NCBI GenBank assembly: GCA_001773385.1
Contig: MEWJ01000032.1
Coordinates: forward strand, 1-49,280
DNA: 49,280 nucleotides
Direction of reading: 5' to 3'
Origin: a candidate division WWE3 bacterium RIFOXYD1_FULL_43_17
Lineage (GTDB): Bacteria > Patescibacteriota > WWE3 > UBA101185 > UBA10185
The position numbers were made by a program, and so were the translations under genes. Numbering within the stretch: position 1 is the stretch's first letter; the number at the start of each line of letters is the position of its first letter. Positions 1 to 49,280 of the stretch are shown piece by piece. The notes beneath the pieces were generated by a model that saw only the letters and a program-made list of their open reading frames with translations, made no database searches and had not been told where the DNA came from.

Positions 1-157
1 ACCCTGCCGCAATATTCGAGTTATAGCGATTCAAAACCAATTTGGCAATGTAGTTATGTCCAAGGATGTTTATAGAGTAATTCTAGGTTAAAAATATTAA
101 AAATTCTAATTTCTATTCCTGTACCTAATAAATAGGTTGCTATGACAACAAAAACCT

Positions 158-189
158 TGGCTGGCGGCGTGGAAATTAGTTGGAACCTT
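158..189 (+). repeat. Left att junction of element A (core TGGCTGG = reverse complement of tRNA-Gln 3' end CCAGCCA, followed by P-type arm)
   Basis: 7-bp identity with 24929-24935. Reads WLAAWKLVGTLLINN* in frame from the TGG (stop at 203-205), with an in-frame stop just upstream (143-145), so it is an orphan LSR C-terminus. Confidence 0.75.
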
Positions 190-190
190 A

Positions 191-823
191 TTAATTAATA
201 ACTGATCCATAACCTTCATTCTTAAATAACGTTTTCAAAGATTGCATTATAATTTGATAGCTCAAAGACACTATTTTGTAATATGCTAACACCTTAAAAG
301 CGTCTGGATTAACCATGTCCTCTTTTTTCCCATTTACTCTACACAGGGCGTCTACATAAATTCTTACTGAATAAGAAAATACAGTATTTTCATCTAAATG
401 TTTTCTAATGACTTTAGAATCGCTATAAAATCTTCGATCTACAATAGACAAATCGTATGCGTCAAAAACTTTTTTAACAAACTCATTTTCGGATATTCCA
501 ACATCGCTTATAAATTGTGTGTTCCCACGGTCGGCTAGAAACGAGGATGTTACCGCAATTATCATGTTCTTAAATAAACCAAGACATGAAACATAATCGG
601 TAAACGCATCTTTAAATTCCTCGAAAAGTTTTAATTGATTTTTGTCCCGCGTAAGGCCGTCTAGTAATGACGCTATCGTGGAAGTGGCACCGGACATGAA
701 AAGCTCCTCAAAATTTGTAAATGCTTTTTCCGAATACCTCCTGACGATGTCCTCGTGCACTTGTCTAATTACCTTGTTCGTAACTTCAGACTTCTGAATA
801 TCTAAATCCAAAAGGTAGCTCAT
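191..823 (-). CDS. Hypothetical helical protein (element A cargo)
   Basis: 210-aa ORF, no motif recognised. Confidence 0.7.
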   Translation of the reverse strand: MSYLLDLDIQKSEVTNKVIRQVHEDIVRRYSEKAFTNFEELFMSGATSTIASLLDGLTRDKNQLKLFEEFKDAFTDYVSCLGLFKNMIIAVTSSFLADRGNTQFISDVGISENEFVKKVFDAYDLSIVDRRFYSDSKVIRKHLDENTVFSYSVRIYVDALCRVNGKKEDMVNPDAFKVLAYYKIVSLSYQIIMQSLKTLFKNEGYGSVIN

Positions 824-926
824 ATTTTTATTTTACACCACAATTGTGACTGAGGGGCAATTTTGTAGCTTTTTAAAAAAGAAACAGGAGTTACTAGTAT
901 AATACAAATATTTAGGAGGTGATTTT

Positions 927-1235
927 ATGGATAAAGGATTAGAGTTTGAATACTGGATAAGTAATACGCTTCCGTGGCAGCTAAATTTAAGTCCTTCCAA
1001 ATCTTGTGGGGTAGAGCAAATATTTGGTGCTTTTGCTGACTATGTGCGCCCTATTGCAGGTAAAGCTCCAGAAGAATTTGAACAGTTTTTTAAGGTTTTA
1101 AAATCCAAGATTGAGGAAGTATATAAATTCAAGGCGCCGAAGGGGTATCGAGCCTATCCAATTACTATCGATGGTGACTTTGATAAATACCCAAATGGGG
1201 ATATAAGGTACAAGATACAGAAAAACAATTTTTAA
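927..1235 (+). CDS. Hypothetical protein
   Basis: 102-aa ORF preceded by strong SD AGGAGGTG (914-921) and TATAAT (898-903). Confidence 0.75.
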   Translation: MDKGLEFEYWISNTLPWQLNLSPSKSCGVEQIFGAFADYVRPIAGKAPEEFEQFFKVLKSKIEEVYKFKAPKGYRAYPITIDGDFDKYPNGDIRYKIQKNNF

Positions 1236-1280
1236 TTACCGCTAGTTAAAGATATGGATATGGGAATTAGTGGAAACATT

Positions 1281-1949
1281 CTAGTATGTGCTATCTGGGT
1301 CAATATCAAACTCACGGATTTTTTTAAGCCTCTTTATAGAAGATATGCTCTTGTTAGGCCACAAACTCTCTAGTTCTTGAGCAGCTTCAAGTGTTAATGA
1401 CTCATCAAGTTCTTCAGTATCGACCGAGTATATCCCTCTACGCACTCCTTCAATTAGCTCAATAACATAATCGTTAACTTTTGTTATCATAACAGCCGCA
1501 TCTACGCCTTTAATTGACATAATGGGATTTAGTATTTTTCCATTTAGTCTTTTTTTACCTTGTTTCTTGGTAAGTCCAACATAAGTAGCATTCTGTTTTT
1601 TTTCGTCATACTTTCCGGAATTAATATTCTCTGCAATTTTAAAATAGCGTTTTGTGAACTCGTCCTCCACCTTACTTGAAAATCTTATTTGCTTATCCTT
1701 GTGTGAATACAATAAATCAACAATCATTTTTTCATATTCTGGATTTATACCTTTTGGGTTATCGAACATTTGAAAAACTACATCTTCTAATAAGTTAGAT
1801 TTTCCTATTTCCTCTTGAGCTATTATCGATAACTGAAATGCTGTAGGAAAAGATTTGTTTTTATACATAAAAATAGAGTCTTTATGCAATCTTAAAGCAT
1901 TTAAAAATGACATCCCAGACATCTTTGACAATCTTTTTCTAATATTCAT
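1281..1949 (-). CDS. AbiV-family abortive infection protein (HEPN-like)
   Basis: NALRL..DS....K.SFPTAFQLSIIAQEEIGK, SHKDKQ and KKQNATYV segments match the AbiV family pattern. Confidence 0.75.
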   Translation of the reverse strand: MNIRKRLSKMSGMSFLNALRLHKDSIFMYKNKSFPTAFQLSIIAQEEIGKSNLLEDVVFQMFDNPKGINPEYEKMIVDLLYSHKDKQIRFSSKVEDEFTKRYFKIAENINSGKYDEKKQNATYVGLTKKQGKKRLNGKILNPIMSIKGVDAAVMITKVNDYVIELIEGVRRGIYSVDTEELDESLTLEAAQELESLWPNKSISSIKRLKKIREFDIDPDSTY

Positions 1950-2077
1950 ATCTTTCGTTTGTGAACAAAAGAATTATAACACTCAATTCTGTGCTATAGG
2001 ACGCGACTGTTGGCGTAGTTAGAGATTATCTAAACAGACGATTAACGTGTAGTAGGGTACCCACCCATTTTCGTAAG

Positions 2078-2422
2078 TTATCTTAAGTATGATTGTATGC
2101 AGTTCTTTATAGTGGCTTGTCTGGTATTAGGATCTGCCGGGTCATGGTACGGTTTACCATCTGAAGCATCTATTATTGCCTGCTCTCTTGTGCATATACC
2201 TGTATAAGAACAGAACGAAAGAACATCTGATACGGCTTCATTAAATTCCGCAATTGCTTCATCTGTTTTCTCAACACAATATTTTTTAGCGTACTCATTT
2301 GTTTGGAACTGTTGGGCTTGGTGTGTTTTTTGAGGAGTATATATGACTAGATAATAGAAAAACGCTACTGCAAGAAGCAATGCCGATAAGGCGAGTAACA
2401 AAGGTACGATAGTATTTTTCAT
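2078..2422 (-). CDS. Small membrane-anchored exported protein, Cys-containing
   Basis: MKNTIVPLLLALSALLLAVAFFYYLV N-terminal TM helix; four Cys in soluble part; ATG at 2422 preferred over the TTG start at 2443. Confidence 0.7.
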   Translation of the reverse strand: MKNTIVPLLLALSALLLAVAFFYYLVIYTPQKTHQAQQFQTNEYAKKYCVEKTDEAIAEFNEAVSDVLSFCSYTGICTREQAIIDASDGKPYHDPADPNTRQATIKNCIQSYLR

Positions 2423-2560
2423 ACTTGGGTACGCTGTGAGCAATCTAAACTCTCATAACACATCTAGTATTATAGTAGTCCATTATCCTGTTACCAACAA
2501 CAGTAAAATATTCTACATTACAGAACTGTTACTTAAAAACAAAAATGCCGGTTTAATGGC

Positions 2561-2589
2561 TTGACATTTAGAACGATTAGAACTATGTT
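2561..2589 (+). promoter_or_regulatory. sigma70-type promoter for rep-LSR operon
   Basis: TTGACA (2561-2566), 17 bp, TATGTT (2584-2589); TTAGAAC direct repeat in the spacer. Confidence 0.55.
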
Positions 2590-2809
2590 CAGTTCAACAA
2601 CAGAGATCCAAATTGTTGTTACTCCTAGCGTCCATTTTTAACTCAAGTGAATAAAGACTCTTTACGCGAAAAGGAGTTATTACGGCTTTTTTTCCACAAC
2701 AAATTCCAAATAAATCTTAATGATAGCGACTTACAAGAGTCGTACATCTCCCTTTTGTTTTTGGCGAAAGCCATAAGTAGATATTTAAGTTTAAAAGGAA
2801 ACCTAACTT

Positions 2810-3676
2810 ATGAAAAAAAGTTATAGAGTTGTTCCTCCTGAGGGCGGTAGCCCTCAGGATACTCGACTTGATAGTACCGTCTTAAATGGGACAAACCTTG
2901 GACCATTTTTGAGGCAAGTAGGAAAAAGGATAGAAAATATTAGATTCAGCAACGTTAAAATTGTAAAAAGTAATAATTATTACGAGATTCACGTACCCGA
3001 ACGTCCATTTCTTCTTGGTACACGGCAGCAAAGCTGTTCTCATGAAAAGGAATACAGTAGGTCCCAAGAATATAGAGCAAGAAGCGTAAAAAGAGCTAAA
3101 GACACAATTCGTAGGCTAGTAATAGGCAACTTTACTACAACGGCAAAATTTTTAACGCTAACATTTAATCAAGACCTTTGCGACTTTGATATTAACGATC
3201 TCTCAGCATGTAACAAAAGCATGAGTATTTTTTTTCATTTACTACGACGTTTGTATGGGAATTACAAATATGTTTCTGTAGCGGAGTTTCAGCAAAGAGG
3301 GGCAGTACACTATCATGTTCTAAATGATTTACCGTATATTGATAAAAATGTAATTTATAACTTCTGGGGTTTGGGTTTTATAGACATAAAGAAGTTACAC
3401 AGAATAGAAACAGCTGCTATGTATTTGCTTAAGTATCTGAGCAAGGGTTTGAATGATGAACGATATAAAAATAAAAGAATATATTCTGCTTCAAAAAATT
3501 TAATTAGGCCCGTTAATATTTACAACTCACGTGCTGAAGATATTAAAAGAATATTAGAACAAATGCGAGAACCGGACTTTAAATATGTGTTAAAAAGTAC
3601 GGAAAACGGAAATATATTTGTATCGGAATATATTTTAGGATATAACCTAGGAAACAATGAACCTAACAGACCATGA
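2810..3676 (+). CDS. Rolling-circle replication initiator (HUH endonuclease)
   Basis: Motif I FLTLTF, EFQQRGAVHYH (motif II HUH), motif III YLLKYLSK with two Tyr. Confidence 0.85.
   Translation: MKKSYRVVPPEGGSPQDTRLDSTVLNGTNLGPFLRQVGKRIENIRFSNVKIVKSNNYYEIHVPERPFLLGTRQQSCSHEKEYSRSQEYRARSVKRAKDTIRRLVIGNFTTTAKFLTLTFNQDLCDFDINDLSACNKSMSIFFHLLRRLYGNYKYVSVAEFQQRGAVHYHVLNDLPYIDKNVIYNFWGLGFIDIKKLHRIETAAMYLLKYLSKGLNDERYKNKRIYSASKNLIRPVNIYNSRAEDIKRILEQMREPDFKYVLKSTENGNIFVSEYILGYNLGNNEPNRP
2836..2873 (+). other. Putative double-strand origin (dso): hairpin plus nick-like CTTGATA
   Basis: Perfect 10-bp stem TCCTGAGGGC/GCCCTCAGGA (2836-2859), then CGACTTGATA, resembling phiX174 CAACTTG|ATA and pC194 CTTG|ATA nick sites. 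Confidence 0.65.
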
Positions 3677-5180
3677 TCAGAAAAATAATAAATATGTGAT
3701 GTATTGTAGAAAATCTACTGATGAGTCTAATAAGCAAGTGCAGTCTTTAGCAACACAATGGCGAATGCTAACCGATTTCGTTAAAGATAACGACCTTGAT
3801 TGTTCGTATTTTTTCCAAGAAGCAAAAAGTGCCATGGACGAAAATAATAGACCTGATTTTAACAAGATGGTTGAGTTAATAACCGAAGGTAAGGTCGATT
3901 CAATACTAGTTTCGCACCTTGACCGACTTAGCAGGAACAGGGTTGAGATCGGCAGATTGATCCAGCTATACCAGAAGGGGAAACTTAGGGAAATTAGAAC
4001 TCCATACCGCAGATATAACACAAGCTACGACATATTCTCTATGGACTTTGAATTCATGGTTTCCGCTCAGTACTCGGATCGTTTATCCATGCGCGTAAAA
4101 GAAGGTAATCAATCTAAAGTATTAAAAGGCGAGTTTCCCGGTGTAGCAAAAATTGGTTATTTAAACAGAGATCGTAAGATTGTTCCGGATCCCCTGACTG
4201 CTCCGTTTATCAAGTATGCCTTCGAGATCTTCTCCCAAGGTGGTGTTAGTCTCCGCATTCTCTCCGAAACTCTCTACGATCGGGGCCTACGCACAAGAAA
4301 CGGTAAAAAATTGCACGTCTCGGGTGTGGAGAGAGTACTAAAAGCTCCCTTTTACGTCGGGAAGTTTTATTTCAACGGAGTTTTGTACAAAGGTTCGCAC
4401 ACACCACTTGTCTCCGAGGAATTGTTTTGCAAGGTACAAGAGATGTTTAAAGACAGATCTAAGCCTAGACCATCTTTTCATTTTGAAACGTTTCCGTATC
4501 GGGGGTATTTAAAGTGCGAAGTATGCGGTTGTGCAATAACGGCTACCCGAAAAAAGGACCACAATTACTATTTCTGCACGAACAGAAGAAACAGGTGTGA
4601 CCAACACAAAACATATATGAGGGAAGAATATATAGATGTCGTCATTAATAAGTTTTTCGAGCATATATCTTTCGATAAAGAGATGGCAGATAAATCCCTA
4701 GAAATATATGTTTCAAAATTACAGAGCGAAGTGAGTGTAGCAGAGGATAATGAAAAGAAGATTAAAAATCAGGTTAGTTTACTCACCGAAAAGAAAGAGA
4801 TACTTGTTGATTTACTCTTGAACAAAAACATAGATAAGAAATTATACGAAAGTAGAGCTTCTAAAATTGATACTGAGATTAAGGAACTAGAACGTGGATT
4901 GATAAGAAAAAATATTGAGAATGTAGAGTCCGTACGAAACTATGTTGGAACCATAAAAAATACCGGTATATCAATTAAAGAGATGCTAGAGTGTGGAGAT
5001 ACCGAGGTTAGAAAAGATCTGTTAAGTTCGCTATGTTGGAACCTTTCTATAAGGGATGGAGAAATAGCGTCAGTACAATATAAAATGCCTTGGAAACTAT
5101 TCGAAAATGTATCAAAATCTCGGGAAATTGATAAATGGCTGTTCATCGGGGAACAAGTTCGAACTGCTATTTTAGTGTAA
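3657..5180 (+). CDS. Large serine recombinase A (resolvase + recombinase + zinc-ribbon + coiled coil)
   Basis: YCRKST catalytic motif, LDRLSRN, CEVC...YYFC...C zinc ribbon, coiled coil; overlaps rep by 20 nt. Confidence 0.93.
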   Translation: MNLTDHDQKNNKYVMYCRKSTDESNKQVQSLATQWRMLTDFVKDNDLDCSYFFQEAKSAMDENNRPDFNKMVELITEGKVDSILVSHLDRLSRNRVEIGRLIQLYQKGKLREIRTPYRRYNTSYDIFSMDFEFMVSAQYSDRLSMRVKEGNQSKVLKGEFPGVAKIGYLNRDRKIVPDPLTAPFIKYAFEIFSQGGVSLRILSETLYDRGLRTRNGKKLHVSGVERVLKAPFYVGKFYFNGVLYKGSHTPLVSEELFCKVQEMFKDRSKPRPSFHFETFPYRGYLKCEVCGCAITATRKKDHNYYFCTNRRNRCDQHKTYMREEYIDVVINKFFEHISFDKEMADKSLEIYVSKLQSEVSVAEDNEKKIKNQVSLLTEKKEILVDLLLNKNIDKKLYESRASKIDTEIKELERGLIRKNIENVESVRNYVGTIKNTGISIKEMLECGDTEVRKDLLSSLCWNLSIRDGEIASVQYKMPWKLFENVSKSREIDKWLFIGEQVRTAILV

Positions 5181-5186
5181 AACCAC

Positions 5187-5471
5187 TTAGTACACTGTTT
5201 GAGGTTTTATATTGCAGTTAATTCGAATCCAGTCTAAGTCGTAGTCCCCCATTTCTTGTCTTTCTCCATCAATAACAAAATATTGGCGTAAGTTCACTGT
5301 TTTATCATCTTTAACACTTGGCATTTGGTTATCAATCCATGCATCTGGACACACTCTTTTTTTACCGGAAATTATAGATGTGTTGCGGGTTTTAAGAATT
5401 AGTAGAACAAAGGTCAGCGATACAACAACCAGGAGTATGCTAAATATGATTCTTTTTATAGGACTGCTCAC
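5187..5471 (-). CDS. Small membrane-anchored protein, translationally coupled to the giant protein
   Basis: N-terminal TM helix, CPDAWIDNQMP...WIRINC Cys pair; ATGA overlap at 5468-5471. Confidence 0.75.
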   Translation of the reverse strand: MSSPIKRIIFSILLVVVSLTFVLLILKTRNTSIISGKKRVCPDAWIDNQMPSVKDDKTVNLRQYFVIDGERQEMGDYDLDWIRINCNIKPQTVY

Positions 5472-8400
5472 TTTCTTTTTCGTCTAAGAATAATTATGGT
5501 ACCAATACTTAAAACAACCAAGCTAGGAATGATATATCTCCAAATATTTGATTTACGAGTTTCTTCAACAACACTGGGATTATCTTTCTCTACATCTTCC
5601 AAACCTAGTACATTCTTTGTCTCATCACCTGATTCAAGAACCTCGTCAGTAGCCGCAAGAGTTGTGGGACTCTCGTAGGTATTGATAATGACCTTTTCCT
5701 GAGTTGATGGAATCTCTATTGATATTGTCTTCGTGTTGCTTCTGTTACCAGCCCCGTCCTCAGAAACTAGTTTGAAGTAATATGTTTTACCTTCTTTAAC
5801 ATCATTTACTGTCACATCTTCATCGTCCCTATCATTTTCTGCTATTCTTGAGTCGCTATTTTTGTCAAAGCTTTCACTGTATCCAAGATATACAAACACT
5901 TTGTCTATATCGCTGTCATTATTTTCCCAAGTTAATTTTATTGTTTTATCATCGCTGTCGTAGCCTACTCCAACGTTTTCAGGCCTATCTGGGGCTTCTG
6001 TATCTTCTTCTACGGCCTTTTTGGTTGTAAAGCTTAGCTCATCACCTACAACTTCAGGTGACCCATGCGAGACCGCTCTGTAATAATATGTTGTTTCGGC
6101 AGTTAATGGACTAATAGTTACATTATGACTAATTACCATAGGCGAACCATCCGTCTCAATAGTTGAATAAGCATAACCATAGTTTGGAGCTGTACCTAAA
6201 GTTGGATGTGACGCCGTATCATATATTACTCTACTAGTGCTCAGATGATCTGTCGTCCATGTAATTGTTATGCTGGTACTCTCAAGATTAGTAGAACTTT
6301 CCCCTGAAATAACTGGAGGAGGTAATACTGTAATATCTATGGTAGCTTCATTACTGTCATATTCTCCATCGTTTGTTTGGTATGTAAAACTATCGTTGCC
6401 TATATAACCCGTATCAGGTGTATATGTTACTTGATTTCCTGAGACCGTTGATAAGGAACCATTTGTTGGGTCAGAATTAATCGAATAGACAAGTGGATCA
6501 TTTTCAATGTCATTGCCTAATAGGGTTATCGATATCGCTGCCTCTTGAGTAGTTGAGTATGCATCAGCGCTCACGGTTGGTGCATCATTTACAGGATTAA
6601 TGGTTAGATTAACAAAACCCGTGTCTGTTAGAGTACCGTCTGACAGAGTGTATTCAAAACTTGCTGCTCCGTTATAGTTATTTACCGGAGTGAATATAAT
6701 ATTTGAACCGTCTATATAAACTGTACCGTGTGTTGGGGTTGAAACTCCGATAACAGAAAGTGTATCAAGATCAACGTCGGTATCGTTTGTAATTAAGTCA
6801 TTTTTAGCTAATATCAACTGCGTATCTTCGTCAAAAGATGCGTTATCTTGATTTGCTTCTGGAGCGTCATTCACCGAATTCACAGTAATATTTACAGTTA
6901 CGATATTGCTATCAGCCAGACCATCATTAACTTTGTATGTAAATGTATCAACCCCATTATAATTCGTATCCGGTGTATAAGTTAATTCATTTCCTGAAAT
7001 TGTTCCCAAAGTTCCATGATTTGCACCGGTTTCAACTGTATATGTAAGAGTGTTTGCTGGAATATCAGCATCGCTAGCATTTAAAATAATGCTTTTTGAA
7101 ACGTCTTCATTTGTTGATGTGTTTACATCTTGTGCAACTGGAGAGGTGTTAACTTCATTAACTGTAATCTCTATTTCCTCAGAATCAGTGTAAATTCCAT
7201 CAGTTACATTAACAGTAACATTATAAGTATTAGGTCCTTGTACCTCTGTAGGTGTAAAACTAAAATTGCCTGTATCAGATTCTATTGAAGCTCCTGTTGG
7301 TGCATTTGTTAGAGAAAGTTCAAGAGCATCGCTTGTATCAGAATCGTTTGCTGTAACCGTAAAGCTAAGTTCTGCTAACTCATCAATAGATTTATCGCCA
7401 ATTACATCAAGAGCTGGTAGATCATTTATAGCATTGATTGTGATAGTAACTGTACCTGTGTTACTTTCAAAATTACCATCGTCCACCTTGAATGTAAATG
7501 AATCGCCACCAAAGTAGTTTTCATTAGGAGTGTAAATGACTTGATTTCCGTAAGGTCCTCCAAGCGCTCCGTTAGATGTACTATCTATTATTGTATAAGA
7601 TAAACTATCACCCTCAATATCTGTACCTACTAAGTATATTGAAACTGAATTATCCTCGTCTGTAACAGCAGTACCATCATTAACAGAAGGCGCATCATTT
7701 ATAGGATTAACTGTTACTAAAACGGTAGTTGTATCTGTTAACGAACCGTCGGAAACAGTGTAATCAAAGCTTGCTGATCCAAAATAATTAGAAGTTGGAG
7801 TGAATATAACATTAGAGCCATCAATAGATACCAATCCGTTTACTGGGTTAGAAATTGAACTTAAAACTAATGAGATATCGTCAACATCAGTGTCATTTTC
7901 AATTAGAGTCTCTTTTGAAACGGACAAAGTATTATCTTCATCAACAGAAGCAGAGTCGGGATTTGCTACGGGGGCGTCATTGAAGGCGGTAACAGTTATA
8001 AATACAGTTGCGGTATTGCTATCCGTTTCGCCATCATTTGCTTTATAAGTAAAGGAATCGTCGCCGTAAAAATTTGCATTTGGTGTATAAGTAGCACTGT
8101 CATTCAAAATTGAAATCGTACCGTTAGATGGATCTGTTACCTTTGCATACGTAATGGATTGCGTAGGAATATCAGAATCTGTAGCATTAAGCGTTATAAT
8201 TTTTTCCAAATCTTCCGATGTTGCGGCATTAACATCGTTCACTAAAGGAGCTACATTTATCTCATTAACGGTTACAGTTATTATTTCAGTATCTATGCTT
8301 ACCCCATCCGTAACATTTACATCAAACGTGTATTCCTGAGGACCTTGTGACTCTGAAGGAGTAAAGCTGAAATAACCACTGTTAGTATCTATAGTGGCTC

Positions 8401-11400
8401 CCGTGGGCTCATCACTAAGGTAATAGGTTAAAGAACTATCAGGATCTGTAGCAGTTGCTGTGAAAGTAAGTTCAGTTAATTCGTCTACCGATTTATTGCC
8501 AATTTCATCTAACACCGGAGGGTCATTAAACTCTGTCACGGTTATATCAATTGTCGCGATGTTACTATCTAACAACCCATCATTTACTTTAAAAGTAAAA
8601 GAATCGTTGCCTTCGTAATTTTCGTTAGGGCTGTAGTCTACTTGACTACCAACTATACTACCCAACGAACCATTAGATGGGTTATCTACGATAATATAGC
8701 TTATTGAATCCCCATCAACGTCACTTCCCGTCAAGGTAATTGTAACAACGCCATCTTCCTCCGCAGAAGCTGTACCCAAGTTAGCTACAGGAGCGTCATT
8801 AATTGGGTTTATTGTAACGGTGACTGTTGCTTTATCAGTTAACTCACCATCAGAAACAGTGTAATCAAAATATGCAGTACCGTTAAAATTACTGTCAGGA
8901 GTGAATACAACGTTATCACCATCTATAGCAACACTACCATTTACAGGGGTTGATACATTACTTAAAGTTAAAGTAACATCATCTACATCTGTATCATTTG
9001 TTAATAGGCCACTTTCTGCGATTATTGTGTCTTCATCTTCATTACCAGAGGCACTGTCTGGGTTTGCATCGGGACCATCATTAATTGCGTTTACTGTAAT
9101 GTGAACTGTTTCTGAACTACTATCGGTAACGCCATCGTTAGCTTTATAAGTAAAGGCATCATCACCATAATAGTTTGTGTCAGCCGTGTACGTTACCTGA
9201 TCCCCAGCAATTGACACTAATCCGTGCGATGGGTCGGTTACAGAATAATTTAATGTTTGCGTTGGTATATCTGTGTCATTACCTTCGAGAGTAATAACTT
9301 TAGCAGTGTCTTCATTAGTAGTAGCCCACAATTCGTTAACAACCGAAGCCACATTTACCTCGTTCACGGTAACGGTTATTGTTTCGACATCACTATCTAA
9401 TCCATCGGTAACATTTATATCAACATTATAGGTATTTGATCCCTGGCTCTCTACGGGTGTAAAACTAAATTCTCCTGTAGATGAATTGATAGAAGCCCCT
9501 GTTGGTGCATTGGAAAGTGAGAAGGATAAAACGTCTTCTGTGTCCACCTCAACTGCTGTAGCAGTGAAGTTAAGTTCATTAAACTCATCAATCGTTTTAT
9601 CTCCTACTGTATTTAAAACCGGAGCATCATTAATTGGGTTTATAGTAATAGATACCGAAGCGGTATCAGTCAATTCACCGTCTGTTACAGTGTAAGAAAA
9701 GCTTGCAGAGCCGTTATAATTTGAGCTTGGTGTGAATACAACATTATCACCATCTATTTCAACTGTACCGTTTACAGGATCAAAAACTATTGATAACGAA
9801 AGGCTATCTTCATCTACATCCTCGTCATTAGCTAGTAAAGACGCTTTAGTTATGACCAAAGCGGAATCTTCATCAGTAGAGCTGCTATCGTCATATGCCA
9901 CTGGCGCATCATTAATTGAATTTACTGTAATTGTTACAAGTCCTGTGTCTGTCAAACTACCATCAGATATTAAATATTCATAGGTTGCTTGTCCATTAAA
10001 ATTCTCAGGTGGCGTGAATTCAATTGTACTGCTATTAAATGTGAGAACACTCCCTGTAGGTGTAACATTGCTTACACTTAAAATACTGAAGTCATCTGTT
10101 GTATTATCCGGATCGGTATCATTTGATAATAGATATGCATGATTTACCAAAAGTGTGGAATCCTCGTTAACATCCAAATTATCATCAGTGGCAATAGGGC
10201 TATTGTTTATCTCGTTAACTGTTACTGAAAAACTTTCAGTAGCAATATTGTTTATTTCAAAACCATCATCTACTTGGATAGTAAAATCAAATACGCTGCC
10301 TCCCTGACTTTCATCAGGAGTAAAGTTAAATTCACCTGTTTCAGTGTTTATTGACGAATTATCAACAGAAGAATTTGTAAGTGAATACGAAGGTGCTCCA
10401 CCATCTACATCTGTTACAACAGGAGTAATTTGTAAATTATAATATTCGTCAATCGTTTGGTTTGGGATACTTTCTATAACTGGCGCATCATTAATGCCTG
10501 TAATTGTTAAGGATACCAAAGCGTCGTTACTATCTACAGACCCATCATTTACTACAAATTCAAAAGAATCACTGCCATTGTATCCGGGATTTGGTGTATA
10601 GGTTGCAACATTACCGTCGATATCTACATTACCGTGCACAGGAACAGTACTAACTATAAATGTAAGAATATCGTCTTCGGGATCTGTGCCATTTAAGCCT
10701 ATATCCACTGAATTATCTTCATCAGTTTCGGCTGTTGTTCCATATGCTGTAGGAGCGTCATTTACCGCTACTATATTAACCGTTACATTCTCAGTCGCAG
10801 AGAATGATGGATCTGCACCATCCTCTACTTTAATAGATAAAACGCACGAAGCAGATGGTACGGGTCCATTAGGAGTAAATGAATAGTAACCTGTGTTTGT
10901 ATCTAATGATCCGTTGCATGTATCTAACTCTGTTTTGCTCCAACTGGCACTTGGTCCATCTGGGTCTGTTACTTCAGCATCATATGTATAAAGAATATCT
11001 TCGGTGGCCGTTATTGGTGCGGTACTATCTATAGACGGGGCATCGTTTATAGAATTTACGGTAATGTTTACTGTGGCACTGTTGGTTAAATATCCATCCG
11101 AAACAGTATATTCAAAGCTTGCGGATCCAAAATAATCTGTAGATGGTGTAAATACAATATTAGCCCCATCTATATAAACAGTTCCATTAATTGGTTTAGA
11201 AACACTTTGAACATTTAATAAGGAGTGATCGTCATCAACATCAGTATCGTTAGTTAATACTTCATCCTTAGTTAAGATTAATTGTGTGTCTTCATCTGTG
11301 GAAGCTGAGTCAGAATTAGCTGTTGGTGCATCATTGATAGGATCAACTGTAATAGTTACAGTTGCATTCTCACTATAATCTGTACCATCACTTATTTTAT

Positions 11401-14400
11401 AAACAAAGGTATCGATACCATAATAGTTGGTGTTAGGTGCATAACTAAATGAGCCATTATTATTTAGTGATAAGTCACCGTTAGTTACATCAGAGACAAG
11501 AGCCGTGGATATACTTGAATTTTCAGGGTCACTATCATTACTCAGTATTCCTGGAGCTGTAACATTAAGAACAGAGTCTTCATCAGTTGAATAATCATCG
11601 CCTGTACTAATTGGTAAATCATTTACAGCAGTTACTGTTACTGTAGTTGTTTGAGTATCAGACAGATTTGGTGATCCGTAGTCACTTATGGTTACAGAAA
11701 CTTCACATGTAGAAATTGGGGTTGGTCCAACTGGTGTAAATGTATAAACTCCCGAAGAAGAATCTAGCGAACCATTACAAGTATCTGATGCTGATTTTGT
11801 CCACACAGCACTGGGTCCGTCTACATCTGTTTCGTCAGCATCGTATGTGTAAAGCGTATCTTCTGTAGCTGAGTTTGGCGCGGTTGTATTAATTGAAGGT
11901 GCGTCATTAATTGAGTCTACCGTAATTGAGACTGTGGCAAAGTCACTGTCGGCACTGCCATCGTTAACTTTGTATGTAAATGAATCAGAACCATTATATT
12001 CGGAATTTGGAGTATATGTTGTTTGCCCACTACTAATAGGTCCTAAACTTCCATGGGTTGGGCTTGTTCCCAAAATGTAGCTAAATGTGTTTCCTGGAAG
12101 ATCGGGATCAGTTACATTTAATGTAATGTCTTTTGATCTATCTTCATCTGTTGAAACACTAAAGTCATTTACGACAGGAACTACATTAACCTCGTTTACT
12201 GTGATAGTAATGTCTTCTGTATCACTTGTATTACCGTCTGTTACTGAAACGGTTAAATTATATGAATTAGGTCCTTGGCTTTCTGTTGGAGTGAAGGTGA
12301 AGAATCCTGATGTTGACCCAATAGAAGCTCCTGTTGGTGCATTTATAAGCGAGTATGTTAGTGAACTATCTGGATCAGCTGCGCTTGCAGTGAATGTGAG
12401 TGTATCAAGTTCATCGATAATTTTATTCCCAATCGCATCAAGTATCGGAGTATCATTTATAGCCCCAACAGTAATACTTACGGTTGCAGTGTTACTATCA
12501 AGAAACCCATCGCTTGCTTTAAATGTAAAGGAGTCTCCGCCAACGTAATCAGTATTAGGTACGTAGTTTACTTGAGTACCTGAAATTATTTCTAAAGAGC
12601 CATGTGTTGGCGCGTCTATTAAGTTAAAGCTGAGGCTATCTTCATCAATATCATTGCCAGTGAGCGTAACTAATACCTCAGTGTCTTCATCAATAGAAAT
12701 TGATTGAGAATTGGCAGTAGGTGCGTCATTCACAGAATTAACAGATATACTCACTGTAGCTGTATTACTATCAGCATTCCCATCGTTAGCTTTATATGTA
12801 AATGAATCAGGCCCGTTGTAATTTTCGTTTGGTGTGTATAAAACTTGATTTCCGGATACTGTGCCAAGATTCCCATGACTTGCGCCAACTACAATTGAGT
12901 AACTTAAAGAATTTGCTGGTTCATCAGTATCTGTAGCATTCAGGGTTATTGCTTTGCTGTCATCTTCATCTAATGAATCACTTACGCCGTAAGAAACAGG
13001 TACTACATTAACCTCATTTACAGTTATTGTAATGTCTTCGTAATCAATGTTTGACCCATCTGTCACAGAAACAGTCATATAATAGTTATCGGGTCCTTGG
13101 CTTTCTGTTGGAGTGAAGGTAAATACACCACTAGTTGGGTTTATTGATGCTCCACTTGGTTCATCTGTAAGATAGTAAGTTGTAGAGGGCCCATCTGGAT
13201 CAGTGGCAGAAGCTGTGAATGTTAACTGTGTTAATTCATCAACAGTCTTATTGCCAATTGGGTCAAGTACAGGTAGTACCTCATTAACATTAATAGTGTA
13301 TGTCTTTGAAGTTGTACCATCTTGAGCAGTAACTATTAATTCATTGCCAGTTAATATTGGGTCGTTTAGATTCGTATCACTCCAAGTTTGATTGGGCTCA
13401 TCCTTTGTTAATGCTGCTAAAAATGTTGCCTCTGAGGTATTAAATGGGACGTTAGAAATAGTATCGAGTTCAACTGTATAAACTCCTGAAGATACTGTAG
13501 CTATGGTGCTAGGAGACTCTACTGTTACGGTAACAACATAATCCTGTGTAGTACTATTAACAGCGGTTACCGTATATGTAACAGGGCTCGAGAAATCCTG
13601 TGCTACTTCGGAGGGCGGACTTACCATTTCCCCAGTATGTGTAATTGTTGGAAGTAACGAAGATATGTTGGTTCCATAGGGTACTACAAGGGAAATTGTA
13701 TGTTCGTTTTCATTGATAATACCGGTAATTCCCAAGGAATTAAAGTTAAATGAAACGATATCCTTTGAGCCATTTAGTGATCTAACGGCATTATAAGCAT
13801 TTATCCTTTTTCCTGTAACGGTTTTACCAACTAAGCTCGGTTTTGTATCCCCAGTATTTAAAATTGCATTCTTTACTTCATCATAAGTTAGTGAACTATC
13901 TATACTCCATAATAGTGCCGCAAGACCCGCTGTGTATGGTGCAGCAAACGAGGTCCCGTCTACAAATTCGTATTCATATGAACCAGCTGCTCTTTTAAGT
14001 AGAACAATGTCGTCTATTAAACAACCATCCCCGTATGTTCCTTTATCGGAATCGGAATCTGTTACCCATCTAAATCTTAATTTAAAATTACTTGTATAAA
14101 AATCCGATGCGATCGATGCTGTCATGTAAGCGGATGCGTAGCCGCCATCATCCAGTTCATCACCATTGAGAATATCTATCATGGGTTCATCATATTTTCC
14201 TTCCCCCCACCCAAGATCTACCTCACTAAAGTTTGTTCCGTCAGAACTTGCTTCAACAACCATATAATCATGCCAACCATCTAATGGATACTCAGTATCG
14301 CACTCTGTATAGAAACCAATAGCAACATCACTCGCTCCATCTAGATTCACTGTTGAAGTTGTTATTTTACTATTGTTATTTTCTGAATATGGATATTCTA

Positions 14401-16201
14401 AATCCCCATAGAGTACCTTCCAACCTGGTCCCCAAATGTCGCTATAGTCTATGGTTGCAAAAGTACCATCTTCTGTCCATCCACTGGGTATAAATGGAAT
14501 AATGACTGATTCAAAATCCTCGTCAAGTACAGTAGAATCATTAAAAGATAACGAAGTTGAATATATATTTTCACCTGGTGCCCCAACGTCTACAAATGTA
14601 GAGCTATAATTTGAAAAGTTAGACAACCCGTCATTCTGATCAGTTGATGCCACTGAAATGATATTATTAAGGTTAAGGTCTGACGGGTAGGCGTGCGTGT
14701 AGTCATTGTTGGAAGCTTCGTTTCCAGCCGCAGCTATAAAAATTCCTCCATAATTTAGGAATCTATTTATTGCGTCGTATTCAGCTTGTGAATATGCAGT
14801 ACCTGCAAAGCTAGCGTTTATAACTTTAGCTCCGTTTTGAATTGCAAAATCAATTGCCATAACCTCTGAAGCGACATCGAAGCCGTGTTTCAAAGCCATA
14901 ATCTTAGCTCTAAGAGTGACCCCTAATATTCCCTGATTATTATTTCTTGATGCGGCAATTATTCCTGCAGAATATGTCCCGTGAATGCTGTCTGTGGGTT
15001 GGGGATCCTTGTCGTTGTCTTCAAAATCGTACCCGTGTAAACAACCTCCAAGGTTATTTCCGGAAATATCCTTACAATTAGATCCATCCCACATGTTTCC
15101 AACCAAATCAGGATGGTTATATGCAACACCACTATCAATTACTGCTACTATAACGTCAGTAGAACCTTCATCCACCAACCAAGCTTCTGGAGCATCAATA
15201 TCAGAGTCCAATGTCCCTATCACATTATTAACTGTTTGACCTGTATTATCTAAACCCCACAAATTTTGTTTATAGGTGTCATTACTATTGATCGTTTGGG
15301 GATATCTTAAATAATTTGGCTCTGCATACTCAACTCTTTTGTCTTCTCTTAATTCTTTTATTTTATCTTCTACCGATTTGTTATCTTTAATTCTAAGTAA
15401 TGAAATATTGCCAGATCTAGACTCTTTAACTTTTTCTAATTTCTTAGTAAGAGCAAAAACACTAGCTTTAGCTCTACCAAGTGTTCGTTCTAGGTCTATC
15501 TCGCTATCTCTATACTTTACCAATACCTCCCCCGGCATGTATTCCAAATTCTCAGAGGGAACTCTATTAAAAAGGTCTCTATTCTCTTCTTTTGATTTCT
15601 TTTCACCGTGTCGCTGATTTAACCTGAGCATTTCATCGTCACTTTGCACTGCTGTATTTTGTTCAATAGTAGGATCTCGTGTAACCTCACTATTTTCACT
15701 TGTCTCCCCAGTCAGTTCAGACATAATTGTTTCATCTGGGAGAACTTCAATTGGAATTATTTCATCAGTATCATTTGGGATTTCATTCGGGCCTTGTTCA
15801 GATACAGTTGTTTCCTGAGGAGACAATGTATCTTCGGTCAGTTCTAGTGCTGTTGGTTCGCTACCAGGACTTAGAATTTCAAGGGAATCGCTATATGTTA
15901 CCTCACCCACAGGCTCCGGTTGCTCATCACTATCAGATGGCAGAACGCCCGGTTCTGAATCAAGCAGACTTTCAGTTGGGACAGCCTCAACAGCTTCACT
16001 ATTGGGATCAGAACCAGTAATTGCTTCTAATTGCTCCGGAGGTGTAAATTCTTGGTCCCCAGACAACTCTAAAATAGTATTGGATGTTTGAGCAAATACC
16101 GGCGTAAAATAAAGAATTGGATAAAAGTTCTGAAAAATTAATGAAAATATTACAAATTGGTTTAACAACCTATGTGCTATTTTCTTATGTTTAATTTTCA
16201 T
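5468..16201 (-). CDS. Giant surface protein: S8 subtilase + about 25 Ig/cadherin-like (tandem-95/Big_9-type) repeats + FN3-like domains + C-terminal TM anchor
   Basis: Signal-like N-terminus; propeptide (PGEVLVKY...VEYAEPNY); triad VAVIDSG, HGTYSAG, GTSFAAP; repeated NDAP...DED...DSFTYKxNDG units; WTTD..STSRVIY FN3; TM helix then RRKRK. Confidence 0.9.
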   Translation of the reverse strand: MKIKHKKIAHRLLNQFVIFSLIFQNFYPILYFTPVFAQTSNTILELSGDQEFTPPEQLEAITGSDPNSEAVEAVPTESLLDSEPGVLPSDSDEQPEPVGEVTYSDSLEILSPGSEPTALELTEDTLSPQETTVSEQGPNEIPNDTDEIIPIEVLPDETIMSELTGETSENSEVTRDPTIEQNTAVQSDDEMLRLNQRHGEKKSKEENRDLFNRVPSENLEYMPGEVLVKYRDSEIDLERTLGRAKASVFALTKKLEKVKESRSGNISLLRIKDNKSVEDKIKELREDKRVEYAEPNYLRYPQTINSNDTYKQNLWGLDNTGQTVNNVIGTLDSDIDAPEAWLVDEGSTDVIVAVIDSGVAYNHPDLVGNMWDGSNCKDISGNNLGGCLHGYDFEDNDKDPQPTDSIHGTYSAGIIAASRNNNQGILGVTLRAKIMALKHGFDVASEVMAIDFAIQNGAKVINASFAGTAYSQAEYDAINRFLNYGGIFIAAAGNEASNNDYTHAYPSDLNLNNIISVASTDQNDGLSNFSNYSSTFVDVGAPGENIYSTSLSFNDSTVLDEDFESVIIPFIPSGWTEDGTFATIDYSDIWGPGWKVLYGDLEYPYSENNNSKITTSTVNLDGASDVAIGFYTECDTEYPLDGWHDYMVVEASSDGTNFSEVDLGWGEGKYDEPMIDILNGDELDDGGYASAYMTASIASDFYTSNFKLRFRWVTDSDSDKGTYGDGCLIDDIVLLKRAAGSYEYEFVDGTSFAAPYTAGLAALLWSIDSSLTYDEVKNAILNTGDTKPSLVGKTVTGKRINAYNAVRSLNGSKDIVSFNFNSLGITGIINENEHTISLVVPYGTNISSLLPTITHTGEMVSPPSEVAQDFSSPVTYTVTAVNSTTQDYVVTVTVESPSTIATVSSGVYTVELDTISNVPFNTSEATFLAALTKDEPNQTWSDTNLNDPILTGNELIVTAQDGTTSKTYTINVNEVLPVLDPIGNKTVDELTQLTFTASATDPDGPSTTYYLTDEPSGASINPTSGVFTFTPTESQGPDNYYMTVSVTDGSNIDYEDITITVNEVNVVPVSYGVSDSLDEDDSKAITLNATDTDEPANSLSYSIVVGASHGNLGTVSGNQVLYTPNENYNGPDSFTYKANDGNADSNTATVSISVNSVNDAPTANSQSISIDEDTEVLVTLTGNDIDEDSLSFNLIDAPTHGSLEIISGTQVNYVPNTDYVGGDSFTFKASDGFLDSNTATVSITVGAINDTPILDAIGNKIIDELDTLTFTASAADPDSSLTYSLINAPTGASIGSTSGFFTFTPTESQGPNSYNLTVSVTDGNTSDTEDITITVNEVNVVPVVNDFSVSTDEDRSKDITLNVTDPDLPGNTFSYILGTSPTHGSLGPISSGQTTYTPNSEYNGSDSFTYKVNDGSADSDFATVSITVDSINDAPSINTTAPNSATEDTLYTYDADETDVDGPSAVWTKSASDTCNGSLDSSSGVYTFTPVGPTPISTCEVSVTISDYGSPNLSDTQTTTVTVTAVNDLPISTGDDYSTDEDSVLNVTAPGILSNDSDPENSSISTALVSDVTNGDLSLNNNGSFSYAPNTNYYGIDTFVYKISDGTDYSENATVTITVDPINDAPTANSDSASTDEDTQLILTKDEVLTNDTDVDDDHSLLNVQSVSKPINGTVYIDGANIVFTPSTDYFGSASFEYTVSDGYLTNSATVNITVNSINDAPSIDSTAPITATEDILYTYDAEVTDPDGPSASWSKTELDTCNGSLDTNTGYYSFTPNGPVPSASCVLSIKVEDGADPSFSATENVTVNIVAVNDAPTAYGTTAETDEDNSVDIGLNGTDPEDDILTFIVSTVPVHGNVDIDGNVATYTPNPGYNGSDSFEFVVNDGSVDSNDALVSLTITGINDAPVIESIPNQTIDEYYNLQITPVVTDVDGGAPSYSLTNSSVDNSSINTETGEFNFTPDESQGGSVFDFTIQVDDGFEINNIATESFSVTVNEINNSPIATDDNLDVNEDSTLLVNHAYLLSNDTDPDNTTDDFSILSVSNVTPTGSVLTFNSSTIEFTPPENFNGQATYEYLISDGSLTDTGLVTITVNSINDAPVAYDDSSSTDEDSALVITKASLLANDEDVDEDSLSLSIVFDPVNGTVEIDGDNVVFTPSSNYNGSASFSYTVTDGELTDTASVSITINPINDAPVLNTVGDKTIDEFNELNFTATAVEVDTEDVLSFSLSNAPTGASINSSTGEFSFTPVESQGSNTYNVDINVTDGLDSDVETITVTVNEVNVASVVNELWATTNEDTAKVITLEGNDTDIPTQTLNYSVTDPSHGLVSIAGDQVTYTADTNYYGDDAFTYKANDGVTDSSSETVHITVNAINDGPDANPDSASGNEDEDTIIAESGLLTNDTDVDDVTLTLSNVSTPVNGSVAIDGDNVVFTPDSNFNGTAYFDYTVSDGELTDKATVTVTINPINDAPVANLGTASAEEDGVVTITLTGSDVDGDSISYIIVDNPSNGSLGSIVGSQVDYSPNENYEGNDSFTFKVNDGLLDSNIATIDITVTEFNDPPVLDEIGNKSVDELTELTFTATATDPDSSLTYYLSDEPTGATIDTNSGYFSFTPSESQGPQEYTFDVNVTDGVSIDTEIITVTVNEINVAPLVNDVNAATSEDLEKIITLNATDSDIPTQSITYAKVTDPSNGTISILNDSATYTPNANFYGDDSFTYKANDGETDSNTATVFITVTAFNDAPVANPDSASVDEDNTLSVSKETLIENDTDVDDISLVLSSISNPVNGLVSIDGSNVIFTPTSNYFGSASFDYTVSDGSLTDTTTVLVTVNPINDAPSVNDGTAVTDEDNSVSIYLVGTDIEGDSLSYTIIDSTSNGALGGPYGNQVIYTPNENYFGGDSFTFKVDDGNFESNTGTVTITINAINDLPALDVIGDKSIDELAELSFTVTANDSDTSDALELSLTNAPTGASIESDTGNFSFTPTEVQGPNTYNVTVNVTDGIYTDSEEIEITVNEVNTSPVAQDVNTSTNEDVSKSIILNASDADIPANTLTYTVETGANHGTLGTISGNELTYTPDTNYNGVDTFTYKVNDGLADSNIVTVNITVNSVNDAPEANQDNASFDEDTQLILAKNDLITNDTDVDLDTLSVIGVSTPTHGTVYIDGSNIIFTPVNNYNGAASFEYTLSDGTLTDTGFVNLTINPVNDAPTVSADAYSTTQEAAISITLLGNDIENDPLVYSINSDPTNGSLSTVSGNQVTYTPDTGYIGNDSFTYQTNDGEYDSNEATIDITVLPPPVISGESSTNLESTSITITWTTDHLSTSRVIYDTASHPTLGTAPNYGYAYSTIETDGSPMVISHNVTISPLTAETTYYYRAVSHGSPEVVGDELSFTTKKAVEEDTEAPDRPENVGVGYDSDDKTIKLTWENNDSDIDKVFVYLGYSESFDKNSDSRIAENDRDDEDVTVNDVKEGKTYYFKLVSEDGAGNRSNTKTISIEIPSTQEKVIINTYESPTTLAATDEVLESGDETKNVLGLEDVEKDNPSVVEETRKSNIWRYIIPSLVVLSIGTIIILRRKRK

Positions 16202-16337
16202 CTTAATTTATAGTACTTTTAGGTACTACCTATATAATATATTGCTAGGGCGGGAGATACAAGAGATTTATACACCAATTAGGAAGCATATGCAAACCTA
16301 TAGTTGGTATTCCAAAGTGATCTTCGTTCTGCTTGTT

Positions 16338-16357
16338 TTTTGTAGTATTTTGTAGTT
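16338..16357. promoter_or_regulatory. 10-bp direct repeat (TTTTGTAGTA TTTTGTAGTT), putative operator in divergent promoter region
   Basis: Reverse complement (ACTACAAAA x2) resembles the ACTACGAA repeats at 19551-19580. Confidence 0.4.
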
Positions 16358-16397
16358 TTTTACAACAATAGGTGCCTTTTTAAGATAAAATGTAGCC

Positions 16398-16889
16398 ATG
16401 AACATACTTGAAACAAAATCCTATGTGGAGAGCTTTATAGCGTCTTCAAATGGAAAGAAATATACGCCAGATGAGATGATTAATATGATAAAAAAATATA
16501 CAAATATTACGCTTGGCGATGAAAACCCTGTATCAGGAACTCCAAGTCTTGGATATATTAACTCCAATATTAAAGGGGTTTATTACATAATTTACTGTGA
16601 TGCGTGTAATGCAAAGTGTAGAAAATCCTACCCTACTATTCTAAACATTAACGGGAATAAGGTCATGAAGTTTTTATGCGGTAGCTGTGCGGGTAAGAAA
16701 TATGAGCGTAAAAAGGAGTATGAACGAAAAGCTTTAGAATATCTACTTCACCCCGAAAAGCTTGGTTCTATGAACTACCGTAATCTTTCACTTAAACAAA
16801 GCCTAGCGATATTAGAAGCAGGTTTTATTGAAGATAAGATAAGGGAACGAGCCGAAAAGAACGCATCAAAGTATTTAGGCGATAGCTGA
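16398..16889 (+). CDS. Hypothetical protein with CxxC...CxxC zinc finger
   Basis: CDAC and CGSC motifs; TAAAAT 6 nt upstream of ATG. Confidence 0.7.
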   Translation: MNILETKSYVESFIASSNGKKYTPDEMINMIKKYTNITLGDENPVSGTPSLGYINSNIKGVYYIIYCDACNAKCRKSYPTILNINGNKVMKFLCGSCAGKKYERKKEYERKALEYLLHPEKLGSMNYRNLSLKQSLAILEAGFIEDKIRERAEKNASKYLGDS

Positions 16890-16957
16890 TTGCACATATA
16901 AATTAATTGTGTTTTTTCATTGTTCCTGTGCAGTATTAGCGGTATAATTGTGTTAGT

Positions 16958-17386
16958 ATGACGGAAAAAAACGAAATGCAAAACAATGAGGAATTAAAGA
17001 GTAAATTTATACAAGAGCGTGCAATCGGCAAATCTTTTAAGGAGATATCAACAGAACTAAATTTACCAGTTGAGACCCTTGTAGTTTGGGCAAAAACTTT
17101 GAAGTATGACATCGGTAATCAAAAAGCTATTGAGATGGATGAGCTCTCAAATAAGTTTAGAATAACGAAAAGACGAAGAATAGAGCTTATTGGCAGCATC
17201 CTTACTAAAATGCAGGACGAACTCGACACACGGGATTACAAAGATGTTCCAACCGATAAACTGTTTGATTATCTTCTCAAGTACTCTGCAGAACTCAACA
17301 GGGAATATACACCGCCTGTATTTACCGAAATCGTCTCAGGTATGGGTCCTAGTATATGGGAAACCGAAATAACGTGGACTGGCTAG
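16958..17386 (+). CDS. Helix-turn-helix protein
   Basis: RAIGKSFKEISTELNLPVETLVVW HTH pattern followed by helical region. Confidence 0.7.
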   Translation: MTEKNEMQNNEELKSKFIQERAIGKSFKEISTELNLPVETLVVWAKTLKYDIGNQKAIEMDELSNKFRITKRRRIELIGSILTKMQDELDTRDYKDVPTDKLFDYLLKYSAELNREYTPPVFTEIVSGMGPSIWETEITWTG

Positions 17387-17430
17387 AATCTAAATTGTAA
17401 AAATATATCTGCCCAAATATTAAAATTAAT

Positions 17431-19548
17431 ATGAACAAAGACAGGTTATTTGAGAATCTAGTAAATAAGAATAATTTAGAAAAAGCATTTGACTATCTTT
17501 TAGTTGAAATAGAGAACTCTAGTCTTGCAATTGACCCTATATGGACCCCCGCACTGCAAGCAATAAAAAAAAACAGAAAAACATATTTCAACGCACTAAG
17601 TGAACTCCTTATAAACGGATACTTCCAAGCAGACAAAGCAAGATATTTTAAATTTCCGAAAGACAATTTGGGAATTAGGCCGGTCGCAATACTATCTATA
17701 ACAGACAGGATTATCTACCAAGCTATATTTCTTAAGCCCGTATTAGGTAACGTCTTAAAGACTAAATATACACAACCGCCTTGTTATACACCAAACCTAT
17801 CGTCAGAAACAGAAAAAACATATTTAGAAGACTGGCACCAGAAATGGGATGATTACATTAACGATCAAGTTAAAGCATATAGAGACGGTTATATATACAA
17901 AGTAGACCTTGATGTGAAATCATTTTTCGATAACATCAACCACGAACTAATAAAAGATTTTTTAGTGAAAGAATGTAATGTAAACGGAACAAAGGTATTA
18001 GAGATACTTATGAACCTGCTTTCGACCTGGGCACATAAACCTGGTTTTGGTGTTCCCCAAGGACCTGAAGCTTCTATATTCATCGCATCGGCTTTTCTCT
18101 CGCAACTTGATGATAAAGGTATTTCGTTAAGCTCGGAGTTAGAGTTTAGACAATTTAGATACAATGACGACATTTGTTTGATGGCAAAAACCCCCGAAGT
18201 ATTACACCAACTAATAGAAGTACTTTCAAATTATCTTTTTGATATATTTCTAGAACTAAATGGTAAAACTTCATTTTGTCTACTGGACGAGGGCGAACTA
18301 TTAAAGTTAGCAAAACGACGCATTTACTCACCTTATGGTATTAATGAAGATTCTTTATACACAGTACTTAACATTGAGAACTCCATACCAGATTATTTAA
18401 TCAAACTTAGAAATAATCGGCAATTAGAACAGTATGAGGTATCAGCACTTAAATATTATCTTAAAGGCGCAAAGAATAGAGCTTACTGTACCCGTTTTAT
18501 CGACCTGCTTGATAAATCTCACTCACTCTCACTTTACATTTGTAGGTATGTCCAAAAATTTGTAGACGATGCGTCTGTTTATAATTACTTGTGTAAAACA
18601 TATAGCGAAAAACACTTATATTCATGGTCTAAATTTTGGGTGCTTAAAACGCTAATTTCATCTAAACACTTTCAAGATAAGAAAAATTTAGAAAGTTCTA
18701 AAACCCTTGTATTAAACGGCCTGAACGATAAAAGTTGGGAAATAAGGTCATTGTGCCTGTATATTGCCGAATTATTTGGATTTATAAGCGATTCAAGTGC
18801 GCTAATCAGTAAACTCCACAAATCAGCAGATAACATCTTTGAAAAAAGTATGACCACTTATTTATTGGGAAGTAAGAATGAATCAGGGATGATGTCTGAC
18901 TTACTAAGAAGTAACTGCACAGATTTACAAATAATTGCTTTTAGTGCCCTAAATAAACCAGACTTATCAAACTTACCCAATGACCTATCACCATTTAGCC
19001 AATATTTATTAAAAATTAACAACACTAGTACTGTATCCAGTAGTACATCAGTTATTCAACACTCTCTGCTTGATTTAGTAAGTGAGTGTGGGGCTGTGCA
19101 TATAAGTTTAGATACAACTAAACTAAGCAAAGAGCTTGGGTTAACTTGGAATCAAAATAATAGCGGGAAGCTTAAAAGGTCTAAAAAAATTGTACATTGG
19201 GTAGAACTAAACTATTCTGGAGAACTAGTGATGGACAGTGCTTATATTCTATCGAAGCCGAATATTGATAGTGAAAATGAATGTTTCATTTCCTATGTTA
19301 TCAATCGTTCTGGCAAGAATATAACTAAAAAAGATATTGAGAATGACCAAAATATTAAGATAACAAGGTCTTTTAACAACATATTAAATGATTTGGGTTT
19401 TAAGGGTGAGATAAAAAAGCTGTTCTTCCCGATAACAAGTGCGGGAGAAGTGAGGTTTTTCAGAAAGTTGAAGCAGATAGATGTCACATCGTCCTCCATA
19501 GACGAAAAGAAACTGGAGAAACAACTCAAAAAACTCAGACCCTTTTAA
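17431..19548 (+). CDS. Reverse transcriptase (UG/Abi-like architecture) with alpha-helical repeat region and extra C-terminal domain
   Basis: PKDNLGIRPVAILSITDRIIYQA, DLDVKSFFDNINH, GVPQGPEAS, catalytic RYNDD (18160-18171), LELNGKT; HEAT-like segments; Ser/Thr linker; C-terminal about 115-aa domain. Confidence 0.88.
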   Translation: MNKDRLFENLVNKNNLEKAFDYLLVEIENSSLAIDPIWTPALQAIKKNRKTYFNALSELLINGYFQADKARYFKFPKDNLGIRPVAILSITDRIIYQAIFLKPVLGNVLKTKYTQPPCYTPNLSSETEKTYLEDWHQKWDDYINDQVKAYRDGYIYKVDLDVKSFFDNINHELIKDFLVKECNVNGTKVLEILMNLLSTWAHKPGFGVPQGPEASIFIASAFLSQLDDKGISLSSELEFRQFRYNDDICLMAKTPEVLHQLIEVLSNYLFDIFLELNGKTSFCLLDEGELLKLAKRRIYSPYGINEDSLYTVLNIENSIPDYLIKLRNNRQLEQYEVSALKYYLKGAKNRAYCTRFIDLLDKSHSLSLYICRYVQKFVDDASVYNYLCKTYSEKHLYSWSKFWVLKTLISSKHFQDKKNLESSKTLVLNGLNDKSWEIRSLCLYIAELFGFISDSSALISKLHKSADNIFEKSMTTYLLGSKNESGMMSDLLRSNCTDLQIIAFSALNKPDLSNLPNDLSPFSQYLLKINNTSTVSSSTSVIQHSLLDLVSECGAVHISLDTTKLSKELGLTWNQNNSGKLKRSKKIVHWVELNYSGELVMDSAYILSKPNIDSENECFISYVINRSGKNITKKDIENDQNIKITRSFNNILNDLGFKGEIKKLFFPITSAGEVRFFRKLKQIDVTSSSIDEKKLEKQLKKLRPF

Positions 19549-19550
19549 AA

Positions 19551-19580
19551 GACTACGAAGTACTACGAAACCCTATGAAA
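19551..19580 (+). promoter_or_regulatory. Triple 10-bp phased direct repeat upstream of replication operon
   Basis: GACTACGAAG TACTACGAAA CCCTATGAAA directly after the RT stop codon. Confidence 0.5.
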
Positions 19581-19619
19581 CAGGGCATTTATACCCCATA
19601 CCGTTGATATTCTGTCATT

Positions 19620-19877
19620 GTGAACGACAGAATTAATAATAAACAAATTAATACATATAGAAGCACCGATTTAGCAATCACAAGCTTTTTATCGCTTTCC
19701 TTTAATCTCATAGCATTGGAAAAAGTTGAGGGTAATCGTTATGAATTTGTGTTTGAACGTACACCAGAACTAGAGAAAGCAATAGAATCCTTTTTCAACA
19801 ATACCGCAAAAGTTAGTCCCACAGATTATTTCAATTCAATAAAAAGTATCAAATCGAGGATTTATTCCAGGAGTTAA
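19620..19877 (+). CDS. DUF5659-like protein
   Basis: YRSTDLAITSFL...LEK....YEFVFE.TPELEKAIESFF....VSP..YFNSIKSIKSRIY pattern; GTG start. Confidence 0.7.
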   Translation: MNDRINNKQINTYRSTDLAITSFLSLSFNLIALEKVEGNRYEFVFERTPELEKAIESFFNNTAKVSPTDYFNSIKSIKSRIYSRS

Positions 19878-19879
19878 AG

Positions 19880-20086
19880 ATGTTGCCTGTTCAAGCAGTT
19901 ATTGAGTGGAAAGAAATATACAAGAAGACAACAGGAGTTGACCTAAGCATTGAGGACGCCACGGAAAGGGCAAATAGGATGTTTAGATTTTTATCGAATA
20001 TTACGAAGCCGAAAAGAAGTAGAAAATTAAAAATTTTTGAAGGGGGTGATAAAGATGGCAAGAAAACTAACAGTAAAAAAGTCTGA
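19880..20086 (+). CDS. Small hypothetical protein of integrative element
   Basis: 68 aa, in operon between DUF5659-like gene and SSB-like gene. Confidence 0.65.
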   Translation: MLPVQAVIEWKEIYKKTTGVDLSIEDATERANRMFRFLSNITKPKRSRKLKIFEGGDKDGKKTNSKKV

Positions 20087-20438
20087 ATCTATCAAGCCAA
20101 TTCCAGGTGATGTTTATCCTGCTAAATTGGTCCGAATTGATGACGGAGAAGGAGGTTTTGGCGAGTATTACAAATTTGTTTTCGAGATATCAGAAGAATC
20201 TGCGTATCAAGGGGAACAAAGAACATTGCTTGCAAGCCGTAAGCTATCCAGAAGTCCGAAAGGCGAAAGTAAGCTTCTAAACATTTTAGAGGTATTAGCA
20301 GGCAACAAACTGGAGTTGGAAGAAGAAGTTGATGTTGACGATTATGTTGGAAAGAAATGCCGAATCTTGGTTGAGGAACCAAAAGAAAGAGACGGCATGA
20401 TTATCCAAAATGTCACGCAAGTTCTACCTACAAAGTAG
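20055..20438 (+). CDS. Putative ssDNA-binding OB-fold protein (DUF669-like)
   Basis: PGDVYPAKLVRI...YYKFVFEI...YVGKKCRILV pattern; SD GGGGGTGA before ATG at 20055. Confidence 0.55.
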   Translation: MARKLTVKKSESIKPIPGDVYPAKLVRIDDGEGGFGEYYKFVFEISEESAYQGEQRTLLASRKLSRSPKGESKLLNILEVLAGNKLELEEEVDVDDYVGKKCRILVEEPKERDGMIIQNVTQVLPTK

Positions 20439-20449
20439 TATTTAATTTT

Positions 20450-20486
20450 GGTCGGGGGCATTTGCTTGTACCAAGTGTCCCCTACC
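20450..20486 (+). other. GC-rich hairpin between SSB-like gene and primase
   Basis: GGGGCATTTG...CAAGTGTCCCC imperfect inverted repeat; no U-tract on + strand. Confidence 0.45.
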
Positions 20487-20504
20487 TACAAAGAGATTTA
20501 ACAA

Positions 20505-22859
20505 ATGAATTATACCAATAATGAATATATAAAAGAACCTGCGGAGTTCCTAACCGATTGGGGTATCAATTATTCTGATACCAAAAAGGAACTTCGAACC
20601 CTGTGTTTATTTAGTGACTGCGATTCGGATAAATCTGACTACAAACTAGGTCATCTATATATTTCGTCAACCACAGGGCAATATAATTGTAAAAAATGTA
20701 ATGCTACGGGAAATCTCGTGACATTAGCAAAACATTTAGGCATTGATGTTGCTACCCTATATCAGAAGCAAGGCAGGATTAAAGCACGGACTAAAAAGGC
20801 GGAGGTAAAAAACGGGCAACCTGAAAAGGTTTACGATGACGATTTAACTAATGAAGCAGTCGAATGTCATGAGGAGCTTACTACTGCTCATCGCCAATAC
20901 TTTGTAGACAGGGGGTTATCCAATGAAACAATTGATAAATACCTGCTAGGAGAAGCCGAGGTGGGTGGTTTGCAATGGTTAACAATACCCATATTTGATG
21001 AAAATAATCGAGTAATATTTTTTAAGCTAAGAAGACTGCCAGAACAGGAAGAAACTAATCCTACAAAATATAGATATACGAAAGACGCCGAAGCTAGTGT
21101 TTACGGTGTAGAAATTCTAAAAGATGTGTTAAATGAGCCAGTCATTATTACCGAAGGTGAACTTGATTGTCTTGTATTAAGGGATTTAGGTTTTAAGGCT
21201 GTATCTTCTACTGGTGGTGCAGGTACTTTCAAAAATAAATGGGTAGATTACTTTGATAAGGTCTCTGCTGTATTTTTTGCATTTGATAATGATGAAGTTG
21301 GAATTCGTGAAGCCGTTAATCACGCCAAACTGTTTAGAAACAAAGACGTCTATATAGTAGATATACCTAAAATTGAAGGCATAAAAGACATTTCTAACTA
21401 CAGAACAAGTCAAAAGACTAAGGAAGATTTTGAAAAATTACTAAAAGAAGCTAGAAAGTATGACCCCTATAAGTTAGAGTTTTCAGGTATTCAGTTTGCA
21501 GATGCTTTAACAGAATTTATTCCCGCACAGTATTTCACTTCGAATAATGCATATTTGACCCTACAACTGAATGTTAAAAATGAGGATACCGTGGATAAAG
21601 AGACCTATGTAATCAACTCTGAAAGGCAAATAGTCCCTTTAGGTTTATTTCTTAAGACGAATAACTATCTTTCTACAAGAGAACCAAAATTTCCTCAAAG
21701 ATGGTCAACTGAATCATTGGATAGATATTTGAAGAAAAACGATATATCATTAGACTACTTTTCTTTACTTGATAAAACCGTCGGGACGCTAAAATATTAT
21801 CTGGACCTTAATCACGAGGATTGGTATCTGGTTGTAGCTCTCTGGGTTTGGGGAACATACTTTTATAGGCTTTTCGGTTCATATCCCTATTTCAACATCA
21901 ATGGACTTATGAACTCAGGCAAGACAAAACTGCTTGAGTTATGCAGTGAGCTGGCTTTCAATGGTAAATTCTTAATGGGTAGCACTCCTGCTTTTGTTAT
22001 AAGGGAAATACACGAAAATAGTTCTACGATATTTTTAGATGAGGTGGAAAGCCTAAAAAAGGCTTCTACACCTGAAGCACAAACATTGTCCTTAATGCTT
22101 AATTCTGGTTACAAGGCAGGTCCACGAGTTGGAAAAATGCAACCTACAGGTACAAAGGGTTGGGATTCAAAAGAATACGACCCCTACTCCCCTAAAATGA
22201 TTGCAGGCATAAGCGATGTGTCCGAAACATTACAATCCCGTTCCTTAAACTTAACTATGCTTGCAAGCAACAATAAGGAAATTAAAAACCGAGAGCTTGA
22301 AACAACTTCACGTTCTTTCAAGGAGTTAAGAGACGGTTACTACTTATCCGTGATGGACCTGCATAAAGAAATGTTCAAAACATATAAGACATTAACAGAA
22401 ACCAATATTCAGGGACGAAATTGGGAAGTGTGGCGACCCATTTTTACATTGGCAAAAGTTATTGATGATAGAACCCAGCGAGATGGTTTAACCTACAACT
22501 TGGTTAGAGATTTTGCTTTAGACCGAATACATATCGCATCTAGTGTATCTGCCGATGACCAAACTGTAATTCAGCTACTTTTAGCCTTAAAAGACATGAT
22601 GGAAAGTGAGACAAAACGAGAGGCATTTTATCCGACAATAAATCTTAAGACTTTTTTGAAAACAGAGCATGCCGATGACTTTGGATGGCTAGAAAGCACT
22701 AACTATATAGGCGTATTGCTTAGAAGGTCTGGTGTAGTTCTACAAGGGTCTGAAATAAGACGATTAGGCGGTAAACCAATGAGAGGTTATCTTTTGAACC
22801 TAGATGTAATAAATGAGCGACTAAAAGCCTTGGGATTTGAATATGGCGAAATCAAGTAA
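20505..22859 (+). CDS. Primase-helicase fusion (Zn finger + TOPRIM + P-loop ATPase)
   Basis: C....C...H......CKKC zinc finger; ITEGELD and AFDND TOPRIM motifs; Walker A GLMNSGKT and Walker B IFLDE. Confidence 0.85.
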   Translation: MNYTNNEYIKEPAEFLTDWGINYSDTKKELRTLCLFSDCDSDKSDYKLGHLYISSTTGQYNCKKCNATGNLVTLAKHLGIDVATLYQKQGRIKARTKKAEVKNGQPEKVYDDDLTNEAVECHEELTTAHRQYFVDRGLSNETIDKYLLGEAEVGGLQWLTIPIFDENNRVIFFKLRRLPEQEETNPTKYRYTKDAEASVYGVEILKDVLNEPVIITEGELDCLVLRDLGFKAVSSTGGAGTFKNKWVDYFDKVSAVFFAFDNDEVGIREAVNHAKLFRNKDVYIVDIPKIEGIKDISNYRTSQKTKEDFEKLLKEARKYDPYKLEFSGIQFADALTEFIPAQYFTSNNAYLTLQLNVKNEDTVDKETYVINSERQIVPLGLFLKTNNYLSTREPKFPQRWSTESLDRYLKKNDISLDYFSLLDKTVGTLKYYLDLNHEDWYLVVALWVWGTYFYRLFGSYPYFNINGLMNSGKTKLLELCSELAFNGKFLMGSTPAFVIREIHENSSTIFLDEVESLKKASTPEAQTLSLMLNSGYKAGPRVGKMQPTGTKGWDSKEYDPYSPKMIAGISDVSETLQSRSLNLTMLASNNKEIKNRELETTSRSFKELRDGYYLSVMDLHKEMFKTYKTLTETNIQGRNWEVWRPIFTLAKVIDDRTQRDGLTYNLVRDFALDRIHIASSVSADDQTVIQLLLALKDMMESETKREAFYPTINLKTFLKTEHADDFGWLESTNYIGVLLRRSGVVLQGSEIRRLGGKPMRGYLLNLDVINERLKALGFEYGEIK

Positions 22860-23002
22860 CATTTGTAACACCTACGCTTATACATTGTCACAGCGACAAT
22901 ATTTCCCGTTACAAAAATGTTACACATCAAGATGTAGTATTTGTAACATTTCTGTTACAGGCTTATTTGTTGTCGCTAAAGGATATTATGTTTAATGTAA
23001 CA
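22856..23002. repeat. Iteron-like GTAACA/TGTTAC cluster, putative replication origin of element B
   Basis: GTAAC(A) or its complement at about 22856, 22865, 22908, 22918, 22942, 22953, 22996 in both orientations. Confidence 0.65.
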
Positions 23003-23242
23003 AAAATACAAAAATATGAGGACTTAACAAAACTTAACATTTCAGAGCTTATGGTATATGAGATTGAACTTCAGTCTTACCTTCAAACACACGAGCCCGA
23101 TATGTCAAAACAAGGAACAGTGGATGTAAATGACAGACCTTTTGACAGACAACTTTATGAAGAAAAGAAGCAACAATGGTATTCAATTTGGGTCGAGTAT
23201 TTTACGCGACCTGTTGAGGAAGGACTAGATATTAAGTTATAA
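22967..23242 (+). CDS. Small hypothetical protein
   Basis: ORF between primase and LSR; start uncertain (ATG at 22988 possible), overlaps repeat cluster. Confidence 0.45.
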   Translation: MLSLKDIMFNVTKIQKYEDLTKLNISELMVYEIELQSYLQTHEPDMSKQGTVDVNDRPFDRQLYEEKKQQWYSIWVEYFTRPVEEGLDIKL

Positions 23243-23344
23243 TTTTAGTGTTGAATAGATTTAGTTACGAATGTGTAAATAGCCGTATTGGTATAAATGC
23301 ATTCGTGCATCTATTCAACAACCAGTACGGCTTTTTATATTAAT

Positions 23345-24991
23345 ATGGATTTTTTAGTAAACAAAGATATACAAAATAAAAACGGCATTGAATACTGTAG
23401 AAAATCTACGGAGTCAGAAGACCGCCAAGCCTTTTCTCTTAAAGACCAACATGATGTCAATTTTAAAGTAGCGGAAAGATATGGTGTAAAAGTTAAAAAA
23501 TCGCTTCAGGAATCAATGTCTGCCAAGAAAAGAGGAAGACCGTTTTTCAATGAAATGGTTGCAAGTGTTGAAAGTGGTAAATATGAAGTCATTGTATGTT
23601 GGGCATTAAACCGTTTAGCCCGTAATTCAGTTGATGGTGCGATGCTAATTGAGTTGATGGATAATAAAAAGCTTCATGCAATTCTAACTCCTGGAAAAGT
23701 CTACTATAACAGTGGCGACGACAAGCTGTTACTTCAAATAGAATTTGGATTAGCTAAGAAATATTCCGATGATTTAGGACCTACTGTGTTAAGAGGTATG
23801 TATTCAAAGCTTAAGCGTGGTTGGTATCCTGGTCCTGCAAAGCCTGGTTATATCAATAGAAAAGAAAAAGGCGAAATAATACAGGTAATAGATGAAGAAC
23901 GATTTCCACTATTAAGAAAGGGTATTGAAATGTACCTAGAAGGAGCAAGAGTCGAACATGTACTTGAGCTACTAAATGATAAGTGGGGTTATAAAACCAT
24001 ACAAACTGAAAAAACAGGAAATAAACCTTTATCAATATCAAGCTTTTATCGAATACTAAACGACAGTTTTTACTTTGGAAAAATAGTGTGGAACGGTGAG
24101 GAAGGTGAGCTTAATCCCGAAGTACCAAAACTTGTGTCCGAGAAAGAGTTCTGGGATATACAACGAAGACTTGGTGCAAAAGGTATTTCAAGACCTTCAA
24201 AACACATGGAAGTCCCCTACCGAAGCATCATTAAATGTTCAGAGTGTGGAAGCGCCATAATCACTTACCCCAAAATTAAGAAACTAGCTTCAGGAGAAAC
24301 AGTAGTTTATTTATATGCTAAATGTTCAAGCAAAAAACATTGTACACAGAAGCACATCTCCGTTTCAAAAATTGAAAAGCAACTTAATGAGATTGTGAAA
24401 ACCGTAGAAGTGTCTCAAGACTTCCATGATTGGTTTTTGAAATGGCTAAAACACGACCATCAAGTTGAAACTACTGAAACCGAAGTTCTACTACAAAGAA
24501 TAGACGCACAGATTGAAATCCAACATAAACGAAGAAATAATTTATTTGAGATGAGACTTAATGGCGAAGCGGTTGAAGTTGAGTATAGGACCAAGAAAGA
24601 AGAAATCGAAGTTGAAATCAAAAGATTGGAAAAAGAAAGAGCGGGGGTTAAGTACGCGTCTGACGATTGGATTAAAAGAGCTGAAAAACGCATTAACTAC
24701 GCTTTATACGCAAGAGACACTTTAGAAAATGGTGATTACTTACAAAAATCAAGTGTACTTTCGGATTTGGGTTCGAACTTTTTGCTAAAAGAGGGTTTAC
24801 TCTTTGCTGACATAGACCCGATGCTTGCCGTCTTCAAAAAACACTATGAAATTGTTAATAAGGATTTAATAGGGTTCGAACTGGAAGATAAGTTGTTAAA
24901 TCAAGCTAACTCTGAAATTTTGAAATCATGGCTGGGGGATAGGGATTCGAACCCCAATAGGCGGGACCAAAACCCGCAGTCCTACCGTTAG
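23345..24991 (+). CDS. Large serine recombinase B; C-terminus read antisense through tRNA-Gln
   Basis: YCRKSTE motif, LNRLARN, CSECGS...C....C zinc ribbon, coiled coil; ends WLGDRDSNPNRRDQNPQSYR; alternative start 23297. Confidence 0.93.
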   Translation: MDFLVNKDIQNKNGIEYCRKSTESEDRQAFSLKDQHDVNFKVAERYGVKVKKSLQESMSAKKRGRPFFNEMVASVESGKYEVIVCWALNRLARNSVDGAMLIELMDNKKLHAILTPGKVYYNSGDDKLLLQIEFGLAKKYSDDLGPTVLRGMYSKLKRGWYPGPAKPGYINRKEKGEIIQVIDEERFPLLRKGIEMYLEGARVEHVLELLNDKWGYKTIQTEKTGNKPLSISSFYRILNDSFYFGKIVWNGEEGELNPEVPKLVSEKEFWDIQRRLGAKGISRPSKHMEVPYRSIIKCSECGSAIITYPKIKKLASGETVVYLYAKCSSKKHCTQKHISVSKIEKQLNEIVKTVEVSQDFHDWFLKWLKHDHQVETTETEVLLQRIDAQIEIQHKRRNNLFEMRLNGEAVEVEYRTKKEEIEVEIKRLEKERAGVKYASDDWIKRAEKRINYALYARDTLENGDYLQKSSVLSDLGSNFLLKEGLLFADIDPMLAVFKKHYEIVNKDLIGFELEDKLLNQANSEILKSWLGDRDSNPNRRDQNPQSYR

Positions 24992-25002
24992 ACGATCCCC
25001 CA
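24929..25002 (-). tRNA. tRNA-Gln(UUG), integration target
   Basis: TGGGGGA/TCCCCCA acceptor, GCGGG-TTTTGGT-CCCGC anticodon arm, GGTTCGAATCC T-arm, encoded CCA. Confidence 0.97.
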
Positions 25003-25023
25003 ATACTCAAACAAACACAAGAA

Positions 25024-25032
25024 ATTATAGCA
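25024..25032 (-). promoter_or_regulatory. Extended -10 promoter (TGCTATAAT) of tRNA-Gln
   Basis: ATTATAGCA on + strand about 20 nt upstream of tRNA 5' end. Confidence 0.55.
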
Positions 25033-25082
25033 CCTAACGCTGCCCAAACCAGCACCTAACGCTCCAATTCTACCCTCTCAGC

Positions 25083-25904
25083 TTAGGTTGTTGACTCCAA
25101 CAACCCCCTCAACCTTCCCATCTCAGCCCCCATCGCTTCCTCCCCTACCAACACAGTGCCTTTATCTTTTGCAAAATTCTTAAAGAGATTAAAGCTGTTC
25201 TCGGGTATTTTAGGGTTCAGTGCGATATCTGCGTATCTCAGATTTTCCTTAGCCATTTGGCTTAGTAATATTTGATAAGAGAGTCTGACAATCTCTCGGG
25301 TGTTTAGTTTCATTCCGCCTTCCATAGCTGCGGTCAAAGGAAAAATATTTCCGTACAGGTTAACCCCGATCACAACATCCGCTCCCATTCTTCTAACTTC
25401 TTCCGTAGGTACGGGTGTTGAGTTTCCTCCGTCCACCAGCTTTTTTCCTTCTATATCCACCGGTGTCAGAACCAAAGGTACTGATATGCTGGCTCTTATT
25501 GCTGTAGCCAAATTGCCATTTTCAAGATATACGGTTTCTCCGGTTAAAATATCGGTTGTTGCGGCTTTAAAAGGTATTTTCAAGTCTTCTATCTTTGCTC
25601 CTTTTAAATAACCTTCCATAAAAGTCACGAATTTATTTCCTTTTAAAAGCCCTAACTCCGTTTTAGGGTCCGACACGGCGTTAAATATATCCCGGTATCC
25701 GATGTTTTCGAGAATCTTCTCAATTTCTCCGATATTTCCATAATAAGCATACAAACCCCCGACCAATGCTCCAACACTTGAACCTGAAATGTAATCAATG
25801 GAAATTCCGTTCTTTTCGAGAGATTTTAAAACCCCGATATGCGCGAGGCCTCTCCAGCCTCCGCTCCCCAAAGCCAAACCGACCTTTTTAACAGCTCCGC
25901 TCAT
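25083..25904 (-). CDS. Patatin-like phospholipase (NTE/RssA family)
   Basis: LGSGGWRG, GSSVG nucleophile, DGG motifs. Confidence 0.92.
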   Translation of the reverse strand: MSGAVKKVGLALGSGGWRGLAHIGVLKSLEKNGISIDYISGSSVGALVGGLYAYYGNIGEIEKILENIGYRDIFNAVSDPKTELGLLKGNKFVTFMEGYLKGAKIEDLKIPFKAATTDILTGETVYLENGNLATAIRASISVPLVLTPVDIEGKKLVDGGNSTPVPTEEVRRMGADVVIGVNLYGNIFPLTAAMEGGMKLNTREIVRLSYQILLSQMAKENLRYADIALNPKIPENSFNLFKNFAKDKGTVLVGEEAMGAEMGRLRGLLESTT

Positions 25905-26350
25905 TTTAATTCAACAAAAGTTTCGTCAATTAAATTTCCGAACCCGTCTTCCAATATAAGCTTATATTCTCCCGGGTTTAAATTGCTGATCGCCCCGAAT
26001 ATTTCGTAATAAACATAAGTTTCCTCTTCCGTGAATTCGTCGTCTCTTAAAACTACTGTAATGTTAGGGTCAACAATTAAAAATGGAAAGGACGGTTGAA
26101 ATTTTAGTTTGCGCCTCATCTGCGCCGTTTCAAAGTTACCTTTTAAATCATAAAACTTTGTTTCGAATAGAATGGAACTTTCCTGGGCCGCTATTTTAAG
26201 GGGAATTTGTTCGGCTTCATCTATAACCGTGGTTTTTATTTCATAATTGAACTTTGGGGATGACACTCTGACCAAAACTATAAAACCTGCCCCAAGGGCG
26301 AAAATGAGCGACAGTATAAGGACAATTTTTCTCTTTGCGGTGAATGTCAT
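25901..26350 (-). CDS. Membrane-anchored hypothetical protein
   Basis: N-terminal TM helix; overlaps patatin start by 4 nt. Confidence 0.7.
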   Translation of the reverse strand: MTFTAKRKIVLILSLIFALGAGFIVLVRVSSPKFNYEIKTTVIDEAEQIPLKIAAQESSILFETKFYDLKGNFETAQMRRKLKFQPSFPFLIVDPNITVVLRDDEFTEEETYVYYEIFGAISNLNPGEYKLILEDGFGNLIDETFVELK

Positions 26351-26374
26351 ACCCCTATGTTACCATATACCCGT

Positions 26375-27088
26375 ATGGCAGTAACGGCAAAACACACCGC
26401 TTCGGTGGCAGATAAAAAGGCAGTCTCTCCTTTAGTTACGTGGTTAAAGCTCAAAATTTCCGGCGTAGAAGAATTTGACTTCAGACCCGGGCAATTTATT
26501 AACCTTGAGGTTGGGGACGGAATTTACCGTTCTTACTCTATTTGTAACGAAGCTGTAGGCGGGCCGTTTGTGGAACTTGCCGCCATTACCGGACGTCCCG
26601 GTTTAGGAGCTAACTTTATCAACGAACTGAAAATAGGCTCGTCTGCGGGCTTTATAGGCCCTTCCGGGCGGTATTCTTACAGGAAGCCGGCTCGGAAAAA
26701 CGTAGTATTCGTGGCTACCTCCACCGGCATAGCGCCTTTTATTCCTATGCTGGCGCAGGCTTTGGAAGACACCTCCGTCGAGTCAGTTACCCTGGTTTTC
26801 GGTGTGCGCGACCAGGAAGACGTTTTTTTCGAAGAAAAATTCAAGAAGTTCTTGGAGACGTCACCTAAATTTAGCTACTTTATATGTTTGTCTGGAGTTA
26901 CCGGCGGACTCAAACCGCCCCTTTTTGCAAACAGAGTTACCTTTTGTTTACCCGATTTTGTTAAGGAACACACCGACTTTTATTTATGCGGAAATACCGC
27001 AATGATCCGCGACTGTTCTGATATTATTAATAAAGCGGGTTTGGAAGATTTTGCAATTTATACCGAAGCTTTTAACCCGAATTTGTAA
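26375..27088 (+). CDS. FAD/NAD(P)-binding oxidoreductase (ferredoxin-NADP reductase-like)
   Basis: FRPGQF, RSYSI, GPSG, STGIAPF, FYLCG motifs; alternative start 26357. Confidence 0.9.
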   Translation: MAVTAKHTASVADKKAVSPLVTWLKLKISGVEEFDFRPGQFINLEVGDGIYRSYSICNEAVGGPFVELAAITGRPGLGANFINELKIGSSAGFIGPSGRYSYRKPARKNVVFVATSTGIAPFIPMLAQALEDTSVESVTLVFGVRDQEDVFFEEKFKKFLETSPKFSYFICLSGVTGGLKPPLFANRVTFCLPDFVKEHTDFYLCGNTAMIRDCSDIINKAGLEDFAIYTEAFNPNL

Positions 27089-27090
27089 AT

Positions 27091-27888
27091 ATGAGTGAAG
27101 CATACGAGAACGAACCTACATATTCAGCTGATAAAGAGCTGGTGGATTCGATTAAGATGGAATGTTCCAGCATATCCCCCGCCGAACAACAAGCCATATC
27201 TCAATTCGCAAAGTATTCTAAAAATCTAATACTCGAAGAATTTGGGAATCATATATCCCAAGAGAAAAAAGACAACCTCGAAAAGGTTACCGACCATTTC
27301 GTGATAATGGACATCGACCACTTCGAAAAATTTAAAGAAGCGTGGCTGCCTGAAATAAATTTTGGTAAACAGTCGTTAGAGAACGGCGGATATTATTTTC
27401 GCATGGGAGATGTAATCGCAGTCAGGGATAATATGGATATTATAAAGCAAGTTTCCGAGGCCGCCTACAAACAAAATTACTTTCCACCCGGAATGACGAG
27501 AGATGTTTATGAAAAAAGATTGATGTTAACCATGACAGCTGACATTATTATTCACGAATTGATTCACTACAGCCAGAATATGCCCGATGAGAAAGGGAAA
27601 GAAAATGTGCTTAAGATGATGTGCTTTATTGAGTGCGGTGCCTCATACGCAACTGAGAAAATACTAAGAGATACCCTCCCAAAAGTCAGATTACAGGAAC
27701 CTGAATTTAATCAAGTGAGAGTTAAAAAATTTGAAAAGTTGCTTGAAGTGTATGGAGACGGGGTTCTTGATGTGTGTTTTGGAAATTACGAAAAGGGGAC
27801 CTCCGAAGAAAAGGAAGTTGAAAAACTGAGAGATGAAATATATAAAGAATTTGACCTATATGAAATGGCTAGGTTGGGATTGATATAA
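27091..27888 (+). CDS. Hypothetical protein with HExxH zincin-like motif
   Basis: IIIHELIHY followed by FIECGASY (possible third ligand Glu). Confidence 0.6.
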   Translation: MSEAYENEPTYSADKELVDSIKMECSSISPAEQQAISQFAKYSKNLILEEFGNHISQEKKDNLEKVTDHFVIMDIDHFEKFKEAWLPEINFGKQSLENGGYYFRMGDVIAVRDNMDIIKQVSEAAYKQNYFPPGMTRDVYEKRLMLTMTADIIIHELIHYSQNMPDEKGKENVLKMMCFIECGASYATEKILRDTLPKVRLQEPEFNQVRVKKFEKLLEVYGDGVLDVCFGNYEKGTSEEKEVEKLRDEIYKEFDLYEMARLGLI

Positions 27889-27889
27889 T

Positions 27890-30109
27890 CTACTTACCCA
27901 GCCTCAAACTGTTTGCCACAACACTAATTGAACTTAGAGCCATCGCAGCGGCAGCTATCGCCGGAGAAAGCATAATTCCGAAAAATGGAAATAAAATACC
28001 GGCAGCTACCGGTATTCCTACAGTGTTATAGCCAAAAGCCCAGAATAAATTCTGTTTAATAATGCGCAACGTTCTTTTTGAAATCTTAATCAGCTTATAA
28101 ACCCTAGATATATCCCCACCCAAAAGTATTACATCGCCCGATTGCATTGCTATGTCGGTTCCCGTACCCATCGCGATGCCTACATCAGCCGTAGCGAGAG
28201 CCGGAGAGTCGTTTATACCGTCGCCGACCATTGAAACCAATTCATCAGGGTGAGTTTTCTTAAGATCCGAAATTACATCTGCTTTTTGAGACGGGAGCAC
28301 TTCTGCCATAACATTTTTTATTCCCGCAATTTGTGCCGCATAATTAGCATTTGATTTTGTATCTCCGGTTAAAAGATATGTGGTAACCCCGATATTGTGT
28401 AATTTTTCAATTATTGAGGGCGTATCTTCTTTCATTTCATCACGCAAGTAAAATATACCCGCAACGTCGTTATTTATTGTTACGGCTACAGGAGTTGAGA
28501 CGCCGTCGCCTTTAAATTCTTTTTCGCTTACACGGCCGACAAAAATTTGGTTATCCCCTACCCTACCCTCTATTCCTTTTCCCGGAATGTTTTTAAATTC
28601 GCTAACATCTTCCGACTTAACAACGCCGCGACCGTTTAGAAAATCAACAATTGCCCTTGCCAATGGATGTTCAGACCTTGACTCAATTGCGAGAACATTT
28701 TGATAAACAATATCCTGGTTAATTTTTTTTGAGATGTGCTTGTAAGCGTGAACTTCAGGGTATCCCATTGTGATGGTTCCGGTTTTGTCGAAGACCACAT
28801 GCTTTATTTTTCCGGCCCGTTCTAAGGTTTTGGCGTCCTTAATTAAAATTCCACCTCTCGCTGCTGTGCCGGAAGCTGTGACGATTGCGGTGGGAGTTGC
28901 AAGACCTAAAGCGCACGGACAGGCAATAATCAAAACGCTTGTGAAGGCGTATAGGGCTGTTCCAAAGTCGCCGGGTTTAAAAAACAACCACGCACCTAAA
29001 GTTATGAATGCTACAACTATTACTACCGGAACGAAAACCGAGGAAACTTTATCAGCGAGCCTTTGTATATCCGCGCGCGAACCCTGCGCATCTTCTACCA
29101 GTCGGATTATTTGCGCTAAAACCGTGTCGCTTCCGACGTGTACGGCGTCGTAAATAAAATAACCGTCGTTGTTTATGGTTCCCCCGATAACTTTATCGCC
29201 CTCTTTTTTCTCAACCGGCATGGCTTCTCCTGAAATCATTGATTCATCGACAGTACTCTTTCCTTCAGAAATAATTCCGTCCACGGGAATTTTTGTTCCG
29301 GGCTTGACTACAACTTTGTCACCTACTTTTACATCGGCGGCGTCAATTTCTTCCTCTTTACCGTAGCGGATAATTATTGCCTTCTTGACCTGCATACCTA
29401 TTAGCGACTTTACCGCCGAGCCTGTGTGTTTTTTACTGTTAGATTCTAAAAACCTTCCGAGAAGTATAAAGAAAATAATAAAAACTGCTGCCTCAAAGTA
29501 TTGTTCACGGGCGGAAAGAAAATGAGGAAAAAATATTACGACCGTAGAATACGCCCATGCCGTAAATGTTCCCATTGCTATTAACGTGTCCATGTTGGCA
29601 GTACGTACAATAAGTGATTTCCATGCTGCAAAGAAGATAGAGCGGCCTCCCCAAAATACTATTAGTGTCGCCAGAACGAATTGTCCGTAAGTTATAAACG
29701 GCATTGCGTCTCCGAGCATCATTTCAAAATCCGGGAGTAACCCAACTTTCGCTAAAAACATCCAGATCATTAAAATGAAAAATGGAACTGACCCTAATCC
29801 GGTAAGTATTACTGTTTGTTTTAACTTTCTATTCTCTTCGTGGTGCATGTGGTCTGCGTCGTGATGATGCCCCTCGTCGTGTTCTTCCATACCGTCGACA
29901 ATTTTGTAATTTCCTGCGGATGACACCGCGTGCGAAATATCTTTTAGTGAAGCTACCGTGTCGTCAAAACTTACGGTCATTTTTTCCGTTGCAAAATTTA
30001 CAAACACATCTTTAACGCCAGCTGTATTTTTTACGGAATTTTCTATTAATGCTTTGCAGCTTGCGCAATGCATCCCGATTATCGGATAAGATTCTTTATT
30101 TATTGGCAT
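27890..30109 (-). CDS. copA: Copper-translocating P1B-type ATPase
   Basis: GMHCASC HMA, His-rich linker, CPC, DKTGT, SEHPLA, GDGIND, YN and MxxSS motifs. Confidence 0.93.
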
Positions 30110-30113
30110 AGTT

Positions 30114-31454
30114 TCACTTAATTACAATGGTTACCGGAGGGACCATTCCCATCGAGCAGGTCAATTTATAAGTCCCTGGTTTGTCGGTGTTTATATCAAA
30201 CTCGTTGTAACCTTCTTTAATGTGAATTGAGCCGTCAAAAAGTCCACGGGCGACTATTGAGGCAGCACAACCGTATGCTCCCTGGTTGTAAAATTTAATT
30301 CTTGCAGGCTTTCCTGCTTCCAACTCAGAGTATTTTGGGAAATACTCAAATCCCTTGGCGTACATCTCAAGTATTTGGACATCCCCAGCCTGTGTAACTA
30401 TTCGCGTGCTCTCATCCTTTGTAGTGTCAGCTAATAAAGAAGTTAAGCTCGGCGCCCCCAGCACATTTAATTGCGAATTAATCGTGTACATAGAAAAGAA
30501 AAATACGAGTATTCCGGCTGTGTAGCTGAATAGTTGGGAAAATTTATGGTTTGAAAACAATTTAACACTGCTAAAACTCACGAGTGCCAACATGGGAAGA
30601 GTTCCGAGAGCAAAAGATAACAACATTAGCGAACTCGTTACAAAACTTCCGCTGGCTAAAGCGTTTGTCTGTGCAACTATTGTAAAGCCGCAGGGTAAGA
30701 AGAATGTAGCCGCGCCTATAACTAACGGCATGTATCTACCTTTAAAGTTTTTCTGATCCGCGGTGTATTCAGTAAAAAATTTGGGTGGTTTAATACGGTA
30801 TTTTTGGAGCCATTTTATATCCAGCATTTGAAGACCCATTAACGCAACGAGGGCAGAAATGGCGATAGTGAAAATTGATGTGGCTGTTACGTTATAAGTA
30901 AACATCGTTCCGACTAGACCCAGTATTCCACCCATAATTGCGAAAGAAATTAGACGCCCGGCGTTAAACAATGTGAATGGCACGTGTTTTTCACCGCCCG
31001 AGTAAATACCGCCCCAGGTTTTAGAGAGGGATAGAAGTATTCCGCCAACCAGCGCTGCGCAGGAAGATGCTCCTGCAGCCAAGCCGAACACAAAATAGGA
31101 AAGATAACCTGACGTTCCGGTAACAGAATATTTTGCCAGAAACCCGCTTTTTTCGTTGATGTAAAAAAGAGCTGCAGTTAGTGCCACTATTAATATGGCT
31201 CTTGTCATTGTGTCGCTTTTATTTACCTGAGGTGTTGTGTGGAAAGAGTAGCCGAGATCGCTGAATTCCTTATCAAGTTGTGATGTATTAATTGCGCCGG
31301 TGTCAGATACCCGTAAGTTTAGTTGATTATCGGAAAGAGACGCCTTAGCGTATTTTACCCAGCCTTTTTCTTTAAATCTTTGTTCTAAAATTGATTCGCA
31401 GGCCGCACAGTGCATGCCTTCTACGTATAATGTTTGCTCGGCAGTTTTACTCAT
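30114..31454 (-). CDS. HMA + DsbD_2/TauE-like membrane domain + cupredoxin-like fusion protein
   Basis: GMHCAAC, SSC...GG, FLPCG, C-terminal CSMGM. Confidence 0.85.
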
Positions 31455-31488
31455 TCGTATAGATAGTTTCTCACAAATTTATGCATAG

Positions 31489-31758
31489 TTACATTTTGTA
31501 TTTGTAAATTCCAAGTAACTCTTCCACGACTTTTTTAGTGTCGCCTTTTTTAGCCTGTTCAATTACGCAGTGGTTAAGGTGCCCTTCCATTAGCTGAAGA
31601 TCTAGACCTTTAAGTGCTTTTTGGACGGCAAGAGATTGGTTGAGGACGTCGACACAGTACGCGTCATTGTTAATCATCTCTTCTATGGCGTTCAGGTGTC
31701 CCTTAATAATTTTGATTCTGTGAATATTCTGTTTTTTTCTGTCATCGTGCCCGTTCAT
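31489..31758 (-). CDS. csoR: CsoR-family metal-sensitive repressor
   Basis: RIKIIKGHL...YCVDVLNQ...HLNHC; first gene of copper operon; alternative start 31770. Confidence 0.88.
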   Translation of the reverse strand: MNGHDDRKKQNIHRIKIIKGHLNAIEEMINNDAYCVDVLNQSLAVQKALKGLDLQLMEGHLNHCVIEQAKKGDTKKVVEELLGIYKYKM

Positions 31759-31784
31759 ATAGTCCCCCATAGGGGGATACTATA
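31758..31784. promoter_or_regulatory. CsoR operator-like pseudo-palindrome
   Basis: TATAGTCCCCCATAGGGGGATACTATA with C-tract/G-tract core, immediately upstream of csoR; extra GGGGTAT half-site at 31804-31810. Confidence 0.65.
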
Positions 31785-31814
31785 AAAAGTAGCACATATA
31801 GAAGGGGTATGCAA

Positions 31815-31852
31815 GAAAAATCCCCGGGATGTTTTGCAACAGCTCGGGGATT
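31815..31852 (-). terminator. Rho-independent terminator
   Basis: AATCCCCG(G/A)G inverted repeat followed on minus strand by T-tract. Confidence 0.6.
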
Positions 31853-31859
31853 ACGAAAC

Positions 31860-32126
31860 TTAGTAAATTATAACTACGCGGTCCTCGTGAGTCTTAGGAT
31901 CTTTGAGGTCGTCAACAGCGATAAGATGTCTTTCTACATTACCGTTGTGCATTATGACATCCAATAGCACGCTGTGGGAGATTTCAGAAAATTTTGCTCC
32001 CCTAACCTCCTGGTTTTGAATCACGTATATATACCGCTCAAGCACGTTGTACTTGGCCGCAGCAAACTGCACTGCAAGTTTCCGCGCCCGTACCAGACCT
32101 GTAATCACACGTTCTTCATCCTGCAC
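31860..32126 (-). CDS. Hypothetical protein
   Basis: GTG start with SD GAGGAGG; followed by terminator. Confidence 0.65.
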   Translation of the reverse strand: MQDEERVITGLVRARKLAVQFAAAKYNVLERYIYVIQNQEVRGAKFSEISHSVLLDVIMHNGNVERHLIAVDDLKDPKTHEDRVVIIY

Positions 32127-32168
32127 CTTTTCCTCCTCTCGGGTTTATGTACGCGGTCGATAAAATCA

Positions 32169-32663
32169 TTATGTGAACGATGAGCGGTCTTTATTCCAGT
32201 GTGCAAAAGAAAAAAGACCCAGATATAGAAAAAGTCCTCCTGCAAGCCACCAACCTACACCTGTGTGGGTGTTCCAGTAATTGATTGCCTTAAGGTCCAA
32301 GGTTTTCAATTCCTCTTGCAGCAGCTTTACCGTGGAGGAATACTCGGGACTATTGCCCGGTATCATACTTAACCGCTCAGCCTTTTCTTTTAGAAGTTGC
32401 AGTTGAGCAATCTTCCACGTCATGTCGTTCTCCCGGGTCTTAAATATTCCTGCAAACCCGTCGTCCATACCCCATCTGACAAGCGACTGTTCGGCTGTAG
32501 ATAAGCTATGGTAGATTTCTGCTGAATCCTGCGAGGTTTCCGCCAATTGCTTCCACCTAGTTATTTCCCGGTCGATACTTTCAAAGTTGTAAAGTATGCC
32601 CAAAATAACGACAAAGACCACAATTGCAGACAGTGCAAGAAAAAACTCAGCCGTTTTATTCAT
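32169..32663 (-). CDS. Hypothetical membrane protein (2 TM)
   Basis: N- and C-terminal TM helices; SD AAGGAG. Confidence 0.75.
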   Translation of the reverse strand: MNKTAEFFLALSAIVVFVVILGILYNFESIDREITRWKQLAETSQDSAEIYHSLSTAEQSLVRWGMDDGFAGIFKTRENDMTWKIAQLQLLKEKAERLSMIPGNSPEYSSTVKLLQEELKTLDLKAINYWNTHTGVGWWLAGGLFLYLGLFSFAHWNKDRSSFT

Positions 32664-32765
32664 CTCTCACTCCTTTATTTAGGATTATTCTGGGGGAATT
32701 TTAACACTAGAAGGCGGTTTAAGCAACCTATAGCACGCGAATGTGGGGGGGGGTTGTTTACTACT

Positions 32766-32958
32766 CAGCATCCTCATAACTATGGTGGGCCTGCCTGGGC
32801 TCGAACCAGGGACCTTTCGGATGTCTGCTTCGCAGCATCCTCATAAATATGGTGGGCCTGCCTGGGCTCGAACCAGGGACCTTTCGGATGTCTGCTTCGC
32901 AGCATCCTCATAATCATGGTGGGCCTGCCTGGGCTCGAACCAGGGACCTTTCGGATGT
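32766..32958 (-). repeat. 67-bp tandem array of tRNA-Val 3' halves separated by a GCGAAGC-capped hairpin
   Basis: TGGTGGGCCTGCCTGGGCTCGAACCAGGGACCTTTCGGATGT starts at 32783, 32850, 32917. Confidence 0.95.
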
Positions 32959-32993
32959 AAACCGAACGCTCTGACCAACTGAGCTACAAGCCC
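32917..32993 (-). tRNA. tRNA-Val(UAC)
   Basis: GGGCTTG/CAGGCCC acceptor, TTCGG-TTTACAT-CCGAA anticodon arm, encoded CCA. Confidence 0.95.
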
Positions 32994-33089
32994 TAAACGT
33001 CTATCAGGTCGAAACGTAACGCAGAACCGTCCGTCCATTATTCTATCAAATCTCTTTGAAATTGCGACATTATTTGGTTAAATTAAAGT

Positions 33090-34067
33090 GTGCCCGATCC
33101 TGTCCAAAGACCCCGCAGTAATAACAGAGATACAGACTTTCTATTGATATTTCTACCTGTACTGGCAGCTGCCACTTTGTTTGTCTTAGTACTTAGCGAT
33201 AAGTTCAATATCAAGTTATTCGGGCGGAATTTCATAAAAGAGGTCGTTTATCAGCGTAACAACACTCCGCAAGTCAGCAGCAAACCCGTCATTCAGGACG
33301 AAGTCACTTTTACCAAGGTAGAAACCCAATTTGTCGAACTCACTAAAAAACTTACTATAGAACCCGGCGTTTATGGTCTTTATATAAAAGATGTAGGGTC
33401 GGGACGGGAATTTAAGTATAACGATGCCACCGAGTTTTACGCGGCCTCTTTGTACAAAGTCCCACTCGCTGCTGCTGTTTTAAAAGAAGTTGAAGCAGGA
33501 AAATTAAAGCTCGACGACACCGCTACTTACCTTCCTTACGACTACTCTTCGGGAACAGGAGTGATAAGCACATACTCGCACGGAATACAGCTTAAAATTA
33601 GCGATATATTGTCGGAACTATTAAAAAACAGCGATAACACAGCCCAAAACATATTACTAAGGACTCTCAGCTACAAAAATGTTCAGGAGACCTTTAACGC
33701 TGTGGTTCCGGACAAAAACACCAGCACTTATTATAGATACAACCTAAGTACCCCCGCCGAAATCAGCTTTGTTTTTGAAAAACTCTATTTTGGTGACTAC
33801 CTGAACGCCGAAGACAAGAAGTATTTGTCGGATTTAATGGTAAACACCTCTTTCGAGGACAGAATAAGTGCTTACCTCAAAGACGGGTTGGTATTTTCTC
33901 ATAAAATAGGAAGCTGGCCGGATTCCTGGCACGACTGTGGAGTTGTTTCCTCTGAAGCAAACGACTCCAAGCTGATAGTGTGTCTTATGAGTCAAAAGGC
34001 TCCCTACGAAAACTTTCTGAATGCTGCAAAAATGACCGGAGAGTTTGTTAGCATTTTAATGAACTAA
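33090..34067 (+). CDS. Membrane-anchored serine hydrolase, class A beta-lactamase-like fold
   Basis: AASLYK (SxxK), SDN, HKIG motifs; N-terminal TM helix. Confidence 0.85.
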   Translation: MPDPVQRPRSNNRDTDFLLIFLPVLAAATLFVLVLSDKFNIKLFGRNFIKEVVYQRNNTPQVSSKPVIQDEVTFTKVETQFVELTKKLTIEPGVYGLYIKDVGSGREFKYNDATEFYAASLYKVPLAAAVLKEVEAGKLKLDDTATYLPYDYSSGTGVISTYSHGIQLKISDILSELLKNSDNTAQNILLRTLSYKNVQETFNAVVPDKNTSTYYRYNLSTPAEISFVFEKLYFGDYLNAEDKKYLSDLMVNTSFEDRISAYLKDGLVFSHKIGSWPDSWHDCGVVSSEANDSKLIVCLMSQKAPYENFLNAAKMTGEFVSILMN

Positions 34068-34069
34068 AC

Positions 34070-34372
34070 ATGTCCTTATCCTTTAAAAAGAAAAATGAGA
34101 ATTTTAAGTGCAGAAATTGTGGAACTTTTGTTATCGGAACGGGTTATACTAACCACTGCCCAAAATGTTTATATAGTGAACACGTAGATATTATGCCTGG
34201 AGACAGGGCAAATCCCTGCAAAGGACTGATGCAACCGGTCGGTATAGTAAAGAAACACGGGGAGTTCTTTGTGGTACACAAGTGCGAGCAGTGCGGTGAA
34301 GTAAAGCACAACAGAACATCAGAAGATGATGACCGGGATAAAATAATTGAAATATCTGTCCTACCCGTTTAA
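34070..34372 (+). CDS. RNHCP-domain zinc-binding protein
   Basis: FKCRNCG...YTNHCPKCLYSEHVD..PGDRA..C. Confidence 0.85.
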   Translation: MSLSFKKKNENFKCRNCGTFVIGTGYTNHCPKCLYSEHVDIMPGDRANPCKGLMQPVGIVKKHGEFFVVHKCEQCGEVKHNRTSEDDDRDKIIEISVLPV

Positions 34373-35736
34373 CTTCTTTTTTCTCTCTTCCAAAGCTTTA
34401 TGTTAAACACACGGGTAAACGTTCCTTCTCTATCGTCCCCGTAACTCAAAAAATCCACCAGAGATCTCATCGCAGTCTTGGGTTTATACAAAACAGTCAT
34501 CGACAGTGCCACGACCATCACAACAATTCTGTAAAACAATCCGGGCTCGCCGAAAGTTCTAATAAGATAAGTTATAGACAAAACGTAGACCAGGTATTGA
34601 AATATCGTCAAATAGTCGGCGTAGTTCGTGTCCAGCATACTTTGAGCGTAACCTTCCTTATGTTCACGTACCTTTTTACCTGCAGCAATGCTTAAATACG
34701 CCAGCACGTCGGTAATAATTATGGCAGGAAAATTTAGGGGGGACGCCGAAGCAAGTACCAGTCCCGTTATCAGTTTCATGGAATGAAGCACAGTAGTCAT
34801 AACAATGTCCGAAACAGGAATTTTTCTTAGGAAGAAAAGGTAAAGCAAGTTTATAACCAAGAACGCCGCCAAAGCTAAAAATAAGACGTTAGATAAAAGG
34901 AGGGCGAAGACGAAAGAAAAGAATAGAAGTATCTTAAAAATTCTTCGTGCGGTTGCTACAGAAACTTCTCCCGAGGCTATAGCTCTTCCGTGTCTTTTTA
35001 CAGGGTGTTTTTTGTCAGATTCCAGGTCACGGATGTCATCCATAATATAAATTGCCCCGTAAAAAATAGGACTGAACAAAAAAGCCGCTAAGAAAATAAA
35101 TCCGACCTCTTTTAAAGTCAGACTAAAATCGTTCGCAAGAAAATATCCGTACACTAGCGGGAACGAACTCAAAATATTTGGAAAAAAGCGTATTAACTTG
35201 GTAAAAACAAATACTTTTTTCAGAAAAACCGGAGTATTTATCTTTTCACGTTTAAAAAGCAGGAACCAGTTAGGATTTATTCTGCCTAACAGTAGCCAGT
35301 CTTCAAAAATATCGTAGGAATAGTGTGTGATCATACCAAGTGTAAAAATGGCCGCTCCGTAATTTTCCTGAACAAAAGCGAAGTATGAGAAGAATACTAC
35401 GGCAATTAAAAGTGTTACGAGGTTATGAGAGTAAATGCCGGTGTTAAACTTGTGATTTTCAATGACAAATTTTTGAAATCCGAGCAGTTGTTTATTCCTG
35501 AGAAAGTGCCTGAGATTTTTAGCGTAGTCGGTTTTGCGTCCGTACGTAAAAATGTAAAACAAGTGGTCGGCGTCGGGTAAAACGGCTCCTACTGCGCCTA
35601 GTAATAATGAAGGTAAAAGTCCGTAACCGGGCTGAAAGTACCAAAATAGATAGCCCGAAACTGCTCCGACAAGAGCATGTAAGGGCATATGAAAGCTATT
35701 ACTTAATTTAGAAAACGACTCTTTACTGATAAACAT
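34369..35736 (-). CDS. Fusion of YdjM-like metal-dependent membrane hydrolase and UbiA-family prenyl/phosphoribosyl transferase
   Basis: N-half H...LPDADH...SHN...HYSYD; C-half YIMDDIRDLESDKKHPVKR..RAIASGEVS; start may be the internal MHMPLH/MPLH. Confidence 0.75.
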   Translation of the reverse strand: MFISKESFSKLSNSFHMPLHALVGAVSGYLFWYFQPGYGLLPSLLLGAVGAVLPDADHLFYIFTYGRKTDYAKNLRHFLRNKQLLGFQKFVIENHKFNTGIYSHNLVTLLIAVVFFSYFAFVQENYGAAIFTLGMITHYSYDIFEDWLLLGRINPNWFLLFKREKINTPVFLKKVFVFTKLIRFFPNILSSFPLVYGYFLANDFSLTLKEVGFIFLAAFLFSPIFYGAIYIMDDIRDLESDKKHPVKRHGRAIASGEVSVATARRIFKILLFFSFVFALLLSNVLFLALAAFLVINLLYLFFLRKIPVSDIVMTTVLHSMKLITGLVLASASPLNFPAIIITDVLAYLSIAAGKKVREHKEGYAQSMLDTNYADYLTIFQYLVYVLSITYLIRTFGEPGLFYRIVVMVVALSMTVLYKPKTAMRSLVDFLSYGDDREGTFTRVFNIKLWKREKRS

Positions 35737-35776
35737 AACGTCATCTATTATACCGTGGGCAGAGGATTACGTGTTT

Positions 35777-36583
35777 TTAGAATATAGGATGAAAACTTTG
35801 ATTCATTTCCTCATCGTAATATTCGGAACCTCCGGAATCTTTTGCGAAGCTATACGCCTGCCCTAGCTTATACGTGTAAACCATTTTTGCGTCGGGAACG
35901 TATTTGAGAACGTAAATATAATTTATCCCGCAAAGTGTTTCAGGCATTTCCAAACCATCTCCTTCTACTCTTACGTCGTACACTTTGTTGTTCGCAGGAG
36001 TACTTGTCATAGTTCCAACTGAGCACCCCGCCCCAAACTGTGTCTGAACAAATGTTTCAAGGTCCTCTTTTGTCGGGACGGTTTTTGCCTGTATGTGCCA
36101 AGATATTTGTTCGACTTTAAGTCCGCTCAATGTATTGGATTTTTTCTCACATCCTCCGAAGTAAGTAACGTTGTTTATAGTCTTCGGGTCGGATAATTCA
36201 TAGATAAACTCGGGGGCGATAAATATGCCGTCGGTGTCCTCAAATATTTTTATGGGTACAGCTGCCGGTTTTGGTCTGTATGAAGTCTCACTTCCTTCGG
36301 TGATTTTTTCGCAGGAACCCTGATGTACGAACACATTTTTTGGATAGTTTATTGAGAACTTAAGGTCGGCGTTTGAATAAGACTTCCACCCTTCAGGCAC
36401 GAGATTATTTTCGATTTGTGTTTCCTCCGGGTCGATTATTTGTGGTCTGGTTACTTTGTCGGCCACTGTATTGGTGCTTACTGCGGTTCCCCCGCCCTCT
36501 TTGGTCAAAATTGCGAAGAGTCCCCCGCCTATAATAACGAGCAAAAAAGCACCGAATATTATCATTAGTGAGTTGTTTCTCAT
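35777..36583 (-). CDS. Membrane-anchored exported protein (PsbP-like N-terminal motif)
   Basis: TM helix; WKSYSNADLKFSINYP motif; four Cys. Confidence 0.7.
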   Translation of the reverse strand: MRNNSLMIIFGAFLLVIIGGGLFAILTKEGGGTAVSTNTVADKVTRPQIIDPEETQIENNLVPEGWKSYSNADLKFSINYPKNVFVHQGSCEKITEGSETSYRPKPAAVPIKIFEDTDGIFIAPEFIYELSDPKTINNVTYFGGCEKKSNTLSGLKVEQISWHIQAKTVPTKEDLETFVQTQFGAGCSVGTMTSTPANNKVYDVRVEGDGLEMPETLCGINYIYVLKYVPDAKMVYTYKLGQAYSFAKDSGGSEYYDEEMNQSFHPIF

Positions 36584-36626
36584 TAGTCTATTTTATTCTT
36601 TTTTTAATAATGGATAAAGGAGCTTT

Positions 36627-36702
36627 TGGTGGGGAGGGTGGGGATCGAACCCACATAGCCGGTTTTTCAGACCGGTGCCTTGACCAACTTGGCTACCGCC
36701 CC
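36627..36702 (-). tRNA. tRNA-Phe(GAA)
   Basis: CCGGT-CTGAAAA-ACCGG anticodon arm, GTGGG-TTCGATC-CCCAC T-arm, CCA; one acceptor mismatch. Confidence 0.85.
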
Positions 36703-36726
36703 ACGCCGAGCAACTAACAAATTTTC

Positions 36727-36802
<76 letters not shown>

Positions 36803-36871
36803 GTGCAACGTTATTATAAAGGAGGGTATCTAAAAATCAACAACTACGGCCTAAACGACACCACCGACTGT

Positions 36872-38536
36872 TTACCAGCTACCGCCACCACCGCCTCCGC
36901 CACCACCGCCACTAGAACCTCCTGAAAATCCACTGCTAAAGCCCGAAGAGCTCCTGGATGACGCGCTGGCGCTGTGAAACGAGTTATTTACGACAGAATT
37001 CATTACGGCCAGCCTTGTAAGATCGTCGCCCTGATACCATTCAGGATTGCCGGTAAATAGGTCTTTAAACCGTTTGAGCCAGACATCCTCCACTCCAAAG
37101 GCTGTTGCGTAAGGTAAAAGTTTCTCAAAAAACATCATTTCCTGGGCTTGAAAATCAAACTGCGGGTCCTGACTAACTAAAAAATTCTTCAATGAGACTG
37201 CTTCAGAGTAGGTTTGAATTCCCGAGTCAGGCCTTCTCGGACTTTTTCTTCCCCATATAAAGGACACCACGGCTAAAAAAACATTTCCGATAAAAAATGA
37301 CATTATCGCCAGGGCCAAATATCCACCCGACGTGTTCACAGGATTGGATTTGAAAATCCCGTTCTTTTTCAGATAATCTCCTGCATTAGTTGCGAGTGAG
37401 GTTCCTGCAATCCCAAACTTTTCATTTTTACTCAGTTCTTTTGTGGATACCTCTAAATCGTTCTCGGAAAAAATTGCGTTATAAATATCCTTTTCATATT
37501 TTCTTAATAAATCGTCGTCGGACTTTTCGGTTTTAGTAAAAATAAATTCTTTTTTCTCTTTTTGCGTAATTTTTAAATAGCCCCGTTGCGCCAGAGAAAT
37601 TATTGTTGCGGGGACAGCCTTATCTCCGGCAGTTACATCCGCAGTTATTGCTGTTTCCACAGGAGTCAAAGATTCACCGTCGGCAGTTTTAGGAGGAGAG
37701 AACCAGGCGGCTACTATTCTTGCAGTGTCCCTAACATGCTTTTTTTCACGCAGCCACTTAATTAGCAAGAAAATCGGCAAAAAGGCGTAAAAACAAGCCG
37801 CTACAATGCCCGCCAAGGCCATTAAAATCACCTGGACGATAGAAGGTTTGTCCTCAGCGGGCTCTAATACTGTTGCGTAGCCTTTAGGAAATTTTACTGC
37901 AAAAGTGAAAGCTTCTCCGGGGTTAATCCGGCTGGTTCCGAAAGTTATACCGTTTTGTAACCTATTTACCGTACAAGCTTTGTTGGTACTTCCTACAGGA
38001 CCTGTGTAACATACCCCATCCAGTTCTCCTTCTCCAAAGTTCTGTTCAAAATTAACAGAAACCATTGCGATATTTATGGGTATTTCCCAGCCACTTCCTA
38101 CCCCGTTCCAGTAGAACTCATCGTATGTTTCAAAGTAAGTAAGACCTCCCCTGACCAAGTAGGAGATAACGTATACGTGTTGTCCGGTAATAGTTGCATT
38201 AGGATCGCCTACCTTAAGCATTAAATCGTTTCCGGACTTGGTTGTGGTGTATTTATAATCGTTTCTTTTTTCGTCTGTAATTTTTCCCACTTTTATGTCC
38301 ATAACATAAGACTTTCCGTCCTGATTTACTTTTTTGTAGGGAATGTATCTAAAAATTCCGTGGCGTTGTTCATTACCGAAATCGTACAGAATAGTTTCCG
38401 TAATGTTTACGGATCCGTCTCTATTTACGAGTGCGTCAAATTGTAGGGTGTGGATTAATTCCTGGGCAGAAGCGCGCGCTGAGAAAAAAATGCACAGACT
38501 AGCCAACAGTACAGAAATTTTAAGTATTGTCCTCAT
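36872..38536 (-). CDS. DUF2207 membrane protein
   Basis: DGSVNITETI.YDF....HGIFRYIP, EFYWN, LPYATAFGV, terminal SGGGGGGGGGGSW. Confidence 0.9.
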   Translation of the reverse strand: MRTILKISVLLASLCIFFSARASAQELIHTLQFDALVNRDGSVNITETILYDFGNEQRHGIFRYIPYKKVNQDGKSYVMDIKVGKITDEKRNDYKYTTTKSGNDLMLKVGDPNATITGQHVYVISYLVRGGLTYFETYDEFYWNGVGSGWEIPINIAMVSVNFEQNFGEGELDGVCYTGPVGSTNKACTVNRLQNGITFGTSRINPGEAFTFAVKFPKGYATVLEPAEDKPSIVQVILMALAGIVAACFYAFLPIFLLIKWLREKKHVRDTARIVAAWFSPPKTADGESLTPVETAITADVTAGDKAVPATIISLAQRGYLKITQKEKKEFIFTKTEKSDDDLLRKYEKDIYNAIFSENDLEVSTKELSKNEKFGIAGTSLATNAGDYLKKNGIFKSNPVNTSGGYLALAIMSFFIGNVFLAVVSFIWGRKSPRRPDSGIQTYSEAVSLKNFLVSQDPQFDFQAQEMMFFEKLLPYATAFGVEDVWLKRFKDLFTGNPEWYQGDDLTRLAVMNSVVNNSFHSASASSRSSSGFSSGFSGGSSGGGGGGGGGGSW

Positions 38537-38549
38537 ATATCTTTATAAA

Positions 38550-38636
38550 TGGTGGGCGAGACAGGACTTGAACCTGCACCGGTTTTACCCGACAACGACC
38601 TCAACGTTGCGCGTATACCAATTCCGCCACTCGCCC
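38550..38636 (-). tRNA. tRNA-Leu(GAG)
   Basis: CAACG-TTGAGGT-CGTTG anticodon arm, long variable arm, CCA. Confidence 0.96.
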
Positions 38637-38689
38637 AAACAGAAGGAATTATACCAGAATAGTCCCTATTTAATCACTAGATTAAAATC

Positions 38690-39148
38690 CTATTTAATCA
38701 CTATTTCTTCTGCCCCTATGACTGTTGATTCTGCGTAACCCCAAGTTAAATTGCCCTTAATTTCTACGTGCTGACCGTCGAAGACATCCATCCCTTCCAC
38801 CTCACGTGCAGGAGGATTGACTTGTAGCTTATCTACATCCATAGGTATTCCACGGGCGTTCTCTTCGAGAAGATACGGCTCATCAAAATAGAGCCAATAC
38901 CAATAATCACCTAAGTCCAGTTCAGCGGGTATTGCCTCCTTTTTAAGAGTTCCTACAAAGGTCTCCAAAGCAACCGGAGTTTCTACGGGCGTTACGTCAT
39001 CTACGGTCTCCGAAACACTCCCGTTAAGATTTTTCTCAATACCTTGAAGTCTGTTTTCAAGACCCCTGAGGTAGAAGAAATTGTAGAAGGAAATAAATAG
39101 GGCACCGAATGCCAAAGCAATAACCAAGGCGGTTTTTATGTTTTTCAT
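38690..39148 (-). CDS. Membrane-anchored hypothetical protein (OB-fold-like C-terminus)
   Basis: True start MKNIKTAL at 39148 (upstream extension is tRNA-Leu); TM helix. Confidence 0.75.
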   Translation of the reverse strand: MKNIKTALVIALAFGALFISFYNFFYLRGLENRLQGIEKNLNGSVSETVDDVTPVETPVALETFVGTLKKEAIPAELDLGDYWYWLYFDEPYLLEENARGIPMDVDKLQVNPPAREVEGMDVFDGQHVEIKGNLTWGYAESTVIGAEEIVIK

Positions 39149-39168
39149 CTTTTTATTAAACCAATTAC

Positions 39169-39253
39169 TGGTGCCAGAGGTGGGACTCGAACCCACACAC
39201 CTTGCGATACAGCCTTCTGAAGACTGCGCGTCTGCCAATTTCGCCACTCTGGC
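39169..39253 (-). tRNA. tRNA-Leu(CAG)
   Basis: CAGTC-TTCAGAA-GGCTG anticodon arm, long variable arm, CCA. Confidence 0.96.
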
Positions 39254-39295
39254 CTGCAATAATCAGATTATATAGCATTTGGAGGGTTATCAACA

Positions 39296-39340
39296 GAAAA
39301 AGAAAAGGCCCAAAGCTTTTTATAATTTATGCTTTGGGCC
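39296..39340 (-). terminator. Rho-independent terminator
   Basis: GGCCCAAAGC/GCTTTGGGCC 10-bp stem then T-tract on minus strand. Confidence 0.65.
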
Positions 39341-39352
39341 AATCAGTGGGTC

Positions 39353-39526
39353 TTAGTTCGGGTTCGGCCGTAGGGGGAACCGGCGCTTTCTGTGTCGCTC
39401 TACAGGATTGTTGAGACATTTGCTGGTGACGTTGTTACCTTTAATGTAGCTACCTTTTACCGGCCAATCTGGTTTGTTGCCGTTACCTGGATTTTGTATC
39501 TTCTTGAATCCCACGCTAAATGTCAT
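39353..39526 (-). CDS. Small basic protein (57 aa), not in ORF track
   Basis: MTFSVGFKKIQNPGNGNKPDWPVKGSYIKGNNVTSKCLNNPVERHRKRRFPLRPNPN; SD AAGGGGAG; terminator follows. Confidence 0.55.
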   Translation of the reverse strand: MTFSVGFKKIQNPGNGNKPDWPVKGSYIKGNNVTSKCLNNPVERHRKRRFPLRPNPN

Positions 39527-39695
39527 CCTACTCCCCTTTCCTAATAAGATTTTTTAGACGGACCCACTTATCTAGGGATATTAATACTCCCGGTGATTTA
39601 TAGCAATAATTTTTGTTGGGACGGTTTAAGCTAAATTGTCTTTCCACATTTTTATTGGTATTATCGGGATAAATCATAATGAGGAGGAGGGTGAT

Positions 39696-40109
39696 ATGAA
39701 GGTAACTAGGAGTATGGAGCAATCGGATGCAGAATTGGTTGCCAGTACGTTGAACGAGAAATACCCTAGGCTACAAATTGTTAGCGAAAAGTGGCCGCGG
39801 GCAATTCTAGAGGACTGGGGTTTTGCGGAATGGGAAGACACCAGGGTTTGTTTTCTTGAAGTTACATTTCAGCCACAATTTGGGACGCCTAAGCTCAAGG
39901 CATCGCTCAAAGGGCACGTTGAGATCGGCGAGCTAACCATTGAATTTAGAGATTTCGATCCTTCCGCGTGCTCCACAGGAACTGCCTGCCAAAAACTTCT
40001 TAAGCTCCTGACCGCTTTGGCAAAGGATGTGTTAATACGGACCCGGCACAAATTCTATGTCGACGGTTCCGACGTAAGAGCTCCTATTGAGTCCATTCAG
40101 GTTATCTAG
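39696..40109 (+). CDS. Hypothetical protein
   Basis: SD GAGGAGGAGG before ATG 39696; hairpin + T-tract follows. Confidence 0.7.
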   Translation: MKVTRSMEQSDAELVASTLNEKYPRLQIVSEKWPRAILEDWGFAEWEDTRVCFLEVTFQPQFGTPKLKASLKGHVEIGELTIEFRDFDPSACSTGTACQKLLKLLTALAKDVLIRTRHKFYVDGSDVRAPIESIQVI

Positions 40110-40215
40110 TTTCTGAGGCTCACATTTTTGCTAAAAGCAGACTTGTGGGCCATTTTTTTAAAAAAAAGCCACCTTAGTTTTTTAAACCTCGGTGGCTACT
40201 TAATGTAAAACTTTA

Positions 40216-40725
40216 TCATCCTATCCCCACAATAACTTCGGGTTGCATCCTAAGCAGGTCGGAGATGGTAAGTGTGCCGCAAACGTATTTTTTGAGCACG
40301 TCGTTCCGTAATCCCAGTCCGCCGGGGTTTTGCATAATCTCCAATTCAGTAGCATTTTGCCTTCTCATAAATGCTGCAGGATCGCATAAGACTATTTCAG
40401 CCAACTCTATATCGCTGCAGAGAGTGTCTTCTATAGCTTTTGACGTTTCTTCACGGCTGAAATAACCATACGAACACTCAGGCTTTGCATCCAGGATTTT
40501 GCGGGAATAGTTAAAATACCTGCAATGGTGCAAAAATCGAAGTCTGGCCTTCATCACAGTCTCAAGAGTCACCTTTTGGTTAAGAAGATCTTTCAAAATA
40601 TCAGGCACGGCCATGATAAATGATTTCGTTACTTCCTGTACTTTGTAAGGTTGGCATGTAACATCGGGGCTTCTGGCTACACGTTCCCAAATCTCACTAC
40701 CTGTTACAGTTCCGGTCGTGAACAT
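40216..40725 (-). CDS. Hypothetical protein
   Basis: SD AGGAGG; AGCCACC/GGTGGCT terminator hairpin at about 40167-40198. Confidence 0.7.
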   Translation of the reverse strand: MFTTGTVTGSEIWERVARSPDVTCQPYKVQEVTKSFIMAVPDILKDLLNQKVTLETVMKARLRFLHHCRYFNYSRKILDAKPECSYGYFSREETSKAIEDTLCSDIELAEIVLCDPAAFMRRQNATELEIMQNPGGLGLRNDVLKKYVCGTLTISDLLRMQPEVIVGIG

Positions 40726-40937
40726 TTTTCCTCCTAATTTTGTCGGAAAATGCAGAATAGATTATGGATTTGGAATAATTGTAACAAGGTTTGGATTTGG
40801 GGAATAGCGTTAATGTTTAAAAAGGCCAAAAGCCGGCAAAAAAATAACCCCTCGCATAGTCAACTATTACAGGTGTTAACTATTTGAGGGGCTTTGGAGG
40901 AGCAAATTTGCTTTAGAAAAAAAGCAATATGTTGCCC

Positions 40938-41405
40938 CTACTTGCAAAGCTGAAAGTGTGCCCAGTTAATTAAATGACCGCTACCATTTAACTGGATCAA
41001 TTCGCCTTGCACTTTAGATACGTTCCCGGCATCCGGAAAACTTTCTCGTATTGAGTCAGGAACAGCACATACATAATCTCCGACATGAAACGGATTTCCA
41101 AGCATCCAAACTTCTGAAAGTTCCATTTCCAACGGCTGAAACCATTCATGGTCGAACACGTAGGTACTACCATCGTTATACTCAATACGGACAAGATCGC
41201 GTGTAATATCAACGACCTTTCCACCTTGAATTGCAATGGCAACGTGTTCAGGATAATGGCTTTCTACATAATCCTTATTAGGATATATAGTCTGACCAAT
41301 TTGGAAGGGATTTGTTTCCTGCTCACTTGAACCGGAGCAACTAGGAAAAGACATTACCAAAATAACGACAACGACAACAGAGCAAAAAACATTTGTTTTC
41401 ATCAT
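40938..41405 (-). CDS. Putative lipoprotein/exported protein with two SH3/KOW-like repeats
   Basis: Hydrophobic leader ending FPSC; NPFQIGQTI... and NPFHVGDYV... repeats. Confidence 0.65.
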   Translation of the reverse strand: MMKTNVFCSVVVVVILVMSFPSCSGSSEQETNPFQIGQTIYPNKDYVESHYPEHVAIAIQGGKVVDITRDLVRIEYNDGSTYVFDHEWFQPLEMELSEVWMLGNPFHVGDYVCAVPDSIRESFPDAGNVSKVQGELIQLNGSGHLINWAHFQLCK

Positions 41406-41499
41406 TATCTCCAGTACAAAAATGTGTTGTTTGGATTAATTTGAACAGGGTAATTCTAGCGCAAAAACTAACTTTTGTCAAACTATAGGTTATAATATA

Positions 41500-41574
41500 T
41501 GGTGAGGACGGAGGGATTCGAACCCTCGACAAATCGGTTAAGAGCCGATTGCTCTACCACTGAGCTACGTCCCC
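41500..41574 (-). tRNA. tRNA-Lys(CUU)
   Basis: ATCGG-CTCTTAA-CCGAT anticodon arm, CCA. Confidence 0.96.
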
Positions 41575-41590
41575 AGGCTGCGTAATTATA

Positions 41591-42091
41591 CTACAAGGCT
41601 TTACTAGCAAAAGCAGTTTCTACCCATTTTCCGAGGAAAAAAGTGATTACCACTACCGCAAACCCTACCAGTAGATGTTCTGCCATCACCTCGTAGCGGT
41701 TTTGACCGGTCCTGTGAGAAATTCTAAGGCTTAGTAGAATCAAAACTAACGCCGAATAGACCACACTTACTATCACCGCTTGGGCTATAGGCAAAAATAT
41801 AAAGGGAATTAAAAACGAAAGTCCGATTAGAAGTTTTGTTACAAATGTGGAAATAGTGATATTGCGCACGTCTCTAGCAACGGGGTGTCTCTTCGATTCT
41901 TCCGAAATGTGTTCTCCCAGAGCATCAGAAAGTGCATCGGCGACACTGACCGTAACTATACCTCCGATAATTGCTAGTCTGTCTGACGATGCGGAATAAA
42001 GTCCTACAATCATACCTAGCGTAGTAATAACCCCGGAGGCTGAGCCAAATCCGAATCCCGCCATTAAAGAATCAGTGATTTTTAGTTTCAT
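41591..42091 (-). CDS. VIT1/CCC1-like membrane protein
   Basis: FGSASGVITTLG, VADALSDALGEHISEES, multiple TM helices. Confidence 0.75.
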   Translation of the reverse strand: MKLKITDSLMAGFGFGSASGVITTLGMIVGLYSASSDRLAIIGGIVTVSVADALSDALGEHISEESKRHPVARDVRNITISTFVTKLLIGLSFLIPFIFLPIAQAVIVSVVYSALVLILLSLRISHRTGQNRYEVMAEHLLVGFAVVVITFFLGKWVETAFASKAL

Positions 42092-42183
42092 AGATTAAAT
42101 TATATTTTATGGGGCGGTTTAAGCAAGAAAAAGAAAAACGGACATACGGAGTGTTAAATTTTCCGGATGCCCGTTTACTACTG

Positions 42184-42387
42184 CTAGAGATGCAATTTCC
42201 CGTCTTCATCGAACTTAACCTCGTTTTTACCAATCATCAGACCTAGTGTAGACTCTATGAAGGGTTCGAGATCCGGAAGTTTCATATCATTGTAGACTTG
42301 GCGTATCAATAGTTCTCTTTCCATCGGGCCTTCCTCTTTCAACAACATCCTAATTGCCTGTTCTACGAATAGCATACTATTGGGCAT
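42184..42387 (-). CDS. Small winged-helix-like protein
   Basis: Three short helices and a beta-hairpin pattern; SD AAGGAGAGG; terminator hairpin at about 42136-42176. Confidence 0.6.
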   Translation of the reverse strand: MPNSMLFVEQAIRMLLKEEGPMERELLIRQVYNDMKLPDLEPFIESTLGLMIGKNEVKFDEDGKLHL

Positions 42388-42512
42388 ATTACCTCTCCTT
42401 TTCTAGTTGTTGGGATTGTATATGAAAAAGCCCCGTGTATCAAACCGGGCGGCAACATAAATAAAAAAAGCTACCACCAAAATCTTTGCAGAATTTTGAC
42501 GGTAGCGTAAAA

Positions 42513-43133
42513 CTAGCTCTGTATCTTTAAGGCTTTAATGACGATTGCCTTGACTCTGGCTTGAATTTGCTCAATCGAGGCTTCGCCATCGATGACTCTC
42601 CACAGTTTAGGATCCATTTCGGCGAGTGTGAGATACGCGTTGCGGACTTTCTTATGAAATCTTAACGTTTCTCCATCCAGCCGGTTCATTTCATTCTGGT
42701 CCTTTTTTCTTGCAAGACCGATTTCAGGAGAAATATCAAGTAAGATAACCAAGTCCGGTGTTGTGTCACCTACAGCAAAGTCTGTGAGTGTTTCTACCAA
42801 CTCGGTGGACTGCCTTCTTCCTACACCTTGATACGCGTAGGTTGAGTAGAAACTCCGGTCCGACAAAACAATCTTGCCTTGGTCCAATGCGGGTCTTGTT
42901 ACAGTTCTAATTTGCTGCGCCCTTGAAGCCGAGAACAAAAATACTTCTGTAATGCCGAGAATGTCCAAGTCCTTACGGTTTAGTAGGATGTCTCTAATTG
43001 CTTTACCTACGTCGGTTCCTCCGGGCTCAACGATGTCTAATACATCAAGTCCCATACTCTCAAGACATTGTTTTAAAAGGCATATCTGTGTGCCTTTTCC
43101 GGAGCCTTCTCCTCCTTCAAAAGCGATTAGCAT
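42513..43133 (-). CDS. tmk: Thymidylate kinase
   Basis: IAFEGGEGSGKGTQ P-loop, EPGG, LFSASRAQ, SDR..YSTYAYQG, PDLVILLD. Confidence 0.95.
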   Translation of the reverse strand: MLIAFEGGEGSGKGTQICLLKQCLESMGLDVLDIVEPGGTDVGKAIRDILLNRKDLDILGITEVFLFSASRAQQIRTVTRPALDQGKIVLSDRSFYSTYAYQGVGRRQSTELVETLTDFAVGDTTPDLVILLDISPEIGLARKKDQNEMNRLDGETLRFHKKVRNAYLTLAEMDPKLWRVIDGEASIEQIQARVKAIVIKALKIQS

Positions 43134-43338
43134 TTTTCCCTCCTTAGTTAGTTATTTGGACGCTGCTGAGATATTAGCAAAAAGAAGGAGTTTTTAAAAT
43201 AGAACTTAGCGGTAAAAATTGGATAACTTACCCCTGTCTAGCATATTAGAAATTACTTATTCTTAAATACTAAAAAATACTTTAAAACGACTTAACTTTC
43301 TGTATACAAAAAGTATTAGTTAGTATTAGTATTATATT

Positions 43339-45009
43339 ATGAGTGAGCCTACACCTAATACTGAGATAGATAGCACGAACGCACTTAATCCTGCTGAAAA
43401 CAACAAAAGTCACAAGTTTATTACGAAAAAAGTGATTACATATACTGTAGCTGTATTGCTTCTCCTTACTATTCTAACGACTGGAGTGTTAATGCTTTTA
43501 AAGCAGGGTGGTGGCCAAATTATTACAAGATATAAAAATGGTAGTCAAGGTACAACTAATACAGATGACAAAACTGCTCGACAGGATACGGGCTTTTTGC
43601 CCTCTACCAAAGGCAGTATTGAGCTTTTACAGACACCGGATAAAATAAACACTTTTCACAGCACACACTATTTATTTGGGAACATAGAAACTGACGGAGA
43701 TCTATTTCACATAGAGGTTAGCAGAGACGGCAAGGTAACAGGCGGTTACACCTTAAAGGTAAATAACAAATCATTAGTGGTCCAGACCGACCTCGGTGGA
43801 AATGGTTTTGTAACACATGAAAGTAGCGTCTACAAAAAATTCTATTATCCAATAAATGATTTAACACAAGGGGATAATAGTATAGCTGTTAAGCTTTACA
43901 CGGATGATAGCAAGGTTAAGCTTATTGATGAAAAATTTTTTACTATAACTAGAACGGCTCCTACATACGTCACTGATATAACATTTTATAGTCAGGTACA
44001 AAAAGTTAATCCTGAGGAATTATTTAAACAGGCAGGTATAGATTTCGAAAAAGACAGGCTTTGGGAATACGTTCGGGATGAAGACTCTTTCATCGAAGGC
44101 TCAAGTGAATTACTTTACGGTAAATCGGAAAAGTGGACTGACTATAGTCTTGAAGCAGTCGGAGAAATTGGTGTCAATAATAGTAAAGTCCCCCTTTATA
44201 GATTTTTCTATACATATCAAAATTCCGACCTCTTTGCACATACAGGTGCTTTCAACTTTTACATTTCAAATAACAAGGCATACTTTATAATAAATTCGCT
44301 CTTTTTTTCCGGCAATATAACACCAATTTACCTTTTTTACATGAATTCTTCTCCATACCTTTTTAATGAAGTTGTTACAGAATTAGGAAAAATAAAAATT
44401 GACGCTAATAATTTTATCGTACCATCTACATTCATTGTGGGAGGTATCGGTCACTACAACCCTAGTAACGTTGAGGGCGAGATACTTTACACGTACAAAT
44501 CCTACGTTTTATATGATAGTCACATAATCTATGATAGATATGGTAATTGGAGGTATTTCGAACTCACTCCCTCATACTTTAAAGATGATAGATATGGCGG
44601 TAACGATAATTGGAATGAAAGTTTATATCGGGATTTCAATAAAATAGGCATTTCCTTGGATGATGGTAAAAATCCTGATAATTTTTATAGCCCGTTTTGG
44701 TACTGGTGTGGAGGTTCAAGAGGGTACCGAGTTTTACCGGACAGCGATGCTAAGTATTTAGAACTTGTGGGTAAAACAGCAACCGGAGAAAATGTTTATA
44801 TATATGCAAAAGACATGCCTTTTCCAGAAAACACGCATCTTCTACCCGCTTTAACAAAAGATGATTTAACAAACCAAGTAATAGAAGAGGGCTGGCAGGA
44901 CTTCTTAGAAAACCAAAAAGACACATATCCTGTTTTGGTAATAAAAAACATTTTTGACGAGTGGGTAGTTTACATAGACGCAAACAATATCTTTGTTCCA
45001 GGTTGTTAG
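43339..45009 (+). CDS. Membrane-anchored hypothetical surface protein
   Basis: TM helix near N-terminus, Ig-like beta segment, Tyr/Asn-rich, AT-rich codon use. Confidence 0.75.
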   Translation: MSEPTPNTEIDSTNALNPAENNKSHKFITKKVITYTVAVLLLLTILTTGVLMLLKQGGGQIITRYKNGSQGTTNTDDKTARQDTGFLPSTKGSIELLQTPDKINTFHSTHYLFGNIETDGDLFHIEVSRDGKVTGGYTLKVNNKSLVVQTDLGGNGFVTHESSVYKKFYYPINDLTQGDNSIAVKLYTDDSKVKLIDEKFFTITRTAPTYVTDITFYSQVQKVNPEELFKQAGIDFEKDRLWEYVRDEDSFIEGSSELLYGKSEKWTDYSLEAVGEIGVNNSKVPLYRFFYTYQNSDLFAHTGAFNFYISNNKAYFIINSLFFSGNITPIYLFYMNSSPYLFNEVVTELGKIKIDANNFIVPSTFIVGGIGHYNPSNVEGEILYTYKSYVLYDSHIIYDRYGNWRYFELTPSYFKDDRYGGNDNWNESLYRDFNKIGISLDDGKNPDNFYSPFWYWCGGSRGYRVLPDSDAKYLELVGKTATGENVYIYAKDMPFPENTHLLPALTKDDLTNQVIEEGWQDFLENQKDTYPVLVIKNIFDEWVVYIDANNIFVPGC

Positions 45010-45087
45010 CGTATTAACATTAATAACTCAGAACAAGCGTAGAAAATAGCAACAGAATTCAACTTTTCAAAAAGTAACCAAATTTCT

Positions 45088-45164
45088 TGGCGCCCCCAGA
45101 GGGATTCGAACCCCCGACCCCTCGTTCCGAAGACGAGTGCTCTAATCCGCTGAGCTATGGAGGC
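45088..45164 (-). tRNA. tRNA-Arg(UCG)
   Basis: CTCGT-CTTCGGA-ACGAG anticodon arm, GCCA end. Confidence 0.94.
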
Positions 45165-45224
45165 GTAGCGGAAAACCTTACATTACTTGTAAATTATACC
45201 ACCGTAATCTGCTAAAATAGGTGT

Positions 45225-45668
45225 ATGAATAAGCTGAACAAACTACTGGTACCTTTGTACGTCCTGTTTCTCATAGGTTCGTTTTTCTATGTTAAATCGG
45301 TTATAAAGGGAGTTCCGGTTTCAGTAGAAGACACTTCGGACGATAAGACCGTCGAAATAAAAAGCGTTAAGGTGTCACTTACAGTTAAAGCGCCGTCTTA
45401 CACTAAAACGTATACTCAGGAGTCTAAAAACATCGACACAGTATCCGACCTTTTGTTACAAATTAAAGAAAACAACACGGATTTTACCTTTGACCGTACA
45501 TCCTATTCATACGGCAGCGAGTTTGACCATATAAACGGTATTAAGGCAACCGAAACAATGGAATGGAGAATTTTTGACGGGGAAAAAGATGTTACTTTAA
45601 AAATAAACGACACCGAGCTTGAGGACGGTAAAAATTACGTTCTTGTCTTTCAAAAGGTGACCGAGTAA
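45225..45668 (+). CDS. DUF4430-like membrane-anchored protein
   Basis: TM helix; TVSDLL...YSYGSEFDHINGI....W pattern. Confidence 0.65.
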   Translation: MNKLNKLLVPLYVLFLIGSFFYVKSVIKGVPVSVEDTSDDKTVEIKSVKVSLTVKAPSYTKTYTQESKNIDTVSDLLLQIKENNTDFTFDRTSYSYGSEFDHINGIKATETMEWRIFDGEKDVTLKINDTELEDGKNYVLVFQKVTE

Positions 45669-45669
45669 C

Positions 45670-46851
45670 CTATTCAAACCTTAAAGCTTCTATCGGGTCT
45701 TTTTTGCTGGCGCTTAAAGCAGGATATGTGCCGAAAACAACCCCTACAAATATAGAAAAACCCATCGCCAGTGCAACAGCCCACCACGGTATTGTCGCGT
45801 TTATAAAACTTGCTACCGCAAGAGTAGAAAGATAGCCTAAAAGTAATCCGACCATCCCGCCCCCTAGACTTATAAATATAGCTTCAGCTAAAAACTGTCT
45901 CCCGATATTTTTTGATGTTGCTCCCAAGGCCTTTCTTAAACCAATTTCCTGTGTGCGTTCCGTAACAGAAACTAGCATGATATTCATTATCCCGATCCCG
46001 CCTACCAACAAAGAAATACCGGCCACGGCTGCCAGCGCGGAAGATAAAACACCGAGTATCTGATCAATCGAAGATAGCACGTCTTTTTGCGTAACCACTG
46101 AGAAATCGTCAATCTTCATGTCTTTCAACAGCGCCACCTTAACCTCACGCATAACTTCATCCACGTCCAGTCCTTCATTAGCTTTTAATGCAATGCTCGA
46201 CAATGCTTCTATATTAAAAACTGCCTTTAAGGAAGTGTCAGGCATAAATATTCTGTCATCAAAATTTCCACCTTTCGGTTTTGCTACTCCCAGTACCTCA
46301 AAATTCGTATTTTCTATTTTTATTTTTTCTCCAACGGGATTACGGTCTCCGAATAATTCTTTTTTAACATCCGAGCTTATGAATACAACACTGGCTTTTT
46401 TAGAGTCATCGGATTTTGTGTAGTAAGAACCTGTGTCCGTTTCTAATCCGTAAACCGAATAGGACTGATAATTACCTCCTACAACTGTACTTGCATAGGT
46501 TTTTGTTTTGTATTCGGCAGTTTTAGCTATTCTGATAGAGGGGGTAATAACACTTATTTTGTCCCCTACGTACAAATTTATCGTGTCTACATTTTTAAGA
46601 CTAAGTTTATTTCCCATAAATGCGCGTGAAGGATCCTGTCCTTCGCCGACGCTGGGTGTGACTAAAATCAAATTTGAGCCAAGAGCACTAAACTGGTCAG
46701 TAATATAGTTCTGAAATCCCTGTACAACAGCAACCAAAGACACGACGGAAAAGACACCGATAATGACACCGAGCATTGTGAGAAATGTCCTTATTTTATT
46801 CAGCGCCAAGGCTGACAAAGCACTTTTTATAGTTTCAGGAACGTATATCAT
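45670..46851 (-). CDS. ABC transporter permease (MacB/FtsX family)
   Basis: RTFLTMLGVIIGV, GGIGIMNIMLVSVTERTQEIGLRKALGA, DPIEALRFE; ATGA overlap with ATPase. Confidence 0.95.
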   Translation of the reverse strand: MIYVPETIKSALSALALNKIRTFLTMLGVIIGVFSVVSLVAVVQGFQNYITDQFSALGSNLILVTPSVGEGQDPSRAFMGNKLSLKNVDTINLYVGDKISVITPSIRIAKTAEYKTKTYASTVVGGNYQSYSVYGLETDTGSYYTKSDDSKKASVVFISSDVKKELFGDRNPVGEKIKIENTNFEVLGVAKPKGGNFDDRIFMPDTSLKAVFNIEALSSIALKANEGLDVDEVMREVKVALLKDMKIDDFSVVTQKDVLSSIDQILGVLSSALAAVAGISLLVGGIGIMNIMLVSVTERTQEIGLRKALGATSKNIGRQFLAEAIFISLGGGMVGLLLGYLSTLAVASFINATIPWWAVALAMGFSIFVGVVFGTYPALSASKKDPIEALRFE

Positions 46852-47519
46852 TTGACAATACAACCGTCTTTTAACACTATTTTTCTCTGTGCTATTTGGG
46901 CAAGTTCGTCATCGTGAGTAACAAGTATTATTGTTTTACCTTGCGAGTTTAGTTTTAAAAAGTTCTTGATTATTTCTTCACCTGTTTTTGTATCCAGATT
47001 TCCTGTCGGTTCATCTGCCAAAATCATACTGGGGTCATTTACCATCGCCCGTGCGATTGCTACTCTTTGTTTCTGACCTCCGGACAACTCGTTTGATTTA
47101 TTTTTCAAGCGGTCCTGCAATCCCACTATTTCTATCATTTCTTTCGCTTTCCTTTCCCATTCAGAACTCGGGACGGTGCTGTATTTTAATGGAAGTATCA
47201 CATTGTCCAGTACGGTCGTACGCTGGAGTAAATTAAAAGATTGAAACACGAAACCTATTTCATTATTTCTAACCTGAGCCAGTTGTTTTTCGCTCATACC
47301 CTTAGTATTTATTCCGTTTAAGATAACCTCTCCCTCGGTAGGAGTATCTAATAAACCGAGAATGTGCATTAAGGTAGATTTACCGGACCCTGATTTACCC
47401 ACAATGGCAACAAATTCGCCTTTACCGATTTCAATATTAACCCCCAGAAGAGCCTCTATCTTAGTAGTACCCATATCGTATATTTTTGAAACATTTTGAG
47501 CCTGTAAAATCGGGGTCAT
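46848..47519 (-). CDS. ABC transporter ATP-binding protein (MacB/LolD family)
   Basis: GKSGSGKST, LSGGQKQR, ILADEPTGNLD, VTHD. Confidence 0.96.
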   Translation of the reverse strand: MTPILQAQNVSKIYDMGTTKIEALLGVNIEIGKGEFVAIVGKSGSGKSTLMHILGLLDTPTEGEVILNGINTKGMSEKQLAQVRNNEIGFVFQSFNLLQRTTVLDNVILPLKYSTVPSSEWERKAKEMIEIVGLQDRLKNKSNELSGGQKQRVAIARAMVNDPSMILADEPTGNLDTKTGEEIIKNFLKLNSQGKTIILVTHDDELAQIAQRKIVLKDGCIVK

Positions 47520-47520
47520 T

Positions 47521-48582
47521 TTAATTTATAATTTTGGCGGTGTAACCTTCGGTAAGTTTTTGATTTTCCTCTGCAGGAACAACAACTTCACTGACATCGG
47601 TTTTAATCTCGGTGTAGATATCTCCCTCAACTCCAAGTTCTACCGGAAGTTGTTTGAGCTTACCGTTTTCTACCACCCACACAAAAGGTTCATCGGATAC
47701 GTCATAAAATATTTCGTCAATTGTAAGGGCACGTACTTCAGTTTTTGTAGTTAACACATAAATATAAGCGTCTCCCGACATACCGATAGCCAACGGATGC
47801 TCCGGATTTCCTGATAAAGGTATTTCGATATCAAACACTCCGGTAACCGCGTTTGCCGTCAAAGGCACCTGAGCAACTTTAGTGTCAAATTCAAATGAAC
47901 CGTACGAATCTAGTTTTATTTTAGCCGGTTGTCCTAACTTGATGTATCCGTAATCCTCCTGGTCTATAGATATTTCGAAAATAAATTTATCCATATTGGC
48001 TAACGTCATAACTGTTTCGCCTACTACTGCAGTTTCTCCGACCTTCTTGTTCACATCTATAATCGTCCCGTCAAACGGGGCATAAATATAGGAATTACGT
48101 AGAACGGAAAGTTGAGCCTGGTAGGTTGCCTCAGCTTGGCTTATAAGCTCATCCAGCTGTCTGAGTTTAATATTGTAGTTATCTTCCCCGCCAAGTGCCG
48201 TTATGTTTGCTTCCCTGTCTTCTACAAACAAATCCTTATTTCTTAGGGCAACGTCGCGCGCGTCTTGATACGCCTGCGATGTTTGATACTGGGTCGATCC
48301 GTCGATATAAGCAAGAAGTTCTCCCTGCTTTACCGTGTCACCTTTTTTAATAGAAATGTTCGTGATTTTTCCGGCCGACATAAAAGTAAGATTAGCCTGC
48401 TCTTCGGCCTTTACCTGTCCGCTTGCCGATACACTTCTGGATACAACTTTATTTTCTACGGGCACTCTTCTTACAAGAGCCGTTAGCTGTTTTGGCCTCA
48501 GCAGGAAAAACCATAATATCAGAGCTACCGGTATTCCGATAAGCAGATATTTAATTAACTTTTTCGAGACTAATTTTCGCAT
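47521..48582 (-). CDS. Efflux membrane-fusion/adaptor subunit (MacA/HlyD-like)
   Basis: TM anchor, lipoyl halves GKITNISIKKGDTVKQGELL and IYAPFDGTI. Confidence 0.9.
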   Translation of the reverse strand: MRKLVSKKLIKYLLIGIPVALILWFFLLRPKQLTALVRRVPVENKVVSRSVSASGQVKAEEQANLTFMSAGKITNISIKKGDTVKQGELLAYIDGSTQYQTSQAYQDARDVALRNKDLFVEDREANITALGGEDNYNIKLRQLDELISQAEATYQAQLSVLRNSYIYAPFDGTIIDVNKKVGETAVVGETVMTLANMDKFIFEISIDQEDYGYIKLGQPAKIKLDSYGSFEFDTKVAQVPLTANAVTGVFDIEIPLSGNPEHPLAIGMSGDAYIYVLTTKTEVRALTIDEIFYDVSDEPFVWVVENGKLKQLPVELGVEGDIYTEIKTDVSEVVVPAEENQKLTEGYTAKIIN

Positions 48583-48602
48583 ACGTATGATATTATATTA
48601 CC

Positions 48603-48992
48603 ATGTTAGGATTTTTAAAATCTCATCACCCTTTAAGACATGCCAGAAGTTTTAAACACGCATTTCAGGGAATTTTTAAAGCTCTAGTCGAAGAACCTAA
48701 TTTTAGGGTTCAGGTAATCATTTTGGTGATATCAATTATGTTGGGCGCCCATTTTAATATCACAAACATTGAGTGGGCTTTGCTTATACTTTCCATGGGA
48801 CTGCTTTTAATGGCAGAAGTTCTTAATACCGTTGTCGAGGACACCATAGATTTTTTTATTAAAGATTTCGACGAGGGTGTGAAAGTGATAAAAGACTTGT
48901 CCGCCGGGTTTGTTCTAATCACCGCAATAACCGCTCTGGCTATACTTATACTGATATTCTGGCCTTACTTTAATATAGTTTTACCTGCTTAA
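48603..48992 (+). CDS. dgkA: Diacylglycerol/undecaprenol kinase family protein
   Basis: SFKHAFQGI...EPNFR, EVLNTVVE, KDLSAG. Confidence 0.88.
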   Translation: MLGFLKSHHPLRHARSFKHAFQGIFKALVEEPNFRVQVIILVISIMLGAHFNITNIEWALLILSMGLLLMAEVLNTVVEDTIDFFIKDFDEGVKVIKDLSAGFVLITAITALAILILIFWPYFNIVLPA

Positions 48993-49280
48993 GTAGATTA
49001 AAACTGCAAGATAAATTCCGCCGAAAATGTATCCCGCTATAACATCCTGTACAGTGTGTGCTCCTATTAATACCCTGGAAACGCCGACCAGCACTATGTG
49101 ATACAGGCTAATGATTCGGATTAAATTAGCCGCCAAACCGTCCCCAAAAATGTCTTTTTTAAAGGACAAAAAAAGAAGTAATCCCCAGAAACAAACGTAA
49201 AATATCACGTGGCTGCTTGGGAATCTGTACATGTCACCGAGCTTTGTAGGGTCTCCGGCATAAGTATCAAGCCTCGGTAT
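48981..49280 (-). CDS. PAP2-family phosphatase (5' end outside window)
   Basis: FPSSH and SRVLIGAHTVQDVIAG motifs; frame open to the window edge. Confidence 0.85.
   Translation of the reverse strand: MPRLDTYAGDPTKLGDMYRFPSSHVIFYVCFWGLLLFLSFKKDIFGDGLAANLIRIISLYHIVLVGVSRVLIGAHTVQDVIAGYIFGGIYLAVLIYLSR

Follow-up and report, generated by a model that had tools for sequence, protein, structure and literature searches.

In the first 24.9 kb of the window (the whole 49,280-nt stretch of DNA that was analysed), two or more integrative elements very probably stand in an array at the 3' end of a tRNA-Gln(TTG) gene of an ultrasmall groundwater bacterium, each with its own large serine recombinase (LSR). 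As the initial annotation had it, the hexamer TGGCTG stands on the + strand at 158, 5136, and 24929; the reading frames of two LSR genes extend through the last two of these copies. The third copy is the complement of the tRNA 3' end (discriminator, CCA, and 2 nt).

1–157: left flank of the array (putative left end); its last ~22 nt (136–157) are the left arm of the first junction.
158–163, + strand: core copy 1 (TGGCTG), left flank/element A junction; similarity to contig C58 stops at 164, and similarity to the A-type element of contig L032 begins here.
158–5135: element A, about 5.0 kb, carrying Rep, LSR-A, and an AbiV-like gene.
5136–5141, + strand: core copy 2 (TGGCTG), A/B junction; public-run contigs change partner exactly here, and the similarity of L032 and L033 to A stops at 5141.
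5136–24928: element B, about 19.8 kb, carrying a primase, a defence-type reverse transcriptase, a giant surface protein, and LSR-B.
24929–24934, + strand: core copy 3 (TGGCTG), B/tRNA junction.
24929–25002, - strand: tRNA-Gln(TTG), intact (ARAGORN); forms the right (B') half of the chromosomal site, with the T-loop complement TTCGAAC at 24946–24952.

Beyond the tRNA gene, GC content is 0.41–0.44, up from 0.33–0.39, and the synteny of a patatin gene with the tRNA is common to the window, the congener G001, and the metagenome contig L032. The far ends of the elements share only TGGCTG(G) with the tRNA and then diverge, with no displaced tRNA fragment of 15 nt or more.

In each element the LSR gene lies at the right end and reads through the crossover core, as first proposed; because of this, LSR-A now ends in codons of the left end of element B and LSR-B in tRNA antisense. 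The three tails are also those given before: WLAAWKLVGTLLINN and a stop from 158, attached to no gene; WLFIGEQVRTAILV and a stop at the end of LSR-A; and WLGDRDSNP... at the end of LSR-B. The shared spacing WL-x5-V-[GR]-T, likewise noted before, is present and is the translation of the composite DNA motif TGGCTG-N16-TT[CG]GAAC (GTTGGAAC / GTTCGAAC at offset 21–28).

164–205, + strand: right (P') arm of element A, including the codons of the orphan tail; TTGGAAC at 180–186, stop at 203–205; a homologous arm (L032:3415) bounds a lone A-type element.
3657–5180, + strand: LSR-A, 507 aa, with Resolvase, Recombinase, and Zn_ribbon_recom domains; the last 12 codons plus stop (5142–5180) lie in element B.
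5142–5180, + strand: right (P') arm of element B; TTCGAAC at 5158–5164; encodes the present LSR-A tail.
23297–24991, + strand: LSR-B, 564 aa; ends within tRNA-Gln antisense, which supplies the last 63 nt including the stop.

The initial annotation called the two elements unrelated. They are separate elements stacked at tRNA-Gln(TTG) and their cargo is unrelated, but the word is inaccurate for the recombinases, since LSR-A and LSR-B are homologous (29% identity over 490 aa, E 4e-48). Both contain the resolvase domain PF00239 (E 5.7e-18 in LSR-A, 4.1e-16 in LSR-B) and the motif YCRKST, whose serine we take to be the catalytic one in each. PF07508 (Recombinase) scores 48.7 bits in LSR-A and 28.3 bits in LSR-B against a cut-off of 21.1, while PF13408 (zinc ribbon) scores 26.3 bits in LSR-A (cut-off 25.3) and 22.6 bits, just below, in LSR-B; four cysteines are invariant in the alignment. 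Neither gene is truncated, and every domain is present in both. Each element has one LSR gene, and the whole assembly has two. No small resolvase-only gene occurs among the scanned island proteins, and Pfam found no match to Phage_integrase (tyrosine recombinase) in 16 island proteins, a set that mostly leaves out ORFs under 80 aa. A search of viral contigs found no close relatives of LSR-A or LSR-B.

Element A is a small integrating plasmid-like element. Its Rep gene overlaps the start of LSR-A by 20 nt, and an equivalent Rep-LSR pair is found in L032. The remaining genes of the two elements include the following.

191–823, - strand: element A gene, 210 aa, without a family match in Pfam and PADLOC scans.
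1281–1949, - strand: AbiV-like HEPN protein of abortive-infection type, element A (PF18728, E 1.1e-15; PADLOC AbiV, E 1.6e-6).
2810–3676, + strand: Rep (replication initiator), element A (PF23343 REP_ORF2-G2P, E 1.2e-16).
5468–16201, - strand: 3577-aa surface protein, element B cargo; S8 subtilase domain, about 20 Ig/cadherin-like repeats, internal DNA repeats.
17431–19548, + strand: reverse transcriptase of a defence-associated class, element B cargo (PF00078; PADLOC best match RT_UG19, E 3.7e-50).
20505–22859, + strand: primase-like protein (Toprim), element B (PF13155, E 2.5e-8).

Partners are exchanged modularly at the junctions, and the switches are exact at 5136–5141 and at 164 in C58, public-run contigs, L032, and L033. 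L032 carries a lone 5,038-bp A-type element at tRNA-Gln(TTG); its LSR has 86% DNA identity to LSR-A up to 5141, and its left end has a right arm like 158–189. The LSR-A homologues P0002–P0004, like that of L032, end in tRNA-Gln antisense. In the public-run contigs X1, X13, and X14, ends of A-like LSR genes are followed directly by the start of tRNA-Gln(TTG); these are sequence variants (8 differences in 146 nt; 80 in 884 nt) and not the same A. In X9 and X14, element B, with 0 differences over 15 kb, is joined on its left to a different neighbour at exactly 5136, and its right arm remains with it there. The same B sequence stands behind A in one array and behind another LSR gene in a second. 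The congener G001 lacks the island: patatin is followed by tRNA-Gln(TTG) and then directly by a 17-nt block identical to window 141–157, and no LSR or right arm was found within the next 14.5 kb. The public-run comparison used Logan contigs, which drop rare forms, and covered window 1–20000, with the third site (24929) outside; among the joints listed there was no separate circular joint or same-population empty site (5141->164 and 157->5136, for example, are not listed), and the one joint that is listed comes from X9, where 560 nt are skipped within the repeats of the giant gene.

The left flank is less clear-cut. The initial annotation expected bases 1–157 to be the native flank beside the tRNA in relatives; the 17 nt that adjoin the tRNA are indeed alike in G001, but only those 17, and 1–164 belongs to a two-copy repeat. 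Our search for the left flank in relatives gave a single match, 26 nt in G001, with all else at chance level. Window 1–164 corresponds to C58:17–180 (identity 163/164), and the C58 copy lies near the contig start and is joined to a different right arm. The repeat is about 0.9 kb long and at double depth: an 892-nt contig with 1–164 has a depth of 96.9 in X1 and 54.5 in X9, versus 42.4 and 25.4 for element A. No overlap with it was found in other contigs of the assembly. Since 1–164 is duplicated in the genome, 1–157 is only putative as the left end of the array. The left-arm motif TTG.T.TGACAA... does not appear as a general feature of tRNA trailers, as it stands at 1 of the 38 tRNA genes of the assembly, besides one tRNA-Gly match that we read as chance. 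The repeat also holds a 32-aa open frame.

The right arms have a recognizable architecture. A T-loop-like heptamer lies at offset 22 in 13 of 13 right arms, a count inflated by selection (six or seven arms were found without the motif, the rest via a motif filter), and at offset 17 in tRNAs. Twelve of the 13 match [TC]T[CGA]GAAC; the exception, L033:851, is TTGGAAA. For attP versus attB, PMC3783163 reports a 5-bp shift of the zinc-ribbon motifs (positions 16–24 versus 11–19), and the difference between offsets 22 and 17 is a shift of the same kind, read in right half-sites and from sequence only. The left arms gave no counterpart of the shifted motif, which leaves the att-site model only half supported, and by eye we found no convincing inverted-repeat match between left and right arms.

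Reading into tRNA genes is family-wide. Of 34 surveyed LSR homologues, 31 have a reading frame that enters a convergent tRNA gene, and these tRNAs cover 13 amino-acid identities. In two others the frame enters the arm of the next element, within a three-element array at tRNA-Ser of a relative, and one gene is broken. Among the 150 best cluster representatives, a T-arm-antisense signature stands at the end of 91 and a right-arm signature at the end of 17, compared with 2–7 and 2–3, respectively, in internal control stretches. The B-family alignment, run against species-representative genomes, gave only three loci, and each of these is at a tRNA gene (Gln CTG, Gln TTG, and Ala); 10 kb was read at each, with the left ends beyond. 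The 31 genes that enter tRNAs and the tRNA-Ser array indicate that the attachment core lies within the last codons of the recombinase gene and that integration swaps its tail. We found no description of tRNA-targeting LSRs of this kind in the literature.

We propose that in this LSR family the attachment site of the element straddles the end of the LSR gene. The left arm would be the last conserved LSR codons, crossover would take place in the complement of the discriminator-CCA end of the tRNA (here TGGCTG, read as Trp-Leu), and the right arm would encode the last 12–18 codons. Because the site would straddle the gene end, integration would leave the right arm, and with it the native tail, at the opposite end of the element. 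What remains of the LSR gene would run out in tRNA antisense or, in arrays, in the right arm of the next element; the tRNA gene would be restored, as the left arm also ends in TGGC. The comparative exchange of partners at the cores suggests that the LSRs carry out integration and excision between these putative sites, presumably through circular intermediates, with the crossover dinucleotide probably at about 5140–5141. Both LSRs are probably active today, and the zinc-ribbon domain may bind both the right arms and the T-arm of the tRNA, using the two registers that are known from attP and attB.

Other histories of the array can be weighed against these data. TGGCTG alone is at chance level (13 copies in the window versus 13.2 expected), as it would be if the copies were chance hexamers around a single insertion with two paralogous recombinase genes. 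However, the composite TGGCTG-N16-TT[CG]GAAC matches twice in the window (158 and 5136) against 0.00 expected, with any match in 0 of 100 shuffles, and TGGCTG with TT[CG]GAAC at most 40 nt downstream occurs seven times in the 863-kb assembly, five of these being the three window sites and two on C58. We rejected this reading as almost certainly wrong, given the composite pattern and the exact partner switches at the junctions in C58, the public contigs, and L032. It is also improbable that A and B, once separate, are now mobile or fixed as one composite island of 24.8 kb, with the 5136 junction a fossil. The pairing of an A-family LSR with a B-type tail does recur in L036 (80% DNA identity across the junction) and in the cluster representative P0020, as for an inherited joint, so the A|B joint may be an old, inherited one rather than a recent one, and no separate circles were seen in Logan contigs, from which rare forms are dropped. 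Yet B is 100% identical beside its other left neighbour, its depth in X9, X13, and X14 is 4–5 times that of A (96 versus 25, 23 versus ~4.5, and 16 versus ~3), the A-type element of L032 stands alone at its tRNA, and neither LSR gene has lost a domain. As for order, B may have come to the tRNA before A, with A later entering the hybrid site at the left end of B (left flank plus B right arm). We consider this doubtful, though a real possibility: the two orders are topologically equivalent for site-specific recombination and end in one final structure, from which A-then-B thus cannot be read, and the left-flank arm used by A would then be an ordinary one. On the other side, B is identical in two arrays while A-like ends vary between samples, which fits, and hints at, a recent arrival of B beside the tRNA in different backgrounds; moreover, for an incoming A, the right arm of B has element-type spacing (offset 22), not tRNA-type spacing (offset 17).

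The exchanged tail may have a role or none. Tentatively, and against our own expectation, we suggest a very large LSR clade, abundant in ultrasmall (CPR/Patescibacteria-type) bacteria, that would use the universal tRNA acceptor/T-arm end as chromosomal half-site, cross over in its own last codons, use the rewritten tail or the convergent tRNA overlap as a sensor of element state, and share its arrays with recombinase-less modules. With the crossover inside the last codons, each integration, excision, or stacking event would rewrite the C-terminus of the enzyme, swapping a native hydrophobic tail of the ...[DE][VI]RT[FY]F type for a polar tRNA-antisense tail or that of a neighbour. Such a sensor, whether it is the rewritten tail or the convergent overlap with a strongly transcribed tRNA gene, would govern how stable the recombinase is, how strongly it is expressed, or which direction it favours; the recombinase-less modules that share the arrays would have a conserved end arm of 22 nt. 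The other view, to which we give slightly better than an even chance, is that tails are exchanged without function, the gene merely overlapping its own binding site to stay compact and the enzyme tolerating any tail at its C-terminus. It accords with the diversity of the tails (antisense of 13 tRNA kinds, 3 to >50 residues, two reading phases at 24/29 versus 5/29), with the coincidence of conserved tail residues with the DNA motif, and with a weak codon test of the orphan tails (4 synonymous versus 3 non-synonymous, and 3 versus 5, with differences over all codon positions). It accords less well with a frame that reaches the core in all 34 LSR genes and never stops before it, with a stop codon at the same position in three of three B-type tails, and with residues (...[DE][VI]RT[FY]F...) that right-arm tails of distant family members share past the 9-bp motif.

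Rewriting of a C-terminus by integration has a precedent in some mycobacteriophages with integration-dependent immunity, where attP lies in the repressor gene and integration alters the C-terminus of the repressor and its stability. That system pairs a tyrosine integrase with a repressor gene, whereas here the tail is the LSR's own and its effect is putative. SCCmec elements, moved by the LSRs CcrAB or CcrC, are non-conjugative and reside at the 3' end of a conserved gene. In the Dehalococcoides ssrA islands, the target of DsiB, a CcrB-like LSR, is the T-loop region of tmRNA (PMC3146451). Like both, the present elements are LSR-moved, integrative, and non-conjugative, occupy the 3' end of a conserved gene that they leave intact, and form arrays; the tandem arrays of those systems have repeated cores and recombinase-less "cis-mobilizable" members. 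Ccr and Dsi recombinases come in pairs (CcrA+CcrB, DsiA+DsiB), while each element here has one LSR and no small second recombinase. The targets here are ordinary tRNA genes of many identities and the shared core is 6–10 nt, not 20 bp; in addition, dsiB is described as adjoining attL on the reverse strand, whereas the LSR gene here is tRNA-proximal and reads through the crossover into the tRNA.

The site organization resembles that of A118/LI-type serine integrases (Rutherford et al. 2013, PMC3783163), with the same domain set and a candidate element half-site motif 5 bp further from the centre than the chromosomal one (22 versus 17 here). It differs in that the shift here is seen in right half-sites only, by sequence, the left halves being without the motif, and in that the chromosomal half-site is a tRNA T-arm. 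The elements also parallel classical tRNA islands of tyrosine integrases (Islander/TIGER; PMC4383910) in targeting the tRNA 3' end, regenerating the tRNA, and forming tandem arrays. Their far end is different, with a 6–7-nt core and a T-loop-like motif shifted by 5 nt in place of a tRNA fragment of 15 nt or more. The rule stated in PMC4383910, that only tyrosine integrases target tRNA genes, is overturned by our finding. For the insertion of large DNA the tools of choice are serine integrases, but each depends on a rare landing site of its own; if a tRNA-end half-site with an intact gene holds, there would be ready-made landing sites in almost any bacterium. The arrays also show defence genes (AbiV-like, defence-type reverse transcriptase) and giant surface proteins moving between the tiny genomes of uncultured groundwater bacteria.

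A parallel for a recombination site inside the recombinase frame is the SSV-type ("suicidal") tyrosine integrases of archaeal viruses and plasmids, in which integration into a tRNA gene alters the integrase gene (PMC7253208). The att site lies inside the recombinase ORF here too, the core being crossed in every LSR gene surveyed. In the SSV type, a tyrosine integrase gene is cut into two large inactive parts, whereas here the enzyme is a serine recombinase that stays full length and has only its last 12–18 codons swapped. The elements provide a serine-recombinase counterpart to the archaeal integrases whose site lies inside their own gene.

The assembly G000 totals 863 kb in 59 contigs, and the window spans all of one of them, so that position 1 is a contig end. 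G+C content rises from 0.33-0.39 in the first 25,000 nt to 0.41-0.44 past that point. Two elements, A (158-5135) and B (5136-24928), precede a tRNA-Gln gene, and each ends in its own large serine recombinase gene (LSR-A, LSR-B). The main features are as follows.

Element A: Rep protein (PF23343), overlapping the start of LSR-A
Element A: AbiV-like HEPN protein
3657-5180: LSR-A, 507 aa, Resolvase, Recombinase, and zinc-ribbon domains
5468-16201 (element B): secreted/anchored protein of 3,577 aa with an S8 subtilase domain and ~20 Ig/cadherin-like repeats
Element B: reverse transcriptase, best match to defence class UG19
Element B: Toprim primase
Element B: DUF5659 protein
23297-24991: LSR-B, 564 aa, Resolvase, Recombinase, and zinc-ribbon domains
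24929-25002, minus strand: tRNA-Gln(TTG)

The initial annotation described A and B as unrelated. This stands for the rest of the DNA, as no similarity between the elements was found outside the recombinase genes, but not for the recombinases, which share 29% identity across 490 residues (E 4e-48) and, judged by sequence, are members of one family. The nearest database homolog of LSR-A is attributed by a source to a "Candidatus Collierbacteria" MAG, and the public runs containing window DNA are groundwater and soil metagenomes. Seven more tRNA genes (Val, Phe, Gly, two Leu, Lys, Arg) lie on the minus strand within 32917-45164, and no LSR gene reads into any of these seven. The 3,577-aa protease/repeat protein is mobile-element cargo within a 0.86-Mb genome; one contig (depth 6) from public run X9 omits 560 nt of this gene's repeat region (7116-7677), with 11 other letters at the joint, which reads as repeat-number variation or an assembly slip.

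The core TGGCTG occurs at 158, 5136, and 24929, and the three tails that follow translate exactly as initially described. The hexamer alone is uninformative (13 observed vs 13.2 expected in the window). However, TT[CG]GAAC lies exactly 16 bases past both internal copies, and this composite has two matches vs 0.00 expected; in tRNA-Gln(TTG), the T-loop complement TTCGAAC lies 11 bases past the core. The proposed protein spacing WL-x5-V-[GR]-T is indeed shared, but it is the translation of the DNA motif TGGCTG-N16-TT[CG]GAAC. All 38 tRNA genes of G000 encode CCA, which accounts for the Trp codon at the crossover.

Five independent lines of sequence evidence identify the three cores as recombination junctions. 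In the complete genome of a congener, G001, the patatin gene seen in the window is followed by tRNA-Gln(TTG), and neither an LSR gene nor a right arm was found within 14.5 kb beyond it. The expectation that a relative lacking the island would join tRNA-Gln to the left flank is borne out for a 17-nt block right after the tRNA end, which is identical to window 141-157. The metagenome locus L032 holds a solitary A-type element, with two plus-strand TGGCTG copies 5,038 bp apart: the left one is followed by an arm closely resembling window 164-189, while the right one terminates an LSR gene that matches LSR-A at 86% DNA identity until exactly 5141, after which comes a tRNA-Gln(TTG) identical to that of the window across 77 nt. 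Contigs from four public runs, aligned to window 1-20000, provide the third line. In X1, X13, and X14, A-like LSR ends (to 5141) continue directly into tRNA-Gln(TTG), of which they include the first 11-23 bases, at depth 13.9 in X1 (8 differences in 146 nt) and at depths 29.1 and 16.4 in X13 and X14 (80 differences in 884 nt). The left 15 kb of B, with no differences, starts at exactly 5136 behind different sequence in X9 (13 letters) and X14 (two contigs); translated by hand, this sequence gives what reads as the end of a further LSR gene (...KS-WL). The B contig of X1 starts at 5112 and is thus attached to A, the arrangement of the window. Depth is greater for B than for A in X9 (96.3 vs 25.4), X13 (22.9 vs ~4.5), and X14 (16.2 vs ~3). 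At the loci L033 and L036, remnants of A-like LSR ends either lose or keep their resemblance to the window at that same core. Finally, another contig of G000, C58, begins with a copy of window 1-164 (C58:17-180, 163/164 identical) and switches immediately past TGGCTGG to a related but different arm (17 of the next 25 bases alike) with the tail WLDSWDLVGTFISNSFLKV and a stop.

Homologs of LSR-B occur in 43 of 60 related genomes, and homologs of LSR-A in 63 of 133 genomes of the class (E <= 1e-30). We surveyed 36 distinct loci, requiring an ORF of at least 300 aa with BLASTP E <= 1e-10; this removed four (three truncated by a contig end and one C-terminal remnant abutting tRNA-Gln) and left 32 loci with 34 LSR genes. 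Nearly all (31/34) cross the 3' end of a convergent tRNA gene, two continue into the next element of an array, and one is broken 360 nt short of tRNA-Asn. The targets are Pro, Asn, His, Trp, Arg, Leu, Gln, Ala, Ser, Asp, Val, Phe, and Tyr tRNAs. The TGG complementing CCA is a Trp codon in 24 of 29 automatically flagged cases and one base out of phase in the other five. A family profile retrieved 8,939 cluster representatives (E <= 1e-30) among 1.84 billion proteins, ordinary LSRs surely included. The ends of the best 150 representatives carry Trp plus a T-arm-antisense signature (48), the signature out of phase (4) or without Trp in register (39), a right-arm-type tail (17), or a stop within five residues past a Trp (17), with 25 unclassified; the profile held tRNA-Gln tails and may slightly favor proteins with such tails. 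Identical patterns on three internal 60-residue stretches gave 0, 0-2, 2-6, and 2-3 matches. In four proteins (P0060, P0088, P0112, P0121), Met or another residue replaces the expected CCA-derived Trp before a clear T-arm-antisense tail, which may reflect tRNA genes without encoded CCA or a shifted core.

Arrays elsewhere show that stacking is a normal state of these elements rather than a peculiarity of the window. In genome G010 (L045, G010:C24, 5636-17343), three LSR genes lie head to tail ahead of tRNA-Ser(GGA), in elements of about 2.6, 4.7, and 4.3 kb with the core TGGCGG at 5636, 8253, 12929, and 17253. The first three cores are followed 16 bases on by CTCGAAC, TTGGAAC, or TTAGAAC, and the first two LSR genes terminate in their right neighbors' arms. 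Locus L047 of G019 has a pair of near-identical right arms, separated by 1.85 kb, ahead of an LSR at tRNA-His.

The tails vary among homologs: tRNA-Gln tails end three A-family proteins (P0002, P0003, P0004) and seven B-family proteins, and the tails of P0007, P0009, and P0010 resemble the arm on C58. P0005 (33% identity, encoded on a contig of 4,244 nt) has the A-type tail WLRVWNDVGT..., as would be expected of a free element or one stacked A|A. The reading frame extends to the core in all 34 LSR genes, the stop codon is kept in 3/3 B-type tails, and distant right-arm tails have ...[DE][VI]RT[FY]F... in common. However, the DNA motif and the conserved residues overlap; in a weak codon test, synonymous and non-synonymous changes numbered 4 vs 3 and 3 vs 5, with differences at all codon positions. 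Altogether, a regulatory role for the tail seems unlikely.

The A118-type integrase offers a possible mechanism: its zinc-ribbon domain recognizes a 9-bp motif that spans positions 16-24 of the attP half-site and 11-19 of the attB half-site, a 5-bp shift (PMC3783163). A T-loop-like heptamer lies at offset 22 in all 13 collected right arms (window 158 and 5136; C58:174; L032:3415; L033:851; L036:7102 and 10121; G003; three in G010; two in G019) and at offset 17 in tRNAs. Six or seven of these arms were found independently of the motif, and one has TTGGAAA in place of the GAAC ending. If the heptamers are zinc-ribbon motifs, half-site position 1 would be the last G of TGGCTG (5141, 24934) in both registers. 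The crossover would then fall at ~5140-5141, under a numbering convention that is uncertain, in agreement with the position where similarity switches. The left arms are the LSR's own last codons; because they end in TGGC, integration would restore the discriminator-CCA end of the tRNA. No corresponding shifted motif was found in the left arms.

Several left arms do share another motif, TTG.T.TGACAA...AAA, within the ~22 nt left of the core and across different tRNAs and organisms.

Window: 136-157
C58 (L001): 1836-1858, at tRNA-Gln(CTG)
L036: ~10100 (core 10121)
G019 (L047): ~5400 and ~7255, at tRNA-His
Also L015, L029, G001, and G002

The motif occurs at only one of the 38 tRNA genes of G000, besides one match at tRNA-Gly read as chance, and these arms are too alike to be unrelated native flanks. 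In G019, as at a third site present in all four runs, repeats begin ~21-22 nt to the left of the core. Window 1-164 falls in a repeat of ~0.9 kb, an 892-nt contig with roughly double A's depth in X1 and X9; in X1 and X14, this contig also leads into the C58 path. There, C58 174-1932 looks like a recombinase-less insert: a right arm, minus-strand genes for a methyltransferase (210-863) and an amidase (1015-1788), and then tRNA-Gln(CTG). As a speculation, the left arms could be the end arms of recombinase-less modules riding in arrays, and the array here would then extend past the contig start. In G003, a right arm lies beside a homologous methyltransferase gene and a degenerate tRNA-Gln 3' fragment. 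A third right-arm type, with the tail WLAVLHAI or WLAVLYAV and a stop, occurs at L041 (G002:C12, 8457-12015) and L033 (3025); offset 22 holds no TTCGAAC-like motif in this type. The G002 copy delimits a recombinase-less insert of 3.5 kb, located behind the tRNA-Gln(CTG) flank typical of the genus.

The present A-B structure is compatible with either arrival order. Since B is identical behind two left neighbors while A-like ends vary between samples, the comparison across 1-20000, which includes the left side of B, favors, though it does not prove, the view that B reached its place beside the tRNA recently, in line with the order first proposed. Against a recent event, an A-family LSR paired with a B-type tail is also seen in L036 (80% identical across the joint) and P0020, so A|B stacks may be old or recurrent.

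Literature searches, in which coverage of subscription journals was thin and an earlier description is possible, returned no account of LSRs with ordinary tRNA genes as targets, nor of any with the crossover inside their own last codons; the word tRNA is absent from a large LSR discovery preprint. Among described systems, the closest are the tmRNA-located CcrB-like islands of Dehalococcoides (PMC3146451) and the SSV-type integrases (PMC7253208).

Follow-up and report, generated by a model that had tools for sequence, protein, structure and literature searches.

Words repeated in the coding ends of tRNA-targeting large serine recombinases and in their distal attachment arms suggest extra recombinase binding sites

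The stretch of DNA analysed here, 49,280 nucleotides from a candidate division WWE3 bacterium (the window), carries two large serine recombinase genes (LSR-A and LSR-B). Each contains a short, exactly repeated word near its 3' end, and parts of these words recur in distant attachment arms. This raises the question of whether the words are maintained as DNA and, if so, what reads them. The original prediction regarded them as arm-like accessory sites that pair each recombinase with its own att arm.

The tandem array at tRNA-Gln and its recombinase genes

Positions 1-24934 of the window form a tandem array of integrative elements, Z-A-B, inserted at the CCA end of a tRNA-Gln gene. The core TGGCTG, the reverse complement of the tRNA-Gln 3' end CAGCCA, occurs within positions 1-25100 only at 158, 5136 and 24929, one per junction (Z/A, 158-163; A/B, 5136-5141; forward strand), and the crossover falls within this shared core. 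Element Z is cut by the contig end, leaving its right end (P arm) at 1-157 on the forward strand. Its arm GCTATGACAACAAAAAC, directly before TGGCTG, also adjoins tRNA-Gln in genome G080 and is found again in genome G000 (contig C58, 144-173). The tRNA-Gln(ttg) gene identified by ARAGORN (24929-25002, reverse strand) is wholly host DNA and acts as the B' arm of attB, with its T-arm ATTCGAAC at 24945-24952, at offset +16 from the core. The same tRNA is present in four same-genus genomes, where 72-73 of 74 nt are alike (counted by eye) with differences only at 24987 and 25002, and homology of these genomes to the window ends at 24923-24929, the tRNA-Gln 3' end. An LSR-A homologue, L078 (86% nucleotide identity), matches up to 5141 and then runs into tRNA-Gln. 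A displaced partial tRNA copy, i.e., a second 3' fragment of tRNA-Gln(ttg), was not found in the window, in G000 or on contig C11 of genome G023; therefore, the crossover was placed at the CCA end. The P' arms and the tRNA end have only 6-10 nt in common.

Element A begins with its recombinase-distal attP arm (P', 164-205, forward strand), which reads in frame from the core TGG at 158 as WLAAWKLVGTLLINN plus stop; similar arms occur in L079 (two copies) and at position 174 of C58. The word GTTGGAACCTT lies in this arm at 179-189 on the forward strand, at offset +21 from the core, the zinc-ribbon-domain (ZD) motif position discussed below. A rolling-circle-type Rep gene (2810-3676, forward strand; Pfam REP_ORF2-G2P, E 1.2e-16) precedes LSR-A (3657-5180, forward strand; 507 aa; Pfam Resolvase, Recombinase and Zn_ribbon_recom), which takes its last 14 codons from the P' arm of element B, the TGG of the A/B core being its in-frame Trp codon. 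The possibility that the LSR-A tail after this Trp is a decayed tRNA was rejected, as it is the element B arm, with homologous arms in G023 (WLGIREQVRTAVLV plus stop) and L082 that differ mainly at third codon positions.

Element B starts with this P' arm (5142-5180, forward strand; WLFIGEQVRTAILV plus stop, in frame from the core TGG at 5136), in which the word GTTCGAACTG occupies 5157-5166 on the forward strand at offset +21. Between P' and LSR-B lies a cargo gene on the reverse strand (5468-16201) for a 3577-aa subtilase with about 20 Big_9/cadherin-like repeats, which is without counterpart in the G023 element. The conserved backbone (17408-24934, forward strand), defined by tblastx/blastn collinearity with contig C11 of G023 and by Pfam, includes LSR-B as well as genes for an RT (17431-19548) and a Toprim protein (20505-22859), both Pfam matches on the forward strand. 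LSR-B (23297-24991, forward strand; 564 aa) takes its last 63 nt from the tRNA-Gln gene. The replication modules of the A and B types differ (Rep versus RT plus Toprim), small unannotated ORFs are present in both elements, and the arrays contain many decayed pieces.

Judged by their domain matches, both genes encode large serine recombinases with catalytic, Recombinase and zinc-ribbon domains. PF00239 is matched by LSR-A (E 5.7e-18) and LSR-B (E 4.1e-16), PF07508 and PF13408 match both, and Zn_ribbon_recom scores 26.3 bits in LSR-A, above, and 22.6 bits in LSR-B, below, the Pfam gathering cut-off of 25.3. Residues Y16, R18, K19 and S20 and the zinc-ribbon cysteines C287, C290, C307 and C314 are invariant in a comparison group of 29 sequences. 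A PDB sequence search gave matches to the SPbeta and A118 integrases, and the coiled-coil insertion of LSR-A comprises helices 341-388 and 394-415 in the AF2 model (mean pLDDT 84.8). A scan of genome contigs for closer LSR homologues returned one distant match only (27%), and viral contigs scanned with LSR-B returned no match. Each LSR ORF spans the TGGCTG core, and both enzymes belong to a family whose ORF ends overlap tRNA genes; these ends and the Pfam domains agree with their earlier description as tRNA-targeting LSRs. In the integrated element the tRNA supplies the coding sequence of the LSR tail, and in a circular element or an array P' supplies it; in this layout, the C-terminal tail of the recombinase depends on the integration state.

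Repeated words: constraint and pairing with the distal arm

In LSR-A, CTATGTTGGAACC occurs exactly at 4940-4952 (internal copy A1, word at -192) and 5031-5043 (A2, word at -101), the only two matches at up to one mismatch compared with 0.03 expected. In LSR-B, GGGTTCGAACT occurs exactly at 24769-24779 (B1, GTTCGAAC at -158) and 24872-24882 (B2, GTTCGAACTG at -55); three matches at up to one mismatch were found compared with 0.75 expected, and 5 of 100 shuffles reached three. All four copies are on the forward strand. Together with GTTGGAACCTT at 179-189 and GTTCGAACT at 5157-5165, every position given in the original prediction proved exact. The window holds 12 exact direct repeats of at least 11 nt within 150 bp, mostly in a tRNA-Val tandem repeat. 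Second-order Markov simulations (n = 200) gave a mean of 2.06 repeats of at least 11 nt, with at least one in 86% of the simulations, and a mean of 0.155 repeats of at least 13 nt per simulated window, with at least one in 14%. By these window statistics the B 11-mer pair, taken alone, is no more than chance would give, and the A 13-mer pair is only mildly unusual. In all 49280 nt, the 8-mer GTTGGAAC occurs exactly three times (179, 4944 and 5035) and GTTCGAAC exactly three times (5157, 24771 and 24874), in every case at element ends. Since these 8-mers sit solely at element ends and related elements conserve and co-change the words, their significance is raised; the case rests on this comparison with related elements, the window alone being insufficient.

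As had been claimed, the copies lie in different frames: A1 is read as YVGT in frame 0 and A2 as LCWNL in frame 1, in a β-hairpin (strand 460-466 in the AF2 model), while B1 is read as GSN in frame 1 and B2 as GFEL in frame 2. A1 is kept in L078, and the DNA word aligned with it in relatives is read as TLEL in another frame. The A-type word is therefore read in three frames (TLEL, LWNL and VGT), with the upstream copy of LSR-A kept but in a shifted frame. At the motif column, Ser is encoded by TCG in 9/9 cases, compared with 9.0% gene-wide, and Asn by AAC in 16/17, compared with 44%. B1 lies inside an 18-nt invariant run (24764-24781, four homologues) and B2 inside a 27-nt run (24871-24897), a length found in 3 of 20,000 column shuffles; these are the two longest invariant runs in the LSR-B tail alignment. 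Changes in the words sometimes alter the amino acid. Retention across frames, codon bias and invariant runs bear out the predicted selection at the DNA level, and by these comparisons the repeated words are constrained as DNA rather than as protein.

Chance repeats combined with ordinary amino-acid constraint would fit the window statistics, and A2 and B1 do lie on one conserved protein motif and B2 on another. We consider this null explanation extremely improbable, because the copies lie in different frames, their codons are biased, each 8-mer occurs in the 49 kb three times and always at a predicted place, and the words co-change with a non-adjacent arm, even through amino-acid changes, to a cognate score that no permutation reached.

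This score was obtained by comparing P' arms with LSR tails. Among related elements, 16 of 26 have a common word, 9-15 nt long, whose P' offset is the expected one. An unbiased longest-common-word search returned a 9-15 nt word at P' offsets +18 to +23 in 13/18 elements; in the other five the pairing was absent or unclear (L089 Ser-gct, L093, L095, L098 His with 7 nt only, and the uncertain L094). In element A of the window, P' arm and LSR tail have an 11-nt word in common. The cognate sum over 16 arm-tail pairs was 168, compared with 118.0 ± 7.1 after permutation, and 0/100000 permutations reached 168; since the elements are relatives, the permutation figures overstate independence. Two of the P' arms in this set (L087 and L088) had been chosen through the word match itself. 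Words of at least 9 nt were found in 14/16 cognate pairs, compared with 3/16 for the reverse complement, 0/16 and 1/16 for upstream gene windows and 2.75% for shuffled arms. Two of the three reverse-complement matches are the palindromic B word, and the third (L098, at -249) looks like chance.

The internal words co-change with the P' word across related elements: the word at both sites is GGAAT in L092, TTGGAAATTA in L087 and TTGGAAAATATCTAT in L088, where it is read as WKISI in one frame and as IGKYLS in the other. In a prospective test on the three-element array on contig C24 of genome G078, the P' arm of the second element matches its own LSR by 11 nt compared with 5 and 7 nt for the other LSRs, and that of the third by 10 nt compared with 6 and 6 nt. 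The outer P' arm of L091 (10795) was dropped as a second cognate test because its segment is without an LSR. Pairing is present in the Rep+LSR clade and the Gln/Ser clade and was not found in Pro-type (0/3 clear), Asn-type (0/1) or Trp-type (0/4) elements. The Asn and Trp elements were hold-outs (0/5 together), with short upstream sequence in some (4.6-5.1 kb); a sixth, L022/L102, was left out as it offers no anchor. Where pairing is present, each word is specific to its element and joins the end of the recombinase gene to the opposite end of that element, and the cognate permutations and the G078 array agree with the claim that each recombinase is paired with its own arm.

Such identity might also be a functionless by-product, arising through short-patch recombination or slippage between the ends, or through P' being repeatedly rebuilt from LSR tails during array rearrangement. 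Some deletions do run exactly from copy to copy (in G069, the 103 bp separating B1 from B2 are missing), L082 fuses a P'_A-like arm to an LSR-A tail at GTTGGAACCTT, and the arrays are full of decayed pieces. We nevertheless hold a by-product to be unlikely: the identity is confined to 9-15 nt between unrelated flanks, a short stretch for RecA-type conversion; the words keep a fixed position and orientation; they persist, with biased codons, across clades at 30-45% protein identity; and the deletions seen destroy the recombinase gene and so look like costs rather than causes.

Position of the words and their possible reader

The P' word lies at offsets 21-28 from the core, 5 bp further out than the T-arm (offsets 16-23). 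A word of the form xTTxGAAy is found at offset 21 in 16/16 P' arms, and the T-arm at offset 16 in 11/11 pattern-matched tRNAs. According to PMC3783163, the ZD motif occupies positions 16-24 of the attP half-site and lies 5 bp further inward in attB. From these offsets, the outward shift of P' relative to the T-arm is the spacing expected of an LSR ZD motif. The words at 179-189 and 5157-5165 had been proposed as distant arm sites; they instead occupy the normal outer ZD position, and 5157-5165 belongs to element B rather than to the site of LSR-A itself. This leaves only the copies in the coding ends as extra ones.

The internal copies, one or two per element, have the same orientation as the P' word and lie inside the LSR 3' coding end, 55-200 bp from the crossover. 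They are single direct words, the sequence beside them does not match the inner (RD) part of P', and the inverted-repeat layout of res-type accessory sites was not seen among them. By inspection, the 25 bp of P arm beside the core contain no inverted copy of the word in A or B, so that the site departs from the normal quasi-symmetric form of attP. The B word is palindromic, the A word is not. The internal copies were also considered as T-arms of fossil tRNAs and rejected, as inspection found no flanking stem complements and ARAGORN no tRNA there.

The words might be bound not by the LSR but by some other protein (a directionality factor, a replication protein or a factor of the host, for example). 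This would suit the direct repeats about 76-138 bp apart, which resemble iteron-like arrays, and the small unannotated ORFs of both elements. Binding by such a protein appears improbable to us, as the layout of the words relative to LSR gene and core is common to elements with different replication modules, and the P' copy sits exactly at the expected LSR ZD position and resembles the T-arm of the target tRNA. Action at the RNA level, by an outward P' transcript complementary at the internal copies to the LSR mRNA or by long-range mRNA helices, we regard as quite improbable. Base pairing would fit an exact identity of 10-15 nt, each left end is followed by a gene transcribed toward P' (191-823 and 5468-16201, reverse strand), and in the integrated mRNA GGGUUCGAA of B could, by inspection, pair over 9 bp with the antisense T-arm; however, the A-type word is unable to pair with it, and the exact 5-bp offset from the tRNA T-arm is left unexplained.

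Combined, the co-changing copies suggest extra recombinase binding sites of an undescribed kind; a literature search returned no account of LSR genes containing repeated ZD-type words, nor of LSRs targeting tRNA CCA ends in such genomes. We give about even chances to the reading that the words are copies of the motif read by the recombinase ZD and that the internal copies are extra LSR binding sites. In this reading, the P' copy is the usual ZD motif, in a half-site mimicking the tRNA T-arm. As putative binding sites, the internal copies would mark the recombinase-proximal end with the element-specific word of the distal end and may help the recombinase to pair its own two ends in arrays with alike junction cores; alternatively, they may serve direction control or feedback on LSR expression. 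A tentative extension, which we think rather doubtful, is that in LSRs of these small-genome bacteria the ZD word, present in the distal arm and iterated in the recombinase gene on the recombinase-proximal side of attP, is an element-specific "barcode". The LSR on all copies would then bridge its own ends and could excise its own element from arrays with otherwise interchangeable cores and tRNA-like arms, in a res-like accessory-site architecture. Arrays also contain LSR-less segments bounded by TGGCTG junctions (L082 and element Z of the window), and the left end of one such segment has a P'_B-like arm; if such segments are mobile, the internal copies would not be required in cis.

Comparison with known recombination systems

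Serine integrases are prized in genome engineering on the understanding that short, simple sites are enough for them and accessory DNA is dispensable, and minimal attP and attB sites of about 40-50 bp suffice for canonical LSRs. A natural family with a recognition word iterated in the recombinase gene and co-changing with the distal arm points to a further level at which sites are chosen, direction is controlled or the recombinase regulates itself. If true, this would explain how several related elements share one tRNA in tandem without mixing ends, and the barcode reading would place res-like accessory sites in a family for which sites of about 50 bp are held to be sufficient. The layout offers natural variants of the candidate sites.

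The present enzymes share their family with those acting on the A118/LI, phiC31 and Bxb1 att sites (Resolvase, Recombinase and zinc-ribbon domains plus coiled coil), and a short core is likewise common to the partners. The outer P' word is offset by 5 bp from its attB counterpart, as described for ZD motifs in PMC3783163. In contrast to canonical sites, further copies of a ZD-type word are present here at 55-200 bp from the crossover, confined to one side and in direct orientation, the P half-site lacks the inverted copy of a quasi-symmetric attP, attP is located inside the recombinase ORF, and the target is a tRNA CCA end.

Tycheposons also form tandem elements by successive integrations at one tRNA; their elements are separated by a partial tRNA copy, a minority carry a large serine recombinase, and the available text makes no mention of a repeated word (10.1101/2020.12.28.424599). 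Compared with tycheposons as described there, only a core of 6-10 nt is common here, and the whole tRNA is host DNA.

The res sites of small serine resolvases (sites II-III of Tn3/gamma-delta, site II of Sin) contain inverted-repeat dimer sites with demonstrated binding, and these accessory sites are thought to set topology and direction. The present array resembles them in having a serine recombinase and extra sites on one side of the crossover within about 100-200 bp, whereas the putative sites here are single direct words in a coding region, and a large serine recombinase is the enzyme involved. The lambda family offers a further parallel, drawn already in the original prediction, as its arm-type sites add recognition sequences to attP at a distance from the core. 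Lambda Int reads these arm sites by a separate N-terminal domain, and arm and core differ in sequence; here, the enzyme family differs from that of tyrosine integrases, and the extra copies repeat the outer motif of the half-site itself. Finally, in mycobacteriophage integration-dependent immunity and for the SSV1 integrase, both involving tyrosine integrases, attP lies in a gene and integration changes the end of the protein. In a similar manner, the LSR tail here is exchanged between a tRNA-encoded and a P'-encoded form.

Array boundaries and tRNA-encoded recombinase ends

In four genomes of the same genus, tRNA-Gln(ttg) is nearly identical to that of the window (72-73 of 74 nt), and their similarity to the window ends at the tRNA 3′ end (24923-24929). 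The tRNA-Gln sequences differ in genomes of other genera that carry LSR-B, the large serine recombinase of element B. No displaced piece of tRNA-Gln was found in the source genome or on the contig of G023, a genome with a relative of element B. Combined, these results indicate that the tRNA belongs entirely to the host and that the crossover is located at its CCA end. A metagenomic homologue of LSR-A, the recombinase of element A (L078, 86% at the nucleotide level), tracks the window up to 5141, where tRNA-Gln starts. Within window 1-25100, positions 158, 5136 and 24929 are the sole occurrences of the core TGGCTG, which together with the L078 junction gives the array Z, A, B, tRNA-Gln. Element A occupies about 164-5141 (4978 bp core to core) and element B about 5142-24934 (19793 bp). 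The source genome comprises 863 kb in 59 contigs, of which the window is one complete contig, and the native left flank of the array lies on another, C15.

Element B and its G023 relative have only 17408-25003 in common. The left part of element B contains variable cargo absent from this relative, namely a 3577-aa protein (5468-16201, minus strand) that combines a subtilase domain with about 20 Big_9/cadherin-like repeats. A 705-aa reverse transcriptase (17431-19548) is conserved with G023, and element A encodes an AbiV-like HEPN protein (1281-1949, minus strand); both genes may be defence cargo.

Both LSR-A (3657-5180) and LSR-B (23297-24991) contain Resolvase, Recombinase and Zn-ribbon domains, and LSR-B-like genes were found in 47 of 88 genomes of the same order, the source genome counted. 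At 32 non-redundant loci, the LSR ORF and a convergent tRNA gene overlap at their 3′ ends, whereby the CCA of the tRNA is read as an in-frame Trp in all but one (31/32; loci L003-L059). Beyond this Trp, the tRNA contributes a further 12-141 nt to the ORF (..W LGDRDSNP..). In LSR-A, the Trp is present at 5136-5138 with no tRNA behind it. The LSR tails from the core onward span 5136-5180 and 24929-24991 in the window, and in arrays the tail comes from the next P′ arm, i.e. the recombinase-distal arm of attP. The ORF crosses attP. The P′ arms of B-type elements (P′B) encode WL..EQVRTA.LV*, with mainly third-position changes among three elements, which suggests translation across attP in the circular form. 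As the tail derives from the tRNA upon integration, but in arrays or circles from the P′ arm that comes next, the recombinase C-terminus depends on the integration state; the tail would alternate between a P′-encoded and a tRNA-encoded version.

LSR-less segments between TGGCTG junctions also exist, one of them with a P′B-like arm at its left end. In the Z-type element, which has no LSR, the core is preceded by the right arm GCTATGACAACAAAAAC (window 128-163). The same 30 nt are found on contig C58 of the source genome (144-210), followed by another P′A-like arm, the probable reason for the contig break. Genome G080 carries a Z-type insert of ~4 kb (L074, about 7480-11457) and also has a second tRNA-Gln copy, which has diverged and is preceded by 230 bp of the upstream flank. 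In the window, two copies of AGCACCTAACGCT lie 22 bp apart (25029-25063), shortly upstream of the 5′ end of tRNA-Gln, as a possible promoter or regulatory repeat. At 32766-32958, a 67-bp unit is present in 2.9 tandem copies (97% matching), each unit containing the 42 nt at the 3′ end of tRNA-Val(tac), and this array enters the real tRNA-Val (32917-32993). G080 shows a duplication of a similar kind.

Repeated words in the distal arms and gene ends

The original prediction proposed that repeated words in the LSR coding ends and distal arms act as arm-type sites. All four repeats were recovered at the positions given there: CTATGTTGGAACC at 4940 and 5031 in LSR-A (copies A1 and A2), GGGTTCGAACT at 24769 and 24872 in LSR-B (B1 and B2), GTTGGAACCTT at 179-189 and GTTCGAACT at 5157-5165. 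The reading frame also differs between paired copies, as claimed. The 8-mer cores GTTGGAAC and GTTCGAAC each occur three times in 49280 nt, all at the word-copy sites. In 200 Markov simulations, close repeats of at least 11 nt had a mean of 2.06 per window and those of at least 13 nt a mean of 0.155; taken from the window alone, the repeat statistics are weak.

The P′ arm is located right of each core. The pattern xTTxGAAy begins at offset 21 in 16/16 P′ arms, and its T-arm counterpart begins at offset 16 in all 11 pattern-matched tRNAs. For the A118-type integrase, the published account places a 9-bp motif of the zinc-ribbon domain (ZD) at attP half-site positions 16-24, and 5 bp further inward in attB (PMC3783163). 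The P′ and T-arm offsets agree exactly with this rule, which also places the central dinucleotide within TGGCTG, consistent with the junction mapping. Therefore, 179-189 and 5157-5166 appear to be the ordinary ZD-type half-site motifs of P′A and P′B, respectively. The original prediction thus holds for the repeats themselves, while its reading of these two sites as distant arm sites does not stand. No inverted word copy was found in the recombinase-proximal P arm adjoining the core, so attP is not quasi-symmetric.

The proposed constraint at the DNA level is borne out by the internal copies. Elements of the Rep+LSR clade translate the word in three frames, as TLEL at -201 and LWNL at -100 (nt before the core) and as VGT in P′; LSR-A and L078 retain the upstream copy, read as YVGT where relatives show TLEL. 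In the shared motif column, Ser is encoded by TCG in 9/9 cases vs 9.0% gene-wide (82/910), and Asn by AAC in 16/17 vs 44% (397/906). Of 29 genes, 25 yielded the motif; in two, it was mislocated and contributed nothing to the codon counts. An alignment of four LSR-B tails (279 columns, 61% invariant) has its two longest invariant runs at 24871-24897 (27 nt, B2) and 24764-24781 (18 nt, B1); shuffling produced a run of 27 in 3 of 20000 cases. In the AF2 model, A2 falls in the C-terminal beta-hairpin (460-475) and A1 in the helix after the coiled coil, suggesting that the words cost protein freedom there.

Two remnants show deletions bounded exactly by word copies. The LSR-B remnant L033 (G069:C168), aligned to window 24780-24871, carries a clean 103-bp deletion precisely between two GGGTTCGAAC copies, leading to an early stop. 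In L082, a mini-remnant (2985-3150) consists of a P′A-like arm fused at GTTGGAACCTT to the terminal ~100 nt of an LSR-A-like gene. It is followed by a P′B-like arm and a 3-kb LSR-less segment, ending (6121) at a further TGGCTG and P′B-like arm.

A co-varying word in the LSR gene end and its own distal arm

At 18 LSR-tRNA junctions, every upstream tRNA-end core was considered and scored by the longest word that the 60 nt following it have in common with the final 260 nt of the LSR. In 13 elements, the best match (9-15 nt) identified a P′ arm 4.2-19.8 kb upstream, with the word at P′ offsets +18 to +23 and, in the tail, at -99 to -104, -200/-201 or -55 to -68. Pairing failed in four (L089 Ser-gct, L093, L095, and L098 with 7 nt only) and is uncertain in L094; in L085, the 11-nt P′ match ties with two other 11-mers elsewhere. 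Element A of the window shares an 11-nt word. The word varies among elements and is identical at both sites (GTTCGAACTG, TATGTTGGAACTT, TTGGAACTTTT, TTGGAAATTA, TTGGAAAATATCTAT, AGTTAGAACCTAT, GTTAGAACTA, TGTTGGAAT), also where it alters residues in one or both frames. Among the tested elements, which are related to each other, two P′ arms had been picked by the match itself; the cognate pair sum was 168 vs 118.0 ± 7.1 for permuted pairs, a value reached in 0/100000 permutations. Controls were low (reverse complement 3/16, upstream gene windows 0/16 and 1/16, shuffled arms 2.75%).

On one contig of another genome (G078:C24; L084 and L104 merged, about 10636-22343), three LSR elements lie in tandem at tRNA-Ser(gga), and every LSR reads into the P′ arm of the next element. 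In a prospective test, P′ arms of this array matched the LSR of their own element by 11 and 10 nt vs only 5-7 nt for the LSR reading into them; a third match was weaker (8 nt). No pairing was seen in five hold-out elements (one Asn, four Trp), anchoring failed for a sixth, and Pro-type elements gave no clear pairing. Combining the junction search, element A, the hold-out and the G078 array, a clear shared word was present in 16/26 elements, in line with the predicted link between each LSR gene end and its own distal arm.

Putative role of the internal copies and known systems

The unusual part of this layout is the internal copies, not the P′ copies. Judged from their sequence, the internal copies are putative extra binding sites for the LSR ZD. 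In cis, they would tag the proximal end of an element with its own word and would help cognate-end pairing, direction setting or expression feedback. A literature search returned no description of this repeated-word layout.

The window enzymes are members of the LSR family, with all tested domain features present. Compared with LSR att sites, which are expected to need no accessory DNA, the window site obeys the ZD offset rule but lacks the symmetric attP. Extra recognition sites are known from res accessory sites and lambda arm sites; the window site would function in a somewhat similar way to either and is a member of neither. Tycheposons likewise form tandem arrays at tRNAs, but there, partial tRNA copies separate the elements (10.1101/2020.12.28.424599).

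Follow-up and report, generated by a model that had tools for sequence, protein, structure and literature searches.

Two tandem islands at a tRNA-Gln gene of a WWE3 bacterium and a T-loop-like box, shifted by 5 bp, in the putative attachment sites of their large serine recombinases

The 49,280-nucleotide stretch of DNA analysed here (the window), from a candidate division WWE3 bacterium, contains two tandem islands, E1 and E2, at the 3' end of a tRNA-Gln(TTG) gene (Table 1). Each has at its end a gene for a large serine recombinase (LSR1 and LSR2) whose reading frame continues through the core. We think it probable that each of the stacked islands was inserted by its own LSR, a member of a widespread family that would target tRNA 3' ends, and that the zinc-ribbon domain of these enzymes reads a box in the T-loop of the tRNA gene, with a 5-bp shift between the host site (attB) and the element site (attP).

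Table 1. Positions in the window of the two islands, their genes, cores, arms and boxes
Feature	Position	Strand	Remarks
Left flank	1-157		Includes, near its end, the B arm (139-155), which natively follows tRNA-Gln(TTG)
Core copy 1, TGGCTG	158-163	+	attL junction of E1
Island E1, 4,978 bp	158-5135
E1 P' arm	164-205	+	Would encode the C-terminal tail of free-form LSR1, W-L-A-A-W-K-L-V-G-T... (in-frame reading)
E1 box C	179-187		GTTGGAACC
E1 AbiV-like gene	1281-1949	-	Pfam HEPN_AbiV
E1 rolling-circle Rep	2810-3676	+	Pfam REP_ORF2-G2P
E1 LSR1	3657-5180	+	Pfam Resolvase, Recombinase and Zn_ribbon_recom
E1 upstream boxes	4944-4952 and 5035-5043	+	GTTGGAACC; inside LSR1 3' coding end
Core copy 2, TGGCTG	5136-5141	+	Junction of E1 P arm and E2 P' arm
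Island E2, 19,793 bp	5136-24928
E2 P' arm	5142-5180	+	Native-type tail W-L-F-I-G-E-Q-V-R-T-A-I-L-V-stop, now read by LSR1
E2 box C	5157-5164		GTTCGAAC
E2 S8 subtilase / cadherin / Big_9 protein, 3577 aa	5468-16201	-	Pfam and PADLOC
E2 UG19-like reverse transcriptase	17431-19548	+	Pfam and PADLOC
E2 Toprim protein	20505-22859	+	Pfam and PADLOC
E2 LSR2	23297-24991	+	Pfam and PADLOC
E2 upstream boxes	24771-24778 and 24874-24881	+	GTTCGAAC; LSR2 3' coding end, encode G-S-N and F-E-L
tRNA-Gln(TTG), B' arm	24929-25002	-	ARAGORN
Core copy 3, TGGCTG	24929-24934		Within the tRNA gene
T-stem GGA of tRNA-Gln(TTG)	24943-24945
T-loop box of tRNA-Gln(TTG)	24946-24953		TTCGAACC

The cores, located by direct reading, share 6-7 bp of mutual identity. 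The TGG at 24929 is the encoded CCA of tRNA-Gln(TTG), and the LSR2 reading frame enters the tRNA gene by 21 codons. In a complete genome of the same genus, 17 nt identical to window positions 139-155 abut the 3' end of tRNA-Gln(TTG), and this arrangement therefore represents an empty attB. A stop codon, read directly in the left flank, lies four codons ahead of position 158, so that no LSR gene ends at the left flank. The GC content was 0.33-0.38 in E1 versus 0.40-0.48 in the host part. An E2-free junction was present in public data, where Logan contigs of two runs (X7 and X16) join position 5134 to 24928 and skip exactly 19,793 bases, with 7 shared letters on either side; it may represent the pre-integration state rather than excision. 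No E2 circle junction was found among the public contigs listed, and such contigs cannot prove its absence. A P' arm nearly identical to that of E2 lies at the attL of a 72%-identical LSR in another genome, 13.07 kb upstream of that LSR.

No Pfam match to a tyrosine recombinase was found among the 18 ORFs scanned, of 30 ORFs of at least 80 aa in positions 1-26500, and the long tRNA 3' direct repeat of tyrosine-integrase islands was absent at the junctions, where the repeat is 6-7 bp. Searches with Pfam, PADLOC or both returned nothing for the ORFs at 191-823, 927-1235, 2078-2443 and 5187-5471, or for those at 16398-16889, 16958-17386, 20037-20438 and 22967-23242. A replacement terminator in the P arm is present in relatives and was not found for LSR1 (z +1.49) or LSR2 (z -0.31).

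LSR1 and LSR2 are, as judged from their sequences, predicted large serine recombinases with Resolvase, Recombinase and Zn-ribbon domains. PF00239 was matched with E values of 5.7e-18 (LSR1) and 4.1e-16 (LSR2), PF07508 was matched by both, and PF13408 gave 26.3 bits for LSR1 (cut-off 25.3) and 22.6 bits, under the cut-off, for LSR2. Among 37 homologs the catalytic columns Y33, R35 and S37 are nearly invariant and R81, R106 and R109 invariant, while among the zinc-ribbon cysteines C314 and C317 are invariant and C343 and C349 nearly so. The best PDB match was the SPbeta integrase (E value 1.6e-9, alignment reaching residue 446), in which S37 aligns with the Ser of a Y-x-R-x-S stretch, and the extent of this alignment would imply a coiled-coil insert in the zinc-ribbon domain; solved LSRs have only a remote sequence relation to the family of LSR1 and LSR2. 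A W column is common to tRNA-joined and native-tail ORFs in the protein alignment, and one of 29 matches in viral contigs was a close member of the LSR family (L184), with the native tail GAT GTT CGA ACC. The two enzymes are 29% identical. The earlier note had pictured two different LSRs sharing one site through the T-loop; they are better described as members of one tRNA-targeting family, stacked in tandem.

That note had also claimed a register difference between the arms, and direct reading bears this out: counted from the TGGCTG core, TTCGAAC starts at +17 in the tRNA arm (24946-24952), whereas TTGGAAC (180-186) and TTCGAAC (5158-5164) both start at +22 in the element arms, an arrangement far beyond chance. 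A third +22 arrangement exists on another contig of the same assembly (C58:174-202). Read as its reverse complement, the +17 heptamer corresponds to G53-T54...A59 (T-stem/T-loop) of tRNA-Gln, and its offset is trivial, being set by tRNA geometry; what needs explaining is the +22 box of the element arms. The E1 boxes have G in place of the T-loop C, so that identity with the T-loop is not required.

The offsets were compared across 160 fetched related loci, whose LSRs are about 30% identical and come from many phyla (Patescibacteria, Verrucomicrobiota, Ignavibacteria, Eisenbacteria and others). Among these loci, 48 distinct LSR ORFs enter a minus-strand tRNA gene, of 14 tRNA types, and 47 of the 48 have T[CT]G[AG]AC at +18, while in 55 distinct ORFs the tail is still native and the box lies at +23. 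In an anchor-based scan, for which the ORF ends were not selected on the box, 38 of the 39 tRNA-joined ends had TNGAAC at +18, and 38 of the remaining 82 ends had it at +23. Five ends of the latter group had it at +18, four of which on inspection showed tRNA-like sequence or tRNA-read tails that ARAGORN had not flagged. No remaining offset exceeded 6 of 82 (+36, six; +39, four; +25, two), and in the +36 and +39 rows listed the anchor was seen to lie on an upstream motif. The 44 non-tRNA ends without an exact TNGAAC at +23 count against our preferred explanation; inspection, which did not settle each case, showed most of them to be wrong-anchor picks or near-variants such as GTTCGCGCC or GTTCGGACT. 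An upstream anchor 22 codons before codon 0 is common to both classes (35 and 39 ORFs). When attL and attR were paired within loci, there were 5 matches at offset 22 as opposed to 3 over the 24 other offsets tried, and two further tRNA-Gln attL/attR pairs were found. Two pattern matches (L181 and L182) fall within open coding sequence, have neither the tail nor the stop in their context and are probably chance matches; they were set aside. Random offsets among homologs, which the note had named as an outcome that would refute its reading, were not what was seen: measured from the common upstream anchor, the offsets are bimodal across phyla, at +18 in tRNA genes and at +23 in element arms.

The known behavior of LI integrase provides a model for such a shift. 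In the available part of Rutherford et al. 2013 (PMC3783163) the zinc-ribbon motif is placed at half-site positions 16-24 of attP and 11-19 of attB, which agrees with the premise that it lies 5 bp closer to the crossover in attB. For Bxb1, PMC3783163 reports that such a change of register turns an attP-like arm into an attB-like one and vice versa. The right-hand arms studied here have the same kind of shift, with the box at +18 or +23 and GGA at 14-16 in both. Centred on an axis at 4.5, GGA falls at half-site positions 10-12 and the boxes at about 14-20 (attB) and 19-25 (attP), to be compared with 9-11, 11-19 and 16-24 in the LI half-sites as given in that part of PMC3783163. Box C and the T-loop lie at distances from the identity block that match the LI geometry within 1-3 bp.

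Based on this geometry, we infer that the T-loop box is the sequence read by the zinc-ribbon domain. Each island's attP would overlap the final codons of its LSR gene, and the crossover would fall slightly within the end of the tRNA gene, the probable site being positions 4-5 (counted from the T of TGG), where a crossover dinucleotide may be placed; the attL/attR identity blocks of five other pairs always include positions 2-5. Integration would replace the native tail (...V-R/G-T...) by one that the tRNA gene encodes (...D-S-N-P...). The right half-site would offer two landmarks, GGA at 14-16, in the same place in the tRNA arm (T-stem) and the element arm, and the box T-C/A/G-GAAC-C/T, which is the T-loop at +18 in the tRNA gene and its copy at +23 in the element arm, and the zinc-ribbon domain would dock 5 bp nearer the crossover on attB than on attP, as in LI/A118 integrase. 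The suggestion that the T-loop explains tRNA targeting holds in part: the box geometry fits, but the choice of tRNA-Gln is not explained. Since subfamilies occur in 14 tRNA types and the T-loop is universal, another part of the site must set the specificity.

The left-hand arms fit this model less well. No mirrored box was found on the P arms, where the profile is nearly flat at -20 to -12 and complementarity is low (22/-13 in 3 of 55, 23/-14 in 6 of 55), or on the B arms seen, which are unrelated terminator-like hairpins. The symmetric part of the site consists of the inner TCC/GGA pair only. In a canonical LSR site each of the two arms has a zinc-ribbon motif, and this counts against our explanation. 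Within the inner dyad at axis 4.5, T-7 and A16 are complementary in 46 of 55, and the overall dyad signal is weak: axis 4.5 scores 0.306, and axes 0.5 and 9.5 score as high or higher. Dyad symmetry was consequently discarded as a means of fixing the crossover, as the inner signal is weak and the three axes score alike.

New here are two further copies of the box upstream in each LSR gene, in other reading frames. In the window they vary together and in the same sense: every E1 copy is GTTGGAACC and every E2 copy GTTCGAAC, the former occurring three times in the 49-kb window, always in E1 att regions, and the latter three times, always in E2. In a related locus (L116), an upstream box and the P' box are likewise both G variants. 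The second upstream box of E1 encodes C-W-N where relatives have G-S-N. Across the family the upstream boxes lie 53-190 bp left of the core in direct orientation, at -168 in 63 of 103 and at -65 in 71 of 103 as T[CA]GAAC, and the three copies are in three reading frames (G-S-N, [FLI]-E-P and V-R-T). Their codons are nearly fixed: Ser is TCG in 82 of 88 (background 19%), Asn is AAC in 88 of 88 (background 50%), and Glu is GAA in 77 and GAG in none (background 60%). The two extra copies per LSR gene demonstrate that the box is used beyond the canonical half-site. The half-site model has no explanation for them and leaves room for another reader or architecture.

The most serious rival explanation starts from these copies and holds that the box is real but is not, or not only, a canonical zinc-ribbon half-site. 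The three direct copies would together make up a longer attP with several sites, to be read by additional LSR subunits or another factor encoded by the element or the host, and the likeness to the 5-bp shift would be partly coincidental. The strong synonymous-site conservation of the family boxes at -168 and -65, the use of three frames, the element-specific triplets in the window and the left arms without a mirrored box all speak for it, whereas the fit of box C and the T-loop to the LI distances, and the GGA that stays fixed while the box moves exactly 5 bp, as the LI model requires, speak against it; moreover, we know of no accessory sites for LSRs. On balance we regard this explanation as unlikely. 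As to the role of the upstream copies, a further reading, to which we also give a rather low probability, is an extended asymmetric attP of three direct T-loop-like boxes that occupy all three reading frames of the LSR 3' coding region, in which one serves as the P' half-site motif and two as 'arm-type' accessory sites for further zinc-ribbon domains. If this were true, the extended attP together with the C-terminal tail swap could set directionality without a separate directionality factor, and the attR of a resident island (P arm plus tRNA) could serve as a target again, giving rise to tandem arrays. Two other ideas were rejected: RNA or single-strand pairing between near-palindromic boxes, since GTTGGAACC is not self-complementary and all copies change in the same sense, and a tracking by the two upstream boxes (A and B) of the target tRNA base before TCGAAC, for which no clear relation was seen.

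Selection on the +23 box itself was apparent from its codons. Val in the box is encoded by GTT in 44 of 45 ORFs, compared with a background of 25.5%, and Arg by CGA or AGA in 53 of 55, compared with 30% (binomial P about 1e-25 each, in genes with a GC content of 0.33-0.66, a figure that overstates independence because homologs share descent). The box is thus held at synonymous sites, which indicates that the DNA, not the protein, is selected. This result bears on the possibility that the element arm derives from a tRNA 3' end, like the tRNA copy found in islands of tyrosine integrases, which gained 5 nt, decayed and no longer has a function. The P' arm does resemble the tRNA arm at positions 0-5 and 13-16 and in the box, but synonymous sites would not be preserved in a relic across LSRs that come from many phyla and are about 30% identical, the direct repeat is only 6-7 bp, and the 5-nt spacer (G-A-Y-G-T) is conserved too. 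Serine recombinases also require only the crossover dinucleotide to match. A relic is for these reasons very improbable.

Slightly less probable still is conservation of the protein, whereby the native tail would need V-R-T and TTCGAAC would be one encoding of it. Many homologs do have V-R/G-T at codons 7-9, with conserved residues next to it (E/D before, F/Y after). Protein selection would, however, be blind to the codon choices described above, the adjacent third position 20 carries only 0.20 bits, and the hexamer is conserved in two other frames as well. The same single-base change of the box alters the encoded residues drastically in LSR1 and L116 (S to W, R to G), and the tRNA-read tails of integrated enzymes are unrelated. 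A chance coincidence of short motifs may be dismissed as next to impossible: although TTCGAAC by itself is not rare in the window (11 matches versus 7.05 expected), so that the signal lies in the fixed offset and not in the heptamer, the composite TGGCTG-N16-TTSGAAC has 2 matches (at 158 and 5136) versus 0.00 expected from 100 shuffles, and the offsets are fixed across the family. The proposal that these LSRs read the T-loop as a putative attB motif thus finds support in both the bimodal offsets and the synonymous-site conservation.

The preferred reading, in which the T-loop box is read with a 5-bp shift, would amount to a concrete rule, open to testing, by which serine integrases could reach tRNA genes although their usual targets are protein-coding: the invariant T-arm would serve as the attB-type landmark and a copy displaced by 5 bp would be kept in attP. 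It would also be a natural and phylogenetically broad confirmation of the LI-integrase model for telling attP from attB. Since the T-arm is universal, it may be possible to direct these enzymes to other tRNA genes by altering nothing but the inner (acceptor/T-stem) reading, a prospect of interest for integrase engineering.

Several known systems share parts of this arrangement. The arm-type sites of lambda attP and the accessory subsites of resolvase res are extra copies of a recombinase motif outside the crossover, on one side; their likeness to the two upstream boxes, which are putative sites, is an analogy only. An attP inside a gene, with a protein C-terminus changed by integration, is reportedly a feature of the integration-dependent immunity of mycobacteriophages, ascribed to work by Broussard and co-workers in 2013, and is likewise said to occur in the IntP/attP system of Mx8, where a tRNA locus is used. 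Both of these are tyrosine integrase systems, unlike the serine recombinases LSR1 and LSR2. The literature searched yielded nothing on T-loop or tRNA targeting by LSRs and no printed description, for serine integrases, of the three-box arrangement with a tail swap; the main text of Durrant et al. 2022 has 0 occurrences of 'tRNA'.

The closest comparison is with the LI/A118 family, as described in the available part of Rutherford et al. 2013 (PMC3783163). Catalytic, recombinase and zinc-ribbon domains are common to both, as are an unshifted inner motif and an outer 7-9-bp motif 5 bp nearer the crossover in the host site, at similar distances. Unlike the LI/A118 sites as that portion of the paper presents them, those of the tRNA-targeting LSRs have the motif on the right-hand arms (P' and B') only, the host motif is the T-loop/T-stem of a tRNA while the left host arm is an unconserved tRNA trailer, and attP lies inside the integrase gene, with two more motif copies upstream. 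The LSR of Roseburia phage Shimadzu (Cornuault et al., bioRxiv 10.1101/575076) likewise has its integration site inside the LSR gene and, according to the accessible portion of that preprint, differs between the free and integrated forms in the final approximately 20 residues; a second copy is inserted in a tRNA. That portion does not describe a T-loop copy, a 5-bp offset or upstream boxes, and the term 'attP' is absent from it. The Shimadzu LSR is likened to LSR1 and LSR2 by its description. Finally, the tRNA islands of tyrosine integrases (Islander/TIGER type; PMC12884075), as far as the part of that source considered here goes, resemble E1 and E2 in targeting the tRNA 3' end, in leaving the tRNA intact and in forming tandem arrays. 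They differ in that E1 and E2 are without a tyrosine recombinase and have a repeat of 6-7 bp, not tens of bp, and in that the tRNA would here be kept because the crossover lies at its very end, rather than by means of a replacement copy.

The core TGGCTG was read directly at 158, 5136 and 24929 in the window. Both element arms have their heptamer at +22 from the core, TTGGAAC from 180 and TTCGAAC from 5158, while in the tRNA arm TTCGAAC starts at 24946, or +17, and the coordinates and offsets of the earlier note are thus borne out. Since the tRNA-Gln(TTG) gene lies on the minus strand, the TGG at 24929 corresponds to its encoded CCA, and its T-stem/T-loop, read in reverse, gives the +17 heptamer; the +17 offset is set by tRNA geometry. 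The composite TGGCTG-N16-TTSGAAC had two matches in the window versus 0.00 expected from 100 shuffles, while TTCGAAC by itself was not enriched (11 versus 7.05 expected).

Islands, large serine recombinases (LSRs), tRNA target and cargo in the window
Feature	Position	Strand	Description
E1	158-5135		4,978 bp; AbiV-like gene, Rep, LSR1
LSR1	3657-5180	+	Pfam Resolvase + Recombinase + zinc-ribbon; ends across core
E2	5136-24928		19,793 bp; giant S8 protease/cadherin protein, UG19-like reverse transcriptase, Toprim protein, LSR2
S8 protein	5468-16201	-	3577 residues; S8 subtilase domain, ~20 Big_9/cadherin-like repeats
Reverse transcriptase	17431-19548	+	705 aa; best PADLOC match RT_UG19 (E 3.7e-50)
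Toprim protein	20505-22859	+	784 aa; adjoins reverse transcriptase; weak match to 'RTasDnaG-like' model
High-depth segment	20730-20972		240 nt in Toprim gene; public-contig depth 3-4x that of surroundings
LSR2	23297-24991	+	Pfam Resolvase + Recombinase + zinc-ribbon; ends across core
tRNA-Gln(TTG)	24929-25002	-	ARAGORN

The two recombinases, which are 29% identical, qualify by their sequence as bona fide LSRs, with a remote nearest solved structure (SPbeta integrase, E 1.6e-9). Both ORFs read the core in frame as TGG CTG (W-L), LSR2 extending 21 codons into tRNA-Gln and the 3' end of LSR1 running into the arm at 5142-5180. The window is one entire contig of an 863 kb assembly in 59 contigs, and its GC content is 0.33-0.39 over 1-25000 versus 0.40-0.48 past 25000. 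The names carried by homologs indicate Patescibacteria. An empty site exists in G001, a complete genome of the same genus, where 17 nt equal to window 139-155 adjoin the 3' end of a near-identical tRNA-Gln(TTG), and in two groundwater/sediment runs (X7, X16) Logan contigs pass from 5134 straight to 24928, with 19,793 nt skipped and 7 letters common. This joint is the E2-free form, in which an LSR1-type P arm meets the tRNA. Together with gene content, these two joints give the order B arm, core, E1, core, E2, core, tRNA. Rightwards of 158 and of 5136 lie P' arms, which in frame read as free-form enzyme tails (W-L-A-A-W-K-L-V-G-T... and W-L-F-I-G-E-Q-V-R-T..., respectively). Two further tRNA-Gln attL/attR pairs agree with this assignment of arms to enzymes. 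A relative 72% identical to LSR2 has its P' arm 13.07 kb upstream, with a tail (W-L-G-I-R-E-Q-V-R-T-A-V-L-V) nearly matching the window arm at 5136.

The S8 protein fills more than half of E2 and is unusual cargo for a 0.86-Mb genome. The reverse transcriptase and Toprim protein may be a defence-type pair, and the AbiV-like gene of E1 is of HEPN type. The high-depth segment is also found on diverged contigs (13-22 differences) that continue into unrelated sequence, and is a segment common to other elements or organisms.

Of 7,997 candidates scored in a protein search, 711 were relatives at E<=1e-20, and their C-termini are of two kinds, tRNA-read (W-x-G-x-R-D/E-S-N-P...) and native (W-x-x-x-V-E-D-V-R-T-F...). 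Across 160 fetched loci, 80 of them metagenomic and the other 80 from genomes spanning many phyla, 48 distinct LSR ORFs enter a minus-strand tRNA (Gln, Ala, Leu, Asp, Trp, Gly, Ile, Asn, Ser, Glu, Val, His, Tyr or Met). Measured to the start of the hexamer, the offset of the T-loop-like box (T[CT]G[AG]AC) is +18 in 47 of the 48, the exception (L057) being a 3-nt mis-set start position, and +23 in 55 distinct ORFs whose tail is native, there as T-C/A-GAAC. The W column of the protein alignment is common to both classes, as is an upstream motif 22 codons away from it (35 and 39 ORFs), so that +18 and +23 are counted from one common reference. We also performed an anchor-only scan in which the box was not used for selection; of 161 ORFs, 31 lacked the anchor and 6 lay at contig edges, and 121 distinct ends entered the count. 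Of the 39 tRNA-joined ends, 38 had TNGAAC at +18. Of the 82 others, 38 had it at +23 and five at +18, and four of these five proved on inspection to be tRNA-like sequence or tRNA-read tails unflagged by ARAGORN. No remaining offset exceeded six ends (+36: 6, +39: 4, +25: 2); the listed +36/+39 rows were by inspection wrong-anchor picks, and the rest of the 82 were mostly wrong-anchor picks or one-base variants, judged overall rather than singly. Random variation of the offsets among homologs, which would have refuted the earlier note's reading, was not seen.

Another tandem array resembling E1/E2 was seen at locus L079, where a native-tail LSR (3057-4697) is followed 7 kb downstream by another (9980-11668) that is joined to tRNA-Asn. 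At L172:1440-1530, in the same-genus genome G002, an LSR 3' end (...A-I-R-S-S-W-L-G-D-R-D-S-N-P) reads into tRNA-Gln(CTG), so both glutamine tRNA genes serve as targets in this genus. The LSR family is otherwise rare in the IMG/VR viral collection, the sole close member among 29 matches being ORF 2734-4767 of contig L184; its tail is native (GAT GTT CGA ACC), and the free-form attP is thus carried by at least one predicted virus.

Synonymous sites are expected to be randomised at about 30% protein identity. Within the V-R-T of native tails, 44 of 45 Val codons are GTT (25.5% background in the same genes) and 53 of 55 Arg codons are CGA (34) or AGA (19), versus a 30% background, with a binomial P of ~1e-25 each in genes of GC 0.33-0.66, although these are kin sequences and P overstates their independence. 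The adjoining third position 20 carries only 0.20 bits. Because V-R-T has many encodings, such near-fixed codons at this divergence show that the +23 box is selected at the DNA level.

Some features sit poorly with a plain half-site model. No mirrored box was present in the left arms, and unrelated tRNA trailers or hairpins serve as B arms. The LSR genes contain two more copies of the box, one at -168, present in 63 of 103, and one at -65, present as T[CA]GAAC in 71 of 103; these copies encode G-S-N and [F/L/I]-E-P. Their Ser codon is TCG in 82 of 88 (background 19%), their Asn codon AAC in all 88 (50%), and their Glu codon GAA in 77 and GAG in none (60%). With three copies kept at synonymous sites, one DNA word is conserved across all three reading frames. 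Exactly three copies of GTTCGAAC are present in the window (24771, 24874, 5157), all within E2 attP parts, and exactly three of GTTGGAACC (4944, 5035, 179), all within E1 attP parts. In the G variant of the box, G-S-N becomes C-W-N and V-R-T becomes V-G-T, and the same pairing of G-variant boxes is found in L116, an LSR 26% identical. The same-sense change in every copy speaks against pairing between boxes and argues for a single putative protein reader of them all.

A strong tRNA-strand hairpin and a T-run after it lie just downstream of the tRNA in 25 of the 48 tRNA-joined relatives (z < -2; mean z -2.13), antisense within the last LSR codons (55 nt left of codon 0; L055, L063, L065, L017, L135 and others). 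The island would thereby bring a replacement terminator for a tRNA whose own trailer it displaces. A strong hairpin was absent at both window LSRs (24874-24928, z +1.49; 5081-5135, z -0.31). Contig C58 of the same assembly (1-1932; loci L002/L003) carries a second copy of window 1-163 with 1 mismatch, a third P'-type arm with a G-variant box at +22, then methyltransferase and amidase genes without an LSR, and tRNA-Gln(CTG) after 1.68 kb. Four same-genus genomes match it solely from tRNA-Gln(CTG) rightwards, and the two tRNA-Gln sites of G001 are inverted and ~555 kb apart. Island decay, strain variation or a rearrangement between these two sites could account for this arrangement.

The attL/attR identity blocks of the window and five paired loci always include positions 2-5, and the paired-locus search gave 5 matches at offset 22 versus 3 over 24 control offsets. 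In 55 native sites there is an inner dyad about axis 4.5 (T-7 C-6 C-5 versus G14 G15 A16; best pair 46/55), although in dyad scoring this axis was overall no better than 0.5 or 9.5. In the att-site model for the Listeria innocua (A118-type) serine integrase, as given in PMC3783163, a helix of the recombinase domain touches positions 9-11, with the zinc-ribbon motif at 16-24 in attP and 11-19 in attB, which upholds the premise that this motif sits 5 bp closer in attB. GGA is unshifted between our arms: the tRNA arm has it as T-stem, and P' has it too. A crossover at 4-5 would place GGA at half-site 10-12, and the box at ~14-20 (tRNA arm) or ~19-25 (P'), matching the Listeria pattern within 1-3 bp.

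The T-loop/5-bp interpretation is thus supported by comparative sequence evidence: fixed offsets, codon bias and the Listeria geometry all favor the T-loop as a candidate attB motif. Being universal, the T-loop cannot be what selects tRNA-Gln; selection must lie with the inner part of the arm. The literature searches turned up no account of the T-loop copy, the 5-bp displacement or the extra boxes, nor the word 'tRNA' in the accessible part of Durrant et al. 2022. There is a likeness to Roseburia phage Shimadzu, whose available description (10.1101/575076, citing a mycobacteriophage precedent, Broussard 2013) has attP inside the LSR gene, two enzyme forms differing in their last ~20 residues, and tRNA insertion. 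LSR att-site recognition is already known; what these sequence comparisons support in addition is its apparent application to the tRNA T-arm, together with an attP that lies inside the gene, and a multi-box layout.
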